A stretch of 64,000 nucleotides of DNA from Dehalococcoidia bacterium (GTDB lineage Bacteria; Chloroflexota; Dehalococcoidia; SM23-28-2; WHTN01): positions 4,753 through 68,752 of the forward strand of contig WHTN01000004.1 of assembly GCA_009377715.1 (NCBI GenBank), given 5' to 3'. A model generated the notes under the pieces. The model worked only from the letters and a program-made list of their open reading frames with translations. It had not been told where the DNA came from and did no database searches. Positions within the stretch are counted from its first letter, which is position 1, and each line of letters opens with the position of its first letter. Position numbers and translations under genes: made by a program. Below, piece after piece: positions 1 through 64,000 of this stretch.

Positions 1-34
1 CGATACGAAGGCGCCGCTGGGCGCCTTCTTCGCG

Positions 35-1348
35 CTAGCCGATCTTCTCGGCGCCGCCCATATACGGACGCAGCGCTTCCGGCACGACGACAGAGCCATC
101 GCGCTGCTGGTAGTTCTCCAGCACGGCGATGACCGTGCGAGGCAGCGCTACACCTGAGCCGTTCAGCGTGTGGACGAACTCCGGCCGCGCGCCCTTCTCC
201 CGCCGAAAGCGCACATTCGCCCGCCGCGCCTGAAAGTCGGCGCAGTTGGAGATGCTGCTGACCTCCAACCACTCCTCGCAGCCGGCGGCCCACACCTCGA
301 GATCGTAGGTCATCGCCGCGGCGAAGCCGAGGTCGCCGGTGCAGAGCTGGACGACGCGGTACGGCAGGCCCAGCAGGCGCAGGACTTCCTCGGCGTCGGC
401 AAGCATAGTATCGAGTTCGGCGTCGGACTCCTCCGGCAGGCAGAACTTGTACATCTCCACCTTATCGAACTGATGTCCACGCTTGATGCCGCGCACGTCG
501 CGGCCGGCGCTCATCTTCTCGCGGCGGAAGCACGGCGTATAGGCAGCGTACCGTAGCGGCAACGCGTCGCCCTCGAGGATCTCGTCGCGATGGAGGTTAG
601 TGATCGGCACTTCGGCCGTCGGCACGAGCCAGATGTCGTCTTCGACGTCGTGATAGAGGTTATCGGCGAACTTCGGGAGCTGGCCGGAGCCCACCAGCGT
701 CTCTTCTTTCACGACGAACGGCGGATCGACCTCGGTGTAGCCGTGCTTGGTGACGTGCAGGTCCAGCATCCAGTTGATTAGCGCCCGCTCCAGCCGAGCG
801 CCTGCGCCCTTCAGCACGTAGAAGCGAGAGCCAGATAGTTTTACGCCGCGCTCAAAATCGATTATGTCAAGCGCTTCGCCGATCTCCCAGTGCGGCCGCG
901 GCGCGAAGTCGAAGGTCGGCCTTACGCCCTCGGTGCGGACGACGACGTTCTCCGTCTCGTCCCGCCCGATAGTGACGCGCTCGTTGGGGATATTCGGTAG
1001 CTGCATCGCCAGGCCTTGCAACTGGTCCTCGGTCTGTTTTACGTCCACCTCAAGCTCGTTGATGCGCTCGCTTACATCCCGCATACGCGCCATCAACTCG
1101 TCGCGCTTTGTCGTTGCGGCGGCGGCTTCGCCTTCGTCTTTCGCGCGCTGGACGGCCTGGTTCAGCCCGCCGATCTCTTTGCCGGCGACGTTGCGTTCGG
1201 CTCGCAGCGCCTCGTACTCCTGCAAGAGCGTGCGCCGTCTTCCATCGAGCGCGATGATGTCATCGACCGGCGCCGCGTCGGCCTGACGGTCATGCAACGC
1301 CTTGCGGACGGCGTCCGGGTTATCGCGCACGAACTGAATGCTCAGCAT
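35..1348 (-). CDS. serS: seryl-tRNA synthetase
   Basis: 437-aa ORF; N-terminal coiled-coil tRNA-binding arm plus class II aaRS catalytic core; full length. Confidence 0.95.
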   Translation of the reverse strand: MLSIQFVRDNPDAVRKALHDRQADAAPVDDIIALDGRRRTLLQEYEALRAERNVAGKEIGGLNQAVQRAKDEGEAAAATTKRDELMARMRDVSERINELEVDVKQTEDQLQGLAMQLPNIPNERVTIGRDETENVVVRTEGVRPTFDFAPRPHWEIGEALDIIDFERGVKLSGSRFYVLKGAGARLERALINWMLDLHVTKHGYTEVDPPFVVKEETLVGSGQLPKFADNLYHDVEDDIWLVPTAEVPITNLHRDEILEGDALPLRYAAYTPCFRREKMSAGRDVRGIKRGHQFDKVEMYKFCLPEESDAELDTMLADAEEVLRLLGLPYRVVQLCTGDLGFAAAMTYDLEVWAAGCEEWLEVSSISNCADFQARRANVRFRREKGARPEFVHTLNGSGVALPRTVIAVLENYQQRDGSVVVPEALRPYMGGAEKIG

Positions 1349-1364
1349 ATTGTTCCATTAACCT

Positions 1365-1425
1365 CGTAGCTGCAGACCTTTAGGTCTGCTAAAGCCTTTG
1401 CAGGTCTAAAGACCTGCAGCTACGT
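1365..1425. repeat. compound palindrome: two hairpins (GCAGACC-TTTA-GGTCTGC and GCAGGTC-TAAA-GACCTGC) nested inside an 11-bp outer stem CGTAGCTGCAG...CTGCAGCTACG
   Basis: read directly; lies between NUDIX 3' end and serS 5' end; 16-mer core CAGACCTTTAGGTCTG recurs at ~32438. Confidence 0.6.
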
Positions 1426-1447
1426 ATCATGGCTACGTTTGTTTTAA

Positions 1448-1491
1448 CCGCTCATGGTTCGACACGTTCACCATGAGCCTGTCGAAGGGCC
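1448..1491. repeat. REP-like palindromic repeat, family 1 (CCGCTCATGG...CCATGAGC hairpin followed by CTGTCGAAGGGCC)
   Basis: hairpin arms GCTCATGGT/ACCATGAGC read directly; related copies at ~33269, ~42492-42583, ~43944. Confidence 0.6.
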
Positions 1492-1995
1492 AACAACATT
1501 TTCTGTGTGGCTCGTCGATCTCGCCATTTCTATCGCCTTCAAGGCGAGCAGGCACACGTCCTCGGAAACTGGTACGGAGATGCCGCAGCCGGCCAGCTCA
1601 AGAGCGCAGTCGCCCCGCAAATCGGCTTCGTCGACCCATACGCTTATCGCATCGGCATCCGGCGACATGGCCGGGACACCATCGAGCGGGCGGCAGAAGA
1701 AGATGAAGTCGACGTGCTTGTGGGGCTCTCCGCGGTCGAAGCTGTTCTCCAGCAGTATGGCGACGGGCGTCGGAAGTTGCTCCGGATAGGCGAAAGCCAG
1801 GGGTTCCCGGCCAGGTAGCACTTCCACAGCCAGCCCGGTCTCCTCGAGCACCTCGCGCAGAAGCCCCGTAACCGGATCTTCGTCGGGCAGAAGATGGCCG
1901 CCGGGCGGCAGCCACATCTGCGCCTTGCGGTGCCACTGAAGCAGGACCTTGCCGTCGTTGACGACGAAGCCAGTAGCCGTGAAGTGCCTCTCCAT
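1468..1995 (-). CDS. NUDIX hydrolase
   Basis: Nudix box GGHLLPDEDPVTGLLREVLEETG in 175-aa ORF. Confidence 0.85.
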   Translation of the reverse strand: MERHFTATGFVVNDGKVLLQWHRKAQMWLPPGGHLLPDEDPVTGLLREVLEETGLAVEVLPGREPLAFAYPEQLPTPVAILLENSFDRGEPHKHVDFIFFCRPLDGVPAMSPDADAISVWVDEADLRGDCALELAGCGISVPVSEDVCLLALKAIEMARSTSHTENVVGPSTGSW

Positions 1996-2000
1996 GTGCC

Positions 2001-2648
2001 TTAGTCTAACAGCGAGAGGTCGAAATGGGCCAGATCGTCGAGTACTACGTCCGCGAGACTTAGGTCGAGTCCCGTCGTGCTGAGCGTTCGCACAGCTACG
2101 ACGAACATTTCGGCCGCGTTGGCCGACCGTATGCCGGACGGCGAGTCCTCGATCGCCAGGCAGCGCTTAGGCCCTACGCCGAGCCGTTCCGCTGCGAGAA
2201 GATAGCAGTCAGGCGCCGGCTTGTGGCGCTCGACCATCTCGCCGGAGACGATGATTTCGAACGCGTCGCCGAGGCCGATGCCTTCGAGCAGCGCATCAAC
2301 CCACGCGCCCAACGATGACGACGCCAGCCCCAGTCGAAGGCCGCGATCGTGCGCGGCCGATATCAGTTCGCGGACGCCGGTGTTGGGCTCGGCGGGCTTG
2401 CGCAGTTCGGCGAGGACGGCGGGGTCGTAGAGGCGCACATACTCGGCCAGCGGCCGCCTGAGGCCGTAGCGGCGGATGTACTCCTCCCAGGCCGCTTCGA
2501 CGCTGAGACCGATGATCTCGGCGTAGTCGCGTTCTGGGACGAGGACGCCCTCTTCGGCAAGGATCGTGTTGACGGCTGCGTAGTAGCGCGGCTCGCTGTC
2601 GGCGAGCACGCCGTCCATATCGAAGATAATGGCGTCGAAGCGCGGCAT
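2001..2648 (-). CDS. HAD-superfamily hydrolase (subfamily IA, beta-phosphoglucomutase-like)
   Basis: motifs FDMDGVL, HKPAPD, EDSPSGI. Confidence 0.85.
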   Translation of the reverse strand: MPRFDAIIFDMDGVLADSEPRYYAAVNTILAEEGVLVPERDYAEIIGLSVEAAWEEYIRRYGLRRPLAEYVRLYDPAVLAELRKPAEPNTGVRELISAAHDRGLRLGLASSSLGAWVDALLEGIGLGDAFEIIVSGEMVERHKPAPDCYLLAAERLGVGPKRCLAIEDSPSGIRSANAAEMFVVAVRTLSTTGLDLSLADVVLDDLAHFDLSLLD

Positions 2649-2651
2649 CGG

Positions 2652-3317
2652 CTACTGTTGCTCCCAGACGACGTTATCCGACGCGTGGACGATGAGAATA
2701 TCGCCGGAGCAGATTTCGCTTAGCGTATTTAGTTCTTGTGGGGCGCTAGGATCGTAGCTCCGCCAGCTTTGATCGCTTGCTTCATATTGCCACGCCACGT
2801 CTAGGACATCCAGGGTCGCGAACGCATCTTCGACCGGCTTACAGCCATCCGGGTGCCACTCGACGAAGTTCCACCCCTGCCAGAGGTCGACCGTATGCGT
2901 TTGCGGCGTCTCACAGGTCAGGTCCAGCCGGTGCTGCTTGGTGGGATCCCAAACTCCCGTCTGAGCGCAAGGGAGGAACACGGGTTCAGGGAACGGGTCT
3001 ACCCAATCGAAGGTAATCGTATCGCCGTAGCCAGCGCAGCCCCGCTCGACGGTAGTCGCCTTCACGTCTACGGTATAGCCAATGCCAAGCTCCTCGATGT
3101 CCTGGACTTCCGCCAGGCCGCAAATCTTATCGCGGATCTTCGCCCGCACCAGCGTTCCTACTTCAGGAGGCGCCCCTTCGACGGTGACGGTGCCATAGAA
3201 CGTGACGTAACTGAACGTAGGCTGAGCATCGACTTTAGAAGCGTCCGGAGAGACGGTTAGAACTACAAGAGCCACGATACCCGCAAGCGCCAGAATGAGA
3301 GCAACCGATTTCCTCAC
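2652..3317 (-). CDS. secreted/membrane-anchored hypothetical protein (domain A + domain B, paralogous to both ends of the upstream beta-helix protein)
   Basis: hydrophobic signal/anchor (VALILALAGIVALVVL); start moved to GTG ~3317 because the ORF-track start overlaps the upstream gene by ~210 nt; domain similarity seen by eye. Confidence 0.55.
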   Translation of the reverse strand: MRKSVALILALAGIVALVVLTVSPDASKVDAQPTFSYVTFYGTVTVEGAPPEVGTLVRAKIRDKICGLAEVQDIEELGIGYTVDVKATTVERGCAGYGDTITFDWVDPFPEPVFLPCAQTGVWDPTKQHRLDLTCETPQTHTVDLWQGWNFVEWHPDGCKPVEDAFATLDVLDVAWQYEASDQSWRSYDPSAPQELNTLSEICSGDILIVHASDNVVWEQQ

Positions 3318-3328
3318 GATGTTGACCT

Positions 3329-5232
3329 TTAGTCCTGGAGCCAAACGACGCCTTCCAACATATAGATGCTTAGGATGCCACAGACCTCTTGCAGCGTATT
3401 CACACTCGCGGGCGCGTTCGGATCGTAGCCAAGCCACGTTTGCGTCTCGCCGACGAACGCCCACGCAGTGCCCAGAATGCCCGCTTCTGTGAGTTGACGG
3501 AACGCCCAGTCCGCCGGACGGCAGCTTGAGGGCTGCCACTCAACTAAGTTCCAGTCGCCGAATAACGGCACCAGCGCAGCATCGCGCGCTCCAAATTCGT
3601 AAGCGCCGATATCGCAAATAACGCTGCCGCCGGTATTGTCATCGAAGGGTCTCGGGCGGCTGCGCTGATCTCTATCTGGGCATGCGCTGTTATCGCCAGC
3701 GTCTATGGCAGGGCTGCCGAACAGCAAGGCGTGCGTAAGCTTAGCACCACCGTCGTCGCCAAGCTCACTGAGCAAAGCATCATCCACAACGCGATCACCA
3801 CTGGCGTCAGCCAGACCGCAAGTGTCGTCGTCCGCGATACTGTGGTTGGTGGATATCGGCTCCGGGCCGCCGCAGTTGGTTTGAATGTTACGAGCGACGA
3901 TGGTGTTCGTCATCGTCGCGTCGCCGGAATTGTATATCCCGCCGCTACCGCCAGCCGCTAAGCTCGCATTGTCAGCAATCGTGACGTTAGTGAGGGTCAG
4001 CGTCCCGCTATTGCTTATGCCTGTGCCTTCGGTAGCCGACTGATTGCCGCTGATCGTGCTGTTCGTCAGGGTCGCGGTGCCCGTATTACTGAGGCCACCC
4101 CCTAAGTCTCCGTAGTTGTCGCTTATCGTACTCAGGGTGACGGTGAGTGCACCGTGGTTATCAATACCGCCTACGCCCAGATCGCTAATGTTTGTGCTTA
4201 TGGTACTTTCGGATATTTCGAGAGTGCCGGAGTTATGAATGCCTGCGGTACCGTCGACGCTGCTGTTTCCGCTTACGACACTCGTGTCAATAATAAGCGA
4301 GCCGTCATTGAGTATGCCGCTACCCTGAGCTGCAATATTTCGGCCGATCTCACTATCACGTACTAAGGCGGAGGCCCCGTTGTGCAAAGCGCCACCGGCG
4401 CTACTGCTATTTGCGTTGATAGTGATTCTTCTAACTGCAAGAGCACCTTCCAGATTATGAATGGCGCTACCAGCCTCGCTGTTGCCATTTCGGATAGTTA
4501 GATTCGCTGCGCTGAACTTGGTAGCGCCGACGACGTGGAACACCCTATCGAGGGCACCACCGTCTAGAGTACTTGTAGCCGTGCCGGATCCGACAATTGT
4601 AAGGTCGTCCGTGATATCTAAGTCACCCGTCTCGGCCTCATCTTCGGCTGCAGCGCCATTAGCGATGGTCAAAGAATAAGTGCCAGGCGGGACCGATATT
4701 GCGTCCAGGCCAGATACAAAGTTCGCTTCTTGGACGGCCGCCCGCAACGTGCATTCGCCCAGGAACGTTGCGCAGGCGTTATCACCTAACACCTCATCGC
4801 CAGCGTCGCGCTCGCTAGTGACGACAAACGTACGTAAGGCTTCGGAACAGACCAAGTCTAGTTCTTGAAAGCCCCCGTCCCAACTGCCGACGGTAGGCAG
4901 CCCAGAAACTCACCTTGAATGGTCTCCACCTCGAACAGGATTACCTTGCCCGTAGTGCCGCAATTTAACTCGTGACCTATCCAAAGTACATCTATGACAT
5001 ACCCTATGCCGATATCTTCAACCTCTCGAACGGTAGTCTGGCCACATAGATGGCCATCGATCCTGGCGCGGATTTCAGTGCCAATGGGAGGTATGGATCC
5101 ATCTACCAAAACCGTACCGGATATTCTGGTGGGTGGCCCTATTTGAGCTCGCGCGGAATCGTTGTCGGCGGAACTGACCGCTATCAAACTTGTGAGCAGA
5201 ACAGCCGCTGCTAAAAGTATTAGCTTTCTCAT
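3329..5232 (-). pseudogene. secreted CSLREA-type right-handed parallel beta-helix repeat protein, frame-disrupted (ORF-track pieces 4858..5232 and 3329..4855 are one gene)
   Basis: signal peptide MRKLILLAAAVLLTSLIAVSSA; domain A continues across the ORF boundary in the -1 frame (..WDGGFQELDLVC.. matches ..VWDPTKQHRLDLTC.. of the paralog); CTLRAAVQEAN (CSLREA-like) motif; many NxGxLTLTNSTISGN beta-helix repeats; shift around 4885-4900. Confidence 0.6.
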
Positions 5233-5244
5233 TGCTCTAGCCTC

Positions 5245-6732
5245 CTACCCCCTACTCCTGAGTTGCGGGAAGAGTATGACCTCACGTATAGACGTCTGAC
5301 CCGTGAGGATCATCGTCAGGCGGTCGATGCCCATGCCGAGGCCGCCGGTGGGCGGCATGCCATGCTCAAGCGCCGTGAGGAAGTCCTCGTCTACGACCTC
5401 CGCTTCGTCGTCACCGGCAGCGCGGAGGCGGGCCTGCTGTTCGAAACGCAGGCGTTGCTCGATGGGGTCGTTTAGCTCCGAGAAGGCGTTCGCCACCTCG
5501 AAACCGCCGATGAACCCTTCGAAGCGCTCGACGTAGCGCGGGTCGTCCGGCCTTTGCTTCGCGAGCGGCGAAAGCTCGATGGGGTAGTCCAGCAGAAAGG
5601 TCGGCTGGATCAGGTGCGGCTCTACGAACGTCGAAAGCAGTTCGTCGATAAGCTTGCCGCGACCCTTGCTGGCGAGGTCACCCGGCGGCAAGCCAAGCGC
5701 CAGCATCGCCTCGCGCAACGAGCCGGCCTCCGGATACTCTTCGAAGTCGAGGCCAGAGCGCTCTTTGATCGCTTCACGCAGCGTCATCTGCCGCCAGGGC
5801 GGCGTAAGGTCTATCTCGTGGTCGCCGCGGGCGACCTTGGGCGTGCCGAGCACCGATATCGCGACGTTATATACAAGCTCTTCGACCATCCGGAGAACGT
5901 CGCGGTAATCGGCATAGGCCTCATACGACTCCATCGTCGTGAACTCGGGGTTGTGTTTGGTGGACAGGCCTTCGTTACGAAAGATACGGCCGACCTCGTA
6001 CACCTTGTCGATGCCGCCGACGATAAGCCGCTTGAGGTGCAGTTCGGTCGCTATGCGCATATAGAAATCGCTATCCAGCGCGTTGTAGTGCGTGACGAAC
6101 GGCCGCGCCGCTGCTCCTCCGGCGCTTGCCTGCAGGATCGGCGTCTCGACCTCAAGGAAGCCGCGGTCGTTCATGAAGCGGCGCACTGCCGCGACCACGC
6201 GGCTGCGCGTTAGCGCTATGCTGAGCGACTCCTCGTTGGCGATGAGGTCGAGATAACGCTGGCGATAGCGGGCTTCGATGTCCTGAAGGCCGTGCCACTT
6301 CTCTGGCAGCGGCCGGATGGATTTCGAGAGGAGCGCGTACTCTTTAGCTTCGACAGTGATCTCGCCGGCGCGAGTGCGGAATAGCGGCCCCACGACGCCG
6401 AGGAAGTCGCCTAAATCGAGGTCCTCCAGTCCAGCGTAAGCTTCGCCGATAAGGTCGCGGCGGAACTGCGCCTGGATCTTGCCGGAGCCATCTCGCAGGT
6501 CTAAGAACGCTACTTTGCCCATGACCCGCATAGCGGTGATGCGCCCCGCGACGCGCGCCTCGACATCGGTGCGCTCCGCTCTGCTGCTTTCGGCCTCCTC
6601 GAAGATGGCCGTCGCTTGGCCCGCAGTATGGGTACGTTGCCAGCGCGCAGGGTAAGGATCGACGCCCTGCTCTCGAAGCCTATCGAGCTTCGCCAGGCGC
6701 TGGTTGATTACTTCTTCGCCTCTATCCGGCAC
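5245..6732 (-). CDS. lysS: lysyl-tRNA synthetase (class II)
   Basis: 495-aa ORF with OB-fold anticodon-binding N-terminus and class II core; greA-lysS arrangement conserved. Confidence 0.95.
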   Translation of the reverse strand: MPDRGEEVINQRLAKLDRLREQGVDPYPARWQRTHTAGQATAIFEEAESSRAERTDVEARVAGRITAMRVMGKVAFLDLRDGSGKIQAQFRRDLIGEAYAGLEDLDLGDFLGVVGPLFRTRAGEITVEAKEYALLSKSIRPLPEKWHGLQDIEARYRQRYLDLIANEESLSIALTRSRVVAAVRRFMNDRGFLEVETPILQASAGGAAARPFVTHYNALDSDFYMRIATELHLKRLIVGGIDKVYEVGRIFRNEGLSTKHNPEFTTMESYEAYADYRDVLRMVEELVYNVAISVLGTPKVARGDHEIDLTPPWRQMTLREAIKERSGLDFEEYPEAGSLREAMLALGLPPGDLASKGRGKLIDELLSTFVEPHLIQPTFLLDYPIELSPLAKQRPDDPRYVERFEGFIGGFEVANAFSELNDPIEQRLRFEQQARLRAAGDDEAEVVDEDFLTALEHGMPPTGGLGMGIDRLTMILTGQTSIREVILFPQLRSRG

Positions 6733-6763
6733 TTCTTACCTCATCTGAAGATGTCTTACTCAT

Positions 6764-6796
6764 AATAGCAAAAGGGCGGTGGATGACCCACCGCCC
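6764..6796 (-). terminator. rho-independent terminator of greA
   Basis: hairpin AAGGGCGGTGG-ATGAC-CCACCGCCCTT followed on the minus strand by TTTTGCTATT. Confidence 0.5.
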
Positions 6797-6821
6797 TTCA
6801 GTTAAGTGCATCGCCGATAAG

Positions 6822-7295
6822 TTAACCGATGTTTGCGATGGTAAAGCGTAGGGTGCCTGCGGGCACCTTAACCGAAACTTCTTGCCCCACACGCTTGCCG
6901 AGCAGCGCCTGACCGACGGGCGACTCGTTGCTGATACGGCCGTCCTTGGGATCAGCCTCCGCACTGCCGACGATCGTGTACTGCTCCTCTTCGCCTTTTT
7001 CGTTATGCACGGTCACCGTCGACCCTAGTTGTACGTTGTTGGAGTGATGGGCTTCTTCCTCATCTATAAGTACGGCGTTCTGGACAAGCTGCTCTAAGAT
7101 CAGTATGCGTCCTTCTACAAACGCCTGCTCGTTCTTCGCATCCTCGTATTCGGGGTTGTTTTGCGGGCTGGCCAGCTCTTTGGCCTCTTGTATTCGCTTA
7201 GCAACCTGCGGCCGTCGCACGGTTCGGAGGTGCTCGAGCTCCTCTCCGAGCTTCGCTAACCCGTCTTTCGTTAGCGGGATCTGTTTTAGGGTCAT
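6822..7295 (-). CDS. greA: transcription elongation factor GreA
   Basis: 157-aa ORF; N-terminal coiled coil and C-terminal FKBP-like domain signature. Confidence 0.95.
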   Translation of the reverse strand: MTLKQIPLTKDGLAKLGEELEHLRTVRRPQVAKRIQEAKELASPQNNPEYEDAKNEQAFVEGRILILEQLVQNAVLIDEEEAHHSNNVQLGSTVTVHNEKGEEEQYTIVGSAEADPKDGRISNESPVGQALLGKRVGQEVSVKVPAGTLRFTIANIG

Positions 7296-7681
7296 TTCAC
7301 GCTCCTAAGAGTCTTAGAAAAAAGCAGACTGAGAGATTTGGCCCCCAGTCTACTTACAATAAATCCGCTCCATATTATAGCATAGCTTTTGCCTGTCAAC
7401 GGATGGATAACGGATTAATGGATACGCGGACGATATTGAATGGTAGGAGATGTTCGCCGAACCACTCTCACTTCAAGGAATAAATCTCTGCCGATTTTAA
7501 TCGGCAGCTTCAAGGTAGCTGCGGGTTGGGTCATTGCGAGCGAAAGCGAAGCAATCTCAGCCCGTTCTATTACGTTGGACTACGTAGCTGAACTTTGGTG
7601 TTATGGCTGCTGGCTGTCTCCACCCTGTTTCGCATGGTACAATGCGCGTAATTGACAATAAGGTTGTGAGGCGGAGGGCGA

Positions 7682-8764
7682 TTGAGTAAGCTGGCGTGGG
7701 TGGCGGTCATACCTCTGTTCCTAAGCGCTGCCGTAGGTGGCGCCGCCGGAGCGCTTATAGCTTATTTCATCGTCGGGAACGATGATAATAATAACGCCTC
7801 AGCAATCGTAAGCCAGGTGGTCCTCGAAGAAGAATCCGCCCTCATAAGCGCGGTGCAAAAAGCAGCGCCCTCCGTAGTAGCCGTAGTGAGCCAAAACACA
7901 TCGAACCAGGGCGGCGCCACCACTGAACGGCTTTCGCTCGGCTCCGGCGTAATAATCGACGCTCGCGGATACATCGTCACGAACGAGCACGTGATTCACG
8001 AAGCGGCGCGCCCCACAGTAATCCTCGCGAACGGAGAGGAACGCCCAGCCGAGGTGATAGGGCACGACGCTCCCTTCACGGACTTGGCAGTCTTGAAGGT
8101 AGCGGAGGGTGGACTGCAGGCGATCGAACTGGGAGATTCGAGCGCTCTCCAATTGGGCCAGCGGGTGATAGCGCTGGGCAACTCGCTGCACGACTTTAAG
8201 AACAGCGTCACTCTTGGAGTCGTAAGTGGGACCGAACGCCGCTTCCCAAGAGAGAACATCTTTATGGAGGACCTGATCCAGACCGATGCCGCAGTGAACC
8301 CCGGCAACAGCGGCGGCGCGCTTGTCAATGCCGCCGGTCAGCTCGTCGGCGTCCCAACAACGGTCGTGCGGTCGGATACCGGACAGGAGGTCGAAGGTAT
8401 CGCCTTCGCTATAGCAAGTCGGACCGTAGGCGAAATAACGAACGAAATAGTAAGAAACGGCCGCATAGCCCGACCGTATCTCGGGGTGGTACACCAAGAC
8501 CTCTTCACGCCGGACGCAGGCCGCCAGTTAGGCCTAACCGCTACGCGTGGCGCGGTCGTGACCGAAGTCACGCCCAACAGCCCGGCGGCGGCCGCTGGCA
8601 TCCGGCGCGGAGACGTCATCTTGCGCATCGGCCAGCAAGACGTCACGCCAGAGATGCCGTTTCTCAACATCCTGCGCAGCCTTCGCCCCAATCAGCAGGT
8701 AGACATCGTCATTGACCGCCGTGGGGAGAGAGTGATTCTCTCCGATGTCACTCTCGGCAGCTAG
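7682..8764 (+). CDS. trypsin-like serine protease with PDZ domain (HtrA/DegP family), TTG start, N-terminal TM anchor
   Basis: catalytic motifs TNEHVI, GNSGGALVN; PDZ-like C-terminus; GGAGG RBS upstream. Confidence 0.9.
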   Translation: MSKLAWVAVIPLFLSAAVGGAAGALIAYFIVGNDDNNNASAIVSQVVLEEESALISAVQKAAPSVVAVVSQNTSNQGGATTERLSLGSGVIIDARGYIVTNEHVIHEAARPTVILANGEERPAEVIGHDAPFTDLAVLKVAEGGLQAIELGDSSALQLGQRVIALGNSLHDFKNSVTLGVVSGTERRFPRENIFMEDLIQTDAAVNPGNSGGALVNAAGQLVGVPTTVVRSDTGQEVEGIAFAIASRTVGEITNEIVRNGRIARPYLGVVHQDLFTPDAGRQLGLTATRGAVVTEVTPNSPAAAAGIRRGDVILRIGQQDVTPEMPFLNILRSLRPNQQVDIVIDRRGERVILSDVTLGS

Positions 8765-8819
8765 TCTCTAGAGTGGAAAAATCGCCAGAGAGAAGCTATA
8801 CTTTTAGCCACCGTAAACT

Positions 8820-10664
8820 ATGAGTCGCATACCTCCTCCTCGCCGTCCCCGCCCCTCGCTTGCAAGGGGGGGAGCAGTCGAACGCCGCCACGAAAGTGGA
8901 GATCCGGTCCCTTTTATAATCGGCGGCGTAATAGTTTTTCTGGCTATCTTGATCTTAGTCCTGTTTCTGCCGCCGTTCTCACTACTCGGGGATGGCGGAG
9001 ACGACGATGGCGACCAGGTATCGACCTCTTCCGGTCTTACATTCAACACCAGCGAGCAACTGCCTGCGTTACCGGATAACCTTGTTGCCGTCAGCCCGCA
9101 CTTATCGGATATCAGGGTGCCCTCCAATCTAACTGATGGGCAGGTCCTCATCAGGATCCGGCTAACCCGTCCCGTCCAGGACGCTTCCAACATCGGCTTC
9201 TATACGTTCGAAGATAACCAGTGGAGCCGTATAGGCGGGGCGTCCCTATCCGAGGACAGACGTGAGGCGCTAGCAGAGTTCGACGAAGTCCCGTCAAACC
9301 TCGCCGTGTTGCAGCTTTCCGGCGCGGCTTTGCAAGTTACTGCCTGGCTGCCCCAGGGCGCAACAGTTAAACAAGAGGCGCAAAGCGTAATAAACGTATT
9401 AAACCCTCTTGGCCTCACTCCAAGAAGCGATGGCAGCGTCTCCGGCAACCTCGGCCAGTTACCCGCTGGATCTTTCCAAGTCCAGCCGGCCCTCCGAGCC
9501 ATCGATGGTGAGGCGGCAAGCGCCGTAACTGCAATACTATCGAATTCAGGGGCGACCCAGCAGCATATCGAGGCGATAGCGAATATCGCCCGACAAGGCG
9601 ACTATAGCGGCATCGATATCGATTACCGCTCTCTCGAAGTAGTGGAGAGACAACAGTTCACCGACTTCATAACGCGACTAGCGCAGCGACTCCACGACGA
9701 TGGCCGCTCCCTAAGCGTGACGCTGCCGCTGCCACAACGGCAAGGCGATATGTGGCGGACCGGCGCCTACGACTGGCCAGCGATAGGCCAAGCCGCGGAT
9801 GTCGTCAAAATCGTGTCCGAACAAGACCAGTCGATCTACAGATCGGTCATGACGGATGTTCTGACCTTCGCTACGGGCGAAGTCCCTGCGAGCAAACTGT
9901 TCCTGATACTGAGCCCCTTCAGCCACGAACGCACCCCCAACGGGATACGTTCGCTTTCGTTCGTCGAAGCTCTCGGCACGGCAACCGTAATGAGCGTAAG
10001 AAGCCCGATGGGCCCGATAAGCACCGGCACGCGCGTTACCGTAACCGGCGATAACATCTATCGCCCAGACGGTGCAACTGGCATCCGTTGGGACGAGGAC
10101 GCCTCTATAGTAAGCTTCTCTTTCCGCTCAAATAACGAGGAGCACACCATCTGGGTCGAGAACTCGTTCAGCATCGCGTTTAAACTCGATCTAGTCCGCT
10201 CCTTCGGGCTGGGCGGGGTAGCGATCGAAGATGCTTCCGACAGTGCAGGAGGCGCCGATATATGGTCGACCGTGGCTAATTCGGTAGCGGGCAGTCTAAC
10301 TCTCGCCAGGCCACACCCGGACAACCTGAGGGCAACGTGGGAAGCCGAACAGGGCGCTATAGAGGCAGGGACCAGCGGGCAAGCAGCAACATGGACTGCC
10401 CCGGACCGTGCCGGAACATATCAGGTCGCCCTTATCGTCGGCGACGGCGTTGCCAGGGTCGGGCGAAGGCTCGATCTTCAGGTGGGCGGTGGCGCGAGCA
10501 CGCCCGCTCCCACAACGGCCGCTACGCCCGTATCGACCGTAGCACCGACTACAATCGCGACGGCTACTCCCGTGCCCACCGCCGAGCTAACGATCGAACC
10601 TACAGCGACGCCTGAACCGACGCCAGAGCCTACCCCTTCACCAACGCCAACCCCTACACCGTAA
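8820..10664 (+). CDS. membrane-anchored GH18-like (chitinase-fold) domain protein with Ig-like segment and Pro/Thr-rich C-terminal tail
   Basis: TM helix IIGGVIVFLAILILVLFL; GH18-like ..YSGIDIDYRSLE.. with Arg where the DxxDxDxE catalytic Glu sits; GLGGV motif; PT-rich tail at ~10490-10661. Confidence 0.7.
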   Translation: MSRIPPPRRPRPSLARGGAVERRHESGDPVPFIIGGVIVFLAILILVLFLPPFSLLGDGGDDDGDQVSTSSGLTFNTSEQLPALPDNLVAVSPHLSDIRVPSNLTDGQVLIRIRLTRPVQDASNIGFYTFEDNQWSRIGGASLSEDRREALAEFDEVPSNLAVLQLSGAALQVTAWLPQGATVKQEAQSVINVLNPLGLTPRSDGSVSGNLGQLPAGSFQVQPALRAIDGEAASAVTAILSNSGATQQHIEAIANIARQGDYSGIDIDYRSLEVVERQQFTDFITRLAQRLHDDGRSLSVTLPLPQRQGDMWRTGAYDWPAIGQAADVVKIVSEQDQSIYRSVMTDVLTFATGEVPASKLFLILSPFSHERTPNGIRSLSFVEALGTATVMSVRSPMGPISTGTRVTVTGDNIYRPDGATGIRWDEDASIVSFSFRSNNEEHTIWVENSFSIAFKLDLVRSFGLGGVAIEDASDSAGGADIWSTVANSVAGSLTLARPHPDNLRATWEAEQGAIEAGTSGQAATWTAPDRAGTYQVALIVGDGVARVGRRLDLQVGGGASTPAPTTAATPVSTVAPTTIATATPVPTAELTIEPTATPEPTPEPTPSPTPTPTP

Positions 10665-10676
10665 CGAATCTTCGAC

Positions 10677-11234
10677 ATGCGGGTTATTGCTGGCACTGCG
10701 AAGGGCCTCCCCCTCAAGGCCCCAAAGGGCAGCGGTCTGCGGCCAACGTCGGACAAGGTCCGCGGCGCTCTCTTCTCTATCCTAACGTCAGCCGGTGTCG
10801 ATCTCGATAGGATACTAGATCTATACGCTGGAACCGGCGCCTTGGGCATTGAAGCTTTAAGCCGCGGCGCCGAACATTGCGATTTTGTCGAGCCGAATAC
10901 GGCTGCTTGCGCTGCGATTCGCGACAACCTTAGTCGCACTGGTTTCGCTGATAAGGCAAGCGTTCATTGCAATTCCATGCAAGTCGCCCAGAGGCGGCTG
11001 TTAGGGCCGTACACGCTCATTATGGCTGACCCACCTTACGATGATATGATGGCTGTTGATACGGTGTTAGGACTGGCATCATCGCTCTTGCGTGACGGCG
11101 GTTCGATGCTCGTGCTGGAGCACTCATCGCGGCATGAGCCACCCGAACTTGTGGAACGGCTCATGCAAACACTCAGCCGTCGCTACGGCGATACAGCGGT
11201 CTCTATATACAAACCGGCAGGAGGCGAAGATTGA
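10677..11234 (+). CDS. rsmD: 16S rRNA (guanine966-N2)-methyltransferase RsmD
   Basis: SAM motif LDLYAGTGALGIEALSRGA and DPPY motif; rsmD-coaD synteny. Confidence 0.9.
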   Translation: MRVIAGTAKGLPLKAPKGSGLRPTSDKVRGALFSILTSAGVDLDRILDLYAGTGALGIEALSRGAEHCDFVEPNTAACAAIRDNLSRTGFADKASVHCNSMQVAQRRLLGPYTLIMADPPYDDMMAVDTVLGLASSLLRDGGSMLVLEHSSRHEPPELVERLMQTLSRRYGDTAVSIYKPAGGED

Positions 11235-11719
11235 CCACGGCGATCTATCCGGGTCGTTTTGATCCCGTAACCAACGGTCACTTGGACATCGTCCAACGTG
11301 CGACAGCGCTATTCGACAAAATCATCGTGGCTGTTTATGAACTCCCCGCGGAGGTCGGCCTATTTTCCACGGAAGAGCGCGTCGCCTTATTCCAACAAGC
11401 AGTCGCTGATTTGGATAATGTCGAGGTAGCATCGTTTAGCGGTCTCGTGGTAGAATTCGCTCGCCGCCAGCAGGCTAAAGTAATGGTTCGAGGCATTCGC
11501 GCCGTAACAGACTTCGAAAATGAGTTCAGTATGGCGATGATGAACCATAAAATGGCTCCAGAGGTAGAGTCTGTGTACCTGATGACTCGTTCGGAGCACC
11601 TTTTTATCAGCGGTAGCCGTATTCGCGAAGTGGCGATGCTGGGCTATGACGTTCATGGAATGGTGCCAGAGCATGTAACCGAAGCGTTGCGTAAGAAGTT
11701 CGAGCGCGGACGGTCCTAG
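11231..11719 (+). CDS. coaD: phosphopantetheine adenylyltransferase
   Basis: MTTAIYPGRFDPVTNGHLD nucleotidyltransferase motif; 4-nt overlap with rsmD. Confidence 0.95.
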   Translation: MTTAIYPGRFDPVTNGHLDIVQRATALFDKIIVAVYELPAEVGLFSTEERVALFQQAVADLDNVEVASFSGLVVEFARRQQAKVMVRGIRAVTDFENEFSMAMMNHKMAPEVESVYLMTRSEHLFISGSRIREVAMLGYDVHGMVPEHVTEALRKKFERGRS

Positions 11720-11809
11720 GAGTATCCGGCAATCGACATACTGCACCTCATTGATAGGCTTGAAGAGTTAGTAGCGGAAGGCCGTAAGCTACCGCTTCGC
11801 GGTGGACTC

Positions 11810-12247
11810 ATGGTAGACCGCCAGCGCCTGCTTGATCTGATCGATCAACTACGAATATCCGTCCCCGCCGATATTCACGAAGCGCAGAAAATCATGCATT
11901 CACAGGACCAGATACTGGCACAGGCCCGCAAAGACTCGGAGGAGATACTCAGCCGTACAGACAGCGAACGAAACCGACAGCTCCAGGAGCACGAGCTGAC
12001 CCGACAAGCGGAGGACAACGCTCAGAGGATCATCGACGAAGCGAACGAACGGGCCAGAGAGCTAGTGAAAGATGCGGAGACTCAGGCGCGTGCCCGGCTC
12101 GACGAATCGATGACGACTGCACAGCAGCAGATGAGCGAGGCCGACCTCTACGCTTTGCAATCGCTCCGCCGGCTGGAAGGCCAGATCGAGAACTTTCTCA
12201 CTACCATCCGCCGCGGCATCGACACCTTCGAAGGCAAGCGGCGATAG
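11810..12247 (+). CDS. hypothetical coiled-coil protein (ATP-synthase-b-like charged helix)
   Basis: 145-aa highly charged, Q/E/R-rich helical ORF; no specific family recognised. Confidence 0.55.
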   Translation: MVDRQRLLDLIDQLRISVPADIHEAQKIMHSQDQILAQARKDSEEILSRTDSERNRQLQEHELTRQAEDNAQRIIDEANERARELVKDAETQARARLDESMTTAQQQMSEADLYALQSLRRLEGQIENFLTTIRRGIDTFEGKRR

Positions 12248-12254
12248 CCTTACG

Positions 12255-13200
12255 TCAATTTAAGAAGTTTATAGCTCTTTGAGCTAGACACCCCTCATCG
12301 CATCCACATGTCGAAGTTCTGCGTTGCTCTAAGCGACACTGGCCTAAAAACGGCGATAACTCTAGTACTTCTCCCAGAGACTTACGAAACACGTTATCGT
12401 AATCAGACTCAGAAGGCCTCGGCTCAACGTTGTGACAAGGACTAATCCAACCGTCCCATCGCACCACAAGCTCTTTAGCGATCGCCACGCATTTGTTCGG
12501 CTCACGATAGCGAGCAAGTGTCGCCTCTCCAAGTCGAACGCGAACATGAGCTTTATCACCGATCATATCGATATGCTCTCTGAGTAGCTCGAAAGGCACA
12601 AAAAAGGCTGTCTCCCTTGGTAGCTGCTCTGCCTTGCGGCACACTCGTCAATATGCGTAGTTCATGAATTCCCAATTCATCGCAAAGAGTTGCTGCTTGG
12701 AGTAGATCAGTCAAGTTGCCGGGGTATGCGAAGAAGGTACACGTAACATTGATTCCAGCCTTGACCATATTTTTAACTGCGAGACATGTCGCTTCAAAAC
12801 TCCCTTGTATCCGAGTTAATGCATCGTGACGAGCAGCCAGCCCAGAATGAAGAGATACACGGCACAGATCGACCCAATTCTTCATCTCAAGCGCTCTTGA
12901 GGAGTCAATCGGAACCAGCCGATATGACGAGTCGAAAAGGACACCCATTGAGAACAATATGGTATTTAACCCGCAGACCTTTGAGCACTCTAGAATTGAG
13001 TGTAGTGATTCATGAAGCAACGGTTCGCCACCTGTAACGATTAGGCTTTGCCCACCTTGGTCTTTAAATTCCTTAATGAGTTTGCAGGCAACGGTATGAT
13101 CCATTTTCTGAGTTCTGCGTAACCCGGCTGATACAGAGCAGTGCCCGCACGCTAATGGACACTGCTGCGTAATCTCCAACCGTAAAGTATCAATTGTGTA
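12255..13200 (-). pseudogene. radical SAM / SPASM-domain enzyme, frame-disrupted (ORF-track pieces 12556..13257 and 12255..12644)
   Basis: CPLACGHC (CxxxCxxC) and TGGEPLL in N-terminal piece; Cys-rich twitch/SPASM-like C-terminus (WDGWISPCHNVEP...CGCDEGC) in another frame; shift within ~12600-12645 next to an A6 run at ~12600-12605; start trimmed to the internal Met. Confidence 0.7.
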
Positions 13201-13777
13201 CATCTGCGGTACTCGATAATAATTGGCGTATGGCAGTGATTGCTTCAAGCCTTGCATCTGTCGAAACTACGACCAATTCGCCAACTTGAAGATCGCACTC
13301 GCGTGCTACCAACCGCTGCAGTCTTGCGAGTCCCACGAAATTGCTATATGCCTTACTGTGGTAATGTTGACTGCGGTACGTTGCTGTCATTATGAGTTCA
13401 CCATCGCGCTGGTGAAATTGAATCGATGAGAGACATGGAAACCCTCTGTTCGCCGCAGCTGAAGTTGATGGCCTACCGAAAAGAATTGGCCGTGGATCGA
13501 CTCCACTTCGGCGCAACGAACGAATGATTCTTACAATTTGATTGACCTTGCCACTCCCGTCATAGTCAACCATTCGCACAAAATAATTGCGGCTATCCAT
13601 TTTCCTTATAAGGCGCTGCGCAGCCTTTTCCCAATTGCTTGCCTCGATCACGGAAATCGGCATTATAGTACGGGCTACGGCACGCATACTGTGTGAGGCG
13701 TCTAGCGATAAAGCCCGATCTATAAGGACACCGCGCTCATCCTCAAAAGACGAAGGTCTTTCTATGCTTACTACCAA
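13190..13777 (-). CDS. thymidylate-synthase-fold protein, 3' portion of a gene interrupted by the IS1595-family insertion
   Basis: alignable by eye to ThyA core: ..GFPCLSSIQFHQRDGELIMTATYRSQHY..SNF..ARECDLQVGELVVVSTD.. vs E. coli ..[46 protein letters not shown]..; begins at TTG 4 nt from the IS left end. Confidence 0.6.
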   Translation of the reverse strand: MVVSIERPSSFEDERGVLIDRALSLDASHSMRAVARTIMPISVIEASNWEKAAQRLIRKMDSRNYFVRMVDYDGSGKVNQIVRIIRSLRRSGVDPRPILFGRPSTSAAANRGFPCLSSIQFHQRDGELIMTATYRSQHYHSKAYSNFVGLARLQRLVARECDLQVGELVVVSTDARLEAITAIRQLLSSTADVHN

Positions 13778-13854
13778 ATTAGGGTAATAATCTAGTTGAC
13801 TCAGTAGAAAAGTCGCTCTATGATTGCTTTAATCTTATTAGCCTGTGGGAGATT

Positions 13855-14610
13855 ATGCAGTCATTTAGCGGTTTTGATTTGTTCGGTTTGGGGCAATTCA
13901 TCACCGCGCTAACGGAAGGGGAAGGGCAGCGCATAATCCCAGAAGACACGCGCCATCAGATGGAGCAGGCTGCGCGGCAGGCCCGGCGGACATGCATTCT
14001 TTGTGGTTTTCCCGCAACGGCTGCTGGACTCGCAAGACTAATTGCCGACCTGCAAGCTCCAATAACTGAGGAGCAGGTCACGATAGGAGGGAGGTATTGC
14101 TTCCAGGCTCTAACGGATGAAGCAGGCGCTAGATTATTTCTTTACATGGGCGAGAGTCGTAGGTATTACTATGAGTCCCCATCAGAAGGATGGAACGATG
14201 TGTTAGAGAAGTTTCCGTCAGCGCGGCTCGACATAGAGGAAGCCAGCAAATGTTACGCATTAGCCCGGTATACAGCTTCTGTGTTCCATTCGATGCGGAT
14301 ACTAGAGCCAGCGTTGAATGCGCTTGCTGGCGAGTTTGCTGTGTCTACGGATAGGGCAAACTGGCATAACATCCTAGATCAGGTCGTTGCCGCTATTGAA
14401 CAAAAGAGTAAGGCGCAAGGGGCTGGGTGGACAGACCAACAGTTCTATTCGGAGGCGGCTGTAGACCTACGTTTCTTCAAGGACGCGTGGCGCAATCACG
14501 TAATGCACGTACGAAAGACCTTTGATGAAGAAAGAGCGTTAGGTATTTACCAGCGGGTCCGCGACTTAATGAGGCACTTATCTACCAAACTAAGCGAGCC
14601 ACCCCTATGA
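13855..14610 (+). CDS. passenger gene of the IS: hypothetical protein with a possible HEPN-like R-x4-H motif (WRNHVMH)
   Basis: 251-aa ORF between IR-L and transposase; the single R-N-x3-H motif near the C-terminus is the only HEPN evidence. Confidence 0.5.
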   Translation: MQSFSGFDLFGLGQFITALTEGEGQRIIPEDTRHQMEQAARQARRTCILCGFPATAAGLARLIADLQAPITEEQVTIGGRYCFQALTDEAGARLFLYMGESRRYYYESPSEGWNDVLEKFPSARLDIEEASKCYALARYTASVFHSMRILEPALNALAGEFAVSTDRANWHNILDQVVAAIEQKSKAQGAGWTDQQFYSEAAVDLRFFKDAWRNHVMHVRKTFDEERALGIYQRVRDLMRHLSTKLSEPPL

Positions 14611-14759
14611 CTTGTCCCGCACCTCATCCTTCGGCTCTCGTATTGCTTCCTTCGGCACGCGGACTATCTTGCGCGTCAACCGCTCAAATCGTTCCCATGC
14701 CGTCTCCGGCGTGCCCTTCGGTTTCTTGGGGTCATTTGCCATGTTTCCCCCTTCCCTGT

Positions 14760-15719
14760 CTACGTTGGCGTCGTAGCGTCTCCTATAAGCTCTGCGTAGG
14801 TCAATCGCTTGCCTGTAATCCTCTTAGCGAGCCGCAGGAAGCGCTCGCCGTCGGTTGCCCTTCGACTGTTGAATCGAAAGGCTTCTTCATCAAGATAACG
14901 GAAAAGGTGGAACGGCTCTACGCTTACATAGGTGCCTTTGATAGCACGTTTCAAGAGGCTCCAGAAATTCTCAATGCCGTTGACGTGAATCCTGCCTTCG
15001 ACGTACTTCTCCGCGTGGTCAATAACACCATGAATATAATCCATCTTCAAGTCATCATAAGAGCGAAACGCGTCTGTAAAGACCTCAGCGCCTTCCTTAG
15101 CCTGACTGCGGACTTGCCCGCTCAGGGCATGGCGGCGACGATTCGCTACGATGGTAGTCCTGACGGTGCTGTGTCCGTCTGGCCCGTGACGCTCCAAAAG
15201 GCCCATGACTGCAACTTTGCCAGTGGCCCAGGTACCAGTAATCTTCTCCGCTCGCTTGTCCTTGTGCATGAAGCGGGCCTTGCCACCGATAAAGGTTTCA
15301 TCGACTTCGATGATGCCGTCCATCTTAGTGTAGTCATCGGACTGCATAGCGAGCCGTATGCGATGGAGCATAAACCAAGCGGTTGTTTGAGTCACGCCGA
15401 GAGCACGGGCCAATTCATAGGAGCTAATACCGTTCTTGTCGTTGGCAATAAGCCACAAGGAAGGAAGCCACCTGTCCAGACCGATAGGGCTGTCCTCAAA
15501 GATAGTCCCTACCTTGACCGAGAACTGCCGTTTGGCGTGCTTGTCCTTGCACTCCCACAGTTGGCGAGTAGAGATGTAACGCGCATCGGTTCGGCCACAA
15601 TTAGGGCACGCGATAACGCCATCGGGCCATCGCATCGCGAGCATAAACTTTTGACAAGTCTCAGGGTCAGAAAAGAACTTAATCGCTTCGAGAAGGGTTG
15701 CGGGCTGGCTGTTATTCAT
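14760..15719 (-). CDS. IS1595-family transposase (ISXO2-like, N-terminal zinc ribbon + DDE domain)
   Basis: 319-aa ORF; ..MRWPDGVIACPNCG.. zinc-ribbon and ISXO2-like DDE region. Confidence 0.9.
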   Translation of the reverse strand: MNNSQPATLLEAIKFFSDPETCQKFMLAMRWPDGVIACPNCGRTDARYISTRQLWECKDKHAKRQFSVKVGTIFEDSPIGLDRWLPSLWLIANDKNGISSYELARALGVTQTTAWFMLHRIRLAMQSDDYTKMDGIIEVDETFIGGKARFMHKDKRAEKITGTWATGKVAVMGLLERHGPDGHSTVRTTIVANRRRHALSGQVRSQAKEGAEVFTDAFRSYDDLKMDYIHGVIDHAEKYVEGRIHVNGIENFWSLLKRAIKGTYVSVEPFHLFRYLDEEAFRFNSRRATDGERFLRLAKRITGKRLTYAELIGDATTPT

Positions 15720-15784
15720 GGCTTTTACTCCTTACAGCCACATTATAACCCAGATAGCTTACTGAGTCAACTAGGTTATTACCC

Positions 15785-15945
15785 AAATTAGATACTCGAT
15801 GATCCTTGGTTTCGAGAAGACAGCTTATAGCTGTTTGCCACGCAGGCCATATATCTGTTTCCGGAATATACAAAGACTGTTCATGGTACAACCTCTTTAT
15901 CTGGTATAGCTTTGAAGGCGAGGCTATCTTGAAGGGCTGATTCAT
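15785..15945 (-). other. displaced 5' fragment of the ThyA-fold gene (in frame with 13777 once the IS and one AAATTA copy are removed)
   Basis: ORF 15712..15945 runs from ATG into IR-R; its frame is continuous with the TTG at 13777 across the insertion point; reconstructed product ~248 aa (ThyA is 264 aa). Confidence 0.45.
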
Positions 15946-16933
15946 CCATTCTTAGTCGTTTGGCCATCGACTGTGAAAGCACTCTGTAATAATTCAGTGG
16001 TGTCGTCTCCCCTTTGGGTGGCGTCATTTTTTTTAGGACTCTAACTGTTGAGTCATTAACTATACCCAGAGCACGCAGCCGGGCGAGTGCTGCTGCGTGG
16101 CTAATTCCATAAGAAGTTTCCATTTCAGCCAGGCTATCCAATATGAAACCTGATGCTAGATATGCTTGAATAGTTTGTCGGGGCAATAGAAGGGCTGAAG
16201 CGAAGACATCTGCTCGATATTCCATGTGCGAACGTGGGCCAGGGCGTTCCCAGCCCGCATCACAAACCGTTGTCCGTAATTCACGATCCATCAGGTAATG
16301 AGCTAATTCATGGGCAAGTGTAAAGCGCTGACGGGAACGCGGCTGGTTATAGTTGACGATTATTGAGGCAAACCTCTTCTCGTCTACGACCATACACCCT
16401 GCAACCCTGGACTTACTCGGAAAACGGGCCCCGAAGACGGCTAGGCCTAGGCGGGTTAAAAGGCCTGAAAAACCGCTTATTGGTTCATTTGGTGGGATAC
16501 CCAAATGTTTACGAATCCTGCGCGCTAGCAACTCACCGGCTTCTGTATCTGCACGAAGTGCTAAATTACGGGTTACATTCGGCGTCTCGCAGGAATCGGA
16601 GACTTGCGAAAGAGAATCATGCAAGGTAAGAAACCAAGATAAGACAGCTTGATCCTCGGGGCTAACAGGTCCAGACCGAAACCGGAAAAGATTGCTACGA
16701 CTGGCCTTTACCGATACAGTTGGTCGGGGCTTAAGTAACTCTACGACAGGACAATTTAATAGTTTGGAAATTACTGAAAGCTCGGAGGCAGTAACGCTAC
16801 GCGATCCTTGCTCAATTCGACTTATCGCAGATCTATCGACACCAAGCAACTCGGCGAGTTGTGCCTGGCTCAGGCTTTGACGATAGCGTGCTTCTTGGAT
16901 ATTGTATCCAATATCCTTATCCGAAACTCTCAT
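15881..16933 (-). CDS. fused XRE-family HTH + ImmA/IrrE-family zinc metallopeptidase (COG2856-like) regulator
   Basis: HTH ..LSQAQLAELLGVDRSAISRIEQG..; HEXXH as FTLAHELAHYLMD; start placed at internal Met (MRVSDKD) because upstream is AT-rich promoter-like DNA abutting the leuS stop. Confidence 0.8.
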   Translation of the reverse strand: MRVSDKDIGYNIQEARYRQSLSQAQLAELLGVDRSAISRIEQGSRSVTASELSVISKLLNCPVVELLKPRPTVSVKASRSNLFRFRSGPVSPEDQAVLSWFLTLHDSLSQVSDSCETPNVTRNLALRADTEAGELLARRIRKHLGIPPNEPISGFSGLLTRLGLAVFGARFPSKSRVAGCMVVDEKRFASIIVNYNQPRSRQRFTLAHELAHYLMDRELRTTVCDAGWERPGPRSHMEYRADVFASALLLPRQTIQAYLASGFILDSLAEMETSYGISHAAALARLRALGIVNDSTVRVLKKMTPPKGETTPLNYYRVLSQSMAKRLRMDESALQDSLAFKAIPDKEVVP

Positions 16934-16940
16934 TTCGGAT

Positions 16941-16970
16941 ATTATAGGCCGGTTATGATCATGGATGCAA
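16941..16970 (-). promoter_or_regulatory. candidate sigma70-type promoter for the XRE-ImmA gene (leaderless transcript)
   Basis: minus strand TTGCAT (16970-16965), 18-nt spacer, TATAAT (16946-16941), ATG 7 nt downstream. Confidence 0.35.
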
Positions 16971-17010
16971 TATTTATTTAAGAGTTTATGTGCGCATTCC
17001 ACACAGGAAA

Positions 17011-19461
17011 TTACCTCAGCACCACGTTGACCAATCGCCCCGGCACGTAGACAATCCGCTCGATGGAAGCACCACCGACGTGCGGCTGCACCTTCTCGCT
17101 GGTGAGAGCGAGCTGCTTCGCTTGCTCCTCACCGATGTCGACCGGCACGGTCAGGCGGTCGCGCAGACGGCCGTTCACCTGTACCACTAGTGTTACCTCT
17201 TCCTCGCGTGCGAGTTCGGCATCATATTCCGGCCAGGCCTGGGTATGTATCGAATACGGATGTCCGGTGTGTGCCCAAAGCTCTTCCGCGATGTGAGGCG
17301 TCAGCGGCGCGGTGAGCAGCAAGAGCGCATCGGTCGCTTCGTGCCATGCCTCAGTGTCTACAGGGCCGGCGTCGGTCGCCCTGTAGAGATGGTTCGTAAA
17401 TTCCATAAGGGCAGCGAGCGCTGTATTAAAGCGGAACCGTTCGATGTCGTTCGTGACGCGCTTGATCGTCTTGTGCGTGAAGCGCCGTAAATCTCTGGTC
17501 GCAGATTCGTCCGCGCTCGTTATGGACTCGATATGATCCTGTGTTATGTTCCAGACGCGATTCAGCCAGCGCCATATACCGCTAATGCCGTCTAGATTAA
17601 ACGGCCCGCCATCTTCCCAAGGACCGAGGAACATTAGATACGCCCGGAAGGTATCGGCGCCGTACGCGGCCACCTGTTCGTCAGGCGCGACAACGTTGCC
17701 GCGGGACTTGCTCATCCGCTGCCCGTCCGGGCCGAGGATCTGGCCCTGGTTGAATAGCCGTATGAACGGCTCATCGCCGGAAACGAGCCCTAAATCGCGC
17801 ACGACCTTCCAGAAGAAGCGGGCGTAAAGGAGGTGCATAACCGCATGCTCTGCACCGCCGGTGTACTGGTCGACGGGCAGCCACTTCGCCGCTGCGACTG
17901 ATTCGACCGGCCCATTATTGTAATGCGGGCTGGCGTAGCGGATAAAGTACCAGTTCGAGTCCAAGAAGGTGTCGATCGTATCGGTCTCGCGCTTGGCGGG
18001 CTTGCCGCACTGTGGACATATCGTATTGACGAAGCCTCCGTGGCGGGCCAGCGGCGATTCGCCGGTCGGCTTGAATTCTGCATCTTCGGGCAGCAGGACC
18101 GGCAGCTGGTCCTCCGGCACGGCGACGACGCCACAGTCCGGGCAATAGACTATCGGTATCGGACAGCCCCAGTAACGCTGGCGGGAGATGAGCCAGTCCC
18201 GTAAACGGTAGATCGTCGTTCGCCGACCCCAGCCTTGCCGCTCGATGTACTCGGAAACAGCCTGCTTCCCTTCCTCGCTCGGCGTACCGTCGAACTGGCC
18301 GGAGTTGATCATGATCCCGAGATCGACGAACGCCTCGGTGAACTCTTCGCGCTGCCAGTCGGGCGGAGAGATGACCACTTTAATGGGAAGGCCATACTTT
18401 TTGGCGAACTCGAAGTCCCGCTGGTCGTGGGCAGGCACGGCCATGACGCAGCCCGTGCCGTAAGAAAGCAGTACGTAGTCGGCGATGAAGACCGGCACGT
18501 CTTCACCGGACAGCAGGTTCTTGCAGTATGCGCCCGTGAAAACGCCGGTCTTCTCGCGCTCGGTCGAAAGCCGCTCGATCTCAGTAGCGCGCCGACTCTG
18601 TTCTACGTAAGCCTCAACCTCGGACCGGCGGTCAGGTGTAGTCAGCAACGGTACGAGCGGGTGTTCCGGCGCCAGCACCATAAACGTCACGCCGTAGACG
18701 GTGTCCGGGCGCGTCGTGAAGACGCGTATCTCCTTCTCGGAGACGCCAGGTGCATCAATGCCAAACGCTATCTCAGTCCCATAACTCTTGCCGATCCAGT
18801 TGCGTTGCATCGCCATCACGGCGTCCGGCCATTGAAGACCGCTGAAATCGAGTAGTTCGTCGGCGTAACCAGTGATCTTGCCTAGCCACTGCTCGATGTC
18901 ACGCTTGGTCACCACTGTACTGCAGCGCTCGCAAGTGCCGTCCGGCAATACCTGCTCGTTGGCCAGCACGGTCTGGTCTACAGGACACCAGTTTGCTGGA
19001 GCTTTCGCGCGGTAAACGAGGCCTTTCTCGAACATCTTTGTAAAAAACCATTGCGTCCATTTGTAATAATCGGGGAGGCAGGTTATTACCTCGCGACTCC
19101 AATCGAAGCCGGCGCCCATGGTCTTGAGCTGTCCGCGCATCCGCTCGATGTTTTCCATTGTCCAGGTGTAAGGATGGATGCCCCTCTTGATGGCCGCGTT
19201 CTCGGCCGGTAAACCGAACGCATCGAACCCCATGGGCAGCATGACGTTGTGGCCTTTCATCCTCTTGTAGCGGGCATACGTATCGGATGGGGCCATCGCG
19301 TACCAGTGGCCTACGTGCAGGTCGCCGGAGGTGTACGGGAACATCGTGAGGGCGTAGAACTCGGCCCGCGGGTCGTCGTCGCGAGCCCTGTAAATCTCAT
19401 CTTGCTCCCACTGCTGCTGCCACTTTTTTTCGATGGCAGTGGGGTTGTATCTCTCTACCAA
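17011..19461 (-). CDS. leuS: leucyl-tRNA synthetase
   Basis: class I aaRS with HIGH-type (HVGHWY) region; start moved to TTG ~19461 (GAGAGG SD 8 nt upstream, ..ERYNPTAIEKKWQ.. typical N-terminus); ORF-track start 19590 adds a 43-aa AT-rich extension. Confidence 0.9.
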   Translation of the reverse strand: MVERYNPTAIEKKWQQQWEQDEIYRARDDDPRAEFYALTMFPYTSGDLHVGHWYAMAPSDTYARYKRMKGHNVMLPMGFDAFGLPAENAAIKRGIHPYTWTMENIERMRGQLKTMGAGFDWSREVITCLPDYYKWTQWFFTKMFEKGLVYRAKAPANWCPVDQTVLANEQVLPDGTCERCSTVVTKRDIEQWLGKITGYADELLDFSGLQWPDAVMAMQRNWIGKSYGTEIAFGIDAPGVSEKEIRVFTTRPDTVYGVTFMVLAPEHPLVPLLTTPDRRSEVEAYVEQSRRATEIERLSTEREKTGVFTGAYCKNLLSGEDVPVFIADYVLLSYGTGCVMAVPAHDQRDFEFAKKYGLPIKVVISPPDWQREEFTEAFVDLGIMINSGQFDGTPSEEGKQAVSEYIERQGWGRRTTIYRLRDWLISRQRYWGCPIPIVYCPDCGVVAVPEDQLPVLLPEDAEFKPTGESPLARHGGFVNTICPQCGKPAKRETDTIDTFLDSNWYFIRYASPHYNNGPVESVAAAKWLPVDQYTGGAEHAVMHLLYARFFWKVVRDLGLVSGDEPFIRLFNQGQILGPDGQRMSKSRGNVVAPDEQVAAYGADTFRAYLMFLGPWEDGGPFNLDGISGIWRWLNRVWNITQDHIESITSADESATRDLRRFTHKTIKRVTNDIERFRFNTALAALMEFTNHLYRATDAGPVDTEAWHEATDALLLLTAPLTPHIAEELWAHTGHPYSIHTQAWPEYDAELAREEEVTLVVQVNGRLRDRLTVPVDIGEEQAKQLALTSEKVQPHVGGASIERIVYVPGRLVNVVLR

Positions 19462-19504
19462 CCTATTTACCTCTCGCTTCTTTTGCCTACGGCCTCGTTC
19501 GCCT

Positions 19505-19969
19505 TTAGCGAAGTCGATTCTGCATATATCGTACCACTGGCGCCAATCTTTCGTATGCAAAATTATACCGATTATTATCCTCTGCGCCACTGTTACCGAA
19601 TTGAGTTACGTCGTTATGCAATTCGAAAAGTTCGTCGAGAAGAGCTACGAATGCTCCGTCCAAATCGAAGTCATCGATATCGCGAGATTGGGCATTAGCA
19701 TCGTTCAAGGCGTCTCGCTTGACAGCCTCTGGCAGGATGGTGACAACCGCCCTTCGCATGGCGAAGCGGTCGATCTCTGAGCCGGTTGCGCCGACGCGGA
19801 AGCGTTCCTCTAGAATTACGAGCGAGAAGCGGTCGAAGGAGCGCCACAGTTCGAGGAACGCCCGCGGCCAGTCTCCCTGAGCAGCAGAGCTTTGAGCCGC
19901 CTGAAGCATCGTCTGCGCATCGGCCCGCATAAGACTATCTCTTGGGTTCAACACTGATTGTGAGGCCAT
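19505..19969 (-). CDS. hypothetical protein
   Basis: 154-aa ORF upstream of leuS; 3' end runs into AT-rich leader-like DNA so boundaries uncertain. Confidence 0.35.
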   Translation of the reverse strand: MASQSVLNPRDSLMRADAQTMLQAAQSSAAQGDWPRAFLELWRSFDRFSLVILEERFRVGATGSEIDRFAMRRAVVTILPEAVKRDALNDANAQSRDIDDFDLDGAFVALLDELFELHNDVTQFGNSGAEDNNRYNFAYERLAPVVRYMQNRLR

Positions 19970-20038
19970 AAGGCTCCGACATTTTAATGCGCGTCTTCTT
20001 AAGCTTATACCATTGCTATTTAAGAGACCATTTTAAAG

Positions 20039-20069
20039 TTTGACAGTCGGTACAAAGGCCACTTAAAAT
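20039..20069 (+). promoter_or_regulatory. candidate promoter of tRNA-Asp
   Basis: TTGACA (20039-20044), 19-nt spacer, TAAAAT (20064-20069), ~12 nt before the tRNA. Confidence 0.3.
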
Positions 20070-20081
20070 TAGGAACGAAGC

Positions 20082-20158
20082 GGCCCCGTGGTGTAGTGGC
20101 CTAACATATCTCCCTGTCACGGAGAAGATCGTGGGTTCGAATCCCATCGGGGTCGCCA
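20082..20158 (+). tRNA. tRNA-Asp (anticodon GTC)
   Basis: cloverleaf folded by hand: acceptor GGCCCCG/CGGGGTC, U8, D stem GTGT/ACAT, anticodon stem TCTCC/GGAGA with loop CTGTCAC, T stem GTGGG/CCCAT with TTCGAAT loop, G73, encoded CCA; followed by T-run. Confidence 0.85.
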
Positions 20159-20280
20159 CTCTTTTTGTATTTAGATATTCCAAAGAAGCTACTCTAAGTT
20201 TGACGGACCAAGCGATGGCCAGGTCGGGCCAAAGTCTGAGCTTGATGGTTCGTCGGTCCTTCCGATTAAACCACCACGGC

Positions 20281-20913
20281 AGGCCGAGCCTATAAGCGAT
20301 ATCGCCGTGATCGGCGCCGGCTACGTGGGACTGGCGACAGCCGTGATGATGAGCGCCTGGGGGCACAGAGTACAGTGCTTCGATAGGGATCAGGCGAAAG
20401 TGAACCTACTCGACGCCGGCTTCTGCCCGATCGTTGAGCCTCGACTGCCTGATTTTGCTACGCGATCAGCTCGATACGGGGCGCTTGACTTTTAGCTCTA
20501 GAATCGACGTGAGCAACGCCCAGGTGGTCTTCGTATGCGTCGGTACACCCCCAAACGATGAGGGTGGTGCACACCTCGCTGACCTATTCGAAGCGGTTGA
20601 AGCGATCGGCAAGACGATGCAGCCCGGCCTGACTGTCGTTGTAAAAAGCACGGTCCCCGCTGGGACGTGCGATCGCGTGGAGGGGCTGCTGGCGCAGTAC
20701 GCTACGCCGGACTCATTCTCCGTCCTCTCGAATCCAGAGTCCCTGCGTCAGGGCAGCATCATCGACGACACCGAGCAGCCCGACCGCATCGTGATCGGTG
20801 CGCGGGACCGAGAGGATGCGGAAGTGTTGGCGCGCATATACGAGCCTGCTCGATCGGATCGGCGCGAGCTGCGGCGATCCTTCAACCATCCCTATTCGTA
20901 TCTAGGTCTGTAG
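20281..20913 (+). pseudogene. UDP-glucose/GDP-mannose 6-dehydrogenase family, N-terminal NAD-binding fragment only, frameshifted and truncated
   Basis: ..DIAVIGAGYVGLATAVMMSAWGHRVQCFDRDQAKVNLLD.. Rossmann region with no ATG; split into two overlapping ORFs; central and C-terminal domains absent. Confidence 0.7.
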
Positions 20914-21042
20914 TCACTCGCGGTTTTGTTTGTCCGCTTTAACTTCCTCAATAAACATGCCCGGTTCTCTTGCTTTCTAACGGCCAGCCGTTAGTATCAA
21001 TAATAAGAGTGATCTCAATCAAAGCTTAGCAGGAGTAGAGGG

Positions 21043-21258
21043 ATGTGTCGCAGTATTAAGAGACTACGCAATAGCAGTGGACGGGCGAATGAGGAAGAGA
21101 TCGAAGCCGCAGCCCTCCAATTCGTGCGGAAGGTGAGCGGCTACTCAAAGCCATCGAAAGCCAACGAGGAAGCCTTCAATCTCGCCGTGAACAAGATCGC
21201 GGCGGAATCGCGGCAGCTCCTGGACTCGCTGGAGACGCGTACGGCGCCTCACGAGTGA
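21043..21258 (+). CDS. small conserved hypothetical protein (DUF2277-like)
   Basis: 71-aa ORF MCRSIKRLRN...AALQFVRKVSGYSKPSKANEEAFN..; family assignment from memory. Confidence 0.45.
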   Translation: MCRSIKRLRNSSGRANEEEIEAAALQFVRKVSGYSKPSKANEEAFNLAVNKIAAESRQLLDSLETRTAPHE

Positions 21259-21321
21259 TTATTGATAACCAAAAAAGCTAAGCGCGATGACTAGGAACGT
21301 GCGCGTTCGGAAAGCACCATG

Positions 21322-21666
21322 TCATTTCCTGGTATGGTCGCCTTCCCTCATGATCGTATCTGCATGCTGCCCGCAAAATGACACGATAGTGCCGTCATCC
21401 ATCTCGATTACGATATCTTGTGAGTAAGGCCGACTACATACCACACGCCGAGCGGAAACGATCCGCTTGCTAATGATGCTCTCGACCAGACGCGAGGTCT
21501 CGGTGTCAGCTTTCCATCGTTCCGCTGTAGTAGGCGTGTGGGAACCGGATTCGCCCACGTTACGGTTGCAAACGGTACAAAACACCCGGTTGCTTGGCCC
21601 TTTCCACTCTTTGCGTACTGGCTGCTCTTTGCCACAATGGGCACAAAACCAGATTTCTCCAGCCAT
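21322..21666 (-). CDS. hypothetical zinc-ribbon protein
   Basis: CAHCG...CTVCN motifs; competes with overlapping ORF 21408..21731. Confidence 0.35.
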   Translation of the reverse strand: MAGEIWFCAHCGKEQPVRKEWKGPSNRVFCTVCNRNVGESGSHTPTTAERWKADTETSRLVESIISKRIVSARRVVCSRPYSQDIVIEMDDGTIVSFCGQHADTIMREGDHTRK

Positions 21667-22049
21667 TGCTTACTCCTTCTGAGTTCCGTCTGTCGAACGT
21701 GGCTCCCGACCCGTGCCATGCGGGGTATCACTTCGGGCGCTTGATGAACATGATCTGCTTCTTGTACTTTTCTGGTAAATGTTCACTGCAATAGTAATGT
21801 CTGCTGGTCGCCAGGCGTATCGAATATTTCGGCGACGTGGTACATGCGGGGCTGCGAGTTTCTCCGCCCTCGCAACGATTCTTACCCGGCAAGGCACTAT
21901 CGTCGATCGCACATGTGCCTAGGCTCGGATAATCGGCGTCTACAAGAACCTCATACACAGCCATGGGTTACGTGTTACAACGGAATCGCCCAGCGCCAGA
22001 GGCAGCGGAGGGAGAGTTTAACCGTTTGGTAACTGGCACACCACCCACC

Positions 22050-22298
22050 TTAAGCTTTGCTGTTGATTAGTGAAACAGCTTCTGCGGCACCAACTTGTCC
22101 ATCGCCAGGTGAAGTGTCATCTTTGTACCAGCCAGCAATGGCCGTATGCAAAAAGTGGCCCACTTCAGCGTTGTCCTTTTTAACGATTAGCGCCTGATAG
22201 GACGGTAACCCGTAAGAGTCGCTCTTTGCGACTCCCCAGTAAGCGTCGTCTGCGTCGATTCTGATTTGGAAACCATCACTAAGGTATATATTGATCAT
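22050..22298 (-). CDS. hypothetical protein
   Basis: 82-aa ORF, no recognisable motif. Confidence 0.3.
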   Translation of the reverse strand: MINIYLSDGFQIRIDADDAYWGVAKSDSYGLPSYQALIVKKDNAEVGHFLHTAIAGWYKDDTSPGDGQVGAAEAVSLINSKA

Positions 22299-22342
22299 CC
22301 TCTACTCCTCCCGAGCTTCTAAACGGCTTTGCATCTCCAATG

Positions 22343-23014
22343 CTATAGCATTTCGTGAGACGAAATCTCCTTCACTCCGGGCCGGCCGGCGGCGATACTT
22401 CGAGCCACAGCCATTTGCTGTTCGCTTGCCTCCAGCCCTCTGAGGCGGACCGCGCCGTTGAACGATCGTACATGTATTCGCGCCCCATGCATGCCCGGAT
22501 CTTTGCCGATAGCGACGGCCACATCGCTTTCGATCTCCGTATCGCTTAGCATCTCATTGCGAACATCCATGACGCCTTTAACGCGTCGAGTAACAGCTTC
22601 GGCCATCCACTTATGCGACGAAGAAGCCATACTGCCTTGTAAGCGAACAACGCCATCCGTAACTTCAACCCTCATCTTGTCAACTTGGCCGAGAGCACGT
22701 AACTGTTCGACCCCTCTCAGCGCCCCGCGAACGTCCGACTTAATCTCTTCGTCAGTCCTGTATGCTGGCAACTTTTTGAGTTCTTTCATGTTGATGTTTA
22801 ATAGGACCACGCGGTCCGCTACACGGTTAATGAGACTTATGGGAAGCCTGATGTACTTAGAAAAAGGCAGGCCCCTGCGGATGATGATCCCGCTAATATC
22901 CGGGCTACCCTGAGCCCGCACAAAACCGCTTACAACGCCCGCGTAAGCATCGCGGCATTCTACACGCGTACCGACATTTATGTCGGTCTTCAATGCCGTA
23001 TCCATAATAGTCAT
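22343..23014 (-). CDS. PRC-barrel + tandem BON-domain protein (osmotic/envelope-stress type)
   Basis: two BON-like segments ..VRLQGSMASSSHKWMAEAV.. and ..VRLRGLEASEQQMAVARSIA..; start at internal Met assumed. Confidence 0.55.
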   Translation of the reverse strand: MTIMDTALKTDINVGTRVECRDAYAGVVSGFVRAQGSPDISGIIIRRGLPFSKYIRLPISLINRVADRVVLLNINMKELKKLPAYRTDEEIKSDVRGALRGVEQLRALGQVDKMRVEVTDGVVRLQGSMASSSHKWMAEAVTRRVKGVMDVRNEMLSDTEIESDVAVAIGKDPGMHGARIHVRSFNGAVRLRGLEASEQQMAVARSIAAGRPGVKEISSHEML

Positions 23015-23526
23015 AGGTTCTACCTCCAAGATAAGCACCCTAGCGTTGGGCCAGGCGATCTAAAATACATAATTGCAAGATGATCCGGGCTAATCGCCCG
23101 GCCCCTGCTGGTATAACGTCTTCTTTAATTCAGGAATCTGAAGATTGCTTGTCGGCCTCGTCAACTCCGGTTTGCCTCAGCAAAATCGCAATCAGAACTT
23201 CAAGAGTCCCTCGAACATTCAACGAAAACGTATCTTTGGCACAAGTGATTTTGTCCGAGTACCTGCGTGGTGAATGCCATGCTCGACGGAACGATGAAGT
23301 CCTGGTGTTACACACGTGTAATACACGCTTACCGCCATGAGCCCTCCTTTCCGAGCAGCAAAGGCGGCATCTCGATCCCGAGGGGAATTGGGGTGAGGCC
23401 TCTGCAAGGGTGCGTTTCCAGCATACCATTTCCTTGGTCTTAATTCTACAGACGGATGAGGCCGCCCTAATCGCACCGGCTTCCATCTTAGGCGTCGATT
23501 TACAGACCCATGCGATGCTGTCACTT

Positions 23527-23576
23527 GTAAAGCAAGGGTGGGGAGACGAATCGTCTCCCCACCCTTGCTTTACAGC
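23527..23576. repeat. long perfect hairpin (23-bp stem TGTAAAGCAAGGGTGGGGAGACG, 2-nt loop) followed by T-rich tract
   Basis: read directly; just downstream (minus strand) of the RRM / zinc-finger gene pair. Confidence 0.6.
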
Positions 23577-23596
23577 GTTTTCCTTAGGCTAGGTGA

Positions 23597-23785
23597 CTAC
23601 GACTGCGTACGCCGTTTACTAGCCACCGTCCAAGCTTCGTAGGTGTTGCTGTTGTGGAACTCTTTAATCGCTCCACAGTATCGACAGGTGCCCTCGCTCA
23701 CATAGCCCTTAGGGGGCTGAATGTCCCAGTAATGCCGGCATGCGGCTTCATCAGAACAGGCGGGGCTACTGTCGTTTTCTACCAT
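23597..23785 (-). CDS. small Cys-rich (zinc-finger-like) hypothetical protein
   Basis: 62-aa ORF with C..C...CRYC pattern. Confidence 0.3.
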   Translation of the reverse strand: MVENDSSPACSDEAACRHYWDIQPPKGYVSEGTCRYCGAIKEFHNSNTYEAWTVASKRRTQS

Positions 23786-24129
23786 CTACGACTTCCGCCG
23801 CCGGAGCGACCTCCACCATAACCATCGCCCCCGCCGCCATAGCTGCGCTGACCGGAAGAAGCACGGTTCTCCTGCGGACGGGCTTCTTGCACCGTAATAG
23901 TCCGACTTCCGAATGACTTGCCGTTCAGTTCTTGAATGGCTTTATCAGCCTGGTCCTGGCTCGCCATTTCGACGAAGCCGAAGCCCTTCGATCTGCCGCT
24001 ATACTTATCGTTTATTACGCTCGCCGATACTACCTCACCAGCCGACGCGAACCAATCGCGAAGGTCGCCGTCTGAGGTTTCGTAGGACAAATTGCCTACA
24101 TAGAGTTTGGTTGCCAATGGTGCCTCCAA
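23779..24129 (-). CDS. RRM-type RNA-binding protein with Gly-rich tail (cold-shock Rbp-like)
   Basis: RNP2 LYVGNL and RNP1 KGFGFVEM; C-terminal GGGDGYGGGRSGGG. Confidence 0.8.
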   Translation of the reverse strand: MEAPLATKLYVGNLSYETSDGDLRDWFASAGEVVSASVINDKYSGRSKGFGFVEMASQDQADKAIQELNGKSFGSRTITVQEARPQENRASSGQRSYGGGGDGYGGGRSGGGSRRW

Positions 24130-24311
24130 ATATATCGCCCATTATGTGGGGATAGCTACCCTTCCCGTTTTATGCTGCCTACGAAGGGGGAAAGGGGTCG
24201 CCTAAGGAGACAGTGCGTACGCTACGCTTATAGTATAGCACATGTACGCTACAAAAGCGTCGCTTAGACAGCCAAACCGTAAGAAAACTTCGTAAGTATA
24301 CTGATACAACG

Positions 24312-24959
24312 ATGGAGAAAATCGCTGATGTCCACTTGCGGCCACAACTAGGGGGCTTATCCCATCTCGGCGCGGCTATTGCGGTGACCGCCGGGACGCC
24401 CATATTGTTCATTGCAGCGGAATCTCCCCAAGAGTATGTCAGTGCAACGGTATTTGGAGCGAGCCTAGTACTTGTTTACTGGACGAGCGCGGCCTATCAT
24501 CTCGTGGCCGGCACGCCGTTCCTCCGAAGAACCCTTGATCGGCTGGACGACTCGATGGTGCTAGTGTTAATAGGCGGCACTTATACTCCCTTCTGTCTCC
24601 TCGTGCTCAATATGGCCTGGGGTATAAGCTTGCTGGCGCTCATCTGGACTGCCGTAGGTATCGGCGTCGTGATCAATCTTATCTATCCCGTGCGCCCGAA
24701 CTGGTTCCGTCTGGCGTTTTACGTCCTGTTGGGCTGGCTGGCTTTGGTGCCGGCAAACGAACTCGCGAATGCACTCTCAGCAGTCCCTTTGGTAATGTTA
24801 GTCTGGGGCGGAGTGGCGTATACGCTCGGCGGTGTTATATATGCCGTCGGAAAGCCCAACCCGTGGCCACAGACGTTCGGCTATTTGGAGATCTTCCACA
24901 TCTTTGTGATAGCCGGAAGCGCTTTGCATCACTCATTAGCAGCCCTCTATGTGCTTTAG
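24312..24959 (+). CDS. hemolysin III / PAQR-family membrane protein
   Basis: 7-TM pattern with conserved His-rich ends (..HLGAA.. / ..HIFVIAGSALHH..). Confidence 0.8.
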   Translation: MEKIADVHLRPQLGGLSHLGAAIAVTAGTPILFIAAESPQEYVSATVFGASLVLVYWTSAAYHLVAGTPFLRRTLDRLDDSMVLVLIGGTYTPFCLLVLNMAWGISLLALIWTAVGIGVVINLIYPVRPNWFRLAFYVLLGWLALVPANELANALSAVPLVMLVWGGVAYTLGGVIYAVGKPNPWPQTFGYLEIFHIFVIAGSALHHSLAALYVL

Positions 24960-25045
24960 CCCTTCGATACGACACTACGTTAAGCGAGAGTTTTATGCGC
25001 TGACATAGGGCAGTATGTTAGACGCAAATTACGGTGACCGTAAAT

Positions 25046-25700
25046 TTATGCCTCTTGCTGTGTCAAAGCGACCAACTGCTCGAACTGTTCGTGATTGGGG
25101 CCGACAAACGGCTCGGCGGCGGGGACAGAAGCAAGCACCTTCAAAAACTGCTCCGTGACACCTCTCGCTGGAGGCAAATGCGAAGAAAGGATGATCTTGG
25201 GATCGATCTGCCTTACACGCTCCAGCCCTACCGCAAACTTGGCCTCATCGGTTAAGGGGCCCAAGGCGAATCGGAAGTCGCCCAGCCGAGCATGCCACCA
25301 GCCAGCGCAGCTTCGGGGATTTCCGTCGCATCTTCCGCTGGCTCGCGCAATAAAGCGCCGAAGGCATCTGCAGAAAACAACGCGCCGGATTTCTCATCGT
25401 AAAGGGCCGCAGTTAGCAGGTTATCGAAGAGGGGTGGCCTGAGCGCCGAAAGTTTGCGGTCTCCTACATCGACCGTATCCCCAGGATTAATGGCGTACAC
25501 CCTATCCATCGGCAAAGGCCACCACGTCGCCATTCTTAAGGCGCAGAAGGCATTCGTAATGAGTCGGGCCTGCGGAGCGATCTCCATAACCGCCTGGATG
25601 TTCCCCGTGTGGTCAGCATCGTCATGAATCCCTCATGGGGGATCTCCAAATAGCCAGGGATGACCGTGATTTCATCAGTTGCCTTGAAAGGCTTTTCCAT
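25046..25700 (-). pseudogene. MBL-fold metallo-hydrolase (possibly flavodiiron-type, H-x-D-x-D-H motif), split into three frames
   Basis: MEKPFKATDEITVIPGYLEIP.. then FHDDADHTGN in another frame after a C5 run; further shift at ~25252-25264 (GGGGCCC). Confidence 0.5.
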
Positions 25701-25798
25701 TTATATTGCTCTTTTCCAGTCTCTTAGTCTTTAAGGATTATCACTAAGAATATAGCTCTATTGCTCAACCATACAGGGCCTGGTGACAAATTTACCCC

Positions 25799-26299
25799 CT
25801 ATAGAACGAACGGGATCCATCGTTTTACTCTCCGGCGATACTCATCATAATCGCGTCCGAATTGCTTGCGCAGCCGCTCTTCGTCCTCTAGCACCCGCTG
25901 ATGCAGCATCGCCGCATTTACTAAAAGCAGCAGCCACGGCAGCTTAGAACGCAAAGTCAACGCCAATCCGGCGGTAAATATGAGATCGCCGAGATACATC
26001 GGATTACGCGTGAAAGCGTACGGCCCCTCTTGGACTAACTTATCCGGTAGGTTTTCGAAGCTACCGCCTCCGCCACCCTGACGCGTCCGGTACCTACCTA
26101 TAAGTCGGTGCTGGTAGTAACCCAAGGCGAGCAGCGGCGCAAAGCGCACGTCAATAGTGAGAACCCCGTTCCGCCGAAGCGTTTCGTAGGCAAAGGCCAG
26201 GCCAGGGAATATCTTGAATGTCCTGGTATGGGTATTTTGAAAGTCGTCCCAACTATGCCTCACGATCGAGTGTAGTTTTACGTTCTCAGGCCATTTCAT
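25799..26299 (-). CDS. isoprenylcysteine carboxyl methyltransferase / phospholipid methyltransferase family membrane protein
   Basis: ..YAFTRNPMYLGDLIF.. and ..EERLRKQFGRDYDEYRRRV.. Confidence 0.75.
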   Translation of the reverse strand: MKWPENVKLHSIVRHSWDDFQNTHTRTFKIFPGLAFAYETLRRNGVLTIDVRFAPLLALGYYQHRLIGRYRTRQGGGGGSFENLPDKLVQEGPYAFTRNPMYLGDLIFTAGLALTLRSKLPWLLLLVNAAMLHQRVLEDEERLRKQFGRDYDEYRRRVKRWIPFVL

Positions 26300-26361
26300 C
26301 CGCTTTCTCCATTTACTAACGACAGCCTTTTGAAACCCTTCTTATCGGAACGAAACTAAGT

Positions 26362-26727
26362 TTAATCGCGAGCGTCGAGTTCGGTAGGCAGGCGCTTCGG
26401 GGCGATCATACGATAAGCATCGGTCACGAGATCGGCGATTTCGGCCCAGTCGACCGGGACGTCGAGCCACACGCCGAGCCAGTCGCGATGGCCCACGTAA
26501 GGCGGGACGAAGAACCGCTCCGGTGCCGACATAACAAGAACGTCCTGTGCTCCTGGAGCGGCAGCGCACCAGAAAGCCAAGCGGTCGTCGTGGTGGTGGT
26601 CAGAGTACGTCACGAACGTCTTCTTGCCGCCGATAAACCAGGTTGGCTCGCCGTGACTAAGCCGTTCGGTGGTGTCGGGCAGAGTAAGGCACAGTTGCCT
26701 TAGCTTTTCGAGAGGATCGTCCGCCAT
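26362..26727 (-). CDS. MmcQ/YjbR-family protein (putative)
   Basis: 121-aa ORF with the family's L..C..LP/..W..GGK.F..../..HW..V.LD pattern. Confidence 0.5.
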   Translation of the reverse strand: MADDPLEKLRQLCLTLPDTTERLSHGEPTWFIGGKKTFVTYSDHHHDDRLAFWCAAAPGAQDVLVMSAPERFFVPPYVGHRDWLGVWLDVPVDWAEIADLVTDAYRMIAPKRLPTELDARD

Positions 26728-26854
26728 GCTAGAAGTTTAGCTTAGAATTACGATTCAACAAAACTTTCGTTGCGATTTTTTGTTGTTAATCTGGCCGCCT
26801 CAGCAAAGTGGGCCAAGCTAAAGCTTGGCCCACTTATTTCGCGGCCGCGTTAAA

Positions 26855-29017
26855 CTAGGCCTGCGGCTCTTGTTGGAGCGGCGCAGGCCGCTCCACCGAG
26901 TCCACACGGATAGTGGGCAGGACTCGTACCAGCCAGCTAGGCGCCCACCAGTTGGCTTTGCCCATTAACTCCATCGCCGCAGGCACCAAGACCAGCCGCA
27001 CGACAGTAGCATCGATCAGGACAGCGAAAGCGAGCCCGAAGCCTATCAGCTTGAGGGCGCGTTCGTCGCCCAGGATGAAGCTACCGAACACACAGACCAT
27101 GATCGCCGCGGCGGCCGAGATAACACGGCCGGTCGCCGCAAGGCCATCAGCTACGGCACGGCGGTTATCGCCACTTCGGTCGTACTCTTCGCGAACGCGA
27201 GTGAGCAGGAAGACCTCGTAGTCCATGGAGAGGCCGAAAACGATGGGGAACAGCATCATCGGCGCCCAGGCTTCTATCGGTCCTTCTTTACCAAGACCGA
27301 AAACGCTACCCAAAAAGCCCCACTGGAAGACCGCTATCATAGCGCCGAACGAGGCGCCGATCGAAAGCATGTTCATTACCACAGCTTTAAGCGGCACTAC
27401 CACGCTATGGAAAACGGTCAGTAGCAGGAGGAACGAAAGCAGCAGCACAGCGCCGAAGAAGAGCGGTAGACGGTCGCTCATGTAATCGGAGAAGTCTACT
27501 ACAGCAGGCGGCAGTCCAGTTAGGAAGATCTGCGGCGATGTCCCATTTATAACGGGAGGGATAACATCGTTGCGCAGGCGATGCACCAGGTCCGTTGTCT
27601 CTTCGTCCTGTGGCGCATAGTCTGGATATATCTGGAATAGATGGACCGAGCCATCGGCGACAGCGTTAGGCTCCGTTACGGACTCTACGCCCGGCGTAGA
27701 CTCCATAGCGCTCTTCAGGCGTTCGAGCGTGGCGAGGTCCGACTGTCCGTTCGGCGTGTCGGCGACGACCAGGAACGAGCCGTTGAAGCCCGGCCCGAAG
27801 CCCTCGGAGAGCAGGTCATAAGCGCGTCGCGTAGTATCGCCCGTGCCCCGGTTGCCAGCATCCGCGAAACCAAGCCGCATAGAGAAAACCGGGATCGCAA
27901 GCACGAGCAGCAGCGCCGTGCTCGCGATGAGTGCAGGCCAAGGGTGGGCTTGAATGACGCGACTCCAGCGGTACCAGAAGGAGCGACCTGTATTGCCCTC
28001 CCCTCTAGTGAGATGGGGCAATGCCAGCTTGTCTATGTTGTGTCCCACAAAACCGAGCAACGCTGGAAGCAAGGTTATGGATGCGAACATCGTCATGAAG
28101 ACGGCCAATATTGCTCCAGTGGCTACGCTACGCATGAAGTCCAGGTTCATCATAAACATGCCGAGGAGCGAGATGACGACCGTCAAGCCCGCAAACACCA
28201 CAGCGCGTCCCGAAGTGTCGATGGCCAGAGTCACGGCTTCAGGCGGCTCTAGGCCGTCGTGTAGGGCCTGCCGGTAGCGGGTCACGATGAAGAGGGCGTA
28301 ATCTATGCCGACGCCGATGCCAATCATGGCCGCGATTTGCGTAGTGAACTCAGGCACACTCAACACGCGGGTCACTAAACCGATAAGAGCAACGCCGCAG
28401 CCAATCCCGAAGAGAGCTGTTATGATCGGCAGACCCATCGCCAACAGAGAGCCGAAGGCTACTAACAGAATGACGATGGCCGCTACGATACCAATTAATT
28501 CACTAGAGAATCCAGGCACGTCCGCGAAGATATCGCCACCAAGTTCCACCTGGAGCCCTGGAACGCTGATCTGTTCGTGCAGTGCCTGGACTTCGTCTGC
28601 ATCTTCGATGTACTGCTCCTCGTCGCGGTCGGAGAAGTTGACTTCGGCGAAGGCGATATTGCCGCCATCGGATATCTGATGCGAGTTATCTGGCTCATAT
28701 GGGCTGACAACCTCTACGCCCTCGACATTGCTCGCGATATCCGCAAAAAATGTCTCCATGGTCTGCCGGACCGCCGGGTCGTCAACCCCCTGCTCAGCCT
28801 CGAATACAACTTGGCCAGTGAAGCCAGTACGTTCGCTGACTCCCCGGGCCTCCAGAAGGTCGAAGGCATCCTGGCTTTCCGATCCCGGCAGTTCGAATTC
28901 AGTCTTGTATTCGCCAGCCAGGCCGGTGGAGATAGCGAATAGCCCGACTATCAGGCCGATCCAACCCAACAAGACCAGACGGCGTTTGCTGTAACAAATT
29001 TGTGCGAGTTGCTTCAT
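26855..29017 (-). CDS. MMPL-family (RND superfamily) membrane transporter
   Basis: 720-aa ORF; two 6-TM bundles separated by soluble loops. Confidence 0.85.
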   Translation of the reverse strand: MKQLAQICYSKRRLVLLGWIGLIVGLFAISTGLAGEYKTEFELPGSESQDAFDLLEARGVSERTGFTGQVVFEAEQGVDDPAVRQTMETFFADIASNVEGVEVVSPYEPDNSHQISDGGNIAFAEVNFSDRDEEQYIEDADEVQALHEQISVPGLQVELGGDIFADVPGFSSELIGIVAAIVILLVAFGSLLAMGLPIITALFGIGCGVALIGLVTRVLSVPEFTTQIAAMIGIGVGIDYALFIVTRYRQALHDGLEPPEAVTLAIDTSGRAVVFAGLTVVISLLGMFMMNLDFMRSVATGAILAVFMTMFASITLLPALLGFVGHNIDKLALPHLTRGEGNTGRSFWYRWSRVIQAHPWPALIASTALLLVLAIPVFSMRLGFADAGNRGTGDTTRRAYDLLSEGFGPGFNGSFLVVADTPNGQSDLATLERLKSAMESTPGVESVTEPNAVADGSVHLFQIYPDYAPQDEETTDLVHRLRNDVIPPVINGTSPQIFLTGLPPAVVDFSDYMSDRLPLFFGAVLLLSFLLLLTVFHSVVVPLKAVVMNMLSIGASFGAMIAVFQWGFLGSVFGLGKEGPIEAWAPMMLFPIVFGLSMDYEVFLLTRVREEYDRSGDNRRAVADGLAATGRVISAAAAIMVCVFGSFILGDERALKLIGFGLAFAVLIDATVVRLVLVPAAMELMGKANWWAPSWLVRVLPTIRVDSVERPAPLQQEPQA

Positions 29018-29081
29018 GCTGTTTACTCCTAAAAATAATTACTTCTTGGACCAGATGTATCAGCCATATGGGCCCACACTA

Positions 29082-29883
29082 CTACTGAATGCGACTCCGC
29101 AAAGAGAGAAACGCCAGTGTGATTGTAACCACGCCCAAAGCTGCAACCGTGAGAAACGTTATCCCAATATCAGCAGCGTCCCAACCAGTCAGCGAGAGCG
29201 CCCGCATGCCTTCCAATATGTAAGTCATCGGGTTGAACGTAGCAGCAGTCTCCAACCAGCCCGAGAGAGCTTCCTTCGGCGCGAACATCGTGGTGGTGAA
29301 GATCAGTGGCATAAAGAGGAACCACATGCTCTGCGTCGCCTGAGCATTACCCGTCTTGAGAGCGATAGCGAAGCCGATCCCGGAATAGGCCAGTCCGAAC
29401 AGGCTGCTCATAAACACTAACACCACAGCACCTGGCAAGCCAGTCTCAAAGTGAAGCCCTGTTGCGACGGCGACGAGCAGAACGATGACCGCTTGGATCG
29501 TGATGCGAATGAAGTCAGCGCCCATGGCGCCGATCAGTATAGAAATGCGATTGGCCGGCGTGAGCAACAGTTTATCGAAGTAGCCGCTTTCGATGTCGGC
29601 GACCATGTTCAGGCCAGCCCTGTACCGCAAACAGGATCCCAACCGGTAGCTGAAAAGCCTTCCAATTCGTGATACCGAAAGTATCGGCGAACGCGTCCAA
29701 CGACCCTACCATGATGAAGTAGAAGAATATCGGGACAAGCATGTTAGGAATCAGGTAGGCCGGCGTCCGCCATGCTAAGCGAGCCTCCCTAGCCGCTAAA
29801 AGTAGTGTGGCGCGGACCCCCTGCTGCCAGGAAGACCAAGGCGTAAGCCTAGAAGCTTGGGGAAAAGAAAGTTCCGTCATCAT
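29082..29883 (-). pseudogene. ABC-2-type transporter permease, frameshifted (pieces 29572..29883 and 29082..29642)
   Basis: N-terminal piece ends ..VGILFAVQ then continues ..AGLNMVADIESGYFDKLLLTP.. in another frame; shift at ~29605-29625 (GGG run). Confidence 0.7.
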
Positions 29884-30854
29884 AGCGTTTTACCTCCGTC
29901 TTGCGTAGCCTCAGCGCCCTCGAGTCGGGAACCCGTCGCACGCAAGAACACTTCGTCGAGCGTCGGCTGTGAGATCGCGACCGAACCCACCGGAACACCG
30001 GCCGAGTCGAGCATACGGATCACGTCGGCGACTACCCCTGTGCCGTCGTTCACGAACAGCGTCAGGCTGGCCTCTTCCGATCTCAACTCTTTAATGCCCT
30101 CCAGTTGGCTGAGGATCGATCCTGCATGGTCACGTCGTTCAGGACTTACCGCTACTGTTACTACGTCGCCGCTGATAGAGGCCTTAAGGCCGCTTGGCGT
30201 ACCTTCAGCTACGATTCTGCCACGGTCGATAATCGCTAGCCTGTTCGCCAGCCGGTCTGCTTCTTCCAGGTAGTGCGTGGTGAGGAAGACTGTTACGCCG
30301 AACTGGCTGTTGAGTTTGCTAATCTCCTGCCAGATGGTCTGTCGGCTGGCAGGGTCCAGTCCCTCAGTAGGCTCGTCGAGAAAGAGGATGGCGGGACTGT
30401 GGACGAGGGCGCTGGCTAGATCGAGCCGGCGCTTCATGCCGCCTGAATAGGTCTTGACGTGACGATCGGCGGCGTCCACGAGGCCTACCAACTCTAGTAG
30501 TTCTGCCGCCCGATTATTCGCCTGCGAAGTGCTTACGCCGAAAAGTTTCGCTTGCATGGCCAATAGCTCTCGGCCAGTGGCCATCGCATCGAGGCCAGCC
30601 TCCTGGAGGGCTACGCCGATCGAGCGGCGGATCTCATGCTGATGGCTATAGATATCGTATCCGGCAACCGTCGCGCGGCCGGCCGTCGGCCGAAGGAGTG
30701 TCGTCAACATTCTGACGGTCGTCGTCTTGCCAGCGCCGTTCGGACCAAGAAACCCGAATATCTCACCTTCTCGTATCTCGAGATCGATGCCCGCCACGGC
30801 GACTACGCCGCTCGAAAATTCTTTACGAAGACCTTCCGCTTCGATAGCTTTCAT
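29880..30854 (-). CDS. ABC transporter ATP-binding protein (DrrA-like)
   Basis: Walker A GPNGAGKTT, signature LSGGMKRRL, Walker B LFLDEPT; start at MKAIEAEGL. Confidence 0.9.
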   Translation of the reverse strand: MKAIEAEGLRKEFSSGVVAVAGIDLEIREGEIFGFLGPNGAGKTTTVRMLTTLLRPTAGRATVAGYDIYSHQHEIRRSIGVALQEAGLDAMATGRELLAMQAKLFGVSTSQANNRAAELLELVGLVDAADRHVKTYSGGMKRRLDLASALVHSPAILFLDEPTEGLDPASRQTIWQEISKLNSQFGVTVFLTTHYLEEADRLANRLAIIDRGRIVAEGTPSGLKASISGDVVTVAVSPERRDHAGSILSQLEGIKELRSEEASLTLFVNDGTGVVADVIRMLDSAGVPVGSVAISQPTLDEVFLRATGSRLEGAEATQDGGKTL

Positions 30855-31208
30855 ATTCTGACTCCGTCCAACATCTCTGAAGTAGCTGATGTTCAATGCG
30901 CTCACGTTTTGCCATATCATTAGTACCTCAATTCACACTGGAAGTCTAGCTGTTCTATATCCTGAAATGGATTGGATAAGATCACTTCTTCTGCCAGTTC
31001 TCCGAGCTACGCAATAAAGGGTTTTCTGCGGGGTCCGCCGGGTGAAGTTCATTCCATCCGGCCGACCATCCGCATTTCAGATCATAGAGGTAGGGCGCGG
31101 GACCGCTCTTCCGTTGAAATGCGTATTTTTCGGCGCCGTTCGAGGTACAGCCAGACCTAAAGCATGCGGAGGACATCAGGCCGATGGCGGAGAGTACGCA
31201 GATCGCGT

Positions 31209-32240
31209 CTACAGTACTGCAGCGATCCGATGACGGAAGGCGTACGCGGTCGCCTCGGCGCGGTTGTGTGCGCCGATCTTCTGGTAGATGTTGCTGATGT
31301 GCCGCTCGACAGTACGGTTACTGATCGTGAGAGTTCGCGCCATCTGATCGTTGCTGCTGCCACTAGCCAGGAGGGCAAGGATCTCCAACTCACGTTCAGT
31401 CAGGCCATCGGGGCGTGGCCGCTCGCTAGCATCCTCGAGAAACTGATCGATGGCGGCGAATATACCTTCCGTATCGCCGACGAAAGGGAAGACAGTGGAG
31501 CCTCCGAGGATGACCAAGCGCGCTCGCGGCGTAGCGGCGGCAAACTTCCTTACCAACTCAAGCGTTGGGTATGCCGCCTCCCGCCGGTGGAGGATGAGCG
31601 CCGGCATCGTCAATTCTCCCAGCTTAGGCATCAGGTCAAAGTCTTGAAAGCGCGCCATAGCCCCCAAATAGTAGTCCGAGGTCGCGCAATCGCGCATGTA
31701 TGCCGCGTAACGACGGCCCTGTTGCATGTCCGCCCACGCCAACCCAAGCTGAGAAATGATCTCGGTAAACGTAGGCCAGTCCATCCCTGCCGTTGCACGG
31801 GCTGCTTGAACTGGCGGCGAAGACTCTACGAACTCTCGGTTACTCGCAAACGGGGACCAGAACACCAAATGCGATACCGACTCCAGGTGCTGGCAAGCAT
31901 AAAGAACAGCAGTAGCCGAAGAGTGCAATTGCGCTAAAAGCGCAAATCGCTTCAACCCTTCTTTGCGCGCTACCGCTTCGATATCGTGCACAGCGAGTGC
32001 TAGATCGAAGTCTCGATGCCGGTCCGAGAGACCTATACCCCGGTGGTCGAGGCGGATGAGACGATAGTTCGCTGCCAAGCGCTCAAGCCAGGCCCGCTGC
32101 TCGGGGTACTGCCATTCGCGCGTGAGGTGGCTTAGGCCGCCACCACCTGTAAGACACACGAGAGGCGCGCCTTCGCCCCTGCTGTAGTACGCGATGTTAA
32201 CGCCATCGTTTGTTCTGGCGTACTGGATGTACGGCTCCAT
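31209..32240 (-). CDS. alpha/beta-hydrolase-fold protein fused to C-terminal LuxR-type HTH
   Basis: C-terminus ..LTERELEILALLASGSSNDQMARTLTISNRTVERHISNIYQKIG..; N-terminal alpha/beta hydrolase-like. Confidence 0.75.
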   Translation of the reverse strand: MEPYIQYARTNDGVNIAYYSRGEGAPLVCLTGGGGLSHLTREWQYPEQRAWLERLAANYRLIRLDHRGIGLSDRHRDFDLALAVHDIEAVARKEGLKRFALLAQLHSSATAVLYACQHLESVSHLVFWSPFASNREFVESSPPVQAARATAGMDWPTFTEIISQLGLAWADMQQGRRYAAYMRDCATSDYYLGAMARFQDFDLMPKLGELTMPALILHRREAAYPTLELVRKFAAATPRARLVILGGSTVFPFVGDTEGIFAAIDQFLEDASERPRPDGLTERELEILALLASGSSNDQMARTLTISNRTVERHISNIYQKIGAHNRAEATAYAFRHRIAAVL

Positions 32241-32435
32241 GGTGTCATTATAGCGCCTGCGTGGAAGTACGAGGCCGTCTCCTTTTAATCATACGTAGCG
32301 ACGTGCGCCACTATAGCCAGCCCGGCGTTGTAACGAGTCCACCTATGGTTCTGTACTGCTCTTAAACGCTGCTTTAATTAACTCTAAATGTATGGGTAGG
32401 CTTAAGCTGTCCGTCCTGAATCGCAAAATCAACCT

Positions 32436-32516
32436 CGGACAGACCTTTAGGTCTGTCCCTACGAAGCAAAATCGATCTAACGATACTGTAGGGGCGGCTC
32501 GCGAGCCGCCCCTACT
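32436..32516. repeat. two intergenic hairpins: GGACAGACC-TTT-AGGTCTGTCC (shares the 16-mer core with 1376-1393) and GTAGGGGCGGCT-CGCG-AGCCGCCCCTAC
   Basis: read directly; between divergent genes. Confidence 0.5.
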
Positions 32517-32631
32517 TAACTTCATTGTTGTGAGTAAGCCTGTAAGATATCTCCGCCCATCGGCATGCATAGGTGAGCGAAACCCATAAGTAGCAGGATA
32601 TGTACGCCACTTCTAACAGGATTTTTATTGA

Positions 32632-33180
32632 ATGGCTAACGCTCTGGCTCCAAGATTGAACTACGTATTGGAGGAGCAAGTGATTCCAGAACAGCCCGAC
32701 TTCGATAATCTACCACAGCCACTCGATGGTCTGTCCGAAATGAGCAAGCCGCAGATGGAGCGGTTCAGAGCTTCGATGCGCGTTCTGTGGCGCAACCGTC
32801 CAAAGGCATTGCTAAAGAGCGAACTATACGACTACTCGCTGAAGCTTTGGAGGGAGATGGAGCATTGGCAAGTCTTTAACTACGGCCAGGGCGATATGCG
32901 GTATTGGTCGCTTGGTGGCCGCGGGGGCGAATTACTAGCCTGGTGGGCAGCATTTCAAACCGCTCTCTTCATGGCTCGGAGCGGCGTTTTGGAAGCCGTT
33001 GAGTCCGAGAAAAAGCTGGCCTGGCCAATGCAACTGTTGTACTGGCATGGCTTCCTTCACGGGCTGCAGGCTCAGAGCCGCGGCTGGGGTCAGAACGAGG
33101 CAGGAGCTGAGTTACAGACGTCACCCTGGATGGAAGAAATTAAAGAGATCATCGATTCCTTAAGCGACACTCCAACATAG
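32632..33180 (+). CDS. hypothetical protein
   Basis: 182-aa Trp-rich ORF, no recognisable family. Confidence 0.45.
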   Translation: MANALAPRLNYVLEEQVIPEQPDFDNLPQPLDGLSEMSKPQMERFRASMRVLWRNRPKALLKSELYDYSLKLWREMEHWQVFNYGQGDMRYWSLGGRGGELLAWWAAFQTALFMARSGVLEAVESEKKLAWPMQLLYWHGFLHGLQAQSRGWGQNEAGAELQTSPWMEEIKEIIDSLSDTPT

Positions 33181-33268
33181 TGACCTTTACTGGAGTCGAC
33201 AGCGTTATGCTGACGACGGCTCTTCGACAAATTACATCCTGACTTGCCAAAGGGCCAAGGTAGTGCAA

Positions 33269-33304
33269 CCCGCTCATGGTTCGGCATGCTCACCACGAGC
33301 GGGG
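33269..33304. repeat. REP-like hairpin, family 1 (CCCGCTCATGGT...CACCACGAGCGGG)
   Basis: read directly; immediately 3' of ku. Confidence 0.55.
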
Positions 33305-33309
33305 CGATG

Positions 33310-34161
33310 CTAACCCGCCTTTCGGCGGCTACCCCGCCCACCAGCAGCCGTCTTTTCTCCTGAACCATCTGTCTCTGTAACGGAAGACCTGCCCTTTTGC
33401 GCTTCTTCTAGACTCGCGCGAAGAGCAGTCATAAGGTCGACAACCTTGCCTCTGGTGGGGGGCGGTTCCGCGATCTTCGCGCCCGTGACTTTCTCTTCCA
33501 CCACGCTCAAAAGGGCGTCGCGATATTCGTCCTTGTACTTCGTCGGATCGAAGTTCGTGCTGAGCATATCCACCAGCGATCGGGCCATTTGCAGCTCGCG
33601 CTCCGAAATGCCTAGATCGTCGGCCGGCAGGCTGAGTTCAGCCGCCGATTTCACTTCGTCCGGGTAGTACATCGTCTCCATGCCGATGACTTCATCCTGC
33701 GGTCGCAGCAGGCATAGCTGCTCCTTCTGCCGCAACGCGATCTTCGCCAGCGCGACCCGGCCTGTCTCTTGCAAAGTCTTACGCAGCAACGCGTAGGGCT
33801 TAACGCCGGTCTCTTCCGGTTCGAGGTAGAAGCTGCGCTCGTAGTAGATCGGGTCGACTTCGTCGATGTTCACGAAGTCGGTAATGTCAATGGTATGCGT
33901 GCTGCGAACAGGCACTCGCTGGAAGTCTTCGTCTTCGAGCACCACGTACTGGTCTTTAGCAAACTCATACCCTCTGACTACGTCGCCCCACTCGATTACC
34001 TCTTCGTCGAACGGGCAGTACCTTTGCTGGCGGATCCTGGTAAGGCATTTCTTATGTAAAAGATTGAACGAAATGTCCTTGCTGTCTGTAGCTGTATAAA
34101 GCCTCACTGGGATCACCACCATGCCGAAGCTGATTGCCCCTCGCCACATAGATCTAGGCAT
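33310..34161 (-). CDS. ku: Ku protein (NHEJ)
   Basis: MPRSMWRGAISFGMVVIPVRLY.. canonical bacterial Ku N-terminus. Confidence 0.9.
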   Translation of the reverse strand: MPRSMWRGAISFGMVVIPVRLYTATDSKDISFNLLHKKCLTRIRQQRYCPFDEEVIEWGDVVRGYEFAKDQYVVLEDEDFQRVPVRSTHTIDITDFVNIDEVDPIYYERSFYLEPEETGVKPYALLRKTLQETGRVALAKIALRQKEQLCLLRPQDEVIGMETMYYPDEVKSAAELSLPADDLGISERELQMARSLVDMLSTNFDPTKYKDEYRDALLSVVEEKVTGAKIAEPPPTRGKVVDLMTALRASLEEAQKGRSSVTETDGSGEKTAAGGRGSRRKAG

Positions 34162-36883
34162 CTTTGTCCTCCAAATTCTGATTTATGAGCGACTGAAGGT
34201 CGTGTCGATAGTTTAGGATGTCCCGCCATGGATCGCCGTTTTTTTGAAGGCGGGCCGGTACAGTAGCGATAGTAAAATCGGTGGGATACACCGACATCAA
34301 TTCGTCCCAGGCTATCGGCGTAGATACGCTGGCGAAAGTGCTAGGTCGGAGCGAATAAGGCGCGGCCAGGGTCTTACCTCGCGAGTTCTGATTGTGGTCG
34401 AAGAATATCTTCCCTGTCCGCTTTCCCACAGTCCATTCCATAGTGATCTCGGTAGGCAACAGTGACTGTAGGAATTTGCCTATCGTAGCGCACAACTGCC
34501 GTATGACGTCATAGTCGTATTGCCGGACTACCGGTACATATATATGAAGGCCTGTCTTGCCAGACGTCTTTACGAACGGCACGAGGCCGAGATCCTCTAA
34601 AACTGATTTAAGGGTCAGCGCGGCTTGGCGAACGCGCTGATAAGCACTTTTGTTTAGTTCCGGTTCTTCGCCCGTCTTCTCTTTCCCGGAGTAAATGTAC
34701 GGGTCGAGGTCGAAGATGATGAAGTCTGGGTAGTTCAGAGTGCTAGCGTCGATGTTTGCCTCTGACCCTTCAAAGGTCGTAGGCAGGTGCAAGGCGTCAG
34801 GCTCGGGGTTGACGCGCGATAACCACGGATGCAGTTCGATGACACCTAACTGCGCTAACCAGGCCAAGGTAGGCACGTTCTGAACGATGATGTATTCGCT
34901 ATCGGTATCGAGATGGGACGAATACAGCTTTACCTTGCTTACGAAGTCCGGTACGGGGTCCGGCACGTGCTTCTGGTAGAAGGACTGCCCGTTTATGCCG
35001 TTCGGATAGCGGGTGAGGTTCATCGGCCGCTCTTGTAAATGCGGTAGCACGTACTCCGACACAGAGACGTAGTATCGGATCAGGTCTCGTTTCGTGAAGG
35101 CCGGCCGCTTACCAACCGCAGGCCAGAGTTCCTTATTTAGATTGGTCAGCTTGATTTCGTAACCTTCGGCCGTAACGGTCATCGAATCGCGCGCGTTCTC
35201 CAACTGTTCCAACAAGCCTGAACTCGTTTGGTCTGCTGAATACATCGTTGGTATATCTGTCGTACTGGGCGCCGCTTCCACCGACTCGCGGGTGACGGTG
35301 GACGGATCTATATCATCGCGCAAACCAACGTAAACTGGGGCGCGCAGGTAATTTTCGTTAGTCCAGGAGCTAAACTTTACGCGCACGACTAGCGAAGGTT
35401 TCACCCAGAGCGGCGCCTCTTTCTGGCGGGGTATCGGTTCGTCGAAGGGATTCACATCGGTTTCGATCGCCTCCAACTTGTCCAGCAGCATTGCGAGTTC
35501 CTTATCGGTGAACCCGGAGCCGACCGAACTAGCGAAGTGCAGTTGCCCATCTTCGTAGTAGCCGAGCAGCAATGCGCCGAACGTGCGCTGGCGATGCCCC
35601 TGGCCGGGCAAGTAGCCGCAGACGACAAATTCCTGCTCCAGGACGGACTTAATTTTCAGCCAACTACTGCTACGCTGCCCAGGCTCATAGATGCCGTCAC
35701 GGCGCTTTGCCACCATGCCTTCCAGGCCGAGAGACGTCGCGATCTTGTACAGCGTCTGGCCATCGGAAGGCACGGAGTCGACGACGAGGACGTTGTCCGA
35801 GGGTGGGCAGACGGCACGCAATTGGCGCTGTCTGTCCTCCAAAGGGACCCTCGTTAGGTCGTAGCCGTCGGAGTACAGGAGGTCGAACACGTAATAGAGG
35901 ATGGGTATCGCTTGCCGGGTGCCGTTGGCGGTCGAGCCGTTCAGATAGAGGCGATTCTGCAGTAGCTGGAAGTCTGGCACGCCGCTCTCGTTTATAGCGA
36001 CGATCTCGCCGTCCAACACCAGTCCGCCATTCGCTAGGCCGGCGAGTTCGGAGACGATCTCAGGATATTGGCTGGTAATATCCAAGCCACGACGGCTTCG
36101 GAGGACGGTCTTGCCGTCTCTGATGTATGCGATCGCCCTTACCCCGTCTAGCTTGGGCTCGAAAAGCCAGGCTGGATCGGAGAAGGGCTTAGCCACAGAC
36201 TTGGCAAACATCGGCGATACAGCCTTGGGAAATGGCTTCTGCACCGCCTTACTGCTGGTCCCCGCCATCGATTGTGGCGCTTGCACGCCGCGGATGACCT
36301 GCTCGATGGTACGGCGACTGATCACGGACGCTTCATCGGATATATCCACGCCGGCATACGCATCTTTGTGCTTGATAAGCAGCCATTGCGCATCGCTGTT
36401 GCCATCCTTGCCGCGCGTCTTCACCAATGTCCAGGAGCCGCGCAGCTTAGCGCCTTTCAGCCAGATCGATATTTTGCCGTCCTCGATCTGCTTCCGCATA
36501 CGGTCCGCCGCTTCTTCTGGGTCGCCGAATGACAGTTGGTTGTTATCGTCAGGCGAATAAGTACCATAGTCCCACACGATCACCGGGCCGGCACCGTAGT
36601 TGCGTTCCGGAATAACGCCCTCGAACGTGGCGTAATCAAGCGGATGATCTTCGACCTGAACTGCGAGTCGCTTCTCGTTAGGATCGGGGGAGGGCCCTTT
36701 CGGCACAGCCCACGACTTCAGCACGCCATCGACCTCTAGGCGAAAGTCATAATGTAGGCGGCGGGCGGCGTGCTTCTGTACGACGAATATTGGGTCGGGC
36801 TGGGCGGTGTGATTCGACGCCTCCGGCTCGGGCGTACGCTGGAAGTCACGCTTTCGTTTGTATTCGACGAGGTTTTTGTTCAA
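34154..36883 (-). CDS. ligD: multidomain ATP-dependent DNA ligase LigD (phosphoesterase - ligase - polymerase/primase)
   Basis: PE domain FVVQKHAARRLHYDFRLE; ligase KxDG as EPKLDGVRA; C-terminal primase-polymerase domain; 8-nt overlap with ku. Confidence 0.9.
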   Translation of the reverse strand: MNKNLVEYKRKRDFQRTPEPEASNHTAQPDPIFVVQKHAARRLHYDFRLEVDGVLKSWAVPKGPSPDPNEKRLAVQVEDHPLDYATFEGVIPERNYGAGPVIVWDYGTYSPDDNNQLSFGDPEEAADRMRKQIEDGKISIWLKGAKLRGSWTLVKTRGKDGNSDAQWLLIKHKDAYAGVDISDEASVISRRTIEQVIRGVQAPQSMAGTSSKAVQKPFPKAVSPMFAKSVAKPFSDPAWLFEPKLDGVRAIAYIRDGKTVLRSRRGLDITSQYPEIVSELAGLANGGLVLDGEIVAINESGVPDFQLLQNRLYLNGSTANGTRQAIPILYYVFDLLYSDGYDLTRVPLEDRQRQLRAVCPPSDNVLVVDSVPSDGQTLYKIATSLGLEGMVAKRRDGIYEPGQRSSSWLKIKSVLEQEFVVCGYLPGQGHRQRTFGALLLGYYEDGQLHFASSVGSGFTDKELAMLLDKLEAIETDVNPFDEPIPRQKEAPLWVKPSLVVRVKFSSWTNENYLRAPVYVGLRDDIDPSTVTRESVEAAPSTTDIPTMYSADQTSSGLLEQLENARDSMTVTAEGYEIKLTNLNKELWPAVGKRPAFTKRDLIRYYVSVSEYVLPHLQERPMNLTRYPNGINGQSFYQKHVPDPVPDFVSKVKLYSSHLDTDSEYIIVQNVPTLAWLAQLGVIELHPWLSRVNPEPDALHLPTTFEGSEANIDASTLNYPDFIIFDLDPYIYSGKEKTGEEPELNKSAYQRVRQAALTLKSVLEDLGLVPFVKTSGKTGLHIYVPVVRQYDYDVIRQLCATIGKFLQSLLPTEITMEWTVGKRTGKIFFDHNQNSRGKTLAAPYSLRPSTFASVSTPIAWDELMSVYPTDFTIATVPARLQKNGDPWRDILNYRHDLQSLINQNLEDKDA

Positions 36884-37290
36884 CTCGCTGCCTTGAGGAA
36901 AAGCTTCAGACGAGGATAGCGGCTATTGCCCCTTATAACATGAGATTACTCAGAAGACGATTTCAATGGCGTTGAAGATCGACTACCACGAATTACAGTT
37001 CCCTAACAGCACAGCGCTGAACATAACGTGCCGCTCTATGCAATCCCCATTTCCTGTATGCCGTAGTGTGCATATGCATCAGGGTCTGCACAGTAACATA
37101 AATTAAAACGCTCGGTCAAGGTTACAGGTTACCCAGAAGCAATGCCCGTTACTTTCAATTGCTCGACTAGGCGTCTAAAGGAGCACATCCGCTTACCAAT
37201 CGAAAAATTGCAGCTTGTGCCGTGCCGTAAACCTTATTGACATCGAACGGCACAAGCATTACGCTGGTACAGACTCAGTAATGTCGTGCC

Positions 37291-38037
37291 TTGGTCAGTT
37301 TTATGGCCGATAGCCGCAAAGTTGCCGTCTACGTTTCACTGCGAACCCTCCTCAAAGCCATTGAGACGCTGGAGGATGGGCTACCTCCACGCATCGATAC
37401 CTCTGTCTTCAACAGCTTCTCCGTGCCGGTAAGAAGTCACCTCCTATCGGCCTTTAAATTCCTCGGCCTTATCGACGATGACGGGCATATACAAGAAGCC
37501 CTCGCCCAGCTCATACGCGACAAGGAAAGTCGCGCTATCACTTTCAGTGAAGTCTGCGAACGAAGCTATAAAGAGATCGTTAAGCTAGCCGAAGAGACCG
37601 CGTCGCAACGAGACCTCGATGACGCCATGCGCGTCCACGGCGTACAAGGCGCTACACTGGAAAAGGCGGTGCGTTTTTATCTGCAAGCAGCCGAATACGC
37701 CGGGCTTCCCGTCTCGCCATTATGGCGAAACATGAGGGGCCGCTCTAGGCCAACCGACCGCGCAAGACGGGCGACCTCGCAAAGAGCCACGCGAGCTTCG
37801 CAAGCAGCAAGGTCCGCCATGCCGGAAAACGGCTATGGAGGCTCCCAAGCAGAGCGCAAAGGCGACGAGGATATATTGACCGCAGAGTTCTCTAGCGAAG
37901 GAAGCGTTATCTTACACCTGAAGTCAGAGGCAGCTTTCCATCCCGATTTCGTCTTTTCAATAATCGACAAGGTGATGGAAAGAGTCGCTCAGTACGAAAC
38001 GAAAGCAGCGCCGTCGCAAGGGCAGGACTTCGAATAG
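37291..38037 (+). CDS. hypothetical protein with R/S-rich low-complexity linker
   Basis: 248-aa ORF after a ~400-bp AT-rich intergenic region. Confidence 0.5.
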   Translation: MVSFMADSRKVAVYVSLRTLLKAIETLEDGLPPRIDTSVFNSFSVPVRSHLLSAFKFLGLIDDDGHIQEALAQLIRDKESRAITFSEVCERSYKEIVKLAEETASQRDLDDAMRVHGVQGATLEKAVRFYLQAAEYAGLPVSPLWRNMRGRSRPTDRARRATSQRATRASQAARSAMPENGYGGSQAERKGDEDILTAEFSSEGSVILHLKSEAAFHPDFVFSIIDKVMERVAQYETKAAPSQGQDFE

Positions 38038-38110
38038 TGCGTCAAATTTTAGCAGTCGCAAGCCAAGCCGCTGGAATTCGCTTACCCGGTCCGGACTACA
38101 ACCAGCTTGT

Positions 38111-39181
38111 CTACGCCAGACTCTGCTCCCCACACCTCGCCCGGGCGACCCAGGATCTGGCGCACGTTAGCCGGCGAACTTGGCAGGGTAAAGACCTGGA
38201 AGGCCTCCTGCACCGGATCGAAGCGCACCATAGCGTTCGCCCGAAATCGCTCAGCCAGACGATATCTTCATCGTCGACGTAGACCGCGTACGCCTGCGGG
38301 CGATCGCCGGGCAACCGCCACTCGCTCCAAGAGTTCGTAGCGGGATCGTACATGCCAAGCTGTCCCGCGTTCCACTCGCTTACCCAGACGCGACCCTGCG
38401 AGTCCGGCCATACCCGGGCGCGCTCCTTGACCGGCAGTCGGCGGTTCGATGACCGCGGCATCTCCAGTTTCCAAATCGATGCGAGTGATGTGACTGCCAG
38501 CCAGCGAGGCGTAATACACGTCGCCAGCTGGCGTAGTGCTGATCCCGTACGGCCCGCGGCCACGCGGGGCGTCGAAGACCTCGATCTCTCCAGTTTCGGG
38601 ATCGAGGCGGCCGTAGATGCCGTTCTGCCCCGTGAACCAGAGGATGCCCCGATTATCGAAGGTAGCTGTGTTCAGATTGGCCGAGCCTACCGGCAAAGGG
38701 TACACCACCTGCACTTCCTCCATCGCCGGGTCAACCCTTACGATAGAGTTCAGGCCGCCATCCGTGATCCAGGGCGCACCATCCGGCCCAATGATGACGC
38801 CGTGCGGGCCGAGCCACTACCTAGATCGATATGATGCGTCTGGCCGGTGGCTGGATCGAGGCGGCCGAGCTCGCCACTACCCTGCGCCGTGTACCAAACG
38901 CTTCCGTCCGGCGCGGGCGCTACGTCGTGCGGACGCGAGCCGGCCGGCACCGCGTACTCTTGGATCTGAGGCTCGATCACCTCGGGACGTGGTGTCGCAA
39001 CCGGTGAAACGGACGTTGTGGGGGTAGCAGTGGACGATGGCGTCACTACAGGCTCGCTCGGCGACGGTCCGCCGGACGCTGTCTGATCGCCGTCGCCTCC
39101 ACAAGCGCTAACTATGATGGCTACGGATATCAGCCACGCGAAGGCAGCGAAGAATCCTACCAGCCGTTTGCGTACAATCAT
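38111..39181 (-). pseudogene. Vgb-like (streptogramin-lyase-type) beta-propeller lipoprotein, broken into at least 3 frames
   Basis: lipobox ..VSACGG..; PT-rich linker; repeats ..GSVWYTAQGSGELGRLDPATGQ.. / ..GILWFTGQNGIYGRLDPETGE.. / ..GRVWVSEWNAGQLGMYDPATN.. in three different frames. Confidence 0.6.
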
Positions 39182-39329
39182 ACCTTTGCTCTATCAAATT
39201 ATACGGCCCGCTCTGGCCAAGCGATGCATGGATCGAAAGCCAAAGCGCCTCCCTGTCCTCGCCAAATACCCAATCTGGTAAAGTCGTGATATTGTAGCAT
39301 TGCTCACACACCTATCAGGGGGACGTTGA

Positions 39330-40271
39330 ATGTATACGAAGATTTTAGCACCGCTGGACGGCTCAAAACTTGCAGAGCAGGTACTGCCTTACGCAGGCGC
39401 GCTGGCAGCGGGACTTAACATCAGCCTTAAGCTTTTTCACGCCGTAGACTTAAGGCCGCTCTCCATAGCCGATCCCATGACGGCGCGCTACTTCGATTAC
39501 GAAGGTCTGCGTACCGAATCAGAGAACTACTTGCAGGAACTCGGAGCGCCGCTGAGGAGCGAAGGTGTGCACGTCTCCATCGAAGTAGCAGAGGGGACCC
39601 CGGAACAAGCCATACTAAGCGAACTTGAACAGGACCCCAACGCACTGATCGCAGTAACAACGCATGGACGGTCCGGCCTTAGCCGCTGGGTGCTGGGCAG
39701 TACCGCAGAAAAGATCCTTCATGCGACTACCAACCCGATGTTAGTGATCCGTTCTTACGAAGAAGATTCGGCACCACACAACGTCAAGTTGGAGAAGCTG
39801 ATCGTTCCCCTGGACGGCTCTCGGGTGGCGGAACAGATCTTACCTCACGCGATCGCGGTAGCTAAAGCGCTCCGGCTGGACGTGTATCTCATCCGCTCTA
39901 TCCCATCCAGCGGAGAGTACCATCGATATATGGAAGAGTATGTCGAAGCCGGCCCTGATCCGACGGTAGGCAGCAGGTCTAGCGGCCTTTACGAAGAGTT
40001 CTCCAACACCGCGAGCGCCCAGATTCAGGAATATCTTCGCAAGGTGGGCGACCGGTTCAGAGCTGAGGACGTGTTCTCCGTGCATGAGAAGATCCTCGAA
40101 GGGTCAGCTGCCGATGCGATAATTGAACTCGCGCACGAGACGCCCAACAACCTCATCGCGATGACCTCGCACGGCCGTTCCGGTATAGGCCGCTGGATAA
40201 TGGGCAGCGTAAGCGATCGCATAGTGCGGTATTCCCACGATCCGGTTCTGATGGTGCGGGCGACCGAATAA
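39330..40271 (+). CDS. tandem universal stress protein (two UspA domains)
   Basis: two ..HGRSG.. ATP-binding-type motifs. Confidence 0.85.
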   Translation: MYTKILAPLDGSKLAEQVLPYAGALAAGLNISLKLFHAVDLRPLSIADPMTARYFDYEGLRTESENYLQELGAPLRSEGVHVSIEVAEGTPEQAILSELEQDPNALIAVTTHGRSGLSRWVLGSTAEKILHATTNPMLVIRSYEEDSAPHNVKLEKLIVPLDGSRVAEQILPHAIAVAKALRLDVYLIRSIPSSGEYHRYMEEYVEAGPDPTVGSRSSGLYEEFSNTASAQIQEYLRKVGDRFRAEDVFSVHEKILEGSAADAIIELAHETPNNLIAMTSHGRSGIGRWIMGSVSDRIVRYSHDPVLMVRATE

Positions 40272-40293
40272 CAACGCCGAAAGGAGGCGAACG

Positions 40294-40569
40294 ATGGCGA
40301 TCTTCGTAACTATAGTGATTCGTCCGCCAGATCCTGAGCGCTTCGAAGCCGCGATACGTGAATTCGGGTGGCCCGGAGAAGCCGACGGCGCATGGGACCA
40401 GTTCTTCGGAAAGCGTGAGGGCGATCCTAGTCTATATGTCATAGCCGGAAAATGGGACTCACACGAAGCGATGCACCGCTATACGGACAGGATCGGCGGA
40501 GCGTTCAACGCGCGTGCGGGGACAGAGGACGCCGAGTGGCAGACTCTTACCTGGGAGATAATCGAGTAG
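40294..40569 (+). CDS. small ABM-like (antibiotic-biosynthesis-monooxygenase fold) protein, putative
   Basis: 91-aa ORF ..WDSHEAMHRYTD.. pattern. Confidence 0.4.
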   Translation: MAIFVTIVIRPPDPERFEAAIREFGWPGEADGAWDQFFGKREGDPSLYVIAGKWDSHEAMHRYTDRIGGAFNARAGTEDAEWQTLTWEIIE

Positions 40570-41189
40570 CCTAAAATAGGTGATGCACGTAGGTTCATGC
40601 ACGTGGAAAACGGAATGAGCACGGCGATCAGCATATGTTCCGACCAGCATCGACGTCAGCGCTCATCGGCGTGATCGACCTGCTGCTGTTGCTGGTCTTA
40701 GCGGGGTGTGGATGGGGTTTGTAGGCTTGGGCCGCGAGCCAGACCGACGCAGAAGCCTGGGATCACGAATCCTTTTGGTCGATAGTCCTTCCAGCTATGC
40801 TTCTATTGAGTGGCGCCGCTGGCTGGCTTTGTCCCGGTGTGGCCAGGCTGGTGGGTGTGGCGCTGATTGTGCCGCAGGCGATTACGCTATTCGCGACATC
40901 GGGAAGTGGCCCGCTGGCGATCGTCGGCCTTTTTGTTCTTTATCATATTCGCCGTGTTTTCAGCACCGTTGCGCTGATCGCGGCAAGCTTGCGAAAGCCA
41001 CCGTCGGCTGCAAGGCGTCCGTAGACACGAGAGAACAATGCAGTGTTCAACGCCCATGCGCGGGCAGAAGATGTCAAAATGGCAAACTCTCGGGAATACT
41101 CGCGTACTAACACATACGGCACCTGGAAAAGTGAAATATACCGATGTATGCTATATGTAAAGTCCAGAAGTGAATTCATCTAAGCGTAT

Positions 41190-42341
41190 ATGAACCAGCA
41201 AAAACCCTTAAACACAGGACAGGCAACTCTCCAGCGCTACGCCGATAACCTAAGAGATGAGGCCGAAGGCATTCATCTTTATCGGATGCTCGCCGCGCAC
41301 GAGAAGAATGACCAGCGTAAGCAAATTTTGCTTGGGCTGGCCGCCGTCGAGGAGCGTCATGCGGAGATCTGGCGCGAGAGATTACGCTCCTCCGGTATTG
41401 AAACGTCTGACTATGGGCCCAGCCTACGCGTAAAAATCCTCGGTTTCTTAGCCAAACGTTTCGGCGTGCAGACGGTGTTGCCGGTGGTGCGCATAATGGA
41501 GGCCGAAGGCTACAGCAAGTACATGGGCCAGGGATCCTTAGGCGCGTCTCTCGCCTCCGACGAGTTGGAGCATGGCCGCACACTCGCTCGCCTGGAGAAG
41601 GGAGGCTCCGAGAAGACCGGGGACATCACAAAGTATGAGACGTGGCACCGCCGTGGGGCGGGTGGCGCTCTGCGCGCTAGCATCTTCGGCGTGAGCGACG
41701 GCTTAGTATCTAACGCGTCGCTGATCATGGGCTTCGCTGGGGCACGAGTAGACGAGGAGTTTATCGTCCTGGCGGGCGTAGCTGGCCTGCTTGCCGGATC
41801 GTTCTCTATGGCGGTAGGTGAATACGCCTCCATGCGCGCTCAGCGAGAGCTCTTCGAACGGCAGATAGCGCTGGAGAGGATGGAGCTCGAAATCGCCCCT
41901 GAAGAGGAGCGTGACGAACTGCTGCGTATCTATCAGGCCAAAGGGTTGCCAGAAGATGAAGCCGTGACCGTGGTAGACCGCCTGATGGAGGATCCGGAGG
42001 TCGCCCTCGATAGCCTCATACGGGAAGAGCTGGGCCTCGACCCGGAAGAGCTCGGGTCGCCCTGGGCCGCGGCCATAGGGTCTTTCGTATCGTTCGCTTT
42101 CGGCGCCCTTGTGCCAGTAGCGCCCTTCTTCTTCGGCTTTGCGACCGGCAGCATAACGCCTCTCATTATCATAAGCATCATATTGAGCGCGCTGGCCCTG
42201 TTCGCTCTCGGCGGTTCGCTGTCGCTTTTCACCGGCCGTAACGTTATGGCAAGTGGCGGCCGGCAAGTAGCGCTCGGTGTTATCGCAGCGGCCTTGACCT
42301 TCGGTATCGGCCGTATAATCGGCGTCTCGGCTGGACTATAG
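41190..42341 (+). CDS. MbfA-like protein: N-terminal ferritin-like/erythrin domain fused to VIT1/CCC1-family Fe/Mn transporter
   Basis: ferritin-like ..GIHLYRMLAAHE..EERHAEIWRE..; C-terminal VIT-type TM domain. Confidence 0.75.
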   Translation: MNQQKPLNTGQATLQRYADNLRDEAEGIHLYRMLAAHEKNDQRKQILLGLAAVEERHAEIWRERLRSSGIETSDYGPSLRVKILGFLAKRFGVQTVLPVVRIMEAEGYSKYMGQGSLGASLASDELEHGRTLARLEKGGSEKTGDITKYETWHRRGAGGALRASIFGVSDGLVSNASLIMGFAGARVDEEFIVLAGVAGLLAGSFSMAVGEYASMRAQRELFERQIALERMELEIAPEEERDELLRIYQAKGLPEDEAVTVVDRLMEDPEVALDSLIREELGLDPEELGSPWAAAIGSFVSFAFGALVPVAPFFFGFATGSITPLIIISIILSALALFALGGSLSLFTGRNVMASGGRQVALGVIAAALTFGIGRIIGVSAGL

Positions 42342-42491
42342 CCTCTCCTCTAAGTCATTGCGAAGCGCCCATGGCGCTGAAGCAATCTCCGCCAGTTCCA
42401 TTACGTTTGCTCAATGCCACTGAGCTACCGTTGTATCGCAGTTGAGGGATTGCCACGGCCGCCTTATGGCGGCCTAGCAATAACATTAGTT

Positions 42492-42583
42492 CCGCTCATG
42501 GATTCGACAGGCTCACCATGAGCGGTTCCTTCGCTCCACCCCTGGGCGGTTCTTCCCGCTCACCCTGAGCTTGTCGAAGGGCC
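42492..42583. repeat. REP-like repeat, family 1, two-unit copy (CCGCTCATGG...CCATGAGCGG hairpin, then CCCGCTCACCCTGAGCTTGTCGAAGGGCC)
   Basis: read directly; between convergent MbfA-like and aminotransferase genes. Confidence 0.6.
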
Positions 42584-42630
42584 ATTCCTATCGCTACAGC
42601 GGCTCGCTAAGGCGAAAGCCATTGGAAGGC

Positions 42631-43884
42631 TTAATCTCGGACGGCTTCCTTCTGCGCGCCGATGGCGGCGGCGAACCCGGGCAACGCTCGCTCGATCATC
42701 TCATCGCTGGCGGTGAGCGATATGCGGAAGTAGCCGGGCATTTCGAATACCGCGCCCGGCAGGCAGAAGACATCGTGCTTCGCCAGAAGATCGCAGAAGG
42801 CCATATCGACGGCAAGCGGGGACTTCACGAGCAGGTAAAACGTCCCTTCCGGCGTCTGTAGATCGTAGCCCATCTTCCGCGACTCCGGCACCATCCGGTC
42901 GCGTTTCGCCTGCAGATGCGCTATGTCTATCGACAAGACGTCGATATCGGGCAGCGCGTGCTGCAGCAGAGCGTTCGGAAACGCGAAGCCGTTCACGAGC
43001 TGCGAGGCGAAGATCGCCGGACGCAGATCATCTCGACCCTGCATCACTGGCGGCAGAGCGATATACCCGATCCGCTGACCCGGCGTAAGCAGAGTCTTGC
43101 CGTAGGTGTACAGCAGAAGCGAATTGGGATAATACCCTGTCGGACTGGGATAATGGTTGCCATCGTAAAGGATGTGGCTATATGCCTCGTCGGAAAGGAT
43201 ATAGATCGCCCGGCCGTTACGTTGACTGGCAGCTTCGAGCAAGCTCGCCAGCCGTTCTAGCGTTTCGGGAGGATATATCCTGCCGGTAGGGTTGTTCGGA
43301 GAGCTGATGATAATGGCACGCGTGCGAGGCGTGATCACCGCTTCGATCGCCTTTAAGTCGAGGTCGAACGTTTCCCGATTGCACCTGACTCTAACCGGCA
43401 CGTCGCCCGCCGCAGCTATGATCGCTTCGTAGAAGAACCAGGGAGGACTGACGAAGATTACCTCATCGCCGGGGTCGGTAACGGCCGCGATGCTCACCGA
43501 CAACGCCGAGAAGAGGCAGGTGGTCATAAAAATGTCGTTTGGCTCGAAGGCGACGCCGCGCTGTCGTTGCAACGATTCGGCGATGATCGCCCGGGAAGCG
43601 GGCTCGTTCTCTTTGTAGGCGAACCAGTCTTTGTTCTGCGGTTCGGCCCACTTCTTCAAAGCGGCTGTGAACTCCGGCAGCGGCCATTCTTGGGGATTGC
43701 CGACCATGAAATCGCTGAGGCCGGGCTCACCCAGCCGGCGCGACCATTCAGAGTTGGTGATGAAGTCCACTACGGGCGCCATTATTTGCAGGATATCGCT
43801 CATCCGTTTAGAAGGACCATTCATACTCATTCTAGACCTCCAAATACGTGAATAGGACGCTTCGCCTAAGAGCTGCCTGCCCAA
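42631..43884 (-). CDS. PLP-dependent aminotransferase, class I/II
   Basis: 417-aa ORF with fold-type I aminotransferase features; true start may be the internal MSMNG (~43830). Confidence 0.8.
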   Translation of the reverse strand: MGRQLLGEASYSRIWRSRMSMNGPSKRMSDILQIMAPVVDFITNSEWSRRLGEPGLSDFMVGNPQEWPLPEFTAALKKWAEPQNKDWFAYKENEPASRAIIAESLQRQRGVAFEPNDIFMTTCLFSALSVSIAAVTDPGDEVIFVSPPWFFYEAIIAAAGDVPVRVRCNRETFDLDLKAIEAVITPRTRAIIISSPNNPTGRIYPPETLERLASLLEAASQRNGRAIYILSDEAYSHILYDGNHYPSPTGYYPNSLLLYTYGKTLLTPGQRIGYIALPPVMQGRDDLRPAIFASQLVNGFAFPNALLQHALPDIDVLSIDIAHLQAKRDRMVPESRKMGYDLQTPEGTFYLLVKSPLAVDMAFCDLLAKHDVFCLPGAVFEMPGYFRISLTASDEMIERALPGFAAAIGAQKEAVRD

Positions 43885-43943
43885 TTATGTCACTCTGAGT
43901 GCAACGGAGAGTCTTACGTAAATATGAATCAAGCGTAAGATTC

Positions 43944-43981
43944 TTCGCTCCCCGGAGTTTACCCTGAGTTTATCGAAGGGG
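43944..43981. repeat. REP-like repeat, family 1, degenerate copy (..TTTACCCTGAGTTTATCGAAGGGG..)
   Basis: read directly. Confidence 0.4.
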
Positions 43982-44106
43982 TCGCTCAAGAATGACAGTA
44001 ATAACTTGCTGGATTAGCGCAGACCCTAGAACAGATCGCTCTCTTTCGTGCGTCCGCCGTTCACTAGGCTGAACGCCCGGTAGTAGCCCATCGAACTCCA
44101 AAGCTC

Positions 44107-44826
44107 TCAATGGAAAGACTCGGGTAGCTTCAAGAGAGAGTTGTAGCCGGGCAATTGCGAACGGTGACAGCGAACCGCTTCCCAGACCTGCTGCCAGTAC
44201 GCAGACGTGTCGATCCGAGCGGTGATCGGCCACTCTTCCCAGGGATGCACCCGCCGCTCCTCGCCATCGATGTGCATGACGAGGTCGCCAAATGCGGACT
44301 CGTACATGTCCAGGGTCTTCTTGGTCTCTGCCATATAGTACAACTTGGAAACGCTGTGTGAAGGGCGCCCTTGTCTATCTTCATAACTCGAATCAGTGGC
44401 AGCCACAATGGCGGCAGTAGCGAACTGGCAGATCGCGATGTGGTCCGGATGGCCATATGCGCCATTAGGGTCGAAGGTGATGACTACCTGTGGACGGACC
44501 TGGCGTAAGTGGTGGACAAGCTGCGCGATCACGCCCGACGGGTCCGCTTGATCGAACTCGCCATCGCGGTAATCGAGGAAAGCTACGTCGCGAACGCCGA
44601 GCATTTTAGCGGCCGCATGAAGCTCTGCTTCCCTGATGCGACCCAACTCGTCTGGCCCCGGATACTCGCTCTCCGGCCCAAACCAGCCGCGCTCGCCGCG
44701 AGTAGCCGTGATCACGTACGTACCAATGCCGTCAGCGGCGTACCGGGCTAGCGTGCCGCCATTGCCCAGCGTCTCATCGTCTGGGTGAGCGAGTATGCAC
44801 ATGAGTTTTAATGCTTCCTGCGCCAT
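44107..44826 (-). CDS. PIG-L/LmbE-family N-acetylglucosaminyl deacetylase
   Basis: AHPDDE motif near N-terminus. Confidence 0.8.
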   Translation of the reverse strand: MAQEALKLMCILAHPDDETLGNGGTLARYAADGIGTYVITATRGERGWFGPESEYPGPDELGRIREAELHAAAKMLGVRDVAFLDYRDGEFDQADPSGVIAQLVHHLRQVRPQVVITFDPNGAYGHPDHIAICQFATAAIVAATDSSYEDRQGRPSHSVSKLYYMAETKKTLDMYESAFGDLVMHIDGEERRVHPWEEWPITARIDTSAYWQQVWEAVRCHRSQLPGYNSLLKLPESFH

Positions 44827-44845
44827 TCATGCCTCCAAGGCACTT

Positions 44846-45175
44846 TTACATTTCCACGAAGCCTTTATCCATGTGGCCGGGCTGAATCTTAAGGTGCAAC
44901 TCCGACCTTAGAGCCATTGCGTGCATGGTTGTGACCCCTTTATTAGCGTGATCTGCACTCTCCCACTCCGACACACGACATACATATCCGGAGCTATCTG
45001 AGGCCTTGAGCGCGTGAGCGCTTAAGCAACCTTCCAAGCTTTTGGCGTAGTCCATAAGCTCTTTATTTATTTTTTCTACTTCCGCTTCCTGACCGGATAT
45101 TGGGACCATCATAGAGATCGCTACATAAGCCATGTCGTCCTCCGCTGAAGGTTTAAAGCGCGTTAATTCTATCAT
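44846..45175 (-). CDS. ABM-like small protein, putative
   Basis: ..VSEWESADHANKG.. pattern; start at internal MIELTRF assumed. Confidence 0.35.
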   Translation of the reverse strand: MIELTRFKPSAEDDMAYVAISMMVPISGQEAEVEKINKELMDYAKSLEGCLSAHALKASDSSGYVCRVSEWESADHANKGVTTMHAMALRSELHLKIQPGHMDKGFVEM

Positions 45176-45269
45176 ATGTATGGTGCTTCTCAGATGCTTG
45201 ACATTACTATCTAGGAAAGCTTTAAATAAACGCAAATTACGATCGGCTTACAGAATTGAGGGTTACGAC

Positions 45270-46544
45270 ATGCTGGACGTCAACAACCTCGTGGATGGCA
45301 ATCAGGGACTGGTCAACCGCCGTATTTACGTCGACAGGGAGATATACGAGCAAGAGCTAGAGCAGATTTTTGCGCGCGTATGGTGTTTTCTAGGCCACGA
45401 ACCGCAGATCCCCAACCCGGGCGACTTCGTCGCATCGTACATAGGCGAAGACCCTGTCCTCTTGGTACGCGACTCGCGAGGCAAGATCGGCGCTTTCCTG
45501 AACACCTGCCGCCATCGTGGAATGCGCGTGTGCCGTGCGGACGCCGGCAACGCGGCCGCCTTCACCTGTACGTACCACGGTTGGACTTACGGCAACGATG
45601 GAAAGCTGGTAGGCGTGCCGGGGTACAAGGAGTACTACTACGAAGAACTCGATATGGAGCAGTGGGGGCTGGTGCCGGTGGCGCAGGTGGACTCCTATCA
45701 GGGTATGATCTTGGGCACCTTCGATCCTTCGGCTCCGCCGTTGCTCGAATACTTAGGCGACATAGCCTGGTATCTCGACTTTCTAATCCACCGTCGCGAA
45801 GAAGGTATCGAGGTTGTGGGAGGCGTGTCCAAATGGATCATGCCCTGTAACTGGAAGTTCGCCGCAGACAACTTCATCGGCGACAACTATCACATACCGG
45901 TGACCCACATATCGGCGACGAAGCTCGGCTTCTCCGGCACGTTACGCCGTCGGGCGTTTCAGGTCAATCCAATGGACGGCCACGGCATCATCAGCAGGCT
46001 GATCGACGCGGAGGAACCGGGTTCTTTTATGAGCACCTTATTTCCGGAAATGGCCGCTTACCAGGAAGAAGTCCAGGTGGCCATGGAGAAGCACCTAGGC
46101 GACCGTGCGAAGCAGATCATTCCTATAGTCGGCACGGTCTTCCCGAACCTGTCCTTCGAAGCGTTCACGTTCCGCGTGTGGCACCGCGCGGCCCGGACAA
46201 GACCGAAGTATGGGTCGTGGTGCTACATCGATAAGGCCGCACCGCCAGAGATAAAGAAACAGATGCACCTCTTCCACCAGCGCCGCTTCGGCCCGGCGGG
46301 TACCTTCGAGCAAGACGACGGCGAGAACTGGAATATGACGACGGCTTCGAGCATGGGGCGGGTGAGCAGGCGCTACGAGTTCAATTATCAACTGGCCCTC
46401 GGTCACGAGGGTACGCACGAAGACTTCCCGGGCGTCGTCGCCGATGGGCCGAGCGAGCATAGCGCTCGGGGCTTTTACCGGCGCTGGGCATCTCTGATGA
46501 AAGCAGAAAACTGGACGGAGAGAATTAACGCTCTGCAGCAGTAG
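45270..46544 (+). CDS. Rieske [2Fe-2S] aromatic-ring-hydroxylating oxygenase, alpha subunit
   Basis: Rieske CRHRG...CTYHGW; mononuclear Fe ..DNYHIPVTH..; start at MLDVNNLV with GAGGG RBS. Confidence 0.85.
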   Translation: MLDVNNLVDGNQGLVNRRIYVDREIYEQELEQIFARVWCFLGHEPQIPNPGDFVASYIGEDPVLLVRDSRGKIGAFLNTCRHRGMRVCRADAGNAAAFTCTYHGWTYGNDGKLVGVPGYKEYYYEELDMEQWGLVPVAQVDSYQGMILGTFDPSAPPLLEYLGDIAWYLDFLIHRREEGIEVVGGVSKWIMPCNWKFAADNFIGDNYHIPVTHISATKLGFSGTLRRRAFQVNPMDGHGIISRLIDAEEPGSFMSTLFPEMAAYQEEVQVAMEKHLGDRAKQIIPIVGTVFPNLSFEAFTFRVWHRAARTRPKYGSWCYIDKAAPPEIKKQMHLFHQRRFGPAGTFEQDDGENWNMTTASSMGRVSRRYEFNYQLALGHEGTHEDFPGVVADGPSEHSARGFYRRWASLMKAENWTERINALQQ

Positions 46545-46583
46545 GTTGTAAAATAAAGAACAGATTTGGAAGCGAGGTAAAGA

Positions 46584-47651
46584 ATGCCCAAAGTTACAGT
46601 AGACCAGTTCAAAGACCTTTCGATAACTCTTTACAAAGCGGCGGGCGCCACCGACGAAGAAGCTAACGTGGTGACCGATTGCCTGCTGTACGCGACGCTG
46701 CGCGGGCACGACAGCCATGGGGCCGGTCACCTGGCTCAGTACATGCGCGGCTTCATGGGTGGGCGAGGTTTCACCGTCAACCGTGATGCCAACATCCGTG
46801 TGCTGAACGAGACGCCCTGCACCATCGCCGTCGATGGCGACTTCTACATGGGCCAAAAGGTGACGATGGACGCTACGCAAAAGGTCATCTCCAAGGCGAA
46901 GGAGATGGGCATCGCCGCCGCCACGGTGACGAACTGTATTCACAACGGCTCGCTCGGCTTCTACGCTAACACCATCGCCGAACAGCACATGATCGGCATA
47001 GCAACCACCTGCTCGCAGAACGCTGCGCCTCCGTGGGGAGGGGTCGAGCCGTTCCTCGGCACGAACCCGATCGCCTTCGGTATCCCCGCCAAAGACGAAT
47101 GGCCCATCATCATCGACCTAGCAACATCGTCCACCACATGGCGCGGACTTAATCCGTTGCTACAGTCCGACCGCGAGATCCCTTGGGGCTGGCTGTTGGA
47201 TGAGACCGGTGAGGTAACAACCGACCGTGAGAAGTTTGCTCCTCGTCAGGGACGCGGCGCCATGGCTAACATGGCAAATAACCATAAGGGTTATGCCCTA
47301 CAGCTAGCGGTAGAGATGCTAGGCGGCGTACTGCCTGGGCTGCTCACCGGTCACACGGTGGCCGTAGACGGCAGACTCAACAGCCCCTCGCTCATCATGG
47401 CGATCAACGTCAGCTTCTTCCAAGACGTGGATGCCTTCGAAGAGAAGGTAGCCGAGAGGACCCGCGAGATCAGAAACTCGAAGAAGAAGCCCGGCGTCGA
47501 TGCCATCTACATGCCCGGCGAAAGGGGCATGCACATAATGGAGGAGCGCTTGCGGGAGGGCTTCGACATCAACGAAGGCTATTGGAACGAGATCAAGGAA
47601 GTCGCCGAACAGCTCAACGTACCGATGCCCGAAGTAGCCGCCGCTGCCTAA
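46584..47651 (+). CDS. Ldh2-family (malate/L-lactate/sulfolactate dehydrogenase type 2) oxidoreductase
   Basis: 355-aa ORF with family pattern ..RGHDSHG.. Confidence 0.8.
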   Translation: MPKVTVDQFKDLSITLYKAAGATDEEANVVTDCLLYATLRGHDSHGAGHLAQYMRGFMGGRGFTVNRDANIRVLNETPCTIAVDGDFYMGQKVTMDATQKVISKAKEMGIAAATVTNCIHNGSLGFYANTIAEQHMIGIATTCSQNAAPPWGGVEPFLGTNPIAFGIPAKDEWPIIIDLATSSTTWRGLNPLLQSDREIPWGWLLDETGEVTTDREKFAPRQGRGAMANMANNHKGYALQLAVEMLGGVLPGLLTGHTVAVDGRLNSPSLIMAINVSFFQDVDAFEEKVAERTREIRNSKKKPGVDAIYMPGERGMHIMEERLREGFDINEGYWNEIKEVAEQLNVPMPEVAAAA

Positions 47652-47662
47652 CAGGGATAGGC

Positions 47663-47697
47663 AATCTTAAATAGGGCGACCCAAATGGGTCGCCTTA
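47663..47697. terminator. bidirectional rho-independent terminator
   Basis: GGGCGACCC-AAAT-GGGTCGCC hairpin with T-rich tracts on both strands, between convergent genes. Confidence 0.5.
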
Positions 47698-47702
47698 TTT
47701 AG

Positions 47703-48877
47703 TTACCCGGCCTCTTTGACAGGCACTGGAGCAGGACCCGCCTCGAACTGCGCCGTCTCCGACTCTGGCTCTTTCACATAGAGCCAGAAAACGACGACTG
47801 AGGCTAAGGCTATGATTCCGGCCACCGGCCCCAGGTAAGTGTAACCGCCCCATGAGTCCACTATCTGCCCGCCCACGACCGAACCGGTGACGAAGCCAAA
47901 CTGCAAGCTTGAGGTGAACAGGGCCATAACGGAGCCTCGCAGACGCGGGATCATCTCCGTCATCATCGTTTGCGCGCTCATATGGTGGGCGCTGTTTGGG
48001 GCAGCCAAGAAGAACAGCGCAACCAGAGCCGCGAGCCTCCAGTCGATAATAGTGGTAAACGCTATCATGATCGCGGCGTCGATTAAACGGCCGACGATGA
48101 CTATCTGGCGCCTACCGCGACGGTCGCCCAACCGCCCGCCGACGTTCGTGCCGATCAGCGAGCCTACGCTCATGACCATGTTAGGTATTGCCAGCAGCGC
48201 GACCGGCAGGCCGAAAACGTCGTGGAAATAAGCGCCCAAAAAGGTAATGAGGATAGCCCAATGAGCGACATTGAGATAGTTAGCCAGCAGCCCCAGGCAG
48301 TCGGCCGGTGCCGCACGACGGCCAAAAGCGTGTCGATATACCCTTCTGATGCGCCGTCTTTACTCTCTTTCCGCTCCTCTATAGGCAGCTTTTTCAAAAT
48401 GATTATCACGGAGATAATGCTCACAACTGCAAGGAAGGCGAAATTTATCCGCCAGGATACGAAATCAGCGAGGACAGCGCTGATCGGGAGGGCCACAATT
48501 GGAGCCGTTGTGTTGGCGGTGAACACCCACGCCATCGCCTTACCACGCTCGTTATAGGGGAAGTAGTCGGCTACGGCTGCGAAGACAGCCGACATAAGCC
48601 CAGCTGCGCCAACACCTTGGAGTGCTCTGGACGCCACGAGGACCCAGAATGTAGGAGCAACCGCTGACATCGCGCTGGCAAAAGCGAAGATAACGAGACA
48701 GACGAGGATAACAGGCCGGCGGCCGATACGATCTATGGTTGGCCCAACAAGAAGTGAGCCGATGGCAGCTACCAATGCGTAGACCGAAGCCAGCAGACCG
48801 CTGGTGCCCCTACTGACGCCGAAATCATCGGAGATCTCAGATAGTATTGGGATTACGACCAGATTACTGAAGAGCAC
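47703..48877 (-). pseudogene. MFS transporter, frameshifted (pieces 48170..48877 and 47703..48239)
   Basis: N-terminal 6 TM and C-terminal 6 TM in different frames, overlapping 48170-48239. Confidence 0.65.
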
Positions 48878-49041
48878 TACGAACGAAGCCGTACAAAGGA
48901 CGGCTAGGATGAAATAACGGTTGGTAGGCGAGACGTTCGTACTCGCAGAATCTGCAGAGCCAAAAATCAGGCACGCACTTTATAACAATGATGGTTAAGT
49001 GTACATGATCTATTGTACGAAAGGATACTCTGAAACTGAAC

Positions 49042-51219
49042 TCAATCGATCATCACGATCTCTACATCTTCTTCTTTACGCAGTATGCTAAAGCCTATAT
49101 GCTGCGCTGTACGCTCCAGCAGGAGATCGACAGAGCTATCGCCAACCTTAAGATTCCTTATCTCAACCTCTTGCAGAAAGTCCGGCAATCTAGGGTGCAT
49201 TAGGTACACCCGTCTTTCAACAGCGTTAACAGACAGTCCCAGGCATGCCTGAAGTAGCATAAATACGGCGCCGGCGGACCAGGACTGCGGGGAGCAGGCC
49301 ACCGGATAGAGCGTCGGCCCCTCGCCGGGTCTGCGCTCGAAGCCGCAAATGAGCTCAGGGAGGCGATGGCGCTCCATGAGTAGCGAACTCTCGAATACTC
49401 CCGTTAGTACCTTAATGACCTTATCTTTGAATCCGTAACGGGCCAGACCGTACGCTATCAACGCATTATCGTGGGGCCAGACCGAACCGTTGTGGTACGA
49501 CATGGGGTTATAACGCGCCTCGGACGTGGGGATAGTCCTCACGCCCCAACCAGAGAAGAAGTCGGGCTGCACCAGCCCGTCCGCTATCTTTTCAGCGGCT
49601 TCCGGACTAGCGATCCCCGTGAATAGGCAGTGCCCGGCGTTGGAAGAACGCACGCGGCAAAGCTGATTATTGCCGTCGAGCGCGATAGCATAAGTCGAGA
49701 GGTCATCGCACCAAAACGTCTCCTCGAACCGCTTCTTAAGAATGTCCGCTTCCATTAGAAGCGCCCGCGACTTACCCTCCAGCCCAAGGGCATGGGCCAG
49801 ATTTGCAGCGCCGCGCTTTGCCGCGTACACGTAACTCTGCACCTCGCATAGAGCGATTGAGCCTTCAGCGAGCGACCCATCCGCATGGAAGATGGCGTCA
49901 TAAGAGTCCTTCCAACCCTGATCCGACAATCCCTTAGGCGAACGCTTGATATACTCGATGAAACCATCGCCATCGAGGTCGCCGTATCTGTCGATCCAGT
50001 CGAGGGCTAAGGTGATATTGTCCCAAATCGCCTGTAAAAAGCTCCGGTCCCCCGTGCGCTCGTAATAGGCGTTGGCCAGAATTATAAAAAGAGGCGTGGC
50101 GTCAACGCTGCCGTAGTAGCGGCGAAACGGGACTTCCCCTAGCCTCGCCATTTCGCTATTGCGTACCTCGTGGAGTATCTTCCCGGGCTCAGCGTCCTCT
50201 TCCGGAACGATCTTTTGCGCCTGCGTGGCGGCCAAATACGCGAGGACGCCCCTGGCTATTTCTGGATCGAAGCAGAGAGTCTCCAAGGCAGTGATGATCC
50301 CATCGCGGCCGAAAATAGTGTTAAACCAAGGAACGCCCGCGTAAGGGTAAAGACCATACGGTGTCGTGCTGAGCATCATGTGCAGGTCCTCACGCGAATG
50401 ATCGAGCCACTTGTTGAAAAGATCGTTCGAGCTGGAGATCTGGCAGTCATTGGCGTTCGCCGTGACTCTTGTTTCTTTAGCCTTTTTAAGTCCATCGCCA
50501 TGGGACATCATCTCGAAAGCTTCTTCATCGCTTAAGTCACATGCTACGGTGAGGTAAAAATACGCCTCTTCCTTTGGAGTAAGGTAAGCGTGGAAACCAA
50601 GGCCTCCTGATGAGGCGTTCGTGGTTTCGATTGACCCCGTAGCCAGGTATTCTATCCGCGTACTCCTTCGGACGTCGTCCAACCCGTAGTAGGGAAGGAC
50701 GATCCTGCCCTCATCAAGCTCGTCCTCCAACCGTCTGCCCCGCCTCTCACGCTTCAAGCCTCTCACCTCGAAGATATCGGCGAAGTCAGAGGCGAAATTT
50801 ATGGAGAAGTCTAATTCTAACGGCTCCAGGCCGTAGTTCTGGATCTTGATCGTCTCGTAGCAGGCGCCCTCCCAGAGAAACTTGGTGCGCAGTATATGTA
50901 GAGTTCCGCGCGGCACGGCCTGATCGTCCATATTCATGTCCGGATTGGTGAGGTCGATGGCGAGAACAGTGTTGTCCTCGCGTACGGTGGAGCTGAGCAT
51001 CAATGGGCGGCTATTGCCAAGGATAAACTCCAGCCTGGAGAGAAATCGCGTGCCCCGATGGTAGAGGCCCTGCTCCCCCAAGCCTATAGGATGGATATCT
51101 CCGTACCCATCGAAAACAGCGAAGGTATGCTCGTGCTTTAGTACGCGTGTATGCTGATCGGCGAGAGGGGACGTGGCAAGGATGTAAAATTTCCCCTCGA
51201 TGTTAACGATATCCTCCAA
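49042..51219 (-). CDS. glycogen debranching enzyme / amylo-alpha-1,6-glucosidase family (GDE N- and C-domains)
   Basis: 725-aa ORF with (alpha/alpha)6-barrel glucosidase features. Confidence 0.8.
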   Translation of the reverse strand: MEDIVNIEGKFYILATSPLADQHTRVLKHEHTFAVFDGYGDIHPIGLGEQGLYHRGTRFLSRLEFILGNSRPLMLSSTVREDNTVLAIDLTNPDMNMDDQAVPRGTLHILRTKFLWEGACYETIKIQNYGLEPLELDFSINFASDFADIFEVRGLKRERRGRRLEDELDEGRIVLPYYGLDDVRRSTRIEYLATGSIETTNASSGGLGFHAYLTPKEEAYFYLTVACDLSDEEAFEMMSHGDGLKKAKETRVTANANDCQISSSNDLFNKWLDHSREDLHMMLSTTPYGLYPYAGVPWFNTIFGRDGIITALETLCFDPEIARGVLAYLAATQAQKIVPEEDAEPGKILHEVRNSEMARLGEVPFRRYYGSVDATPLFIILANAYYERTGDRSFLQAIWDNITLALDWIDRYGDLDGDGFIEYIKRSPKGLSDQGWKDSYDAIFHADGSLAEGSIALCEVQSYVYAAKRGAANLAHALGLEGKSRALLMEADILKKRFEETFWCDDLSTYAIALDGNNQLCRVRSSNAGHCLFTGIASPEAAEKIADGLVQPDFFSGWGVRTIPTSEARYNPMSYHNGSVWPHDNALIAYGLARYGFKDKVIKVLTGVFESSLLMERHRLPELICGFERRPGEGPTLYPVACSPQSWSAGAVFMLLQACLGLSVNAVERRVYLMHPRLPDFLQEVEIRNLKVGDSSVDLLLERTAQHIGFSILRKEEDVEIVMID

Positions 51220-51378
51220 ACGATCGCCTCCTTGGCTCTCCTACAATCGTGTTCCTGGGTCCCGCACAACGTCAAGAAGCCTTTCACCTACATCATTCCG
51301 TGCCCGGGCCGAGTCGTAAGAGCAAATTACTCATTCCCTTAATTATAGATTACGAATGGCCCTGAAGGAGCGGGGTAA

Positions 51379-52155
51379 CTATTTGATCAGGTGGTGGCGC
51401 ATACCGACAGGGCTAGATAGAAGAAGATCGGCAGAGACAACGATGATCCAAAGCAGATGTCCGAGGTCGCTCCATTGCGGCGAGCCTTCCACACGACCTC
51501 TATACACGACGACTACGTGGGTAGCCGGAACGAACCATGACACCACCTCCATCGCGGCAGGCAGCCGCTCGATGGGAAAGAATGTCCCGCCGCCCAGCCA
51601 GAACATCGGCGTTATGTAAATGGCGAAGAAGTAATTGAGCGAGCTCACCGACTTTGCGATGGACGTGTAGGCGAGTCCGGTCGACGCAAGCATGATCCCT
51701 GGCAAGAAGCCTAACGGTATGATCAGGATAGCTAGCGGCGATGAAATAGCTCCGAACGCCGCCGCCACAATAAGTATATAAACGCTCGATATAACGGCGC
51801 GCGTCGCGCCCCAGCACCTTCCCAGCGATCACGTCCTCTATCCCAACCGGCGTAGTGATGATAGCGTTGTACGTGCGCTGGCTCTCCGTACGGAAGTATG
51901 CTCCCCAGGTGCATTCGCCTACGGCCGCCCACATCGGATAGATCGTAAGAAGGCTATAAACTCGATGTAACGCTGATCGCTGCCAAGATCGATCAGACCG
52001 CCAAGCCCCACACCCAGCGCTAGCAACGAAACGACCGGCTCGACGAGCGGCCAAACGGCCTCCGACCGCCACAGGCGCAGATAGACGTCGCAGTTGCGTT
52101 GCCACACCCTAAAACTACGAAACGATAGGCCGTTCGTTATCGTTGCTATGCTCAT
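51379..52155 (-). pseudogene. ABC-2-type transporter permease, fragmented over at least 3 frames
   Basis: N-terminus ..VWQRNCDVYLRLWRSEAVWPLVEPVV.. and C-terminal TM pieces in different frames. Confidence 0.6.
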
Positions 52156-52167
52156 ACGTCTGTCCGT

Positions 52168-52930
52168 CTATTCGATTAAGCCGCGGCCGGTCAGCCGAAG
52201 GAATACGTCTTCGAGGTTAGCGGGACGGTAAACTACCTTCGTCCCTTCGGGTATGGCCTCTGAAAGGTCGAAGCGGTCGGTGGAGTCGTTTTGAAAATGC
52301 GTAGATAATGTCCTCGGCCGCTTCCCTCGTACTTCTTCCGTTATGTGAAGCTCCATCGCCGCTTTACCAACATACCGTTCTACAAGCTCGTCAGGCTCGC
52401 CTTCGGCGAGGATCTTCCCCTGGTTGATTATCACAAGCCGGTCGCATAAGTGCGCGGCTTCCTCCATATTGTGCGTACTTAGAAGCATGGTGACGCCCTG
52501 CGCTTTAAGATGCCGCATCTTCTGCCACAGCAGGTGCTTGGCCTGCGGGTCCAGTCCCGTGGTCGGCGAGTTGCATAAACTCGATCGCTTCGCTGGCTGC
52601 AGCAACCGCTTTAGCCTTCGGAATGCCGAAGTAACGAGCGTATACCAATAAATTCTGACGGACGGTCAGGTCGGGGTCCAGGCTATCGTCCTGAGGCACG
52701 ACGCCGAGGATAGACTTTATTCGCCGCGATTCGCGGCTTACGTCCATGCCGGCTACTCGCAATTCGCCTCCGCTGAGCGGAGATACGCACGAGATCATGC
52801 GCATCGTTGTACTCTTACCAGCGCCGTTCGAGCCAAGCAAACCGAAGCATTCGCCAGCGGCCACTTCAAACGAGATGCCATCGACCGCTGCTAGATCATC
52901 GTAGTGTTTGACGATGTTGCGGGCACTTAT
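52168..52930 (-). pseudogene. ABC transporter ATP-binding protein, at least 2 frameshifts
   Basis: ..ISARNIVKHYDD.. , GSNGAGKSTT, and ..SPTTGLDPQ..LLSTHNMEEA.. lie in three frames. Confidence 0.65.
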
Positions 52931-52998
52931 GATCGACCATTTGAGTTCGCCATACTAATAGCTATTCTAATTGATCCACGGCTACGGAACGACGAGAT

Positions 52999-53208
52999 GT
53001 AAGGGCGCACGGCCGTGTGCCTTACGCGAATGACTTCGATGACTGGGCTACGGTAGATCGTCTAAAATGCGCGGCTATGGGACATATTGTAGGGGGCGCA
53101 TGGCCATACGCCCCTACGCGTGATTAGAGTCAGACGCTGGCTATCTCTGATGGGTTTGACGCCTAGCCAGAACAATAGTAAGGGCGCACGGCCGTGCGCC
53201 CTTACGCG
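52999..53208. repeat. array of three ~30-bp palindromic REP-like repeats, family 2 (GTAAGGGCGCACGGCCGTGCGCCCTTACGCG), ~90-bp spacing
   Basis: copies at 52999-53028, 53089-53120 (divergent), 53178-53208; fourth copy at 57476-57501. Confidence 0.6.
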
Positions 53209-53228
53209 GTTTGATTAGAAGGCAGACG

Positions 53229-54227
53229 CTAGCTTTCGCCGCCTCCGATGGCCTCAACCTTCATGCCGGCGTATTTCTTCTCTAGCTCTGCCCAACGCTC
53301 TCCCGCAGCCCAGCAACCATCGTAGTACTCCTTGGGCATCGTCTCATAGATGTACGGCGGGCGGACGGGGCCAGGCTTACAGTAACCGGTCGCCTCCATG
53401 AAAACGCGGTTGAACTGAATATTGAAGGAGGCGAAGATCTCCGGGCTATTGATCGCTCTCTGCGGCTCATGCGCCCATTCCATGTCCTCAGCGATCTTGT
53501 CAGCGCGCTCCATATCCTTCGAAAGGATGGCGTCCATCAACGCTTTCGCGGGAGCAAGTCCCTCCGCCAGCCACCAACCGGTGGTGATGTTCTCAGGGCA
53601 GACCTTTGCCAGACGGTAAGCGCCCTGTCCACCGGAGCAGAAGTTAACGCGGCCTTTGGTAACCTCAACGGCCTCTTTGATTATCTGCGATTGGCTAAAC
53701 TTCGCCGCCATCACGGTCGGCGCCTTCTGGGCTATCCCCTGCCAGAAATCCAGCCCGAACGGAAAGCGAAACGCTCGTGCGTTGCAGTAGACCATAATGC
53801 CGAAGTCAGGGAACGCCGCCGATATGCCAGCGTAGTGCTGGACAGCCATATCTAGCGTCGCCGGCTGCCACATCGGTATGCCGAGCAGCATCGCACTGGC
53901 GCCCTGCTCCTTGACGAAACGGATGCGTTTCGCCATCTCATGTGTGCCAAGCGCAGTGGCGCCCATGAAGGTGGGGATGCGACCGTTCACTGTAGTGAGG
54001 ACGCAGTCAACAAACTTGCGGTAGTCTTCGTCGGAGAGCGTAGCGCACTCGCCGGTGGTGCCTAGCGCCATAAGGGCGTCCGCGCCATCGCGAATGAGGT
54101 TCTGTATCATGCTAGCCGTTTCATCCAGATCAACGGTATCGGTAGCTAGTACGCTTTCTGAGCCAGGCTTGGCGGGAGTCGGTATTACCGCAACCACTCC
54201 CCGGACTTCATCAGCTGTTAGCATCTC
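53229..54227 (-). CDS. DapA/NAL-family class I aldolase (dihydrodipicolinate-synthase-like)
   Basis: GTTGE motif (ALMALGTTGECATL); start at MLTADEV. Confidence 0.8.
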   Translation of the reverse strand, partial: EMLTADEVRGVVAVIPTPAKPGSESVLATDTVDLDETASMIQNLIRDGADALMALGTTGECATLSDEDYRKFVDCVLTTVNGRIPTFMGATALGTHEMAKRIRFVKEQGASAMLLGIPMWQPATLDMAVQHYAGISAAFPDFGIMVYCNARAFRFPFGLDFWQGIAQKAPTVMAAKFSQSQIIKEAVEVTKGRVNFCSGGQGAYRLAKVCPENITTGWWLAEGLAPAKALMDAILSKDMERADKIAEDMEWAHEPQRAINSPEIFASFNIQFNRVFMEATGYCKPGPVRPPYIYETMPKEYYDGCWAAGERWAELEKKYAGMKVEAIGGGES

Positions 54228-54282
54228 ATATCCTCCTTTTCTTTGTAGCATTATGTAATTTGTGAGCCCTTGGTTAGCAAAG

Positions 54283-54314
54283 AATAAGGGCGGCTTGTAA
54301 GCCGCCCTTATTCT
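54283..54314 (-). terminator. rho-independent terminator after the solute-binding-protein gene
   Basis: AAGGGCGGC-TTGTAA-GCCGCCCTT hairpin followed on minus strand by TTCTTTGC. Confidence 0.5.
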
Positions 54315-54326
54315 TTGGGGCTTTTT

Positions 54327-56024
54327 TTAGGCCTTCACCCAGGCTTGGGCGAAGCGATGCGACTCGATGGGCAGCTGCTTGTAGCCGCCGATCTTAGGCG
54401 CCACGGCTACGTCACCGTTGCTGGTGAATGCAGCCATGCCGGCCGCGTCATCGATGATGCGCTTCTGTATCTCCTTGAGGATCGCCTTCCGCTCCTCTGG
54501 GTTGTTCAGTATAGTCGACTGACGGTCGATCAGATCGTCCAGTTCCCTATCGCCGAGCTGCTTGAAAGCCGCCGCGTCGGTGCCGCTGGAGTGGAAGAAC
54601 AACCGCAAATGCCCGTTGGTACCGCCACCGCTTGTCCTGTGGCTACCGAGGTAAAGTTCGGAATCGCCGCGGATGTAAGCGCGCTCGGTGATTTCGGTCT
54701 TGTCCAAGAACCGGATAGTAGGCTCGACACCGATCTCCTTTAGGTTTCCGACGAATAGTTCGCCGGCCACCCTGGTCTCTGTGCCAGCTACCCCGACATC
54801 CAAAACCGGCTTCCAGCTGCCGAGATCAACGCCCGCAGCAGAAAGAAGCTGGCGCGCTTGCTGGACGTCCCTGCCCATGAGGCTCTTAAGCTCAGCCTCC
54901 GATAGATGCCAATCGACGCCGGGCAAATAGACGCCTGCGTTTAGCCAGGCGCTGCCGAAGTACACGTCACGGATGATCGCCTCACGGTCGATCAGGCGGT
55001 TAATCGCCTGACGCACCCTCTGGTCGCCATTCAGGCCTTGAGCTGGCATGGCGATCAACGAGATAAAGCTCCCGGCCTGCCACAACTTAGAATCAACAAC
55101 CTGGAGGTCAGGTAAGCTCTGCTGCAACAGCCTCGTTACCTGACCGTTGGTTGGGATGGTGTGTCCTTGCCCCGATCTGAAAGCTGCCTGGGCAGTGTTG
55201 GCATCAGCTATGATGATCCTGTTGTAGGAATCGGCGTAAGGCTGACCCTGGATAAAGTAGTCAGGGTTGCGCCTTAGCTCTAGGACCTGCTCGGGTATCC
55301 ATTCGTCGAAGATCCACGGGCCGCTACCGATGGCCGGGCCGTTCTTAAGGTCGCCATTTACTTCGACCGCTTCCCTAGCCACAATCTTTTGGCGGGAGTC
55401 AGCTACGGCGTACATGAAGTCGGCATCGGGGGTTTTCAGCGTCATCCGGATCGTGCTGTCGTCGGGAGCCTCGACCTTCTCAATCACTGAAATAATCCCC
55501 GCGTTCGTCTTCTCAGATACGATCCGCTGGTAACTGTAAACGATGTCCTGCGCGTTGAGCACACGACCGCTCACTGGAGCGATGTTCTGCCATTTGACGT
55601 TCGGTCGCAGCTTGAACGTAAACGTCTGGGGGTCCGGGTTCTCGAAGCTCTCAGCTAGATCGCCGGTAAAAGCTATCTGCTCTGGGTACTTATCGAGATC
55701 GAACTTCATCAGACGGCTGTAAACCATGGCCGGGCCGGTCTCGTGGAGGACCGCGAACGAGTTACCGTGCGGGTCCATGTGAGGCAGGGCTTCTGTGCCT
55801 TCATTAATGAACACAAACGTTCCGCCACTCGTCGGCTGCTCTGCCGCCCCAGGGGAACTACCGCCCGTCGCCGTCCCTGTCGGTCCGCCGGCTTCCTCTT
55901 CCTCGCCGCAGCCGATAACGGCCGCTGCTGCTAGGCCTGCGCTGCCCAGGGCTGTCCCTTGCAGAACGCGCCTGCGGCTCAGCCGCCGCTGCCAAAACTT
56001 CTGCCAGTAAACTGTCTCAGACAA
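54327..56024 (-). CDS. ABC transporter substrate-binding protein, family 5 (peptide/opine/nickel type), Tat signal lipoprotein
   Basis: twin-arginine SRRRVLQG followed by ..AVIGCG.. lipobox; 565 aa. Confidence 0.85.
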   Translation of the reverse strand: MSETVYWQKFWQRRLSRRRVLQGTALGSAGLAAAAVIGCGEEEEAGGPTGTATGGSSPGAAEQPTSGGTFVFINEGTEALPHMDPHGNSFAVLHETGPAMVYSRLMKFDLDKYPEQIAFTGDLAESFENPDPQTFTFKLRPNVKWQNIAPVSGRVLNAQDIVYSYQRIVSEKTNAGIISVIEKVEAPDDSTIRMTLKTPDADFMYAVADSRQKIVAREAVEVNGDLKNGPAIGSGPWIFDEWIPEQVLELRRNPDYFIQGQPYADSYNRIIIADANTAQAAFRSGQGHTIPTNGQVTRLLQQSLPDLQVVDSKLWQAGSFISLIAMPAQGLNGDQRVRQAINRLIDREAIIRDVYFGSAWLNAGVYLPGVDWHLSEAELKSLMGRDVQQARQLLSAAGVDLGSWKPVLDVGVAGTETRVAGELFVGNLKEIGVEPTIRFLDKTEITERAYIRGDSELYLGSHRTSGGGTNGHLRLFFHSSGTDAAAFKQLGDRELDDLIDRQSTILNNPEERKAILKEIQKRIIDDAAGMAAFTSNGDVAVAPKIGGYKQLPIESHRFAQAWVKA

Positions 56025-56183
56025 ATAGAGCCTCCTTCGATACTTTCCGGTTTTTACCGTATGTTTTGGTTATACAGGAACCGAAACTTACGATCAACTT
56101 GACTGTTTCTATTATAGCATCGGTGGACAAGCGCGAATTGAGATAATAGCTAAAGCAACGAGGGCTACCGCGGATAGCGTTCG

Positions 56184-57434
56184 TTACGATTGCATCGTCG
56201 CGGGCGCCATTCGCCTGCTTAACCCCAGGACGCCCAAGCCGGAGACTGTCAGTGCAGTACAGGTCAGATATAAAGCGTTGTAGCCGGCCGCAGAAATTAT
56301 GAAACCGCTCAACAAGCCGCCCACCATAAAAGCTAGCTGAAAGGAAGCCGAGAACGTCGCCCAAGCTGCCCCTTGCCTTCCTGCAGGGGTCCGGTCCATC
56401 ACCATAGCCATAGCGGCGGGCGTGATTGCCGCACCACCAACTCTATATATCAGCGAAGCCAGTAGCAGCGTTACGAAGGTAGTCGCTTGCGTAAACAAGA
56501 AGATGCCGACCGCAGAAATGACAAACCCAACGAACAGAGAGGCGTCCCTACCGATCCTATCCGACGCACGGCCGAGCGTTAACTGGGCTACCACGGCAAC
56601 TACGCCACCGATAAGGAAAATAGCAGCGACATTGTCGATGCCACGGTCGCGGGCGAGCAGTGGCAGAAACGAAGTGGTAGCGGGGCCGGTAGAGATGCTA
56701 AGTAAAACGAAACTGGAGGGTAGCAGCGCCTCTTTTTCGAAAAGCGCCGAAAGAAAGCTCTGCGATCTTTGGGCGGGTCTAACCGGCCGCGGCTGGCTCT
56801 CGATACCTACGACGGCGAAGGCGCCGAAGAAGCCCAGTAAACCAGCGAGCAAAAAGACTATTGCAAACCCATTGGCGTCGAGAAGCCATAAGCCCAGCGC
56901 CGGTAGGGCTGCCGGCCCGGCGGTCAAGGCAACTTGGTAGTAGCCCGCCGCTTCACCGCGGCGCGTTGCCGGTGTCAGAATCCCGACCATCGATTGCCCG
57001 CCAGGCCCAACTCCTGACCAGCCGACGCCCGTAGCGATTTGAGCGAAGTACGGGGTAACGCCGCTTGGGACGAGCCAGCTCAGGCTGCCCAGACCTACTA
57101 GGACCGAACCGTAGGCGAACACACCCGTGGCCTTCCAGGCGTCGATTAATCGCCCTGCAAGTGGTCTTAGGATAAAGCCGATAGCGCCGAAGATGGCTAT
57201 GACGATCCCTGCGGTTGCGCTAGATCCGCCTAGATCGACAACTCGTAGAGGAATAATGGGCCCTAGTATCGATGTGCTGCTGTAAGCGAAACAAGCAGCC
57301 AGGCAGACCAAGGCAAACGAACGAGTCCATAACTTACCACTCGGGCTAAAGGCGTCGGAAGCTTCAGTGCTTACCGTAGTGACATCTCGCCGCCTTCGCC
57401 AAGGTAAGGGGAACCCCTTCTCGGCCATTACCAC
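56184..57434 (-). CDS. MFS transporter
   Basis: 12-TM ORF, 416 aa. Confidence 0.8.
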   Translation of the reverse strand: MVMAEKGFPLPWRRRRDVTTVSTEASDAFSPSGKLWTRSFALVCLAACFAYSSTSILGPIIPLRVVDLGGSSATAGIVIAIFGAIGFILRPLAGRLIDAWKATGVFAYGSVLVGLGSLSWLVPSGVTPYFAQIATGVGWSGVGPGGQSMVGILTPATRRGEAAGYYQVALTAGPAALPALGLWLLDANGFAIVFLLAGLLGFFGAFAVVGIESQPRPVRPAQRSQSFLSALFEKEALLPSSFVLLSISTGPATTSFLPLLARDRGIDNVAAIFLIGGVVAVVAQLTLGRASDRIGRDASLFVGFVISAVGIFLFTQATTFVTLLLASLIYRVGGAAITPAAMAMVMDRTPAGRQGAAWATFSASFQLAFMVGGLLSGFIISAAGYNALYLTCTALTVSGLGVLGLSRRMAPATMQS

Positions 57435-57475
57435 CCGACCCTAACACAGAGACTATCCTTTAACAACTAAAAAAT

Positions 57476-57501
57476 CAGGGGCGCACAGCCGTGCGCCCCT
57501 G
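57476..57501. repeat. palindromic repeat, family 2 copy (CAGGGGCGCACAGCCGTGCGCCCCTG)
   Basis: read directly; intergenic. Confidence 0.5.
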
Positions 57502-57525
57502 CATATGTACGTTTCTGGCGACTAC

Positions 57526-59886
57526 CTAATCATCATCGTCGTCGTCATCGTTGCCGCGGTTGTTCCCACGTTCGTTATCATTATTTTGGCTTCCGTTGTT
57601 ATTGTTACCCTGGTTGGAATTCGAGTTTTGCTGGCCCCGGTCGTTGTTCGACTGAGAGGGGCCAGGTGTAGTAATCGAAGGCGCGTCGCCGCTCCGAGCC
57701 ACATCGGCAGGCACTTGTCCCGGATTATACCTACTAAGGCCGGCTACTGCAAGGTCGGATGAGCATCTGCCGCTTACACAAGCGGTTAGGTTAGTCAGAC
57801 CGGGCGGTCTTTCGAAGTTCTTCACTGATACGCCTTCATGAGCCGCAGCCATGAATGCTTTCCAGATCGGGCCGGCCGTTCCGGAAGCAAATGAGTCAGT
57901 CCTCATAAACGTGCCGTCCGAGTTTCCTACCCAGATCGCAACCGCGATATCGGGAGTGTAGCCTGCTATCGTCGCATCGCGGAATTTTTCGCTGGTGCCG
58001 GTCTTGACCGCAGCAGGGCGCCCGACAGTGAGACCGCTCCAGGTGATCACTTCCTTTGAAAGGATATCGGTGATGATGTAGGAGGCAGCCGCCGGTACTA
58101 CTTCTTTCTCTTCGGGCTGATCGAATTCGTAAAGCACCTTGCCCTCAGAGTCCTCGACGTGGAGGACGGCAACCGGGTCGAGTTCCCTGTAGCCATCGGG
58201 GAACTCCTCACCGCTTTCCAAATCGCCGACCGAGGGCATGCCGCTCATCACGCCATTGTTCGCGAGCACCGAGTAGGCGTACGCCAGATCCAACAGATGC
58301 AACTCGCCTCCACCTATTGTTAGCGAAGGCCCGTAGAGGCTCCTATCCTGCAAGCCTGTGATACCCATCTTATGGAGCGTGTCGATGACGTTGTCCACAC
58401 CAACGTCGATCATCGACCGTACGGCTGGCACATTCATGGACTCGGATAGCGCTTTACGCATGGTTACCGGCCCCAGATACCGGTCGTTCCAGTTCTGTAC
58501 CGTGCCGCGATCGGCATTGCAAATCGGAGGGCACGGGATCGGCCGGTCCCAAAGTATGGTGCCGGCGCTCCACCCCTGAAGAAGCGCTGTCAGATAAGTA
58601 AACGGCTTCATAGTGGAACCAGGAGAGCGATCGCGAGTGGCAACGTTAACTTCGCCATCAACATCGCTTCGCCAGTAGTCCCGGCTACCTACCATTACTA
58701 GTATCTCCCCCGTCTCAGGATCGATGGCGACCAGCGAGCCATTGTGCGCGTTATAAGTATTCTCAACTGAACTAATATGATCTTGGACTATAGTTTGCGC
58801 TCTGTTCTGCAGTTGTAGATTGAGGCTAGTGGTGATCTTCAGACCACCTGTTGATATGAGAGTCTCGCAGTCTGTCCCTTGCGGCACATCCAGATATCCC
58901 CGTTCGCACATTCGCTTCAACGAGTCCCTTACGTAGAAAACGAAGTGGGGCGCATTTAGCGGAAAGTCGGATGCGATGAAAGTTAACTCCTGCTCCTTTG
59001 CCGCTTGTGCTTCCTCAGCGCTGATATGTCCGTGCTGGACCATAAGGTCTAACACCTGGTGCTGGCGATTTATAGCTGCCTCGTAGTTCTCTGATAGCGT
59101 CGGAGTGTAGTAGCCAGGCGCTTGAGGTATACCGGCCAACAGTGCTGATTCAGCTAAGTTCAAATCCATGGCAGATTTGTCGAAGTACCTTTTAGCGGCT
59201 GCCTCGATCCCGTAGGCGAAGTTCCCGTAGTACAGCTGATTAAGGTACCACTCCAGTATTTGGTCCTTCTCGTACCGCTTAGTAAGCTCTAGCGCTAAAA
59301 CCACTTCCTTGAGCTTACGCGATAAAGTACGTTCAAACCTCTCTTCCTCAGGTATATATACGTTCTTCACTAACTGCTGTGTGATAGAGCTTCCACCTGT
59401 GCCATCGAAGAAATTTTCGTTCACGCCTGGGAAAAGGTTCTCATACGCCGCCCTGGTCAACCCTTTTATGTTGATGCCCGGGTTGTTGTAGAAGCTCGCA
59501 TCTTCGGTCGATATCGTGGCTTTGATCATCCACGGCGATATCTCTTCCAGCTTCACTGGATTCCGCAATCCCCCAAGGGGGTCCAAGAACTGATACAGGA
59601 ATTCACCATTACGATCGTATATCTGGCTTGGGCCTATGCTTACGTTCTCGATTACATTTTCCGCGGGGTCCAGTTCATCAGTGTAGCTCTGGTACAGTGC
59701 CGTGGCGCCAGCAACGGCTACACCCGATGCGACCACGAAGAAAAGACCGATAAACGCTATCGCCCATAGCCAGCGCTGAGCTTTGGACGTCTGGTGGCTA
59801 TGAAGCAGCCGTATTGCGCTCAGGCGCTGAAAACGCCTATGTTTGCGGCCGTTCCCGTTATGGTTATAGCTATGCCTAGTGGCCAT
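57526..59886 (-). CDS. class A penicillin-binding protein (transglycosylase + transpeptidase) with Asn/Asp-rich C-terminal tail
   Basis: GT51 motif ..GGSSITQQLVKN..; SxxK as STMKPF; tail ..QGNNNNGSQNNDNERGNNRGNDDDDDDD. Confidence 0.9.
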   Translation of the reverse strand: MATRHSYNHNGNGRKHRRFQRLSAIRLLHSHQTSKAQRWLWAIAFIGLFFVVASGVAVAGATALYQSYTDELDPAENVIENVSIGPSQIYDRNGEFLYQFLDPLGGLRNPVKLEEISPWMIKATISTEDASFYNNPGINIKGLTRAAYENLFPGVNENFFDGTGGSSITQQLVKNVYIPEEERFERTLSRKLKEVVLALELTKRYEKDQILEWYLNQLYYGNFAYGIEAAAKRYFDKSAMDLNLAESALLAGIPQAPGYYTPTLSENYEAAINRQHQVLDLMVQHGHISAEEAQAAKEQELTFIASDFPLNAPHFVFYVRDSLKRMCERGYLDVPQGTDCETLISTGGLKITTSLNLQLQNRAQTIVQDHISSVENTYNAHNGSLVAIDPETGEILVMVGSRDYWRSDVDGEVNVATRDRSPGSTMKPFTYLTALLQGWSAGTILWDRPIPCPPICNADRGTVQNWNDRYLGPVTMRKALSESMNVPAVRSMIDVGVDNVIDTLHKMGITGLQDRSLYGPSLTIGGGELHLLDLAYAYSVLANNGVMSGMPSVGDLESGEEFPDGYRELDPVAVLHVEDSEGKVLYEFDQPEEKEVVPAAASYIITDILSKEVITWSGLTVGRPAAVKTGTSEKFRDATIAGYTPDIAVAIWVGNSDGTFMRTDSFASGTAGPIWKAFMAAAHEGVSVKNFERPPGLTNLTACVSGRCSSDLAVAGLSRYNPGQVPADVARSGDAPSITTPGPSQSNNDRGQQNSNSNQGNNNNGSQNNDNERGNNRGNDDDDDDD

Positions 59887-60138
59887 TTACACCTCAATTC
59901 TGTGAGCTCGCAAAACGGCAATAACGTCCGCAGAAGAGGAGCGGAAGGAGCAACCCAAATATCCGACTTTACACATTACAAATTCGTAAAACCAGTTCGT
60001 CACAAATCTAGCCTTCATTACATAAGGCACTCATAAGTAAAAACGAACGAAGGCAGCAAACGGAGCACTCCCGGCACAGGCGATGAAGCGCAGCGTGAAG
60101 TGATGGACTAAATGCTTGCTCTGAGGCGCGGACTTGGG

Positions 60139-61467
60139 CTAGCGGTCTTGGGAGACAGGCTCCGCTCGCGTAGACATATTGTGATGAGCGAAGTAGTTCA
60201 TCCCCGGTAACGTCTCTAATCGCCGGTACTTAGGGTTTAACAGAGCAACTATAAGAACACAGATTGAAATTATCACGCCTGCCGTGGCAAGAGTCGCTTG
60301 GGGACCGATCTCCTCTGCCGCAATAGTCATGGGCAAAGAAGCGATGGGCATGAACGACCAGGTCATCATATAGACACTCATTACGCGCCCATGGTACTCC
60401 GGTTCGGCGTACATCATTACTAACGTATTGTTGATAGACATGAAGATAGTGCCGCAGAAGCCCATCAGCATTAAGCCCACAAGCGCAAATTCGAAGCTCA
60501 TAGCCGAAGCGAAGGTAAGTAGAAAGAGGCCGAAGCCTATACCAGCCACAAGCTGCATTTGTGACTTGCGAGGGTTGGCCGACATGGTGCTAATAACCAG
60601 CGATCCCACAAGCGCTCCCAGGCCAGCAAAGGTTGACATCATGCCCAGACCCTCAGCTCCGACGTGATGGACTGTCCGAGAGAAAAGCGGCAGTAGCGTC
60701 ATGTAAGGCATACCCAGCATCGTAACGACGAATGCCAATCCGATGAGGGTCGTGAGGACGGAACTGGCGCGGATGTACCGCAGTCCCTCGCCGATCTCTT
60801 CGGTCATCGCCCTAGGTACGCGGTCCTTAGGTACGGCACTGTGCGGCAGCCTAAACAAGGTCAGGACCACTATTAAATAAAAGAAGGCTATCAGGTAGAA
60901 AACGCCGGTTAAGCCGAAAAAGGCGAGGGCTATCAGCACGCCAGCGATCGAGGGCGCGGCGATACGAGTGAGATTCATGGCAGCGTTGCTGAGGGCTATG
61001 CCGTTCATCAGGTCTCGCTCGCTTAGGATCTCTGCCAGAAGCGCCTGGCGAGCAGGCATGTTGAAAGCAAAGATTGCGCCTTGAAATAGGCCAAGAGCGA
61101 AGAGATGCCACACCTCGATAACATCGATGTGCACCAAAATAGCGTTCGTTAAAGCCAAAACGCCCATCAGCACCTGAGAAGCGATAAGGATGCCCCGCTT
61201 CTCAAGGCGGTCAGCGACCGCGCCACCCACTAGTCCGAAGACCATCTGGGGTATACCCCAGGCCAACGCAACCAGGCCTAAGGCAATAGCTGAATCGCCG
61301 GTGATCTCCGCAGTCAGCCAACCGCGAGCGATCTGCTGCATCTGCATAGCGGAGAACGATGCGAGCATGGAGAACCAAAGTATGCGGTAATCCAGGTTGC
61401 TAAAAGCGGAAAAGGTCTTTCGCCACCCGTGTAGCTGGCTTTCCGTCTCAGCGTGCGCTACGTCCAT
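60139..61467 (-). CDS. MFS transporter
   Basis: 12-TM ORF, 442 aa. Confidence 0.8.
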   Translation of the reverse strand: MDVAHAETESQLHGWRKTFSAFSNLDYRILWFSMLASFSAMQMQQIARGWLTAEITGDSAIALGLVALAWGIPQMVFGLVGGAVADRLEKRGILIASQVLMGVLALTNAILVHIDVIEVWHLFALGLFQGAIFAFNMPARQALLAEILSERDLMNGIALSNAAMNLTRIAAPSIAGVLIALAFFGLTGVFYLIAFFYLIVVLTLFRLPHSAVPKDRVPRAMTEEIGEGLRYIRASSVLTTLIGLAFVVTMLGMPYMTLLPLFSRTVHHVGAEGLGMMSTFAGLGALVGSLVISTMSANPRKSQMQLVAGIGFGLFLLTFASAMSFEFALVGLMLMGFCGTIFMSINNTLVMMYAEPEYHGRVMSVYMMTWSFMPIASLPMTIAAEEIGPQATLATAGVIISICVLIVALLNPKYRRLETLPGMNYFAHHNMSTRAEPVSQDR

Positions 61468-61671
61468 ATCACCCTTCGCAGTCCCACATCAACTCCGCTC
61501 GCAGCATAAATATACTAAATAACAATAAGGCTTCCAGGAGATTTAGTCTATAAGCTCAACCAGGATTCATGTCTAAATACGAATAATTCTAACACACTAA
61601 ACAAATCTCCGGCTAAAATATTAGCGTAATAAGTGATAGAGCAGGAAATTTAAGAATTCCATAGCTTTATA

Positions 61672-61700
61672 TTGACAGTTACCGATCCATACTATATAAA
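61672..61700 (+). promoter_or_regulatory. candidate sigma70-type promoter in a 450-bp AT-rich divergent intergenic region
   Basis: TTGACA (61672-61677), 17-nt spacer, TATAAA (61695-61700). Confidence 0.3.
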
Positions 61701-61917
61701 GACTACATCAATGCATTAGGGCCGATCCCATTAGTACGGCTGTTTACTTACTGATAAGTTAAAACTATACTTTGCTTAGGAGTTGTAAATAGCACCCAGT
61801 GCGAGATCCTAAATATTTTTGCCGTACTTATTGTCTGATGCGGCATTTGCCTTTATACTATGGCGCAAAATTAGAAAGTGGTCCCAGAAAAAGTAAATAG
61901 TAGGGGGTAAGTGAGCC

Positions 61918-62865
61918 ATGCAACAATATATCGCCCGTAGAGCGCTCCTCATTATACCCACCATGCTTTTGGTGAGTATTTTCGTCTTCGGTATGGTGCG
62001 GGTCCTGCCCGGCGATGTGGTACTGGCGCAACTCTTTGATGCTCCCCAATTCAGGCCTGAGGACGAAGCACGGCTACGCGAAGAGCTTGGTTTGAATACC
62101 CCCGCGCCCGTCCAATACGTCGAATGGATAGGCGGAGTAGTACGAGGCGACCTTGGGGATTCCCTGTGGACGGGACGGGACGTTGCGAGCGAGATCTGGA
62201 AGCGCATGCCCGTTACCTTTGAGCTGGCTATAATGACGTTCATGATCTCCCAAATTATCGCCCTTACCGTGGGGGTGATTTCAGCGATTAGACAGGACTC
62301 TGCGATCGACTACATCTTACGAGTGTTTGCTATTGGAGGACTCTCGATACCTTTCTTCTGGATTGCTACATTAGTAATAGTTTTGGGCGCTAGATATTTC
62401 GGATATTTACCTCCACTTGTTTATCAGTCCTTTGTGGATGATCCTCTAGGGAACCTTCAACAATTTATAGTCCCTGCTGCTATCCTAGCCTTCGGTGGTT
62501 CGGCAACGACCATGCGCATGATGCGATCGTCGATGCTCGAGATCCTACGTCAGGACTACATTCGCACCGCCTGGTCGAAGGGTCTTCGTGAGCGACAAGT
62601 AATCTACCGCCACACACTCCGCAACGCGTTCCTTCCAGTAGTAACGTTACAAGGCGCCCAGATAAGCTTCCTCCTAACGGGAAGCTTGATAGCCGAGATC
62701 ATCTTCAACCTCCCCGGCACTGGTCGCTTGGCTTATGACGCCGTGATTAACCGTGACTACACGATGATCCAAGGCATCGTTTTAGTCTTTGGAACATTGT
62801 TTGTAGTGATCAACTTGGTCGTCGACCTGATTTATGCGTGGCTCGATCCTCGCATCCGCTATTAG
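61918..62865 (+). CDS. ABC transporter permease (DppB/OppB-like)
   Basis: 6-TM ORF with EAA-type loop. Confidence 0.85.
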   Translation: MQQYIARRALLIIPTMLLVSIFVFGMVRVLPGDVVLAQLFDAPQFRPEDEARLREELGLNTPAPVQYVEWIGGVVRGDLGDSLWTGRDVASEIWKRMPVTFELAIMTFMISQIIALTVGVISAIRQDSAIDYILRVFAIGGLSIPFFWIATLVIVLGARYFGYLPPLVYQSFVDDPLGNLQQFIVPAAILAFGGSATTMRMMRSSMLEILRQDYIRTAWSKGLRERQVIYRHTLRNAFLPVVTLQGAQISFLLTGSLIAEIIFNLPGTGRLAYDAVINRDYTMIQGIVLVFGTLFVVINLVVDLIYAWLDPRIRY

Positions 62866-62895
62866 AAGCAGAAACCGTTAAAGAGGAGGTCAACA

Positions 62896-63900
62896 ATGGC
62901 TGAAGAGACACGTAATGTACAGGGAAGCGGTGAAGCCGCTGTAACGACGCTAGGCCGTTATGCGGAACGATCATCGCCTATTACCAGCTTTGGCCGCGTC
63001 GTCTGGAAGTTCGCGCGTCACAAGCCCCTCGCTTTTGTGGGTGCTGTTATACTTGTGGCATTACTAGTGATCGCGATAGGGGCCGACCAGTTCGCTCCGT
63101 ACGATCCAGTCCTCACGTCTTCGGACACGCTGGAGGGGCCAAGCGTCGACCACTTGATGGGCACCGACCAATTAGGGCGAGACGTTTTCAGCCGTATCAT
63201 TTGGGGATCCCGGCCCTCGCTCTTTACCGGCTTCATGGTCGTCTCTGTTGTGGCCGTGTTCAGTCTATTGCTAGGTCTCACTTCCGCCTATCTGGGCGGT
63301 CTTTTCGACCTCACCATTCAGCGCGTCGTTGACGCTTTCATTGCCTTCCCGTCAGTGCTATTCGCTCTCACTTTCTTAACGATTTTCAAGGGCGGTATTC
63401 CGTTAGGGCCAATAGATATAGAACCCGTCAGATGGAGTACGCCTTTGATGATCGTGGTGGGGCTGATCATCATTCAGACGCCCCTTAGCTCCCGTATCAT
63501 TAGAGGCGCCACGTTCGGAATTATCAACACGCCGTACGTGGAAGCGGCAAAGGTCGTCGGCGCCAGCACTCCGCGTATAATCCTACGTCACCTGGCCCCG
63601 AACGTATTCCCTGTTGTGATCGTCATCGCTTCGGTACAGCTAGGCAGTATTATCCTGATCGAAAGCTCGCTCAGCTTCCTTGGCCTTGGGCTGCCCCCTC
63701 CGCATCCAAGCTGGGGCGGCATGCTTCAGGGGAGCGGCCGCGCTTACATGGAGATAGCGCCCGGGCTGGCGATCTTCCCAGGTGTCGCTATCAGCCTTGC
63801 GGTGCTGGCCTTTAACCTCTTCGGCGATGGGCTGCGGGACATCCTAGACCCACGGCTCAGGGGCGCTGCAGGCCGAGCGAATTTCGCTGGAGGCCGTTAG
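62896..63900 (+). CDS. ABC transporter permease (DppC/OppC-like)
   Basis: N-terminal extension then 6-TM core. Confidence 0.85.
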   Translation: MAEETRNVQGSGEAAVTTLGRYAERSSPITSFGRVVWKFARHKPLAFVGAVILVALLVIAIGADQFAPYDPVLTSSDTLEGPSVDHLMGTDQLGRDVFSRIIWGSRPSLFTGFMVVSVVAVFSLLLGLTSAYLGGLFDLTIQRVVDAFIAFPSVLFALTFLTIFKGGIPLGPIDIEPVRWSTPLMIVVGLIIIQTPLSSRIIRGATFGIINTPYVEAAKVVGASTPRIILRHLAPNVFPVVIVIASVQLGSIILIESSLSFLGLGLPPPHPSWGGMLQGSGRAYMEIAPGLAIFPGVAISLAVLAFNLFGDGLRDILDPRLRGAAGRANFAGGR

Positions 63901-64000
63901 GCTACAGAACGCATAGCAGTAATGAAAGACTCCCGCTGTATGGCGGGAGTCTTTCATTTAGAAGCGAACGGCCATTGACATGGTCAGCCATGTCACACTA

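Follow-up and report, generated by a model that had tools for sequence, protein, structure and literature searches.

Proteins with CSLREA and choice-of-anchor Q domains are exported right-handed beta-helix proteins and are common in Chloroflexota. A single relative of the helix described here has been solved, RbtA of Acinetobacter baumannii (PDB 9CDU/9CDV), a cell-surface protein with a beta-helix domain (PMC12643943), and the T2SS effectors of Acinetobacter include a CSLREA domain-containing protein (PMC9245377). In this study, we undertook a computational analysis of a helix gene of this kind in the window, which is the whole stretch of 64,000 nucleotides of Dehalococcoidia DNA under consideration. 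The window helix resembles CSLREA/choice-of-anchor Q proteins in having a C-[ST]-L-R-[EA]-A motif together with GGA[IL]/N rungs, and in being followed, as is usual among them, by a variable C-terminal module. It differs from them in that it is flanked by an N-terminal domain (A) and a C-terminal domain (B), a pair present in none of its 120 best homologues, and in that its gene is frameshifted.

Comparison with other described systems revealed similar mixtures of likeness and difference. Unlike RbtA, the window protein has domain B at its C-terminus (...VVWLQD; GILSIYMLEGVVWLQD), and inspection of it for a GlyGly-CTERM found none, there being no Gly/Ser-rich stretch, no hydrophobic or transmembrane helix and no basic tail; judged by its sequence, it does not appear to be a rhombosortase target of the RbtA type. 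The GGA[ILV] motifs and N-rich rungs of chlamydial Pmp repeats (PF02415) and of Beta_helix (PF13229) are visible in the window helix, whereas the autotransporter beta-barrel of the chlamydial polymorphic membrane proteins is absent from the window protein. Domain B behaves in its position, copy number and size like terminal attachment or binding modules such as SLH domains, CBMs and T9SS C-terminal domains; searches of Pfam, the PDB and Foldseek identified no sequence or significant structural membership of B in those families.

One gene in two reading frames

The locus lies between lysS and a HAD-family hydrolase gene and consists of two genes, the first of which (gene 1) is represented by two ORFs, 1a and 1b. 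Its features are as follows.

5245..6732, minus strand: lysS, the conserved upstream border, with synteny in L002, L085 and a JGI contig
5232..4858, minus strand: ORF 1a, 124 aa, signal peptide and most of domain A
5146..5232, minus strand: start and signal peptide of gene 1, 29 aa, MRKLILLAAAVLLTSLIAVSSADNDSARA then Q, read by eye
4885..5145, minus strand: first 87 residues of domain A of gene 1, frame 1a, with three of the four conserved Cys
4883..4897, minus strand: frameshift site, CCTACCGTCGGCAGT, one base missing, -1 frame change needed
4858..4884, minus strand: out-of-frame tail of ORF 1a, VGTGAFKN, with TAG stop at 4860-4858, lacking domain A homology
4855..3329, minus strand: ORF 1b, 508 aa, TTG start, its frame open from 4909 (526 codons)
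4847..4882, minus strand: last 12 residues of domain A, frame 1b, WDGGFQELDLVC, holding the fourth conserved Cys
3584..4846, minus strand: 421-aa domain with a right-handed beta-helix, placed in the A|B linker of gene 1
4828-4721, minus strand: helix N-cap, motif ECTLRAAVQEAN
3781-3593, minus strand: helix C-cap, the choice-of-anchor Q domain (NF041518)
3329..3583, minus strand: 84-aa domain B of gene 1 with two conserved Cys, then the TAA stop at 3331-3329
2652..3317, minus strand: gene 2, intact, 221 aa, signal peptide, A and B
3317-3225, minus strand: gene 2 signal peptide, 31 aa, ...KVDA then Q, by eye
3224-2913, minus strand: gene 2 domain A
2912-2655, minus strand: gene 2 domain B, stop at 2654-2652
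2001..2648, minus strand: HAD-family hydrolase gene, which bounds the slot downstream and is conserved

ORF 1a and frame 1b form one gene, which the deletion of a single base between 4897 and 4883 has split. Three-frame translation showed that frame 1b reads VSGLPTVGSWDGGFQELDLVC upstream of the TTG at 4855. From the Cys codon at 4899-4897 in frame 1a to the Trp codon at 4882-4880 in frame 1b there are 14 nt, and every homologue has C-x5-W (15 nt), leaving gene 1 one base short. With a domain-A HMM of length 104, built without any window gene-1 sequence, ORF 1a alone scored 82.2 bits over positions 3-90 of 104, its alignment stopping at residue 117, and insertion of one base anywhere in 4883-4897 gave 92-95 bits over positions 3-104; only with the restored base, a gain of 10-13 bits, was domain A matched end to end. 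A profile of the A-B unit was tiled across the gene, with positions 1-92 in ORF 1a (E 1e-32), 88-105 where frame 1b begins and 106-189, corresponding to domain B, where it ends (E 5.5e-36). The conserved domain A therefore carries across the junction, as backed by independent homologues: gene 2 and 10 further homologues share its WD....LDLxC end. By our own estimate, the 526 open codons of the downstream frame have an expectation of ~4e-9 in random sequence of equal composition, and no damage other than the frameshift is apparent in gene 1.

The start of gene 1 is preceded, 8 nt upstream, by an AGGAGG Shine-Dalgarno sequence that overlaps the lysS stop codon, and its signal peptide is of Sec type as read from the sequence. 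A basic n-region, a hydrophobic core and an AxA site were recognized by eye in gene 1, gene 2 and the homologous proteins P0002, P0006, P0007 and P0008, and the AxA|Q cleavage pattern is common to gene 1, gene 2, P0002 and P0003. These results bear out an earlier note on this DNA, which had read 4858..5232 and 3329..4855 as one gene on the basis that the former encodes a signal peptide and domain A, that the latter lacks a signal peptide and that domain A continues past the boundary between them, as it does in all the homologues. The coordinates and frames agree, and the shift, which the note had put around 4885-4900, is now placed at 4883-4897 by codon spacing and the HMM. The domain map also agrees with the parent that it proposed, and the reconstructed precursor would be a protein of ~634 aa with, in order, a signal peptide, A, a CSLREA/choice-of-anchor Q helix and B. 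Since protein searches with the A-B profile and with reconstructed gene 1, as well as the 120 best helix homologues, yielded no intact orthologue with that architecture, the parent is a reconstruction and not an observed protein.

The same shift is present in a Logan contig (L001), which matches the window with 0 gaps over 5346 bp and comes from run SRR10173838, sequenced as Illumina HiSeq 2x150. The contig is not a copy of the window consensus because the two differ by four SNPs, all of them in serS. They share at least part of their reads, as the MAGs of the study were co-assembled from runs including SRR10173838. We infer that the organism itself carries the deletion. A lone lesion in an otherwise perfect 634-codon gene would, however, look the same if the gene were intact and the base were missing through an error in sequencing or assembly, or because a minority variant had been taken up as the MAG consensus. 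That explanation is unlikely, albeit deserving of some weight: the lesion stands alone, with no stop in the 526 downstream codons, the sequence comes from a metagenome bin and the reads behind the two assemblies are probably shared. Against it, two different assemblers agree at the site, with a consensus that otherwise differs by 4 SNPs, the data are Illumina 2x150 and the site CCTACCGTCGGCAGT has no homopolymer run. Indel errors are rare in Illumina data.

It is considerably less probable that there are two real, separately functional genes, one for a small secreted protein of A only and one for a helix-B protein that starts at TTG 4855 and is cytoplasmic or otherwise exported. Both ORFs are predicted by gene callers, and A-only proteins of similar size are present in the database (e.g., P0089, 126 aa), but ORF 1a ends inside domain A with three of the four conserved Cys and an unrelated 8-residue tail, and the other frame supplies the end of the domain just ahead of the TTG. 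In addition, no Shine-Dalgarno sequence precedes TTG 4855, and the helix-B part has no signal peptide although its homologues are exported. The two ORFs are also not conserved separately, as the earlier note had considered they might be, since the positional counterpart in the L002 contig is a single ORF and none of the homologues has such a split. Programmed -1 ribosomal frameshifting or transcriptional slippage to give a short and a long product would suit the required -1 change and the fully open downstream frame, but is scarcely credible as 4897-4883 contains neither an X XXY YYZ slippery heptamer nor a homopolymer, the only run (G5 at 4876-4872) is downstream of the conserved Trp, and the homologues are all single-frame. 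A phase-variable tract was ruled out, there being no simple repeat at the shift site.

The beta-helix and the A-B modules

The assignment of the helix to the CSLREA type, made in the earlier note, stands in part. The choice-of-anchor Q model NF041518 matched residues 377-439 of the 526-aa frame with 69.3 bits (E 2.4e-19, cut-off 25), and the CSLREA model TIGR04214 scored 21.3 bits (E 1.9e-4), below its curated cut-off of 25, although the motif itself (ECTLRAAVQEAN) is present. We counted ~9-10 rungs, each 24-25 aa long and with GGA[IL].N motifs, plus caps, in place of the ~20 SGN-type rungs that had been claimed. More than 3132 helix homologues were found, those with names being CSLREA or choice-of-anchor Q proteins and the nearest being named CSLREA by NCBI and JGI; identity to many of them is 40–45%. 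Evidence for the beta-helix fold came from a profile of the window helix and 20 homologues, positions 113-333 of which matched RbtA (9cdu_A, E 6.7e-9), a match obtained by profile search only and absent with the single sequence. No Pfam family, PF13229 and PF02415 included, was matched by the window protein at E <= 1; among 21 close helix homologues, PF02415 was matched in seven and PF13229 in two.

A clear A or B domain was found in none of the 120 best helix homologues, one of which (P0231) has a weak A-like domain before its CSLREA helix, while P0244 and P0227 were the only ones with a weak B-like tail. A repeat scan of the region identified no repeats at the flanks of the helix, such as a recent insertion would leave, and a promoter and terminator scan of the region gave nothing informative.

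The A-B unit is ~190 aa long and consists of two beta-sandwiches with six conserved cysteines, four in A and two in B (C35, C63, C86, C104, C128 and C172 are invariant). The AF2 model of mature gene 2 has a pLDDT of 96.7 and two all-beta domains, in which A is predicted to be a transthyretin/CnaB-like beta-sandwich and B a smaller beta-sandwich. Weak structural matches for the fold of B were to usher C-terminal domains, the RgpB CTD and CBM20/41. An AF2 run from 5 sequences gave a pLDDT of 59.6 for domain B, and the Foldseek result from that model is unreliable for B.

A full HMMER scan identified 1224 relatives at E <= 0.001. Word-indexed protein searches had given two matches to gene 2 and five to the A-B profile, but such searches missed the 435-aa protein of L002, and the query with reconstructed gene 1 did not list even the 508-aa ORF of the window. 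Before the HMMER scan the A-B family had seemed almost unique. There is no Pfam or NCBIfam model for A or B, a Pfam search with all three proteins producing just a chance WWE match below the cut-off, and PDB searches with the single sequence and with the A-B profile found no relatives. The A-B profile found no relative in genome contigs and, in metagenome contigs, one distant B-tandem protein only (L083); P0003 as the query had no matches in metagenome contigs. The sequence cluster of the 508-aa ORF has an unrelated 53-aa peptide as its representative, and a 1.7-Mb ENA contig from that cluster (L084) was set aside as irrelevant.

Gene 1 fits the A-B family in that A and B were matched separately, on both sides of the helix. 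The distribution of the two domains suggests that they are separate, promiscuous modules. Many unrelated secreted proteins, including subtilase, metallopeptidase-like, CAP, FG-GAP, Kelch and DUF11 proteins, carry domain B, ~80 aa in length, as one copy or as tandem copies, placed directly behind the signal peptide or at the extreme C-terminus.

A variable slot between lysS and the HAD gene

Gene 2 starts 11 nt past the stop of gene 1, and 3 nt separate its end from the HAD gene. Its alignment and its match to the A-B profile (E 1e-91, positions 2-189) agree with its previous description as a signal peptide, A and B only. A 295-aa version in the ORF list, which extends to 3539, is upstream read-through that overlaps gene 1.

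Comparison of the slot between genomes revealed that its content varies. L085, whose lysS is 77% identical, has lysS, one A-B gene and HAD, and L002, whose lysS is 83% identical, has lysS, an A-B-A-B gene, an A-B gene and HAD; neither slot has a helix. In contigs from JGI, lysS is directly followed by one A-B gene, and HAD is directly preceded by another. Upstream of P0003, one JGI contig has a gene at least 304 aa long. A search of 80 lysS-anchored loci found A or B in none of them, the closest species representatives being Dehalococcoidia MAGs with 64–65% identity. Compared with L002 and L085, a helix is present in the slot of the window genome only, exactly at the A|B linker.

These distributions indicate that A-B is the ancestral and much more widespread unit. 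Because A-B is more widespread and the slots of L085 and L002 are without a helix, gene 1 is the derived form, in which either a helix was gained in the A|B linker or a helix replaced an internal B-A. The earlier note had described gene 2 as a paralog that lacks the beta-helix, which our results turn around, and had seen in the pair a clean case of domain shuffling between adjacent proteins, which is not sustained. Genes 1 and 2 are just 35% identical in A and 42% in B, gene 1 is as close or closer to proteins from other genomes than to gene 2, and a recent exchange between the neighbors was ruled out since their identity is so low. The genes of the slot appear to be fast-evolving, as gene 2 has 53–57% identity to its L002 counterpart versus 83–84% for the flanking lysS and HAD.

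Proposed history and function of the locus

The account that we consider probable as a whole is that gene 1 belongs to a variable A-B slot, gained a helix in its A|B linker and, through the loss of one base, became an ordinary and very recent pseudogene; very recent because nothing else in it is damaged. The slot would represent a small, fast-evolving cassette of Sec-exported A-B proteins in this Dehalococcoidia lineage, into the first gene of which a Pmp-like CSLREA/choice-of-anchor-Q helix of ~420 aa was placed at the A|B linker. One base would then have been lost in domain A, 12-17 codons short of its end. Ribosomes starting at the strong binding site would stop at 4858 and produce a secreted fragment of 124 aa, without the last strand and fourth Cys of domain A. 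The helix-B part, having neither a signal peptide nor a convincing ribosome-binding site, is most likely not made or not exported.

Our best guess for the function of the protein is a putative extracellular one, as an exported surface or binding/adhesion protein. It would display the helix, and B would potentially be a binding or envelope-attachment module situated where choice-of-anchor proteins carry their anchor. A broader and more tentative possibility, to which we give limited credence, is that B is a new widespread envelope-attachment or ligand-binding module and that the slot is a diversifying surface-protein locus. If so, B would be used in Chloroflexota-type secretomes as SLH domains or CBMs are, at either end of secreted enzymes and repeat proteins, and the cassettes of the slot would undergo duplication (A-B-A-B), take up foreign domains (the beta-helix) and be switched off by frameshift, with phages, predators or changing substrates as the potential selective agents.

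As a pseudogene, gene 1 in itself matters little. For annotation, the 124-aa and 508-aa ORFs need to be merged and flagged as one disrupted gene. The locus represents a small natural example of domain insertion, in which a conserved housekeeping slot (lysS|HAD) holds one or two fast-evolving A-B genes whose architectures differ between relatives. In addition, A and B are two uncurated extracellular domain families for which there is now a confident AF2 model, and B is a candidate module for attachment in a phylum about whose cell-surface biology little is known.

Gene layout and the frameshift in gene 1

From our reading of the sequence, all of the genes concerned lie tightly packed on the minus strand:

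6732..5245, minus strand, lysS
5232..4858, minus strand, ORF 1a, 124 aa
4855..3329, minus strand, ORF 1b, 508 aa from a TTG, in a frame open from 4909
3317..2652, minus strand, gene 2, 221 aa
2648..2001, minus strand, HAD hydrolase
1995..1468, minus strand, NUDIX
1348..35, minus strand, serS

ORF 1a is preceded by AGGAGG and begins 12 nt past the lysS stop; gene 2 follows the ORF 1b stop at 11 nt, and the HAD gene follows the gene 2 stop at 3 nt. By eye, the N-termini of ORF 1a and gene 2 show a pair of basic residues, a hydrophobic segment and an AxA-Q site, features by which both products look Sec-exported. Start calls for gene 2 differ, being 3539 in a mechanical ORF list (295 aa, 2652-3539, reaching into the 3' part of gene 1), TTG 3344 in Logan (230 aa) and GTG 3317 in NCBI (221 aa); based on homologue alignment and the signal peptide we favour 3317, or at most 3344. 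The 90% cluster of ORF 1b in the protein collection is represented by an unrelated 53-aa ENA peptide (P0275), a clustering artefact and not biology, which probably accounts for the absence of ORF 1b among the matches to reconstructed gene 1.

An earlier note had proposed that ORFs 1a and 1b are one gene (gene 1) split by a frameshift, and our analyses bear this out. Alignment of the shift region with gene 2 and homologues revealed that domain A, the first of two small beta-sandwich domains, runs across the ORF boundary. In three-frame translation, frame 1a reads ...ILFEVETIQGEFLGCLPSAVGTGAFKN up to its stop, frame 1b reads VSGLPTVGSWDGGFQELDLVCSEALRTF... from a stop onward, and gene 2 has ITFDWVDPFPEPVFLPCAQTGVWDPTKQHRLDLTC at the equivalent position. 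Gene 2 and 10 further homologues share a domain A ending of C-x5-W-x(8-10)-[LH]-L-x-C. In gene 1 the conserved Cys codon (4899-4897) is in frame 1a and the conserved Trp codon (4882-4880) in frame 1b, with 14 nt between them versus the 15 needed for C-x5-W, so the simplest event would be that a single base was lost within 4896-4883. A two-base insertion was rejected as it predicts C-x4-W, a spacing present in no homologue. Against a domain A HMM built from 11 homologues, with gene 1 excluded, ORF 1a alone scored 82.2 bits (positions 3-90 of 104), whereas gene 1 with one base restored anywhere in 4883-4897 scored 92-95 bits (positions 3-104); restoration outside that interval scored lower. ORF 1a retains three of the four conserved domain A Cys, and its last eight residues are unrelated. 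Inspection of 4897-4883 found no homopolymer, simple repeat or X XXY YYZ heptamer. Frame 1b is open for 526 codons, for which we estimate a chance of ~4e-9 in random sequence of like composition, and this would make the lesion either recent or not real.

Judged from the assemblies, the one-base deletion is quite probably real. L001, a 10.6-kb Logan contig from run SRR10173838, contains both the 124-aa and 508-aa ORFs, is identical to the window at the site, and differs from it by no gaps and four SNPs over 5346 shared bases. All four SNPs are in serS (window positions 908, 905, 902 and 873), therefore the two are different consensus sequences, and their identity at the site argues against the missing base being an artefact or minority variant. 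We consider that alternative rather unlikely, although it gains from the probable sharing of reads between the two assemblies, since the MAGs of the source study, several novel Chloroflexi bins among them, were co-assembled (PMC8067395); the run, a metagenome sequenced on Illumina HiSeq (2x150), comes from that study, which dealt with Centrosaurus fossil bone (PMC8067395). The clustering of the serS SNPs (873-908) points to strain-level variation or else to a small patch of recombination.

Domains A and B and the beta-helix

The A-B unit is about 190 aa long with six invariant Cys. An AF2 model of mature gene 2 (43-sequence alignment; pLDDT 96.7) has two all-beta domains, A (residues 1-105) and B (106-190). 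Foldseek returned no match to this model at E ≤ 1e-3, PDB sequence searches with A-B none, and neither domain is present in Pfam or NCBIfam. Scanning 1.84 billion representatives in full with HMMER identified 1224 proteins at E ≤ 0.001, 133 of them at E ≤ 1e-10. Domain maps of homologues included signal peptide-A-B (210-230 aa); A, single or tandem; A joined through a linker to a membrane anchor; and B, single or tandem, at the extreme C-terminus or right behind the signal peptide of very different proteins, with partners that include S8 subtilase, CAP, FG-GAP, Kelch, DUF11 and a domain resembling metallopeptidases. From this terminal placement, we infer that B behaves like a binding or attachment module.

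The gene 1 B domain lacks two residues directly after its second conserved Cys (3332-3400; EVCG--ILSIY, versus C-x-[GAN]-[DN]-[IVA] in other copies), and in its A domain Ser replaces the Tyr/Phe of other close A-B copies (ISG for F[YF]G), differences that may indicate divergence or relaxed constraint. In the homologue P0012, signal peptide-A is followed by a Pro/Thr linker and a hydrophobic C-terminal anchor carrying a basic tail. On a Logan contig (L087, 151-1634), P0009, a more distantly related signal peptide-A-B gene with no obvious LPXTG-type signal, has a sortase gene (PF04203) immediately downstream of it. On a JGI contig (L083, 8-1573), a signal peptide leads into a pair of B-like domains with a larger domain after them; its B copies are in separate ORFs (8..442 and 500..1573), which may reflect another frameshift in a B-family gene or an assembly error.

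The central part of frame 1b (421 aa, 4846-3584) matched NCBIfam choice-of-anchor Q at 69.3 bits (cut-off 25) and CSLREA_Nterm at 21.3 bits, under the cut-off of 25, with the motif ECTLRAAVQEAN. A Pfam search with the window helix protein gave no match; among 21 close helix homologues, Chlam_PMP was found in seven, dockerins in four and Beta_helix in two. More than 3132 helix homologues were identified, the best being 40-45% identical across the helix only, and those with a named source are mostly from Chloroflexota and called CSLREA or choice-of-anchor Q. The helix-family profile also matched the solved beta-helix domain of Acinetobacter baumannii Rhombotarget A (RbtA; 9cdu_A, E 6.7e-9), described as a cell-surface protein of unknown function whose crystal structure is the first of its class (PMC12643943). 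Listed Acinetobacter T2SS effectors include a CSLREA protein (PMC9245377). By our count the helix has caps and about 9-10 rungs, each of 24-25 aa, in place of the roughly 20 initially claimed.

The lysS-HAD slot in relatives

The position of the interval between lysS and HAD (the slot) is conserved, whereas its content varies among genomes (identities are to the window):

Window: A-helix-B (frameshifted), then A-B
L002 (Logan, SRR32818396; lysS 83%, HAD 84% identity): a single ORF of 435 aa (signal peptide-A-B-A-B) followed by an A-B gene of 225 aa
L085 (NCBI GCA_046758945.1; lysS 77% identity): a single A-B gene, flanked by GH18-like, HtrA, greA, lysS ... HAD
JGI metagenome 3300056388, contig 1: lysS with an A-B gene straight after it
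JGI metagenome 3300056388, contig 2: an A-B gene preceded by a gene of at least 304 aa and followed by HAD

Window positions 7682-10664 are syntenic with L085, comprising an HtrA-like protease (7682..8764, 65% identity) and a GH18-like secreted protein (8820..10664, 59%; 614 aa with a Pro/Thr-rich tail), and this synteny points to a conserved block of GH18-like, HtrA, greA, lysS, the variable cassette and HAD. Neither A nor B occurred in 80 more distant lysS loci.

Domain shuffling between the two adjacent genes, as first suggested, is contradicted by the identities, gene 1 and gene 2 sharing 35% in A and 42% in B versus 43-45% with proteins of other genomes. Compared with every other copy, the A and B of gene 1 show 34-46% identity; between gene 2 and its L002 counterpart identity is 53-57%, versus 83-84% for the flanks. 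Gene 2 is indeed A-B without the helix, but a helix-bearing form as the starting state is not upheld, the helix being absent from the slots of L002 and L085. Slot content and identities together indicate that A-B is the ancestral unit and the window helix derived, either inserted into the linker between A and B in this lineage specifically or taking the place of an internal B-A. A Cys-free A-like domain precedes a CSLREA helix in P0231, and P0227 has a B-like tail after a choice-of-anchor Q cap; among the homologues and loci examined, the full A-helix-B combination was found only in gene 1.

The G+C of the first-position gene is markedly below that of its housekeeping flanks in both genomes, being 51-57% in the window (4858-5232, 3329-4855; flanks 63-64%) and 52.7% in L002 (1222-2529; flanks 64%), that of the second gene being closer to the flanks. 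The low values could be due to relaxed codon bias or foreign origin.

Proposed reading of gene 1

Most likely, the product of intact gene 1 was an exported surface protein, stabilised by disulfides, that would have displayed a beta-helix of the Pmp/RbtA kind flanked by two small sandwiches, possibly for adhesion or display. The one-base deletion would reduce what is exported to a defective A fragment of 124 aa and leave the helix and B part without a signal peptide or ribosome-binding site, making gene 1 most likely a fresh pseudogene beside a still intact gene 2. The split gene is a real but biologically ordinary finding, whose useful outcome is an annotation fix for ORFs 1a and 1b. Domains A and B represent two uncurated, fairly widespread extracellular families for which a confident model is now at hand, and the slot is a tidy example of a variable cassette with a domain insertion precise to the linker.

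Follow-up and report, generated by a model that had tools for sequence, protein, structure and literature searches.

Probable pseudogenes among the accessory genes of an uncultivated environmental Dehalococcoidia genome

The disrupted loci

The window (the whole 64-kb stretch of DNA that was analysed) contains ~58 genes, nine of which (15.5%) carry the reading-frame disruptions by which bacterial pseudogenes are recognised, with 15 lesions in total. The affected set comprises two ABC-2 permeases, an ABC ATPase, an MFS transporter, two secreted or lipoproteins, a UDP-glucose dehydrogenase (ugd), an MBL-fold hydrolase and an island-borne radical-SAM gene. At every locus, stretches without stop codons adjoin or overlap one another in different frames, and homology to full-length proteins (homologues, paralogues or profiles) continues on both sides of the lesions, with fragments matching consecutive parts of single Pfam profiles. 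With a codon-usage frame scan trained on long intact genes, eight of the nine loci showed same-strand frame switches, and none of the other window genes did; the ninth, the radical-SAM gene, is in a low-GC island, where the scan gives no usable score. The initial annotation had named nine disrupted loci, and the frames, the frame scan, Pfam and the matches of the repaired proteins located all nine at or near where it had placed them.

A secreted beta-helix (CSLREA-like) protein is encoded on the minus strand (3329..5232) and is interrupted by one -1 frameshift at ~4884-4900 (CTACC/GTCGG). Its signal peptide and N-domain (4861-5232) are in frame 0, and the beta-helix and C-domain (3332-4909) in frame 1; an intact downstream paralogue (2652-3344) aligns over the shift (FLPCAQTGVWD..LDLTC versus FLGCLPS/GSWD..LDLVC). 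The radical-SAM/SPASM gene (12255..13257, minus strand) is located in a low-GC mobile island and has a +1 frameshift, most likely a T5 to T6 change on the coding strand (A6 at 12600-12605 on the plus strand). The Radical_SAM and SPASM Pfam domains are in different frames, and the repaired protein gave single contiguous NCBIfam rSAM/SPASM matches (e.g., PqqE 25-312 and NirJ2 29-308).

The ugd remnant (20280..20846, plus strand) encodes the NAD-binding domain only, and a break had already been reported in it near 20460. A 2- or 5-nt deletion at 20436-20448 (~20440) leaves the EPGLD motif as EP-LD across frames, the 3' ~250 codons (~55%) are gone, with nothing after residue ~197 of ~446, and ATA stands in place of the expected start ATG (20292-20294). 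Residues 4-189 of the repaired protein align with residues 11-197 of a 446-residue UGDH (PDB 4a7p), and the Pfam match is to the N-domain only (positions 55-186). A tRNA-Asp(GTC) gene, called by both ARAGORN and Rfam, is directly upstream (20082..20158, plus strand). The tRNA gene may mark a rearrangement hot spot; an att-like repeat of the tRNA was sought and none was found.

The MBL-fold/ODP-family hydrolase gene (25049..25700, minus strand) contains two lesions, mapped by frameshift-aware alignment with homologues of 264-290 residues (63-65% identity). The lesion that had been described as a frameshift at ~25610 is present, but is an out-of-frame deletion of ~139 nt (junction 25616-25634) that removes homologue residues ~26-71 (~46 residues); the second, placed earlier at ~25260, is a -1 at 25258 (GGGCCCC/TTA, C5 to C4). 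In the Vgb-lyase-like beta-propeller lipoprotein gene (38085..39190, minus strand) the disruption stood up to analysis and its count did not: two shifts had been proposed, and there are three single-base shifts, a -1 at 38807 (C4 to C3), a +1 at 38416 (CCC/GGG) and a -1 at 38240 (G4 to G3). All three were mapped against homologues with 77% identity over 300 residues (P0004, P0008 and P0001), and alignment to these revealed no other damage to the gene.

The remaining four genes, all on the minus strand, encode transport proteins. The DrrB-like ABC-2 permease gene (29082..29883) has a +1 at 29612-29625 (CAGG[G]CT) beside an intact partner ATPase (29880-30920); the repaired permease gave a contiguous ABC2_membrane match (3-208/211), and its drrB family matches were weak and sub-threshold (61.5 bits versus a 223-bit cut-off). 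The MFS transporter gene (47703..48940) is full length apart from a single -1 at ~48293 (CTGGGG/C, G5 to G4): residues 2-395 align, with one shift, to a 405-residue homologue (P0363, 48% identity), and the repaired protein matches MFS_1 over 1-305/347. The NodJ-like ABC-2 permease gene (51379..52155) passes from frame 0 to 1 and back to 0 through a -1 at ~51944-51957 and a +1 at ~51802-51817 (CTGGG[G]CGCG). Repair raised its ABC2_membrane score from 23.5 bits for the fragment to 43.8 bits (6-207/211), and its best NCBIfam match was nodJ (96.6 bits versus a 206.65-bit cut-off).

The NodI-like ABC ATPase gene (52168..52955) has two lesions. At ~52590 a frameshift had been proposed; a lesion is indeed there, but it is a ~105-nt deletion (junction 52551-52576) that takes out the LSGG signature and Walker B. 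Alignment with an intact paralogue in the window indicated that 36 residues are missing, the ABC_tran match covers only 2-96/137, and the NodI match is split into two stretches. The lesion proposed near 52900 corresponds to a plausible but weakly supported start-proximal -1 at ~52935, probably directly after the start codon (52931-52941).

Kinds and distribution of the lesions

Inactivation came mainly from ±1-nt indels at runs of 3-6 nt; a small number of deletions (2 to ~140 nt) and a single truncation account for the rest. Frameshifts of ±1 nt make up 11 of the 15 lesions, and eight of these 11 are in homopolymer runs of 3-6 nt, mostly G/C; the other three are outside any run of at least 3 nt. 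As runs of at least 3 nt hold 19-31% of coding positions, this enrichment has P=1.5e-4 to 5.5e-3, in agreement with the earlier remark that several shifts sit at short G/C or A runs. Five of the 11 sites (the three in the Vgb-like gene, MBL 25258 and MFS ~48293) were mapped with close homologues, and the placement of the remaining six was inferred from frames. The four lesions of other kinds are the 2-/5-nt deletion in ugd, the ~139-nt deletion in the MBL-fold gene, the ~105-nt deletion in the ABC ATPase gene and the loss of 55% of ugd at its 3' end.

The lesions are not spread evenly. Their confinement to nine genes is unlikely by chance (P=0.006), with three in the Vgb-like gene, four in the nodIJ-like operon, and two each in the MBL-fold gene and ugd, such that genes already dead later gained additional lesions. 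The 13.8 kb of core genes contains none (avoidance P=0.015), and the five genes that exceed 2 kb are all undamaged. The housekeeping genes (SerRS, LysRS-type aaRS, LeuRS, GreA, HtrA, Ku, LigD and PBP) are intact, as had been stated. In-frame nonsense codons were absent from the nine window genes, which makes the spectrum indel-heavy, as would also be expected from artefact. A flanking MauE gene, outside the window in the 5 kb of flank that was seen, contains an in-frame TAG; window and flank together hold 9-10 disrupted genes per 58, plus this one flanking nonsense gene.

Pseudogenes account for 1-5% of gene-like sequences in free-living prokaryotes, with ABC and MFS transporters as the classic top families (Liu et al. 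2004, PMC522871). The density in the window is ~3-15 times that baseline (P=0.002 for at least nine of 58 at a 5% background), and the lesion kinds and families (ABC transporters, MFS) are those of the background set (PMC522871). One affected gene, in the horizontally acquired low-GC island, fits the ‘failed HGT’ category of background pseudogenes. The likely source MAG, Dino_bin38, has 2623 CDS in 2.35 Mb, for its size a slightly raised number, which split genes could produce but which is not diagnostic of them.

Second assembly and alternative explanations

The source data are Illumina HiSeq 2500 2x150 reads, from which MAGs were obtained by MEGAHIT co-assembly of three samples and SPAdes re-assembly (PMC8067395). 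The initial annotation had proposed comparison with a second assembly, and the Logan k-mer assembly of run SRR10173838, made from the same read set with a different assembler, provided one; nine exact-protein matches were all on Logan contigs of that run. The matching contigs span 46.5 kb, over which they differ from the window by 8 SNPs and 3 indels. At the seven loci compared, which hold 11 of the 15 lesions, the two assemblies did not differ at any lesion: the beta-helix (L002), DrrB-like (L004), Vgb-like (L005) and MFS (L006) loci were identical, at 100% for L004 and L005, and the radical-SAM (L003), ugd and MBL-fold (both L007) loci aligned without gaps. The comparison left out the NodJ-like and NodI-like genes (51.4-53.0 kb). 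The window LeuRS matches a 74.8-kb NCBI contig at 100%; after this, the closest relative by LeuRS (‘Dehalococcoidia bacterium’) has 76% identity, and the best among loci with flanking DNA has 64%. In the metaproteome tables of the source study Dino_bin38 is represented by isolated proteins only, and none of these can be assigned to the nine loci.

The lesions may be real but polymorphic, with the contig a consensus of coexisting strains in which intact alleles persist and loss of function is standing variation. This is an unlikely account of the nine loci, but the most serious of the alternatives. Three samples went into the co-assembly of the MAG, and of the six SNPs between the assemblies in intact genes five are synonymous, a pattern that suggests genuine strain-level differences rather than noise. 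Such variation is seen in a Rieske ring-hydroxylating oxygenase alpha subunit gene (45132..46544, plus strand), which was outside the earlier list of nine. The window allele has a -1 (46184) and a +1 (46212) that scramble nine conserved residues, together with F194L (45713), whereas the Logan allele retains the conserved sequence (220.8 versus 190.3 bits for the window allele against PDB 8k0a). However, agreement at all 11 comparable lesions means that in each assembly graph the majority path, at the least, carries the shifted alleles, and the presence of several lesions per gene indicates that these genes were inactivated some time ago.

It is very unlikely that the single-base frameshifts are sequencing or assembly artefacts, i.e., systematic homopolymer indels in genes that are intact in the cells. 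The association of most shifts with short runs counts in favor of this, but it is also the normal signature of replication slippage. Coding sequence is well conserved beside each shift and free of nonsense codons, the Vgb-like gene shows perfect conservation apart from its three shifts, and the assemblies differ at three indel sites elsewhere, which implies some indel uncertainty. Dino_bin38 is also among the least abundant bins (relative abundance 0.2-2.7), so coverage may be modest, and because both assemblies share a read set their agreement formally leaves room for a systematic read-level artefact. Single-base run-length changes that split conserved ORFs are likewise typical of 454, Ion Torrent and Nanopore data. 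The window differs from such data in its Illumina chemistry, in affected runs of just 3-6 nt where the longest run is 8 nt, in the agreement of a second assembler, in its larger deletions and in the restriction of damage to accessory genes. The many runs of at least 3 nt in intact coding sequence also caused no frame switch. The artefact interpretation, one of the two put forward initially, fails on the Illumina data, the assembly agreement, the clustering in genes, the avoidance of housekeeping genes, the four lesions that are not ±1 nt and the nonsense codon in the flank.

That the shifts are functional, as phase-variable contingency loci or sites of programmed ribosomal or transcriptional frameshifting in genes that are still expressed, is hardly credible: mononucleotide runs in surface and transport proteins are usual targets of phase variation, but the tracts here are 3-6 nt, far shorter than those of contingency loci (typically ~7-8 nt or longer), the shifts are spread through the genes and not limited to 5' ends, +1 and -1 both occur with no common slippery motif beyond G/C runs, the Vgb, MBL and MFS homologues are encoded in one frame, three loci are without essential segments, and the Vgb-like and nodJ-like genes have at least two independent 1-nt shifts each, with larger deletions added in the MBL-fold and NodI-like ATPase genes.

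Gene decay and its implications

The best explanation, to which a probability of roughly 0.85 is assigned, is that the nine accessory genes are real pseudogenes in the genome of an uncultivated environmental Dehalococcoidia bacterium from a dinosaur fossil-bone/mudstone metagenome. As such, they are a known kind of ordinary gene decay, unusually dense locally. That the lineage sheds accessory functions was the other interpretation put forward initially; the reproduction of lesions at seven of nine loci, the larger deletions, the truncation and the flanking nonsense codon favor it, as do the accumulation of lesions in genes already dead and the sparing of housekeeping genes.

The single-base indels would have arisen by replication slippage. 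They may persist through relaxed purifying selection on functions that are in some cases redundant (the window holds three MFS genes, two ABC-2 systems and one beta-helix paralogue), and/or through strong drift in a small, low-abundance population, while housekeeping genes would still be under selection. The additional lesions of one strain variant in the Rieske gene suggest that decay is still ongoing, as do the mostly synonymous SNPs and the frameshift differences between the assemblies.

Genomes under reduction or relaxed selection (Mycobacterium leprae, Sodalis glossinidius, Serratia symbiotica, Salmonella Typhi and Shigella) offer the closest parallel. They share with the window frameshifting indels, deletions and truncations, several lesions per dead gene, the sparing of housekeeping genes and an over-representation of transporter and surface-protein families (PMC522871; PMC3091646; PMC3056288). 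The window organism differs in that it comes from rock and fossil bone and is not known to associate with a host, the nine genes differ in having no nonsense mutations, and IS expansion is not evident in the window, which has one IS1595 copy; the comparison covers 64 kb of the genome. Mismatch-repair-deficient mutators resemble the window in their predominance of ±1 indels at short runs and in a high indel-to-SNP ratio between two haplotypes (3 to 8, from small numbers). This likeness points to a possible line of inquiry and does not amount to a test, and no mismatch-repair genes are located within the window.

A broader scenario is put forward tentatively, as a possibility that falls well short of the case for the nine pseudogenes themselves. 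The lineage (order SM23-28-2) may be free-living, endolithic and in early, active decay, with at least 10% of its genes genome-wide being recent pseudogenes. Decay would proceed under an indel-biased slippage regime, possibly with weak or absent mismatch repair, and under drift in a tiny isolated population in which loss-of-function alleles such as that of the Rieske oxygenase would still segregate between coexisting strains.

In practice, the nine genes are best annotated as pseudogenes and kept out of metabolic inference (e.g., on transport capacity or UDP-glucuronate synthesis), and their frameshifts should not be ‘polished away’. A pseudogene density of ~15% is usually linked to recent host restriction. 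If this density were genome-wide in these rock- or fossil-dwelling Dehalococcoidia, they would be a natural example of ongoing genome reduction outside symbiosis, and would make mutation spectra in uncultivated bacteria of the subsurface accessible, with slippage indels set against deletions.

Frame disruptions in nine genes

The initial annotation listed nine disrupted loci in the window, and same-strand, stop-free segments in different reading frames were indeed found to abut or overlap at every one of them. A log-odds scan of codon usage, trained on 20 long intact genes, placed frame switches at 4900, 20436, 25615, 25285, 29616, 38813/38440/38240, ~48300, 51947/51800 and ~52558, and detected none in any other gene of the window; the rSAM gene was beyond its reach, as it lies in a low-GC island that cannot be scored by codon usage. 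The fragments of the broken genes matched consecutive parts of single Pfam profiles. Conceptual repair restored contiguous matches to ABC2_membrane (3-208/211 and 6-207/211), to MFS_1 for the MFS transporter (1-305/347) and to rSAM plus SPASM for the rSAM gene.

Lesions were mapped with a purpose-written, frameshift-aware protein-to-DNA aligner and homologous proteins, an affine-gap version being used for the ATPase deletion. Of the 15 lesions counted, eleven are ±1 indels and one is a truncation; the other three are deletions that range from 2 to ~139 nt. Homologue alignment of the Vgb-like lipoprotein, which shares 77% identity with the proteins P0004, P0008 and P0001 over 300 residues, located -1 at 38807 (C4 to C3), +1 at 38416 (CCC/GGG) and -1 at 38240 (G4 to G3), and no damage beyond these three 1-nt shifts. 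The MBL/ODP hydrolase, aligned with homologues of 264-290 aa and 63-65% identity, has lost residues ~26-71 (~139 nt at ~25625, out of frame) and carries a -1 within a run of C at 25258. The MFS transporter is disrupted by a single -1, within a run of G at ~48293, and is otherwise full length against its homologue P0363. The beta-helix gene has a -1 at ~4888, which its intact paralogue downstream spans in the alignment. Three further loci were placed from the reading frames: +1 at ~12600 in the rSAM gene, lengthening a T5 run to T6; +1 in a G run at ~29620 in the DrrB-like ABC-2 permease (29082-29883, - strand); and -1 at ~51950 with +1 in a G run at ~51810 in the NodJ-like ABC-2 permease. The DrrA-like ABC ATPase partnered with the first of these permeases (29880-30920) is intact, and an intact ATPase beside a frameshifted permease suggests that this transporter was inactivated very recently.

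Compared with an intact paralogue in the window, the NodI-like ATPase lacks ~36 codons containing LSGG and Walker B (at ~52560), with a change of frame, and its ABC_tran match is limited to positions 2-96/137; a -1 directly after its ATG (~52935) is plausible. What is left of ugd corresponds to residues 11-197 of a 446-aa UGDH (PDB 4a7p), the gene being truncated after ~20846; it has a 2- or 5-nt deletion within the EPGLD motif (~20440) and ATA at the expected start position. The remnant adjoins tRNA-Asp, and a search for att-like repeats of this tRNA, as marks of an island integration that could have truncated ugd, found none. The adjacent region (20900-24200) contains only short ORFs with poor codon-usage scores; they gave no family match and no recognisable remnants, and may be older gene remnants decayed beyond recognition. 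An intergenic perfect inverted repeat of 24+24 nt, a hairpin with a 1-nt loop, lies at 23526-23574.

None of the nine pseudogenes contains a nonsense codon. The reported association of the shifts with short runs was borne out: 8 of the 11 single-base indels fall within runs of 3-6 nt, although no more than 19-31% of coding positions are at or close to a run of this kind (P=1.5e-4 to 5.5e-3). Mapped indels at 38800-38815, 38408-38423, 38233-38248 and 46178-46191 share a CCCG/CGGG-type context, which could be chance, given so few sites in a GC-rich genome.

Comparison with a second assembly

Shifts at short runs might also be produced by systematic homopolymer indels in the assembly, as the initial annotation had allowed. 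Exact-sequence matches to intact window proteins came from the Logan contigs of a single run, SRR10173838, a metagenome of Centrosaurus fossil bone and mudstone sequenced on an Illumina HiSeq 2500 (2x150), for which a MEGAHIT co-assembly was followed by re-assembly of bins with SPAdes (PMC8067395). GC content (56.96%) and taxonomy point to Dehalococcoidia bacterium Dino_bin38 (WHTN00000000, order SM23-28-2; 2.35 Mb, 2623 CDS) as the most likely source; it is among the least abundant bins of that study. For the window's LeuRS, NCBI has a 100% identical protein, and the next best match is 76% identical and annotated 'Dehalococcoidia bacterium'.

Seven Logan contigs covered 46.5 kb of the window and differed from it by 8 SNPs and 3 indels in all. 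None of these differences lay at any of the 11 lesions covered, in seven loci; the NodJ-like permease and NodI-like ATPase (51.4-53.0 kb) lay outside the comparison. Five of the six SNPs in intact genes were synonymous, which fits real strain variation under selection. Four SNPs, three synonymous and one A/E, fall within a 36-nt stretch of SerRS (873-908), which resembles a strain-variant patch or a short recombination tract. The discordant indels were at 15881, 46184 and 46212; at the first, just beyond the stop codon of an HTH/M78 gene, the window reads CTGT-TCATGG and the Logan contig L003 reads CTGTCTCATGG, with no homopolymer.

The proposal of systematic assembly indels is disfavoured by this agreement, and by the Illumina chemistry and the very short affected runs; window GC is ~56% and its longest homopolymer ≤8 nt. 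Moreover, four of the lesions, all within the nine genes, are other than single-base changes. The lesions cluster within genes: random placement of 15 would be expected to strike ~12.8 genes (P=0.006 for nine or fewer). Housekeeping genes are intact, as previously noted, with 0/15 lesions in 13.8 kb of core genes (P=0.015), and all five window genes >2 kb are intact. A nonsense-type pseudogene also lies beside the window: a MauE-family gene, located ~3.8 kb past base 1 of the window where Logan contig L002 extends beyond it (8890-9324), has an in-frame TAG at 9175-9177. Reading through this codon raises the Pfam score from 37.7 to 67.6 bits, and the match, which covered positions 3-85 of the 128-position profile, then reaches 3-125. 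Together with the synonymous SNPs, these observations make a homopolymer artefact a very unlikely explanation.

Density of pseudogenes and a low-GC island

The nine disabled genes are 15.5% of the ~58 protein genes in the window, and one more gene is damaged, but in the window allele alone. Prokaryotes typically carry 1-5% pseudogenes, among which ABC and MFS transporters are top families (PMC522871); even at a 5% background, the probability of at least 9/58 is 0.002. For some of the affected functions the window encodes redundant genes: it has three MFS genes, two ABC-2 systems and a paralogue of the beta-helix gene.

The frameshifted rSAM/SPASM gene is carried by a low-GC (~50%) island at 12255-17002, between CoaD/RsmD and LeuRS, which are still linked in distant relatives. 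The island also encodes a short, archaeal-type ThyA-like ORF (13190-13777), an unassigned 251-aa ORF, an IS1595 transposase (14760-15719) and an HTH plus peptidase-M78 (ImmA/IrrE-like) regulator (15881-17002); it could be a cassette of the mobile or defence type. Truncation of the ThyA-like ORF was also considered; it best matches an archaeal-type thymidylate synthase model of 201 positions, so the ORF may be complete and was not included among the pseudogenes. Identity of a 251-aa protein from the fossil-bone study's metaproteome with the 251-aa ORF was rejected, as the masses differ (28.28 vs 28.44 kDa).

A search of genome contigs for the GDE-like hydrolase returned only 39-57% relatives, from other phyla and without synteny. 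Metagenomes scanned with LeuRS yielded 64% relatives at best, with only RsmD and CoaD syntenic, and a 78% homologue of Vgb lay in an unrelated genomic setting. These searches thus yielded no intact syntenic orthologues.

Possible continuing decay and a proposed mechanism

The alpha subunit of a Rieske ring-hydroxylating oxygenase (45132-46544, + strand) differs between the window and Logan assemblies. In the window allele, a -1 at 46184 and a compensating +1 at 46212 scramble nine conserved residues (46178-46217), converting the conserved WHPRGPDKTEVW to WHRAARTRPKYG; this allele also carries F194L (45713). Against the solved homologue 8k0a, the Logan allele scored 220.8 bits and the window allele 190.3, identifying the Logan allele as the conserved one. 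These differences suggest that the population continues to gain, or to segregate, loss-of-function indels of the same kind, and that the 11 shared lesions are older than the split of the two variants.

Slippage at short runs would have inactivated the genes, with relaxed selection or drift thereafter, and the deletions may be later events in genes already inactivated. With 3 indels to 8 SNPs between the haplotypes, and no nonsense codons in the nine genes, an indel-biased mutation regime is possible. The mechanism is not new, being the same standard pseudogenisation as in M. leprae, Sodalis, Serratia symbiotica and Salmonella Typhi. Here, the window comes from an environmental Dehalococcoidia, and so high a local density, within 64 kb, is mildly unusual in a lineage that is not host-associated.

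What the first reader, a model, noticed from the sequence alone, without database searches (positions are those of the whole stretch)
12250..17005. Low-GC insertion between the coaD-linked gene and leuS: XRE-ImmA regulator + thymidylate-synthase-fold protein + radical SAM/SPASM enzyme
This 4.7-kb stretch is visibly AT-richer than the flanking coaD and leuS DNA. It carries three minus-strand genes in a row with touching or overlapping boundaries, the arrangement expected of an operon. The ImmA stop (about 15881) lies inside the first codons of the ThyA-fold ORF. The ThyA-fold stop (13190) overlaps the radical SAM start (about 13200). I know of no characterised system that pairs a ThyA-superfamily enzyme with a radical SAM/SPASM enzyme under an ImmA/IrrE-type, SOS-responsive regulator. 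By established enzymology, ThyA-fold enzymes add C1 units to pyrimidine C5 (dUMP/dCMP/CMP hydroxymethylases, ThyA). SPASM radical SAM enzymes perform difficult C-H chemistry. By inference, the module could make a hypermodified pyrimidine nucleotide or nucleoside, or it could be phage-derived, or act as a defence module. Both enzyme genes are now broken (IS insertion, frameshift), so the locus looks like a decaying acquired system.
Basis: partly seen in the sequence, partly recalled or inferred. Interest (0 to 1): 0.8.

Follow-up and report, generated by a model that had tools for sequence, protein, structure and literature searches.

The report
Broken ThyA-like/radical-SAM conflict module
This is a horizontally acquired, now inactivated three-gene module (regulator-protease, thymidylate-synthase-like enzyme, radical SAM enzyme), a rare variant of a widespread but uncharacterised plasmid- and island-borne system that probably weaponises modified uracil nucleotides against invading DNA.

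Summary
Between a coaD-linked gene and leuS lies a 4.7-kb island. Without its IS it has 47.5% GC against 56.3% elsewhere, and no other 2.7-kb stretch of the window is that low. It carries three genes in a row on the minus strand: a fused XRE-HTH/ImmA-type M78 protease, a ThyA-fold gene and a radical SAM gene with a Cys-rich twitch/partial-SPASM tail. The ThyA-fold gene is split by a 2,001-bp IS1595 element with an 8-bp target duplication. The radical SAM gene is frameshifted by one extra T.

The trio recurs intact in a metagenome contig. All nine related compact loci (4 of them cut by a contig end) also carry a UDG/SMUG-like glycosylase gene, which is missing here. The third gene alternates between radical SAM, MazG+MazG_C and a dTMP-kinase-like gene.

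More distant ThyA-like relatives sit on plasmids and islands of Alphaproteobacteria, Actinomycetota, Cyanobacteria and a haloarchaeon. Their operons hold HTH, ImmA, often a C1 peptidase, MazG-MazG_C, and either UDG or a 5-hmdU DNA kinase, often beside restriction or OLD-type defence genes. None were found in phage collections.

The ThyA-like clade keeps the catalytic Cys and the uracil-specifying Asn but has lost the folate-binding Asp.

Best reading: a decayed copy of an inducible nucleotide/DNA-poisoning defence module. The function is inferred, not shown.

The parts
16989..17005 (-). Imperfect palindrome TGTGTGGAATGCGCACA, candidate operator upstream of the regulator gene
   Evidence: A GTGYG..CRCAC palindrome lies 55-71 nt upstream of the XRE-M78 start in the window, L001, L004 and L010, and at a similar position in L003, where the distance was not computed. 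The stricter form of the pattern occurs only twice in both strands of the 64-kb window. Function is inferred.
16941..16970 (-). Candidate promoter: TTGCAT, 18-nt spacer, TATAAT, ending 8 nt before ATG 16933 (near-leaderless)
   Evidence: Read directly from the sequence. It was not reported by the consensus scan, because the -35 hexamer matches only 3 of 6. Inferred.
16918..16941 (.). Perfect 9-bp inverted repeat TATCCGAAA/TTTCGGATA spanning the regulator start codon
   Evidence: the repeat finder. A role as a second operator or as RNA structure is inferred.
15881..16933 (-). Intact fused XRE-HTH + ImmA/IrrE-type M78 metalloprotease, 350 aa (longest ORF starts at GTG 17002)
   Evidence: Pfam HTH_3 and Peptidase_M78. 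PADLOC RmrA 4e-29 over nearly the full length, capP 4e-25. phrog_2439 2e-45. 35-42% identical orthologues sit directly upstream of ThyA-like genes in L001, L003, L004, L005 and L010. The 350-aa start matches the Logan gene call.
15784..15891 (-). 5' fragment of the ThyA-like gene (codons 1-36, TTG start), overlapping the regulator stop
   Evidence: tblastn and reconstruction. The N-terminal length matches homologues.
13783..15783 (-). IS1595-family insertion sequence. Transposase 14760-15719 (-), 45-aa ORF 14605-14742 (-), passenger ORF 13855-14610 (+). IRs 13783-13806 and 15760-15783. TSD CAAATTAG at 13775-13782 and 15784-15791
   Evidence: Pfam DDE_Tnp_IS1595 1e-34 and Zn_ribbon_IS1595. IRs and TSD. 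Inward-facing promoter-like sites lie in both ends.
13190..13782 (-). 3' fragment of the ThyA-like gene, carrying the catalytic Cys (FPCLS), YRS and Asn motifs
12606..13203 (-). Radical SAM gene, core part (CX3CX2C at CPLACGHC), start overlapping the ThyA-like stop
   Evidence: Pfam Radical_SAM 46.4 bits. 44-49% identical homologues. AF2 plus Foldseek: SuiB/SkfB TM 0.75.
12600..12605 (-). T6 homopolymer holding the 1-nt insertion that frameshifts the radical SAM gene
   Evidence: Frame analysis. T5 restores collinearity with L004 and the P0030-36 proteins. The same run is present in L007.
12255..12599 (-). Radical SAM gene, C-terminal Cys-rich twitch/partial-SPASM part (out of frame)
   Evidence: Pfam SPASM 19.4 bits, below the 21.5 cut-off. 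Four invariant Cys, C238, C256, C301 and C305.

Best explanation
The island is a decayed copy of a horizontally transferred, self-regulated conflict module, most likely anti-phage or anti-plasmid.

**How intact relatives probably work**
1. A fused XRE-HTH/M78 protease represses its own operon from a conserved palindrome. It is inferred to inactivate itself on an infection or DNA-damage cue.
2. This releases a divergent ThyA-fold enzyme. The enzyme uses its conserved Cys to attack C6 of a uracil nucleotide (the Asn that specifies uracil is conserved) and installs a C5 group. The group is most likely hydroxymethyl or hydroxyl. The cofactor chemistry is non-canonical, because the folate-binding Asp and the C-terminal lid are lost.
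3. A variable partner feeds or elaborates the nucleotide: MazG pyrophosphatase plus the MazG_C predicted kinase, a dTMP-kinase-like protein, or, as here, a twitch-type radical SAM enzyme.
4. The modified base enters replicating DNA. There a SMUG-like UDG (compact systems) or a 5-hmdU DNA kinase (larger systems) turns it into lesions that stop the invader.

**Shown:** gene content, synteny, fold, conserved residues, mobile-element and defence-island context, and inactivation of this copy.

**Inferred:** substrate, product, trigger, defence role, and what the radical SAM enzyme does.

In this window the module is non-functional: an IS sits in the ThyA-like gene, the radical SAM gene is frameshifted, and the glycosylase gene is absent.
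For: **Foreign origin:**

**Conserved synteny**
- Regulator, ThyA-like and radical SAM, all intact, in L004; partial versions in L008 and L009.
- Regulator and ThyA-like with MazG-MazG_C in L001, L002, L003 and L010, and with a Tmk-like gene in L005.
- A UDG-like gene in 9 of 9 non-window compact loci.

**Distant ThyA-like relatives.** They lie in operons with HTH, ImmA, a C1 peptidase, MazG-MazG_C, HMUDK or UDG, AcpS/ACP, dCTP deaminase and Tmk. The hosts are M. abscessus, Streptomyces, rhizobia, Sulfitobacter, a cyanobacterium and Haloarcula, on plasmids, many of them conjugative, and on chromosomal or metagenome contigs with mobile-element genes. UDG and HMUDK never occur together in about 16 loci. 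Both would act on C5-modified uracil in DNA.

**Defence neighbours.** Type IIG and type I restriction-modification systems and a GajA/OLD-like ATPase-nuclease lie next to these loci, and a SIR2 gene is embedded in one.

**The ThyA-like enzyme**
- Residue census in 174 family representatives: Cys 171/174, Asn 172/174, Arg166-equivalent 165/174, Gly at the L143 position 141/174, Asp169 retained in only 23.

**Other points**
- The regulator is RmrA/CapP-like, with a conserved upstream palindrome.
- No relatives were found in viral collections.
- Precedent: a validated E. coli defence system, DS-4, combines a thymidylate synthase, a dNMP kinase, a 5-hmdU DNA kinase, TIR and Nmad2. Systems with MazG, MazG-C and UDG have been predicted (PMC13092281).
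Against: - No experiment bears on any member of this family.
- The ThyA-like clade has lost the two partner-subunit Arg residues and the His/Tyr that hold dUMP in ThyA. The substrate may therefore not be a free 5'-monophosphate.
- The UDG-like assignment to the SMUG type rests on a motif and an E = 0.29 match.
- The radical SAM variant lacks any kinase or pyrophosphatase, so the pathway logic drawn from the MazG variants may not transfer to it.
- PADLOC (2023) has no model for any non-regulatory component.
- The ACP/AcpS and C1-peptidase partners of the larger systems are not explained by this model.
- Close relatives are few: about 9-12 ThyA-like proteins and about 8 radical SAM proteins among 5.8 billion. 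The statistics for the compact type are therefore thin.
Confidence: 0.5

Rival explanations
1. DNA self-modification as a shield. The module lets a plasmid, ICE or prophage replace or hypermodify thymine in its own, and the host's, DNA to escape restriction in new hosts, as phages do with 5-hmdU-derived bases. The radical SAM enzyme would sculpt the appended group, like phage M6 gp53.
For: - The enzyme classes are those of phage thymidine hypermodification: a ThyA homologue, a MazG-type NTPase, a dNMP kinase, a 5-hmdU DNA kinase and a radical SAM enzyme (PMC8989533).
- 16 of the 26 plasmid hits are on plasmids typed as conjugative.
- The MazG-MazG_C protein matches phage family phrog_229.
Against: - No aGPT-Pplase-type transferase, PLP enzyme or glycosyltransferase lies in the loci.
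- A uracil-DNA-glycosylase-superfamily gene is an odd partner for a shield.
- The ThyA-like clade is absent from 2.9 M viral contigs and 50,697 phage genomes.
- Tight repression by HTH/ImmA fits an induced weapon better than constitutive marking.
Confidence: 0.2
2. A Rosmer-like toxin-antitoxin or addiction module. The ThyA-like enzyme, with its partner, is a metabolic toxin, for example by depleting or trapping dUMP/dTMP precursors. The HTH-M78 protein is the antitoxin. The main role would be stabilising mobile elements, not immunity.
For: - The regulator matches PADLOC RmrA models over its full length (4e-29).
- The module is carried on plasmids and islands.
- The toxin-side genes in this window are the ones inactivated, while the regulator stays intact.
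Against: - No RmrT model matches.
- Systems of four to eight genes with DNA-acting partners (UDG, HMUDK) are more elaborate than an addiction module needs.
- RosmerTA is itself classed as a defence system, so this rival overlaps the main explanation.
Confidence: 0.12
3. Small-molecule biosynthesis. The pair makes a modified nucleobase or nucleoside antimetabolite, as MilA (CMP hydroxymethylase) and BlsE/MilG-type radical SAM enzymes do in mildiomycin and blasticidin pathways.
For: - BlsE is among the top structural matches of the radical SAM model (TM 0.66).
Against: - No glycosyl-, peptidyl- or export genes are present.
- Asn rather than Asp sits at the base-specifying position, whereas MilA has Asp (PMC13326640).
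- The context is mobile elements and defence genes, not a biosynthetic cluster.
- The third gene is interchangeable with MazG or a kinase.
- The milA/milG pairing is recalled from memory, not verified here.
Confidence: 0.05
4. An alternative housekeeping thymidylate synthase of the short archaeal type, with accessory genes.
For: The best NCBIfam match is TIGR03283, the archaeal/methanogen thymidylate synthase (9e-16).
Against: - The score of 58 is far below the 174.55 cut-off.
- The folate-binding Asp is lost.
- The DNA is foreign.
- The gene is disrupted by an IS in an otherwise intact genome region.
- It is always linked to HTH/ImmA.
Confidence: 0.03

Closest known systems
DS-4 ('NTTI') defence system of E. 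coli and the predicted MazG/MazG-C/UDG systems in DefensePredictor (PMC13092281)
   Same: - Bacterial, non-phage operons built from enzymes of pyrimidine C5 modification pathways: a thymidylate-synthase-fold enzyme, nucleotide kinases, a 5-hmdU DNA kinase, MazG, MazG-C and UDG.
- DS-4 was experimentally shown to protect against phage.
- The mechanism is unknown in both cases.
   Different: - The DS-4 synthase is a canonical-type TS of 361 aa. It shows no detectable profile similarity to the ThyA-like clade here (hhalign probability 0.2%).
- DS-4 carries TIR and Nmad2 and has no ImmA/HTH, UDG or radical SAM.
- I could not see the figures of the predicted systems, so identity with the compact MazG/UDG type is unresolved.
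Phage thymidine hypermodification pathways (SPO1/M6/ViI type; PMC5889632, PMC8989533)
   Same: - A ThyA homologue acts on dUMP, with an NTP pyrophosphatase and a dNMP kinase to load the pool.
- A 5-hmdU DNA kinase acts on DNA.
- In M6, a radical SAM enzyme (gp53) acts on the modified base.
   Different: - Those pathways are phage-encoded and protect phage DNA.
- They include aGPT-Pplase and PLP enzymes, which are absent here.
- M6 gp53 is spore-photoproduct-lyase-like, whereas the enzyme here is SPASM/twitch-like.
- The ThyA-like clade here was not found in phage collections.
Flavin-dependent dCMP 5-hydroxylase AfhB / RB69 gp48 family (PDB 9iqc, 9iqu; PMC13326640)
   Different: - Those enzymes have Asp at the N177 position, making them cytosine-specific, and Asn at the D169 position.
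- The clade here has Asn at the N177 position, predicting uracil, and Tyr/His/Phe at the D169 position.
- Sequence identity is only 18%.
RosmerTA (RmrA) and CapH/CapP-type HTH + M78 regulators of defence systems
   Same: - The HTH + ImmA/IrrE-type metalloprotease sits at the head of the operon.
- PADLOC RmrA models match over the full length and capP matches the protease domain.
   Different: - The cargo genes are unrelated to any RmrT or CBASS model.
- Whether the protease responds to DNA damage is untested.
Prokaryotic viperins (pVip)
   Same: A radical SAM enzyme in a defence-like context that could act on a pyrimidine nucleotide. Structural similarity is TM 0.6-0.67, and PADLOC pVip scores 1.6e-9 over the N-terminal core.
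   Different: - The match covers only the generic radical SAM core.
- The enzyme here has a C-terminal four-Cys auxiliary-cluster domain, like SuiB, SkfB and BlsE, which viperins lack.

Membership tests
Thymidylate synthase superfamily (ThyA fold, PF00303) | ThyA alpha/beta fold | tested here: met
Thymidylate synthase superfamily (ThyA fold, PF00303) | Catalytic Cys nucleophile (E. coli C146), Arg166/Ser167 and the base-specifying residue at N177 | tested here: met
   FPC150LS, YR170S171 and N181 align to L. casei C198, R218, S219 and N229. They are invariant in the close clade. In 174 representatives Cys is 171/174, the Arg166 equivalent 165/174 and the Asn 172/174, but the Ser167 position is Ser in only 64 (Asn in 75).
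Canonical folate-dependent thymidylate synthase ThyA (EC 2.1.1.45) | Folate-binding Asp169, the C-terminal lid, the Arg126'/Arg127' phosphate clamp, the His207/Tyr209 deoxyribose contacts, and an equivalog-level score | tested here: not met
   The Asp169 position is His here and Tyr/His/Phe across the family. R126/R127 and H207/Y209 are not conserved, and the protein ends about 35 residues early. NCBIfam TIGR03283 scores 58 against a 174.55 cut-off, and the other ThyA equivalogs score 30 or less.
Radical SAM superfamily (PF04055) | CX3CX2C cluster motif and a partial TIM-barrel core | tested here: met
   CPLACGHC motif. Pfam 46.4 bits against a 29.5 cut-off. Foldseek TM 0.75 to SuiB and SkfB.
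SPASM subfamily (PF13186, seven-Cys, two auxiliary clusters) | Full seven-Cys SPASM motif and a score at or above the gathering threshold | tested here: not met
   Pfam SPASM scores 19.4 (window) and 15.1 (L004), below the 21.5 cut-off. Only four Cys are invariant, with a fifth in most. This fits a twitch or partial-SPASM domain with one auxiliary cluster.
RosmerTA | RmrA-type fused HTH + M78 protein | tested here: met
   PADLOC RmrA models up to 4e-29, covering residues 33-326.
RosmerTA | Adjacent RmrT toxin | tested here: not met
   No RmrT model matches the ThyA-like or radical SAM proteins.
DS-4 (DefensePredictor) | TS + dNMP kinase + 5-hmdU DNA kinase + TIR + Nmad2 gene set | tested here: not met
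   None of the kinase, TIR or Nmad2 genes is in the window. The ThyA-like profile does not align to the DS-4 TS.
Phage thymidine hypermodification cluster | [quoted passage not shown] | tested here: not met
   No phage genes in the island. No relatives in IMG/VR or INPHARED. HMUDK occurs only in the distant larger systems, and aGPT-Pplase was never seen.
Prokaryotic viperin (pVip) | Full-length match to viperin, including the C-terminal NTP-binding extension | tested here: not met
   The PADLOC pVip match covers residues 9-148 only. The C-terminus is a Cys-rich auxiliary-cluster domain.
IS1595 family insertion sequence | DDE_Tnp_IS1595 transposase with an N-terminal zinc ribbon, terminal inverted repeats and an 8-bp target duplication | tested here: met
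   Pfam 1e-34 and 1.8e-11. 24-bp IRs and the 8-bp TSD CAAATTAG.
Anti-phage defence system (functional class) | Protection against phage when expressed | not testable with these tools
   Only context evidence exists: restriction-modification, OLD/GajA-like and SIR2 neighbours, and carriage on plasmids and ICEs.

The most novel reading that the evidence does not exclude
A widespread class of immune systems, carried on mobile elements in bacteria and archaea, turns the phage trick of pyrimidine hypermodification against invaders.
- On an ImmA-sensed cue, a folate-independent ThyA-fold enzyme makes a C5-modified uracil nucleotide that is built into replicating foreign DNA.
- A dedicated SMUG-like glycosylase or a 5-hmdU DNA kinase then converts it into lethal lesions.
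- The radical SAM variant seen in this window adds a radical step on the nucleotide or on DNA that has no precedent in immunity.
Probability: 0.3. Interest if true: 0.85.

Novelty: new variant of a known kind. Interest (0 to 1): 0.62.

Why it matters
If the reading is right, this locus is the entry point to a large unstudied clade of ThyA-fold enzymes. The clade has about 1,200 representatives at 50% identity, and of the 16 members and relatives scanned only the window's own protein reached Pfam's threshold. These enzymes have abandoned canonical folate binding. They always travel with an HTH/ImmA switch and with enzymes that act on C5-modified uracil in DNA.

This would extend nucleotide-based immunity, so far known as dNTP depletion and viperin chain terminators, to deliberate mis-modification of DNA. 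It would add new enzymology: a new C5 chemistry, a twitch radical SAM enzyme acting on nucleotides or DNA, and a SMUG-like glycosylase with a dedicated substrate. It would also supply tools for site-independent labelling of DNA.

The copy in this window is dead. Its value is as a pointer to intact relatives (L004, L010, and the Sulfitobacter, Bradyrhizobium and Allocoleopsis plasmids), some of them in cultured strains.

Tried and rejected
- **PADLOC.** The scan found no defence model for the ThyA-like or radical SAM proteins, nor for the UDG-like, MazG_C, HMUDK, C1-peptidase or AcpS partners. Only the regulator matched.
- **Comparison with DS-4.** Profile comparison of the ThyA-like clade with the DS-4 thymidylate synthase showed no relation.
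- **Collection scans with the ThyA-like alignment.** IMG/VR gave nothing. JGI metagenome contigs gave only three short loci. GTDB genomes gave one good locus, a Dehalococcoidia MAG, and one partial. The source genome itself was not returned.
- **Phage genomes.** tblastn gave only marginal canonical-ThyA matches.
- **Radical SAM protein against plasmids.** Only generic hits of about 26% identity or less.
- **Source organism.** It could not be named, because cluster look-ups carry no names. Chloroflexota is only a guess from the relatives.
- **Island boundaries.** No direct repeats (att-like sites) flank the island. No terminator-like site lies at the island ends; the single site found is inside the regulator gene on the opposite strand.
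- **UDG-like remnant.** None is detectable in the window.
- **Rfam.** Only tRNA-Asp.
- **Literature.** Two Aravind-lab papers that probably first noted these domains, Burroughs 2015 (PMC4678834) and Iyer 2013, are not held. I cannot say whether the ImmA/ThyA-like/MazG_C/UDG operon was described there. Two further literature searches were uninformative.
- **Structure prediction.** It succeeded after that row was removed.

Full report

Yes.

*Composition.* Sliding GC falls to 0.48-0.50 across 12.5-17 kb, against 0.58-0.60 in the flanks. With the insertion sequence removed, the island (2,755 bp) has 47.5% GC against 56.3% for the rest of the window. No 2.7-kb stretch elsewhere is that low (minimum 50.0%). 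Third-position GC of the three genes is 0.40-0.46, against 0.58-0.73 for coaD, the 145-aa neighbour and leuS.

*Genes.* The six-frame ORF list and Pfam confirm three minus-strand genes.
- The first is an HTH_3 + Peptidase_M78 protein. Its ORF runs 15881-17002. The likely start is ATG 16933, giving 350 aa, which matches an independent gene call and the homologues. It has an intact HELAH zinc motif.
- The second is a Thymidylat_synt-like gene in two pieces.
- The third is a radical SAM gene in two frames.

*The IS.* The interruption of the ThyA-like gene is a 2,001-bp IS1595-family element at 13783-15783. It has 24-bp terminal inverted repeats (one mismatch) and an 8-bp target duplication, CAAATTAG. 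Removing the element and one duplicate joins the pieces in frame into a 230-aa protein starting at TTG 15891.

*The frameshift.* The radical SAM gene breaks frame in a T6 run at 12600-12605. With T5 the protein is collinear, residue for residue, with intact homologues. The same IS and the same T6 run appear in a separate Logan assembly (L007). The frameshift is therefore reproducible, though possibly from the same reads.

The M78 stop (15881-15883) lies within the first codons of the ThyA-like gene. The ThyA-like stop (13190-13192) overlaps the radical SAM ATG (13203).

*Correction.* The SPASM match is below Pfam's threshold (19.4 against 21.5). The family keeps only four invariant C-terminal Cys, so it is a twitch or partial-SPASM domain.

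**2. What are the proteins?**

HMMER alignments to solved ThyA structures and the family alignment place several ThyA residues:
- The catalytic Cys lies in FPC150LS.
- Arg166/Ser167 lie in YR170S171.
- The base-specifying Asn177 corresponds to N181.

In 174 representatives of the wider clade the counts are:
- Cys, 171/174;
- the Asn, 172/174;
- the Arg166 equivalent, 165/174;
- a small residue, Gly, at the L143 position, 141/174.

The L143 position is the one that excludes water in methyl-forming enzymes (PMC13326640).

Several ThyA features are lost:
- The folate-binding Asp169 position is Tyr/His/Phe.
- The Arg126'/127' pair is not conserved.
- The His207/Tyr209 deoxyribose contacts are not conserved.
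- The C-terminal lid is missing.

All NCBIfam ThyA equivalog scores are far below their cut-offs. The protein is therefore a ThyA-fold enzyme that is very probably catalytically competent and uracil-directed. It is not a thymidylate synthase, and its C1 or O donor is unknown.

*The radical SAM protein.* It has CX3CX2C and a model of pLDDT 83.5. The closest structures are SPASM/twitch enzymes: SuiB and SkfB (TM 0.75), then BlsE, DesII, PqqE and the viperins. This places it in a structural class but does not give a substrate.

*The regulator.* It matches PADLOC RmrA models (the fused HTH-M78 antitoxin of RosmerTA) over nearly its full length (4e-29). Its protease domain matches CapP (4e-25).

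**3. Does the trio occur elsewhere?**

Close ThyA-like homologues are rare: nine among 5.8 billion clustered proteins. So are radical SAM homologues: about eight. Their contexts are consistent.
- L004 carries the intact trio with the same overlapping junctions.
- L008 and L009 carry the ThyA-like gene next to the radical SAM gene.
- L001, L002, L003 and L010 (a Dehalococcoidia MAG) have the regulator and the ThyA-like gene, but a MazG + MazG_C protein in place of the radical SAM gene.
- L005 has a dTMP-kinase-like gene instead.

All nine of these loci also encode a roughly 210-250-aa protein of the uracil-DNA-glycosylase superfamily. Where a radical SAM gene is present, that gene lies convergent to it and overlaps its 3' end. 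The window has no trace of this gene. Its island ends 7 nt before the host's 145-aa gene.

The module as found here is also incomplete.

**4. The wider family**

A profile search finds 1,185 representatives at E < 1e-3 and 715 at E < 1e-10. Of the ten sampled, none reaches Pfam's threshold.

Context of the more distant members (about 250-290 aa) shows a larger operon. In Mycobacteroides abscessus and other actinobacterial or metagenomic contigs the order is:
- a small protein;
- the ThyA-like gene;
- an AcpS-type phosphopantetheinyl transferase;
- an HTH protein;
- a long M78 protease;
- a C1-peptidase-like protein;
- MazG-MazG_C, with or without Tmk;
- and, on the opposite strand, a 5-hmdU DNA kinase (HMUDK_hel).

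On annotated plasmids tblastn gives 26 records and 16 of them are typed as conjugative. In the seven loci examined the same theme recurs in Sulfitobacter, Acuticoccus, Bradyrhizobium, Sinorhizobium, Streptomyces, the cyanobacterium Allocoleopsis and the archaeon Haloarcula. The shared parts are:
- a small, sometimes 'acyl carrier protein'-annotated ORF, then HTH, ImmA/IrrE, sometimes a C1 peptidase, then the ThyA-like gene;
- a MazG-MazG_C protein, in six of the seven examined loci;
- either a 'uracil-DNA glycosylase' or a 'nucleotide kinase domain' (HMUDK) protein;
- sometimes AcpS, a dCTP deaminase or Tmk.

In about 16 distinct loci, UDG and HMUDK never occur together. Neighbours include a type IIG and a type I restriction-modification system, a GajA/OLD-like ATPase-nuclease and an embedded defence-type SIR2. 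They also include resolvase, TniQ, FtsK/RepSA and IS elements. No relative was found in 2.9 million viral contigs or in 50,697 phage genomes.

**5. How it most likely works**

The recurring partners describe a route known from phages:
- dCTP deaminase and MazG supply dUMP.
- A ThyA homologue modifies C5.
- A kinase (MazG_C is a predicted kinase according to PMC13092281; or Tmk) returns the product to the triphosphate pool.
- Polymerases then write the modified base into DNA.

The two mutually exclusive last components both act on C5-modified uracil in DNA. HMUDK phosphorylates 5-hmdU (PMC5889632, PMC8989533). The UDG-like protein has the motif GEAPGxxGxxxSGVPF plus HPS, and its only PDB sequence match, a weak one, is SMUG1 (E 0.29). 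SMUG1 is the family that, by established knowledge, removes 5-hmU and 5-hoU.

Everything sits behind an HTH/ImmA switch. A GTGYG..CRCAC palindrome lies upstream of the regulator gene in all five loci that include upstream sequence (window 16989-17005). In the window it is followed by TTGCAT-18-TATAAT and a 9-bp perfect inverted repeat over the start codon.

I therefore favour an inducible system that poisons replicating invader DNA with a modified uracil and then converts it into lesions. The precedent is recent: a thymidylate synthase + dNMP kinase + 5-hmdU kinase + TIR + Nmad2 operon (DS-4) protects E. coli from phage, and MazG/MazG-C/UDG systems were predicted (PMC13092281).

Gene content, fold, residues and context are shown. 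The substrate, the product (hydroxymethyl or hydroxyl), the trigger and the defence role are inferred. The role of the radical SAM enzyme, which replaces MazG-MazG_C in four loci, is unknown. It may act on the nucleotide, as viperin and BlsE do, or on modified DNA, as M6 gp53 does. The ACP/AcpS and C1-peptidase parts of the larger systems remain unexplained.

**6. State of this copy**

The regulator is intact. The ThyA-like gene is split by the IS, the radical SAM gene is frameshifted, and the glycosylase gene is missing. Loss of the glycosylase, whether it is the effector or the host's safeguard, would make the remaining enzymes useless or harmful. This fits their inactivation, but that link is an inference.

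**7. Comparison and novelty**

The locus is not a member of DS-4, of phage hypermodification clusters, of pVip or of RosmerTA in the strict sense; the membership tests give the details. It works most like the first two.

The general kind, bacterial operons of pyrimidine-modification enzymes acting as defence, has been known only since 2025-2026 and has no mechanism. The ImmA-linked, folate-independent ThyA-like clade with UDG or HMUDK partners is not described in any paper I could read. Its radical SAM variant is the same. Two older comparative-genomics papers that might mention the clade are not held.

I rate the finding a new variant of a known kind, with interest 0.62. The family is striking and testable, but this particular copy is a pseudogenised remnant.

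Noticed in passing
window 13855-14610 (+), inside the IS1595 element: The IS carries a 251-aa passenger ORF opposite to the transposase. It matches no Pfam, NCBIfam or PADLOC family and gives only a weak hit to phrog_32483 (1e-6). It contains a WRNHVMH stretch that fits the R-x4-H motif of HEPN nucleases. It is a singleton cluster among 15 billion proteins.
   Followed up: partly
window 13796-13824 (+) and 15742-15770 (-): Both IS ends contain strong inward-facing sigma-70-like promoters: TTGACT-17-TATGAT and TTGACT-17-TATAAT. One is placed to drive the passenger ORF and the other the transposase.
   Followed up: no
L015-L019, L006, L021-L026 (M. abscessus, Streptomyces, rhizobial, cyanobacterial and haloarchaeal loci): The larger relatives of the system include an AcpS-type phosphopantetheinyl transferase, a small ORF sometimes annotated as acyl carrier protein, and a C1 (papain-like) peptidase next to the ImmA protease. 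None of these has an obvious role in a nucleotide pathway.
   Followed up: partly
L008 1489-5304; L009 2260-3861: L008 embeds a defence-type SIR2 gene and a second, longer ThyA-like gene between the ThyA-like and radical SAM genes. L009 encodes a 533-aa protein whose N-terminus resembles the ThyA-like family and whose C-terminus is an alpha/beta hydrolase.
   Followed up: partly
L020 9659-10384; L023 1862-2557; L026 1847-2632: dCTP-deaminase-like genes lie next to three plasmid-borne systems. They would supply dUTP/dUMP and so fit a uracil-nucleotide substrate.
   Followed up: partly
window 61000-62500: A second, even lower-GC stretch (0.445-0.47) near the end of the window. It was not examined.
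   Followed up: no
window 19505-19969 (-) and 20082-20158 (+): A 154-aa ORF with no family match lies between leuS and a tRNA-Asp(GTC) gene. The leuS ORF as listed has a long N-terminal extension, so its true start is probably further downstream.
   Followed up: no
L004 3620-4390 (-) and L010 10570-11628 (-): By eye, from the translations, similar class I SAM methyltransferase genes flank the module in two otherwise different loci. No alignment was run. They are either a shared insertion neighbourhood in related Chloroflexota genomes or a further accessory gene.
   Followed up: no
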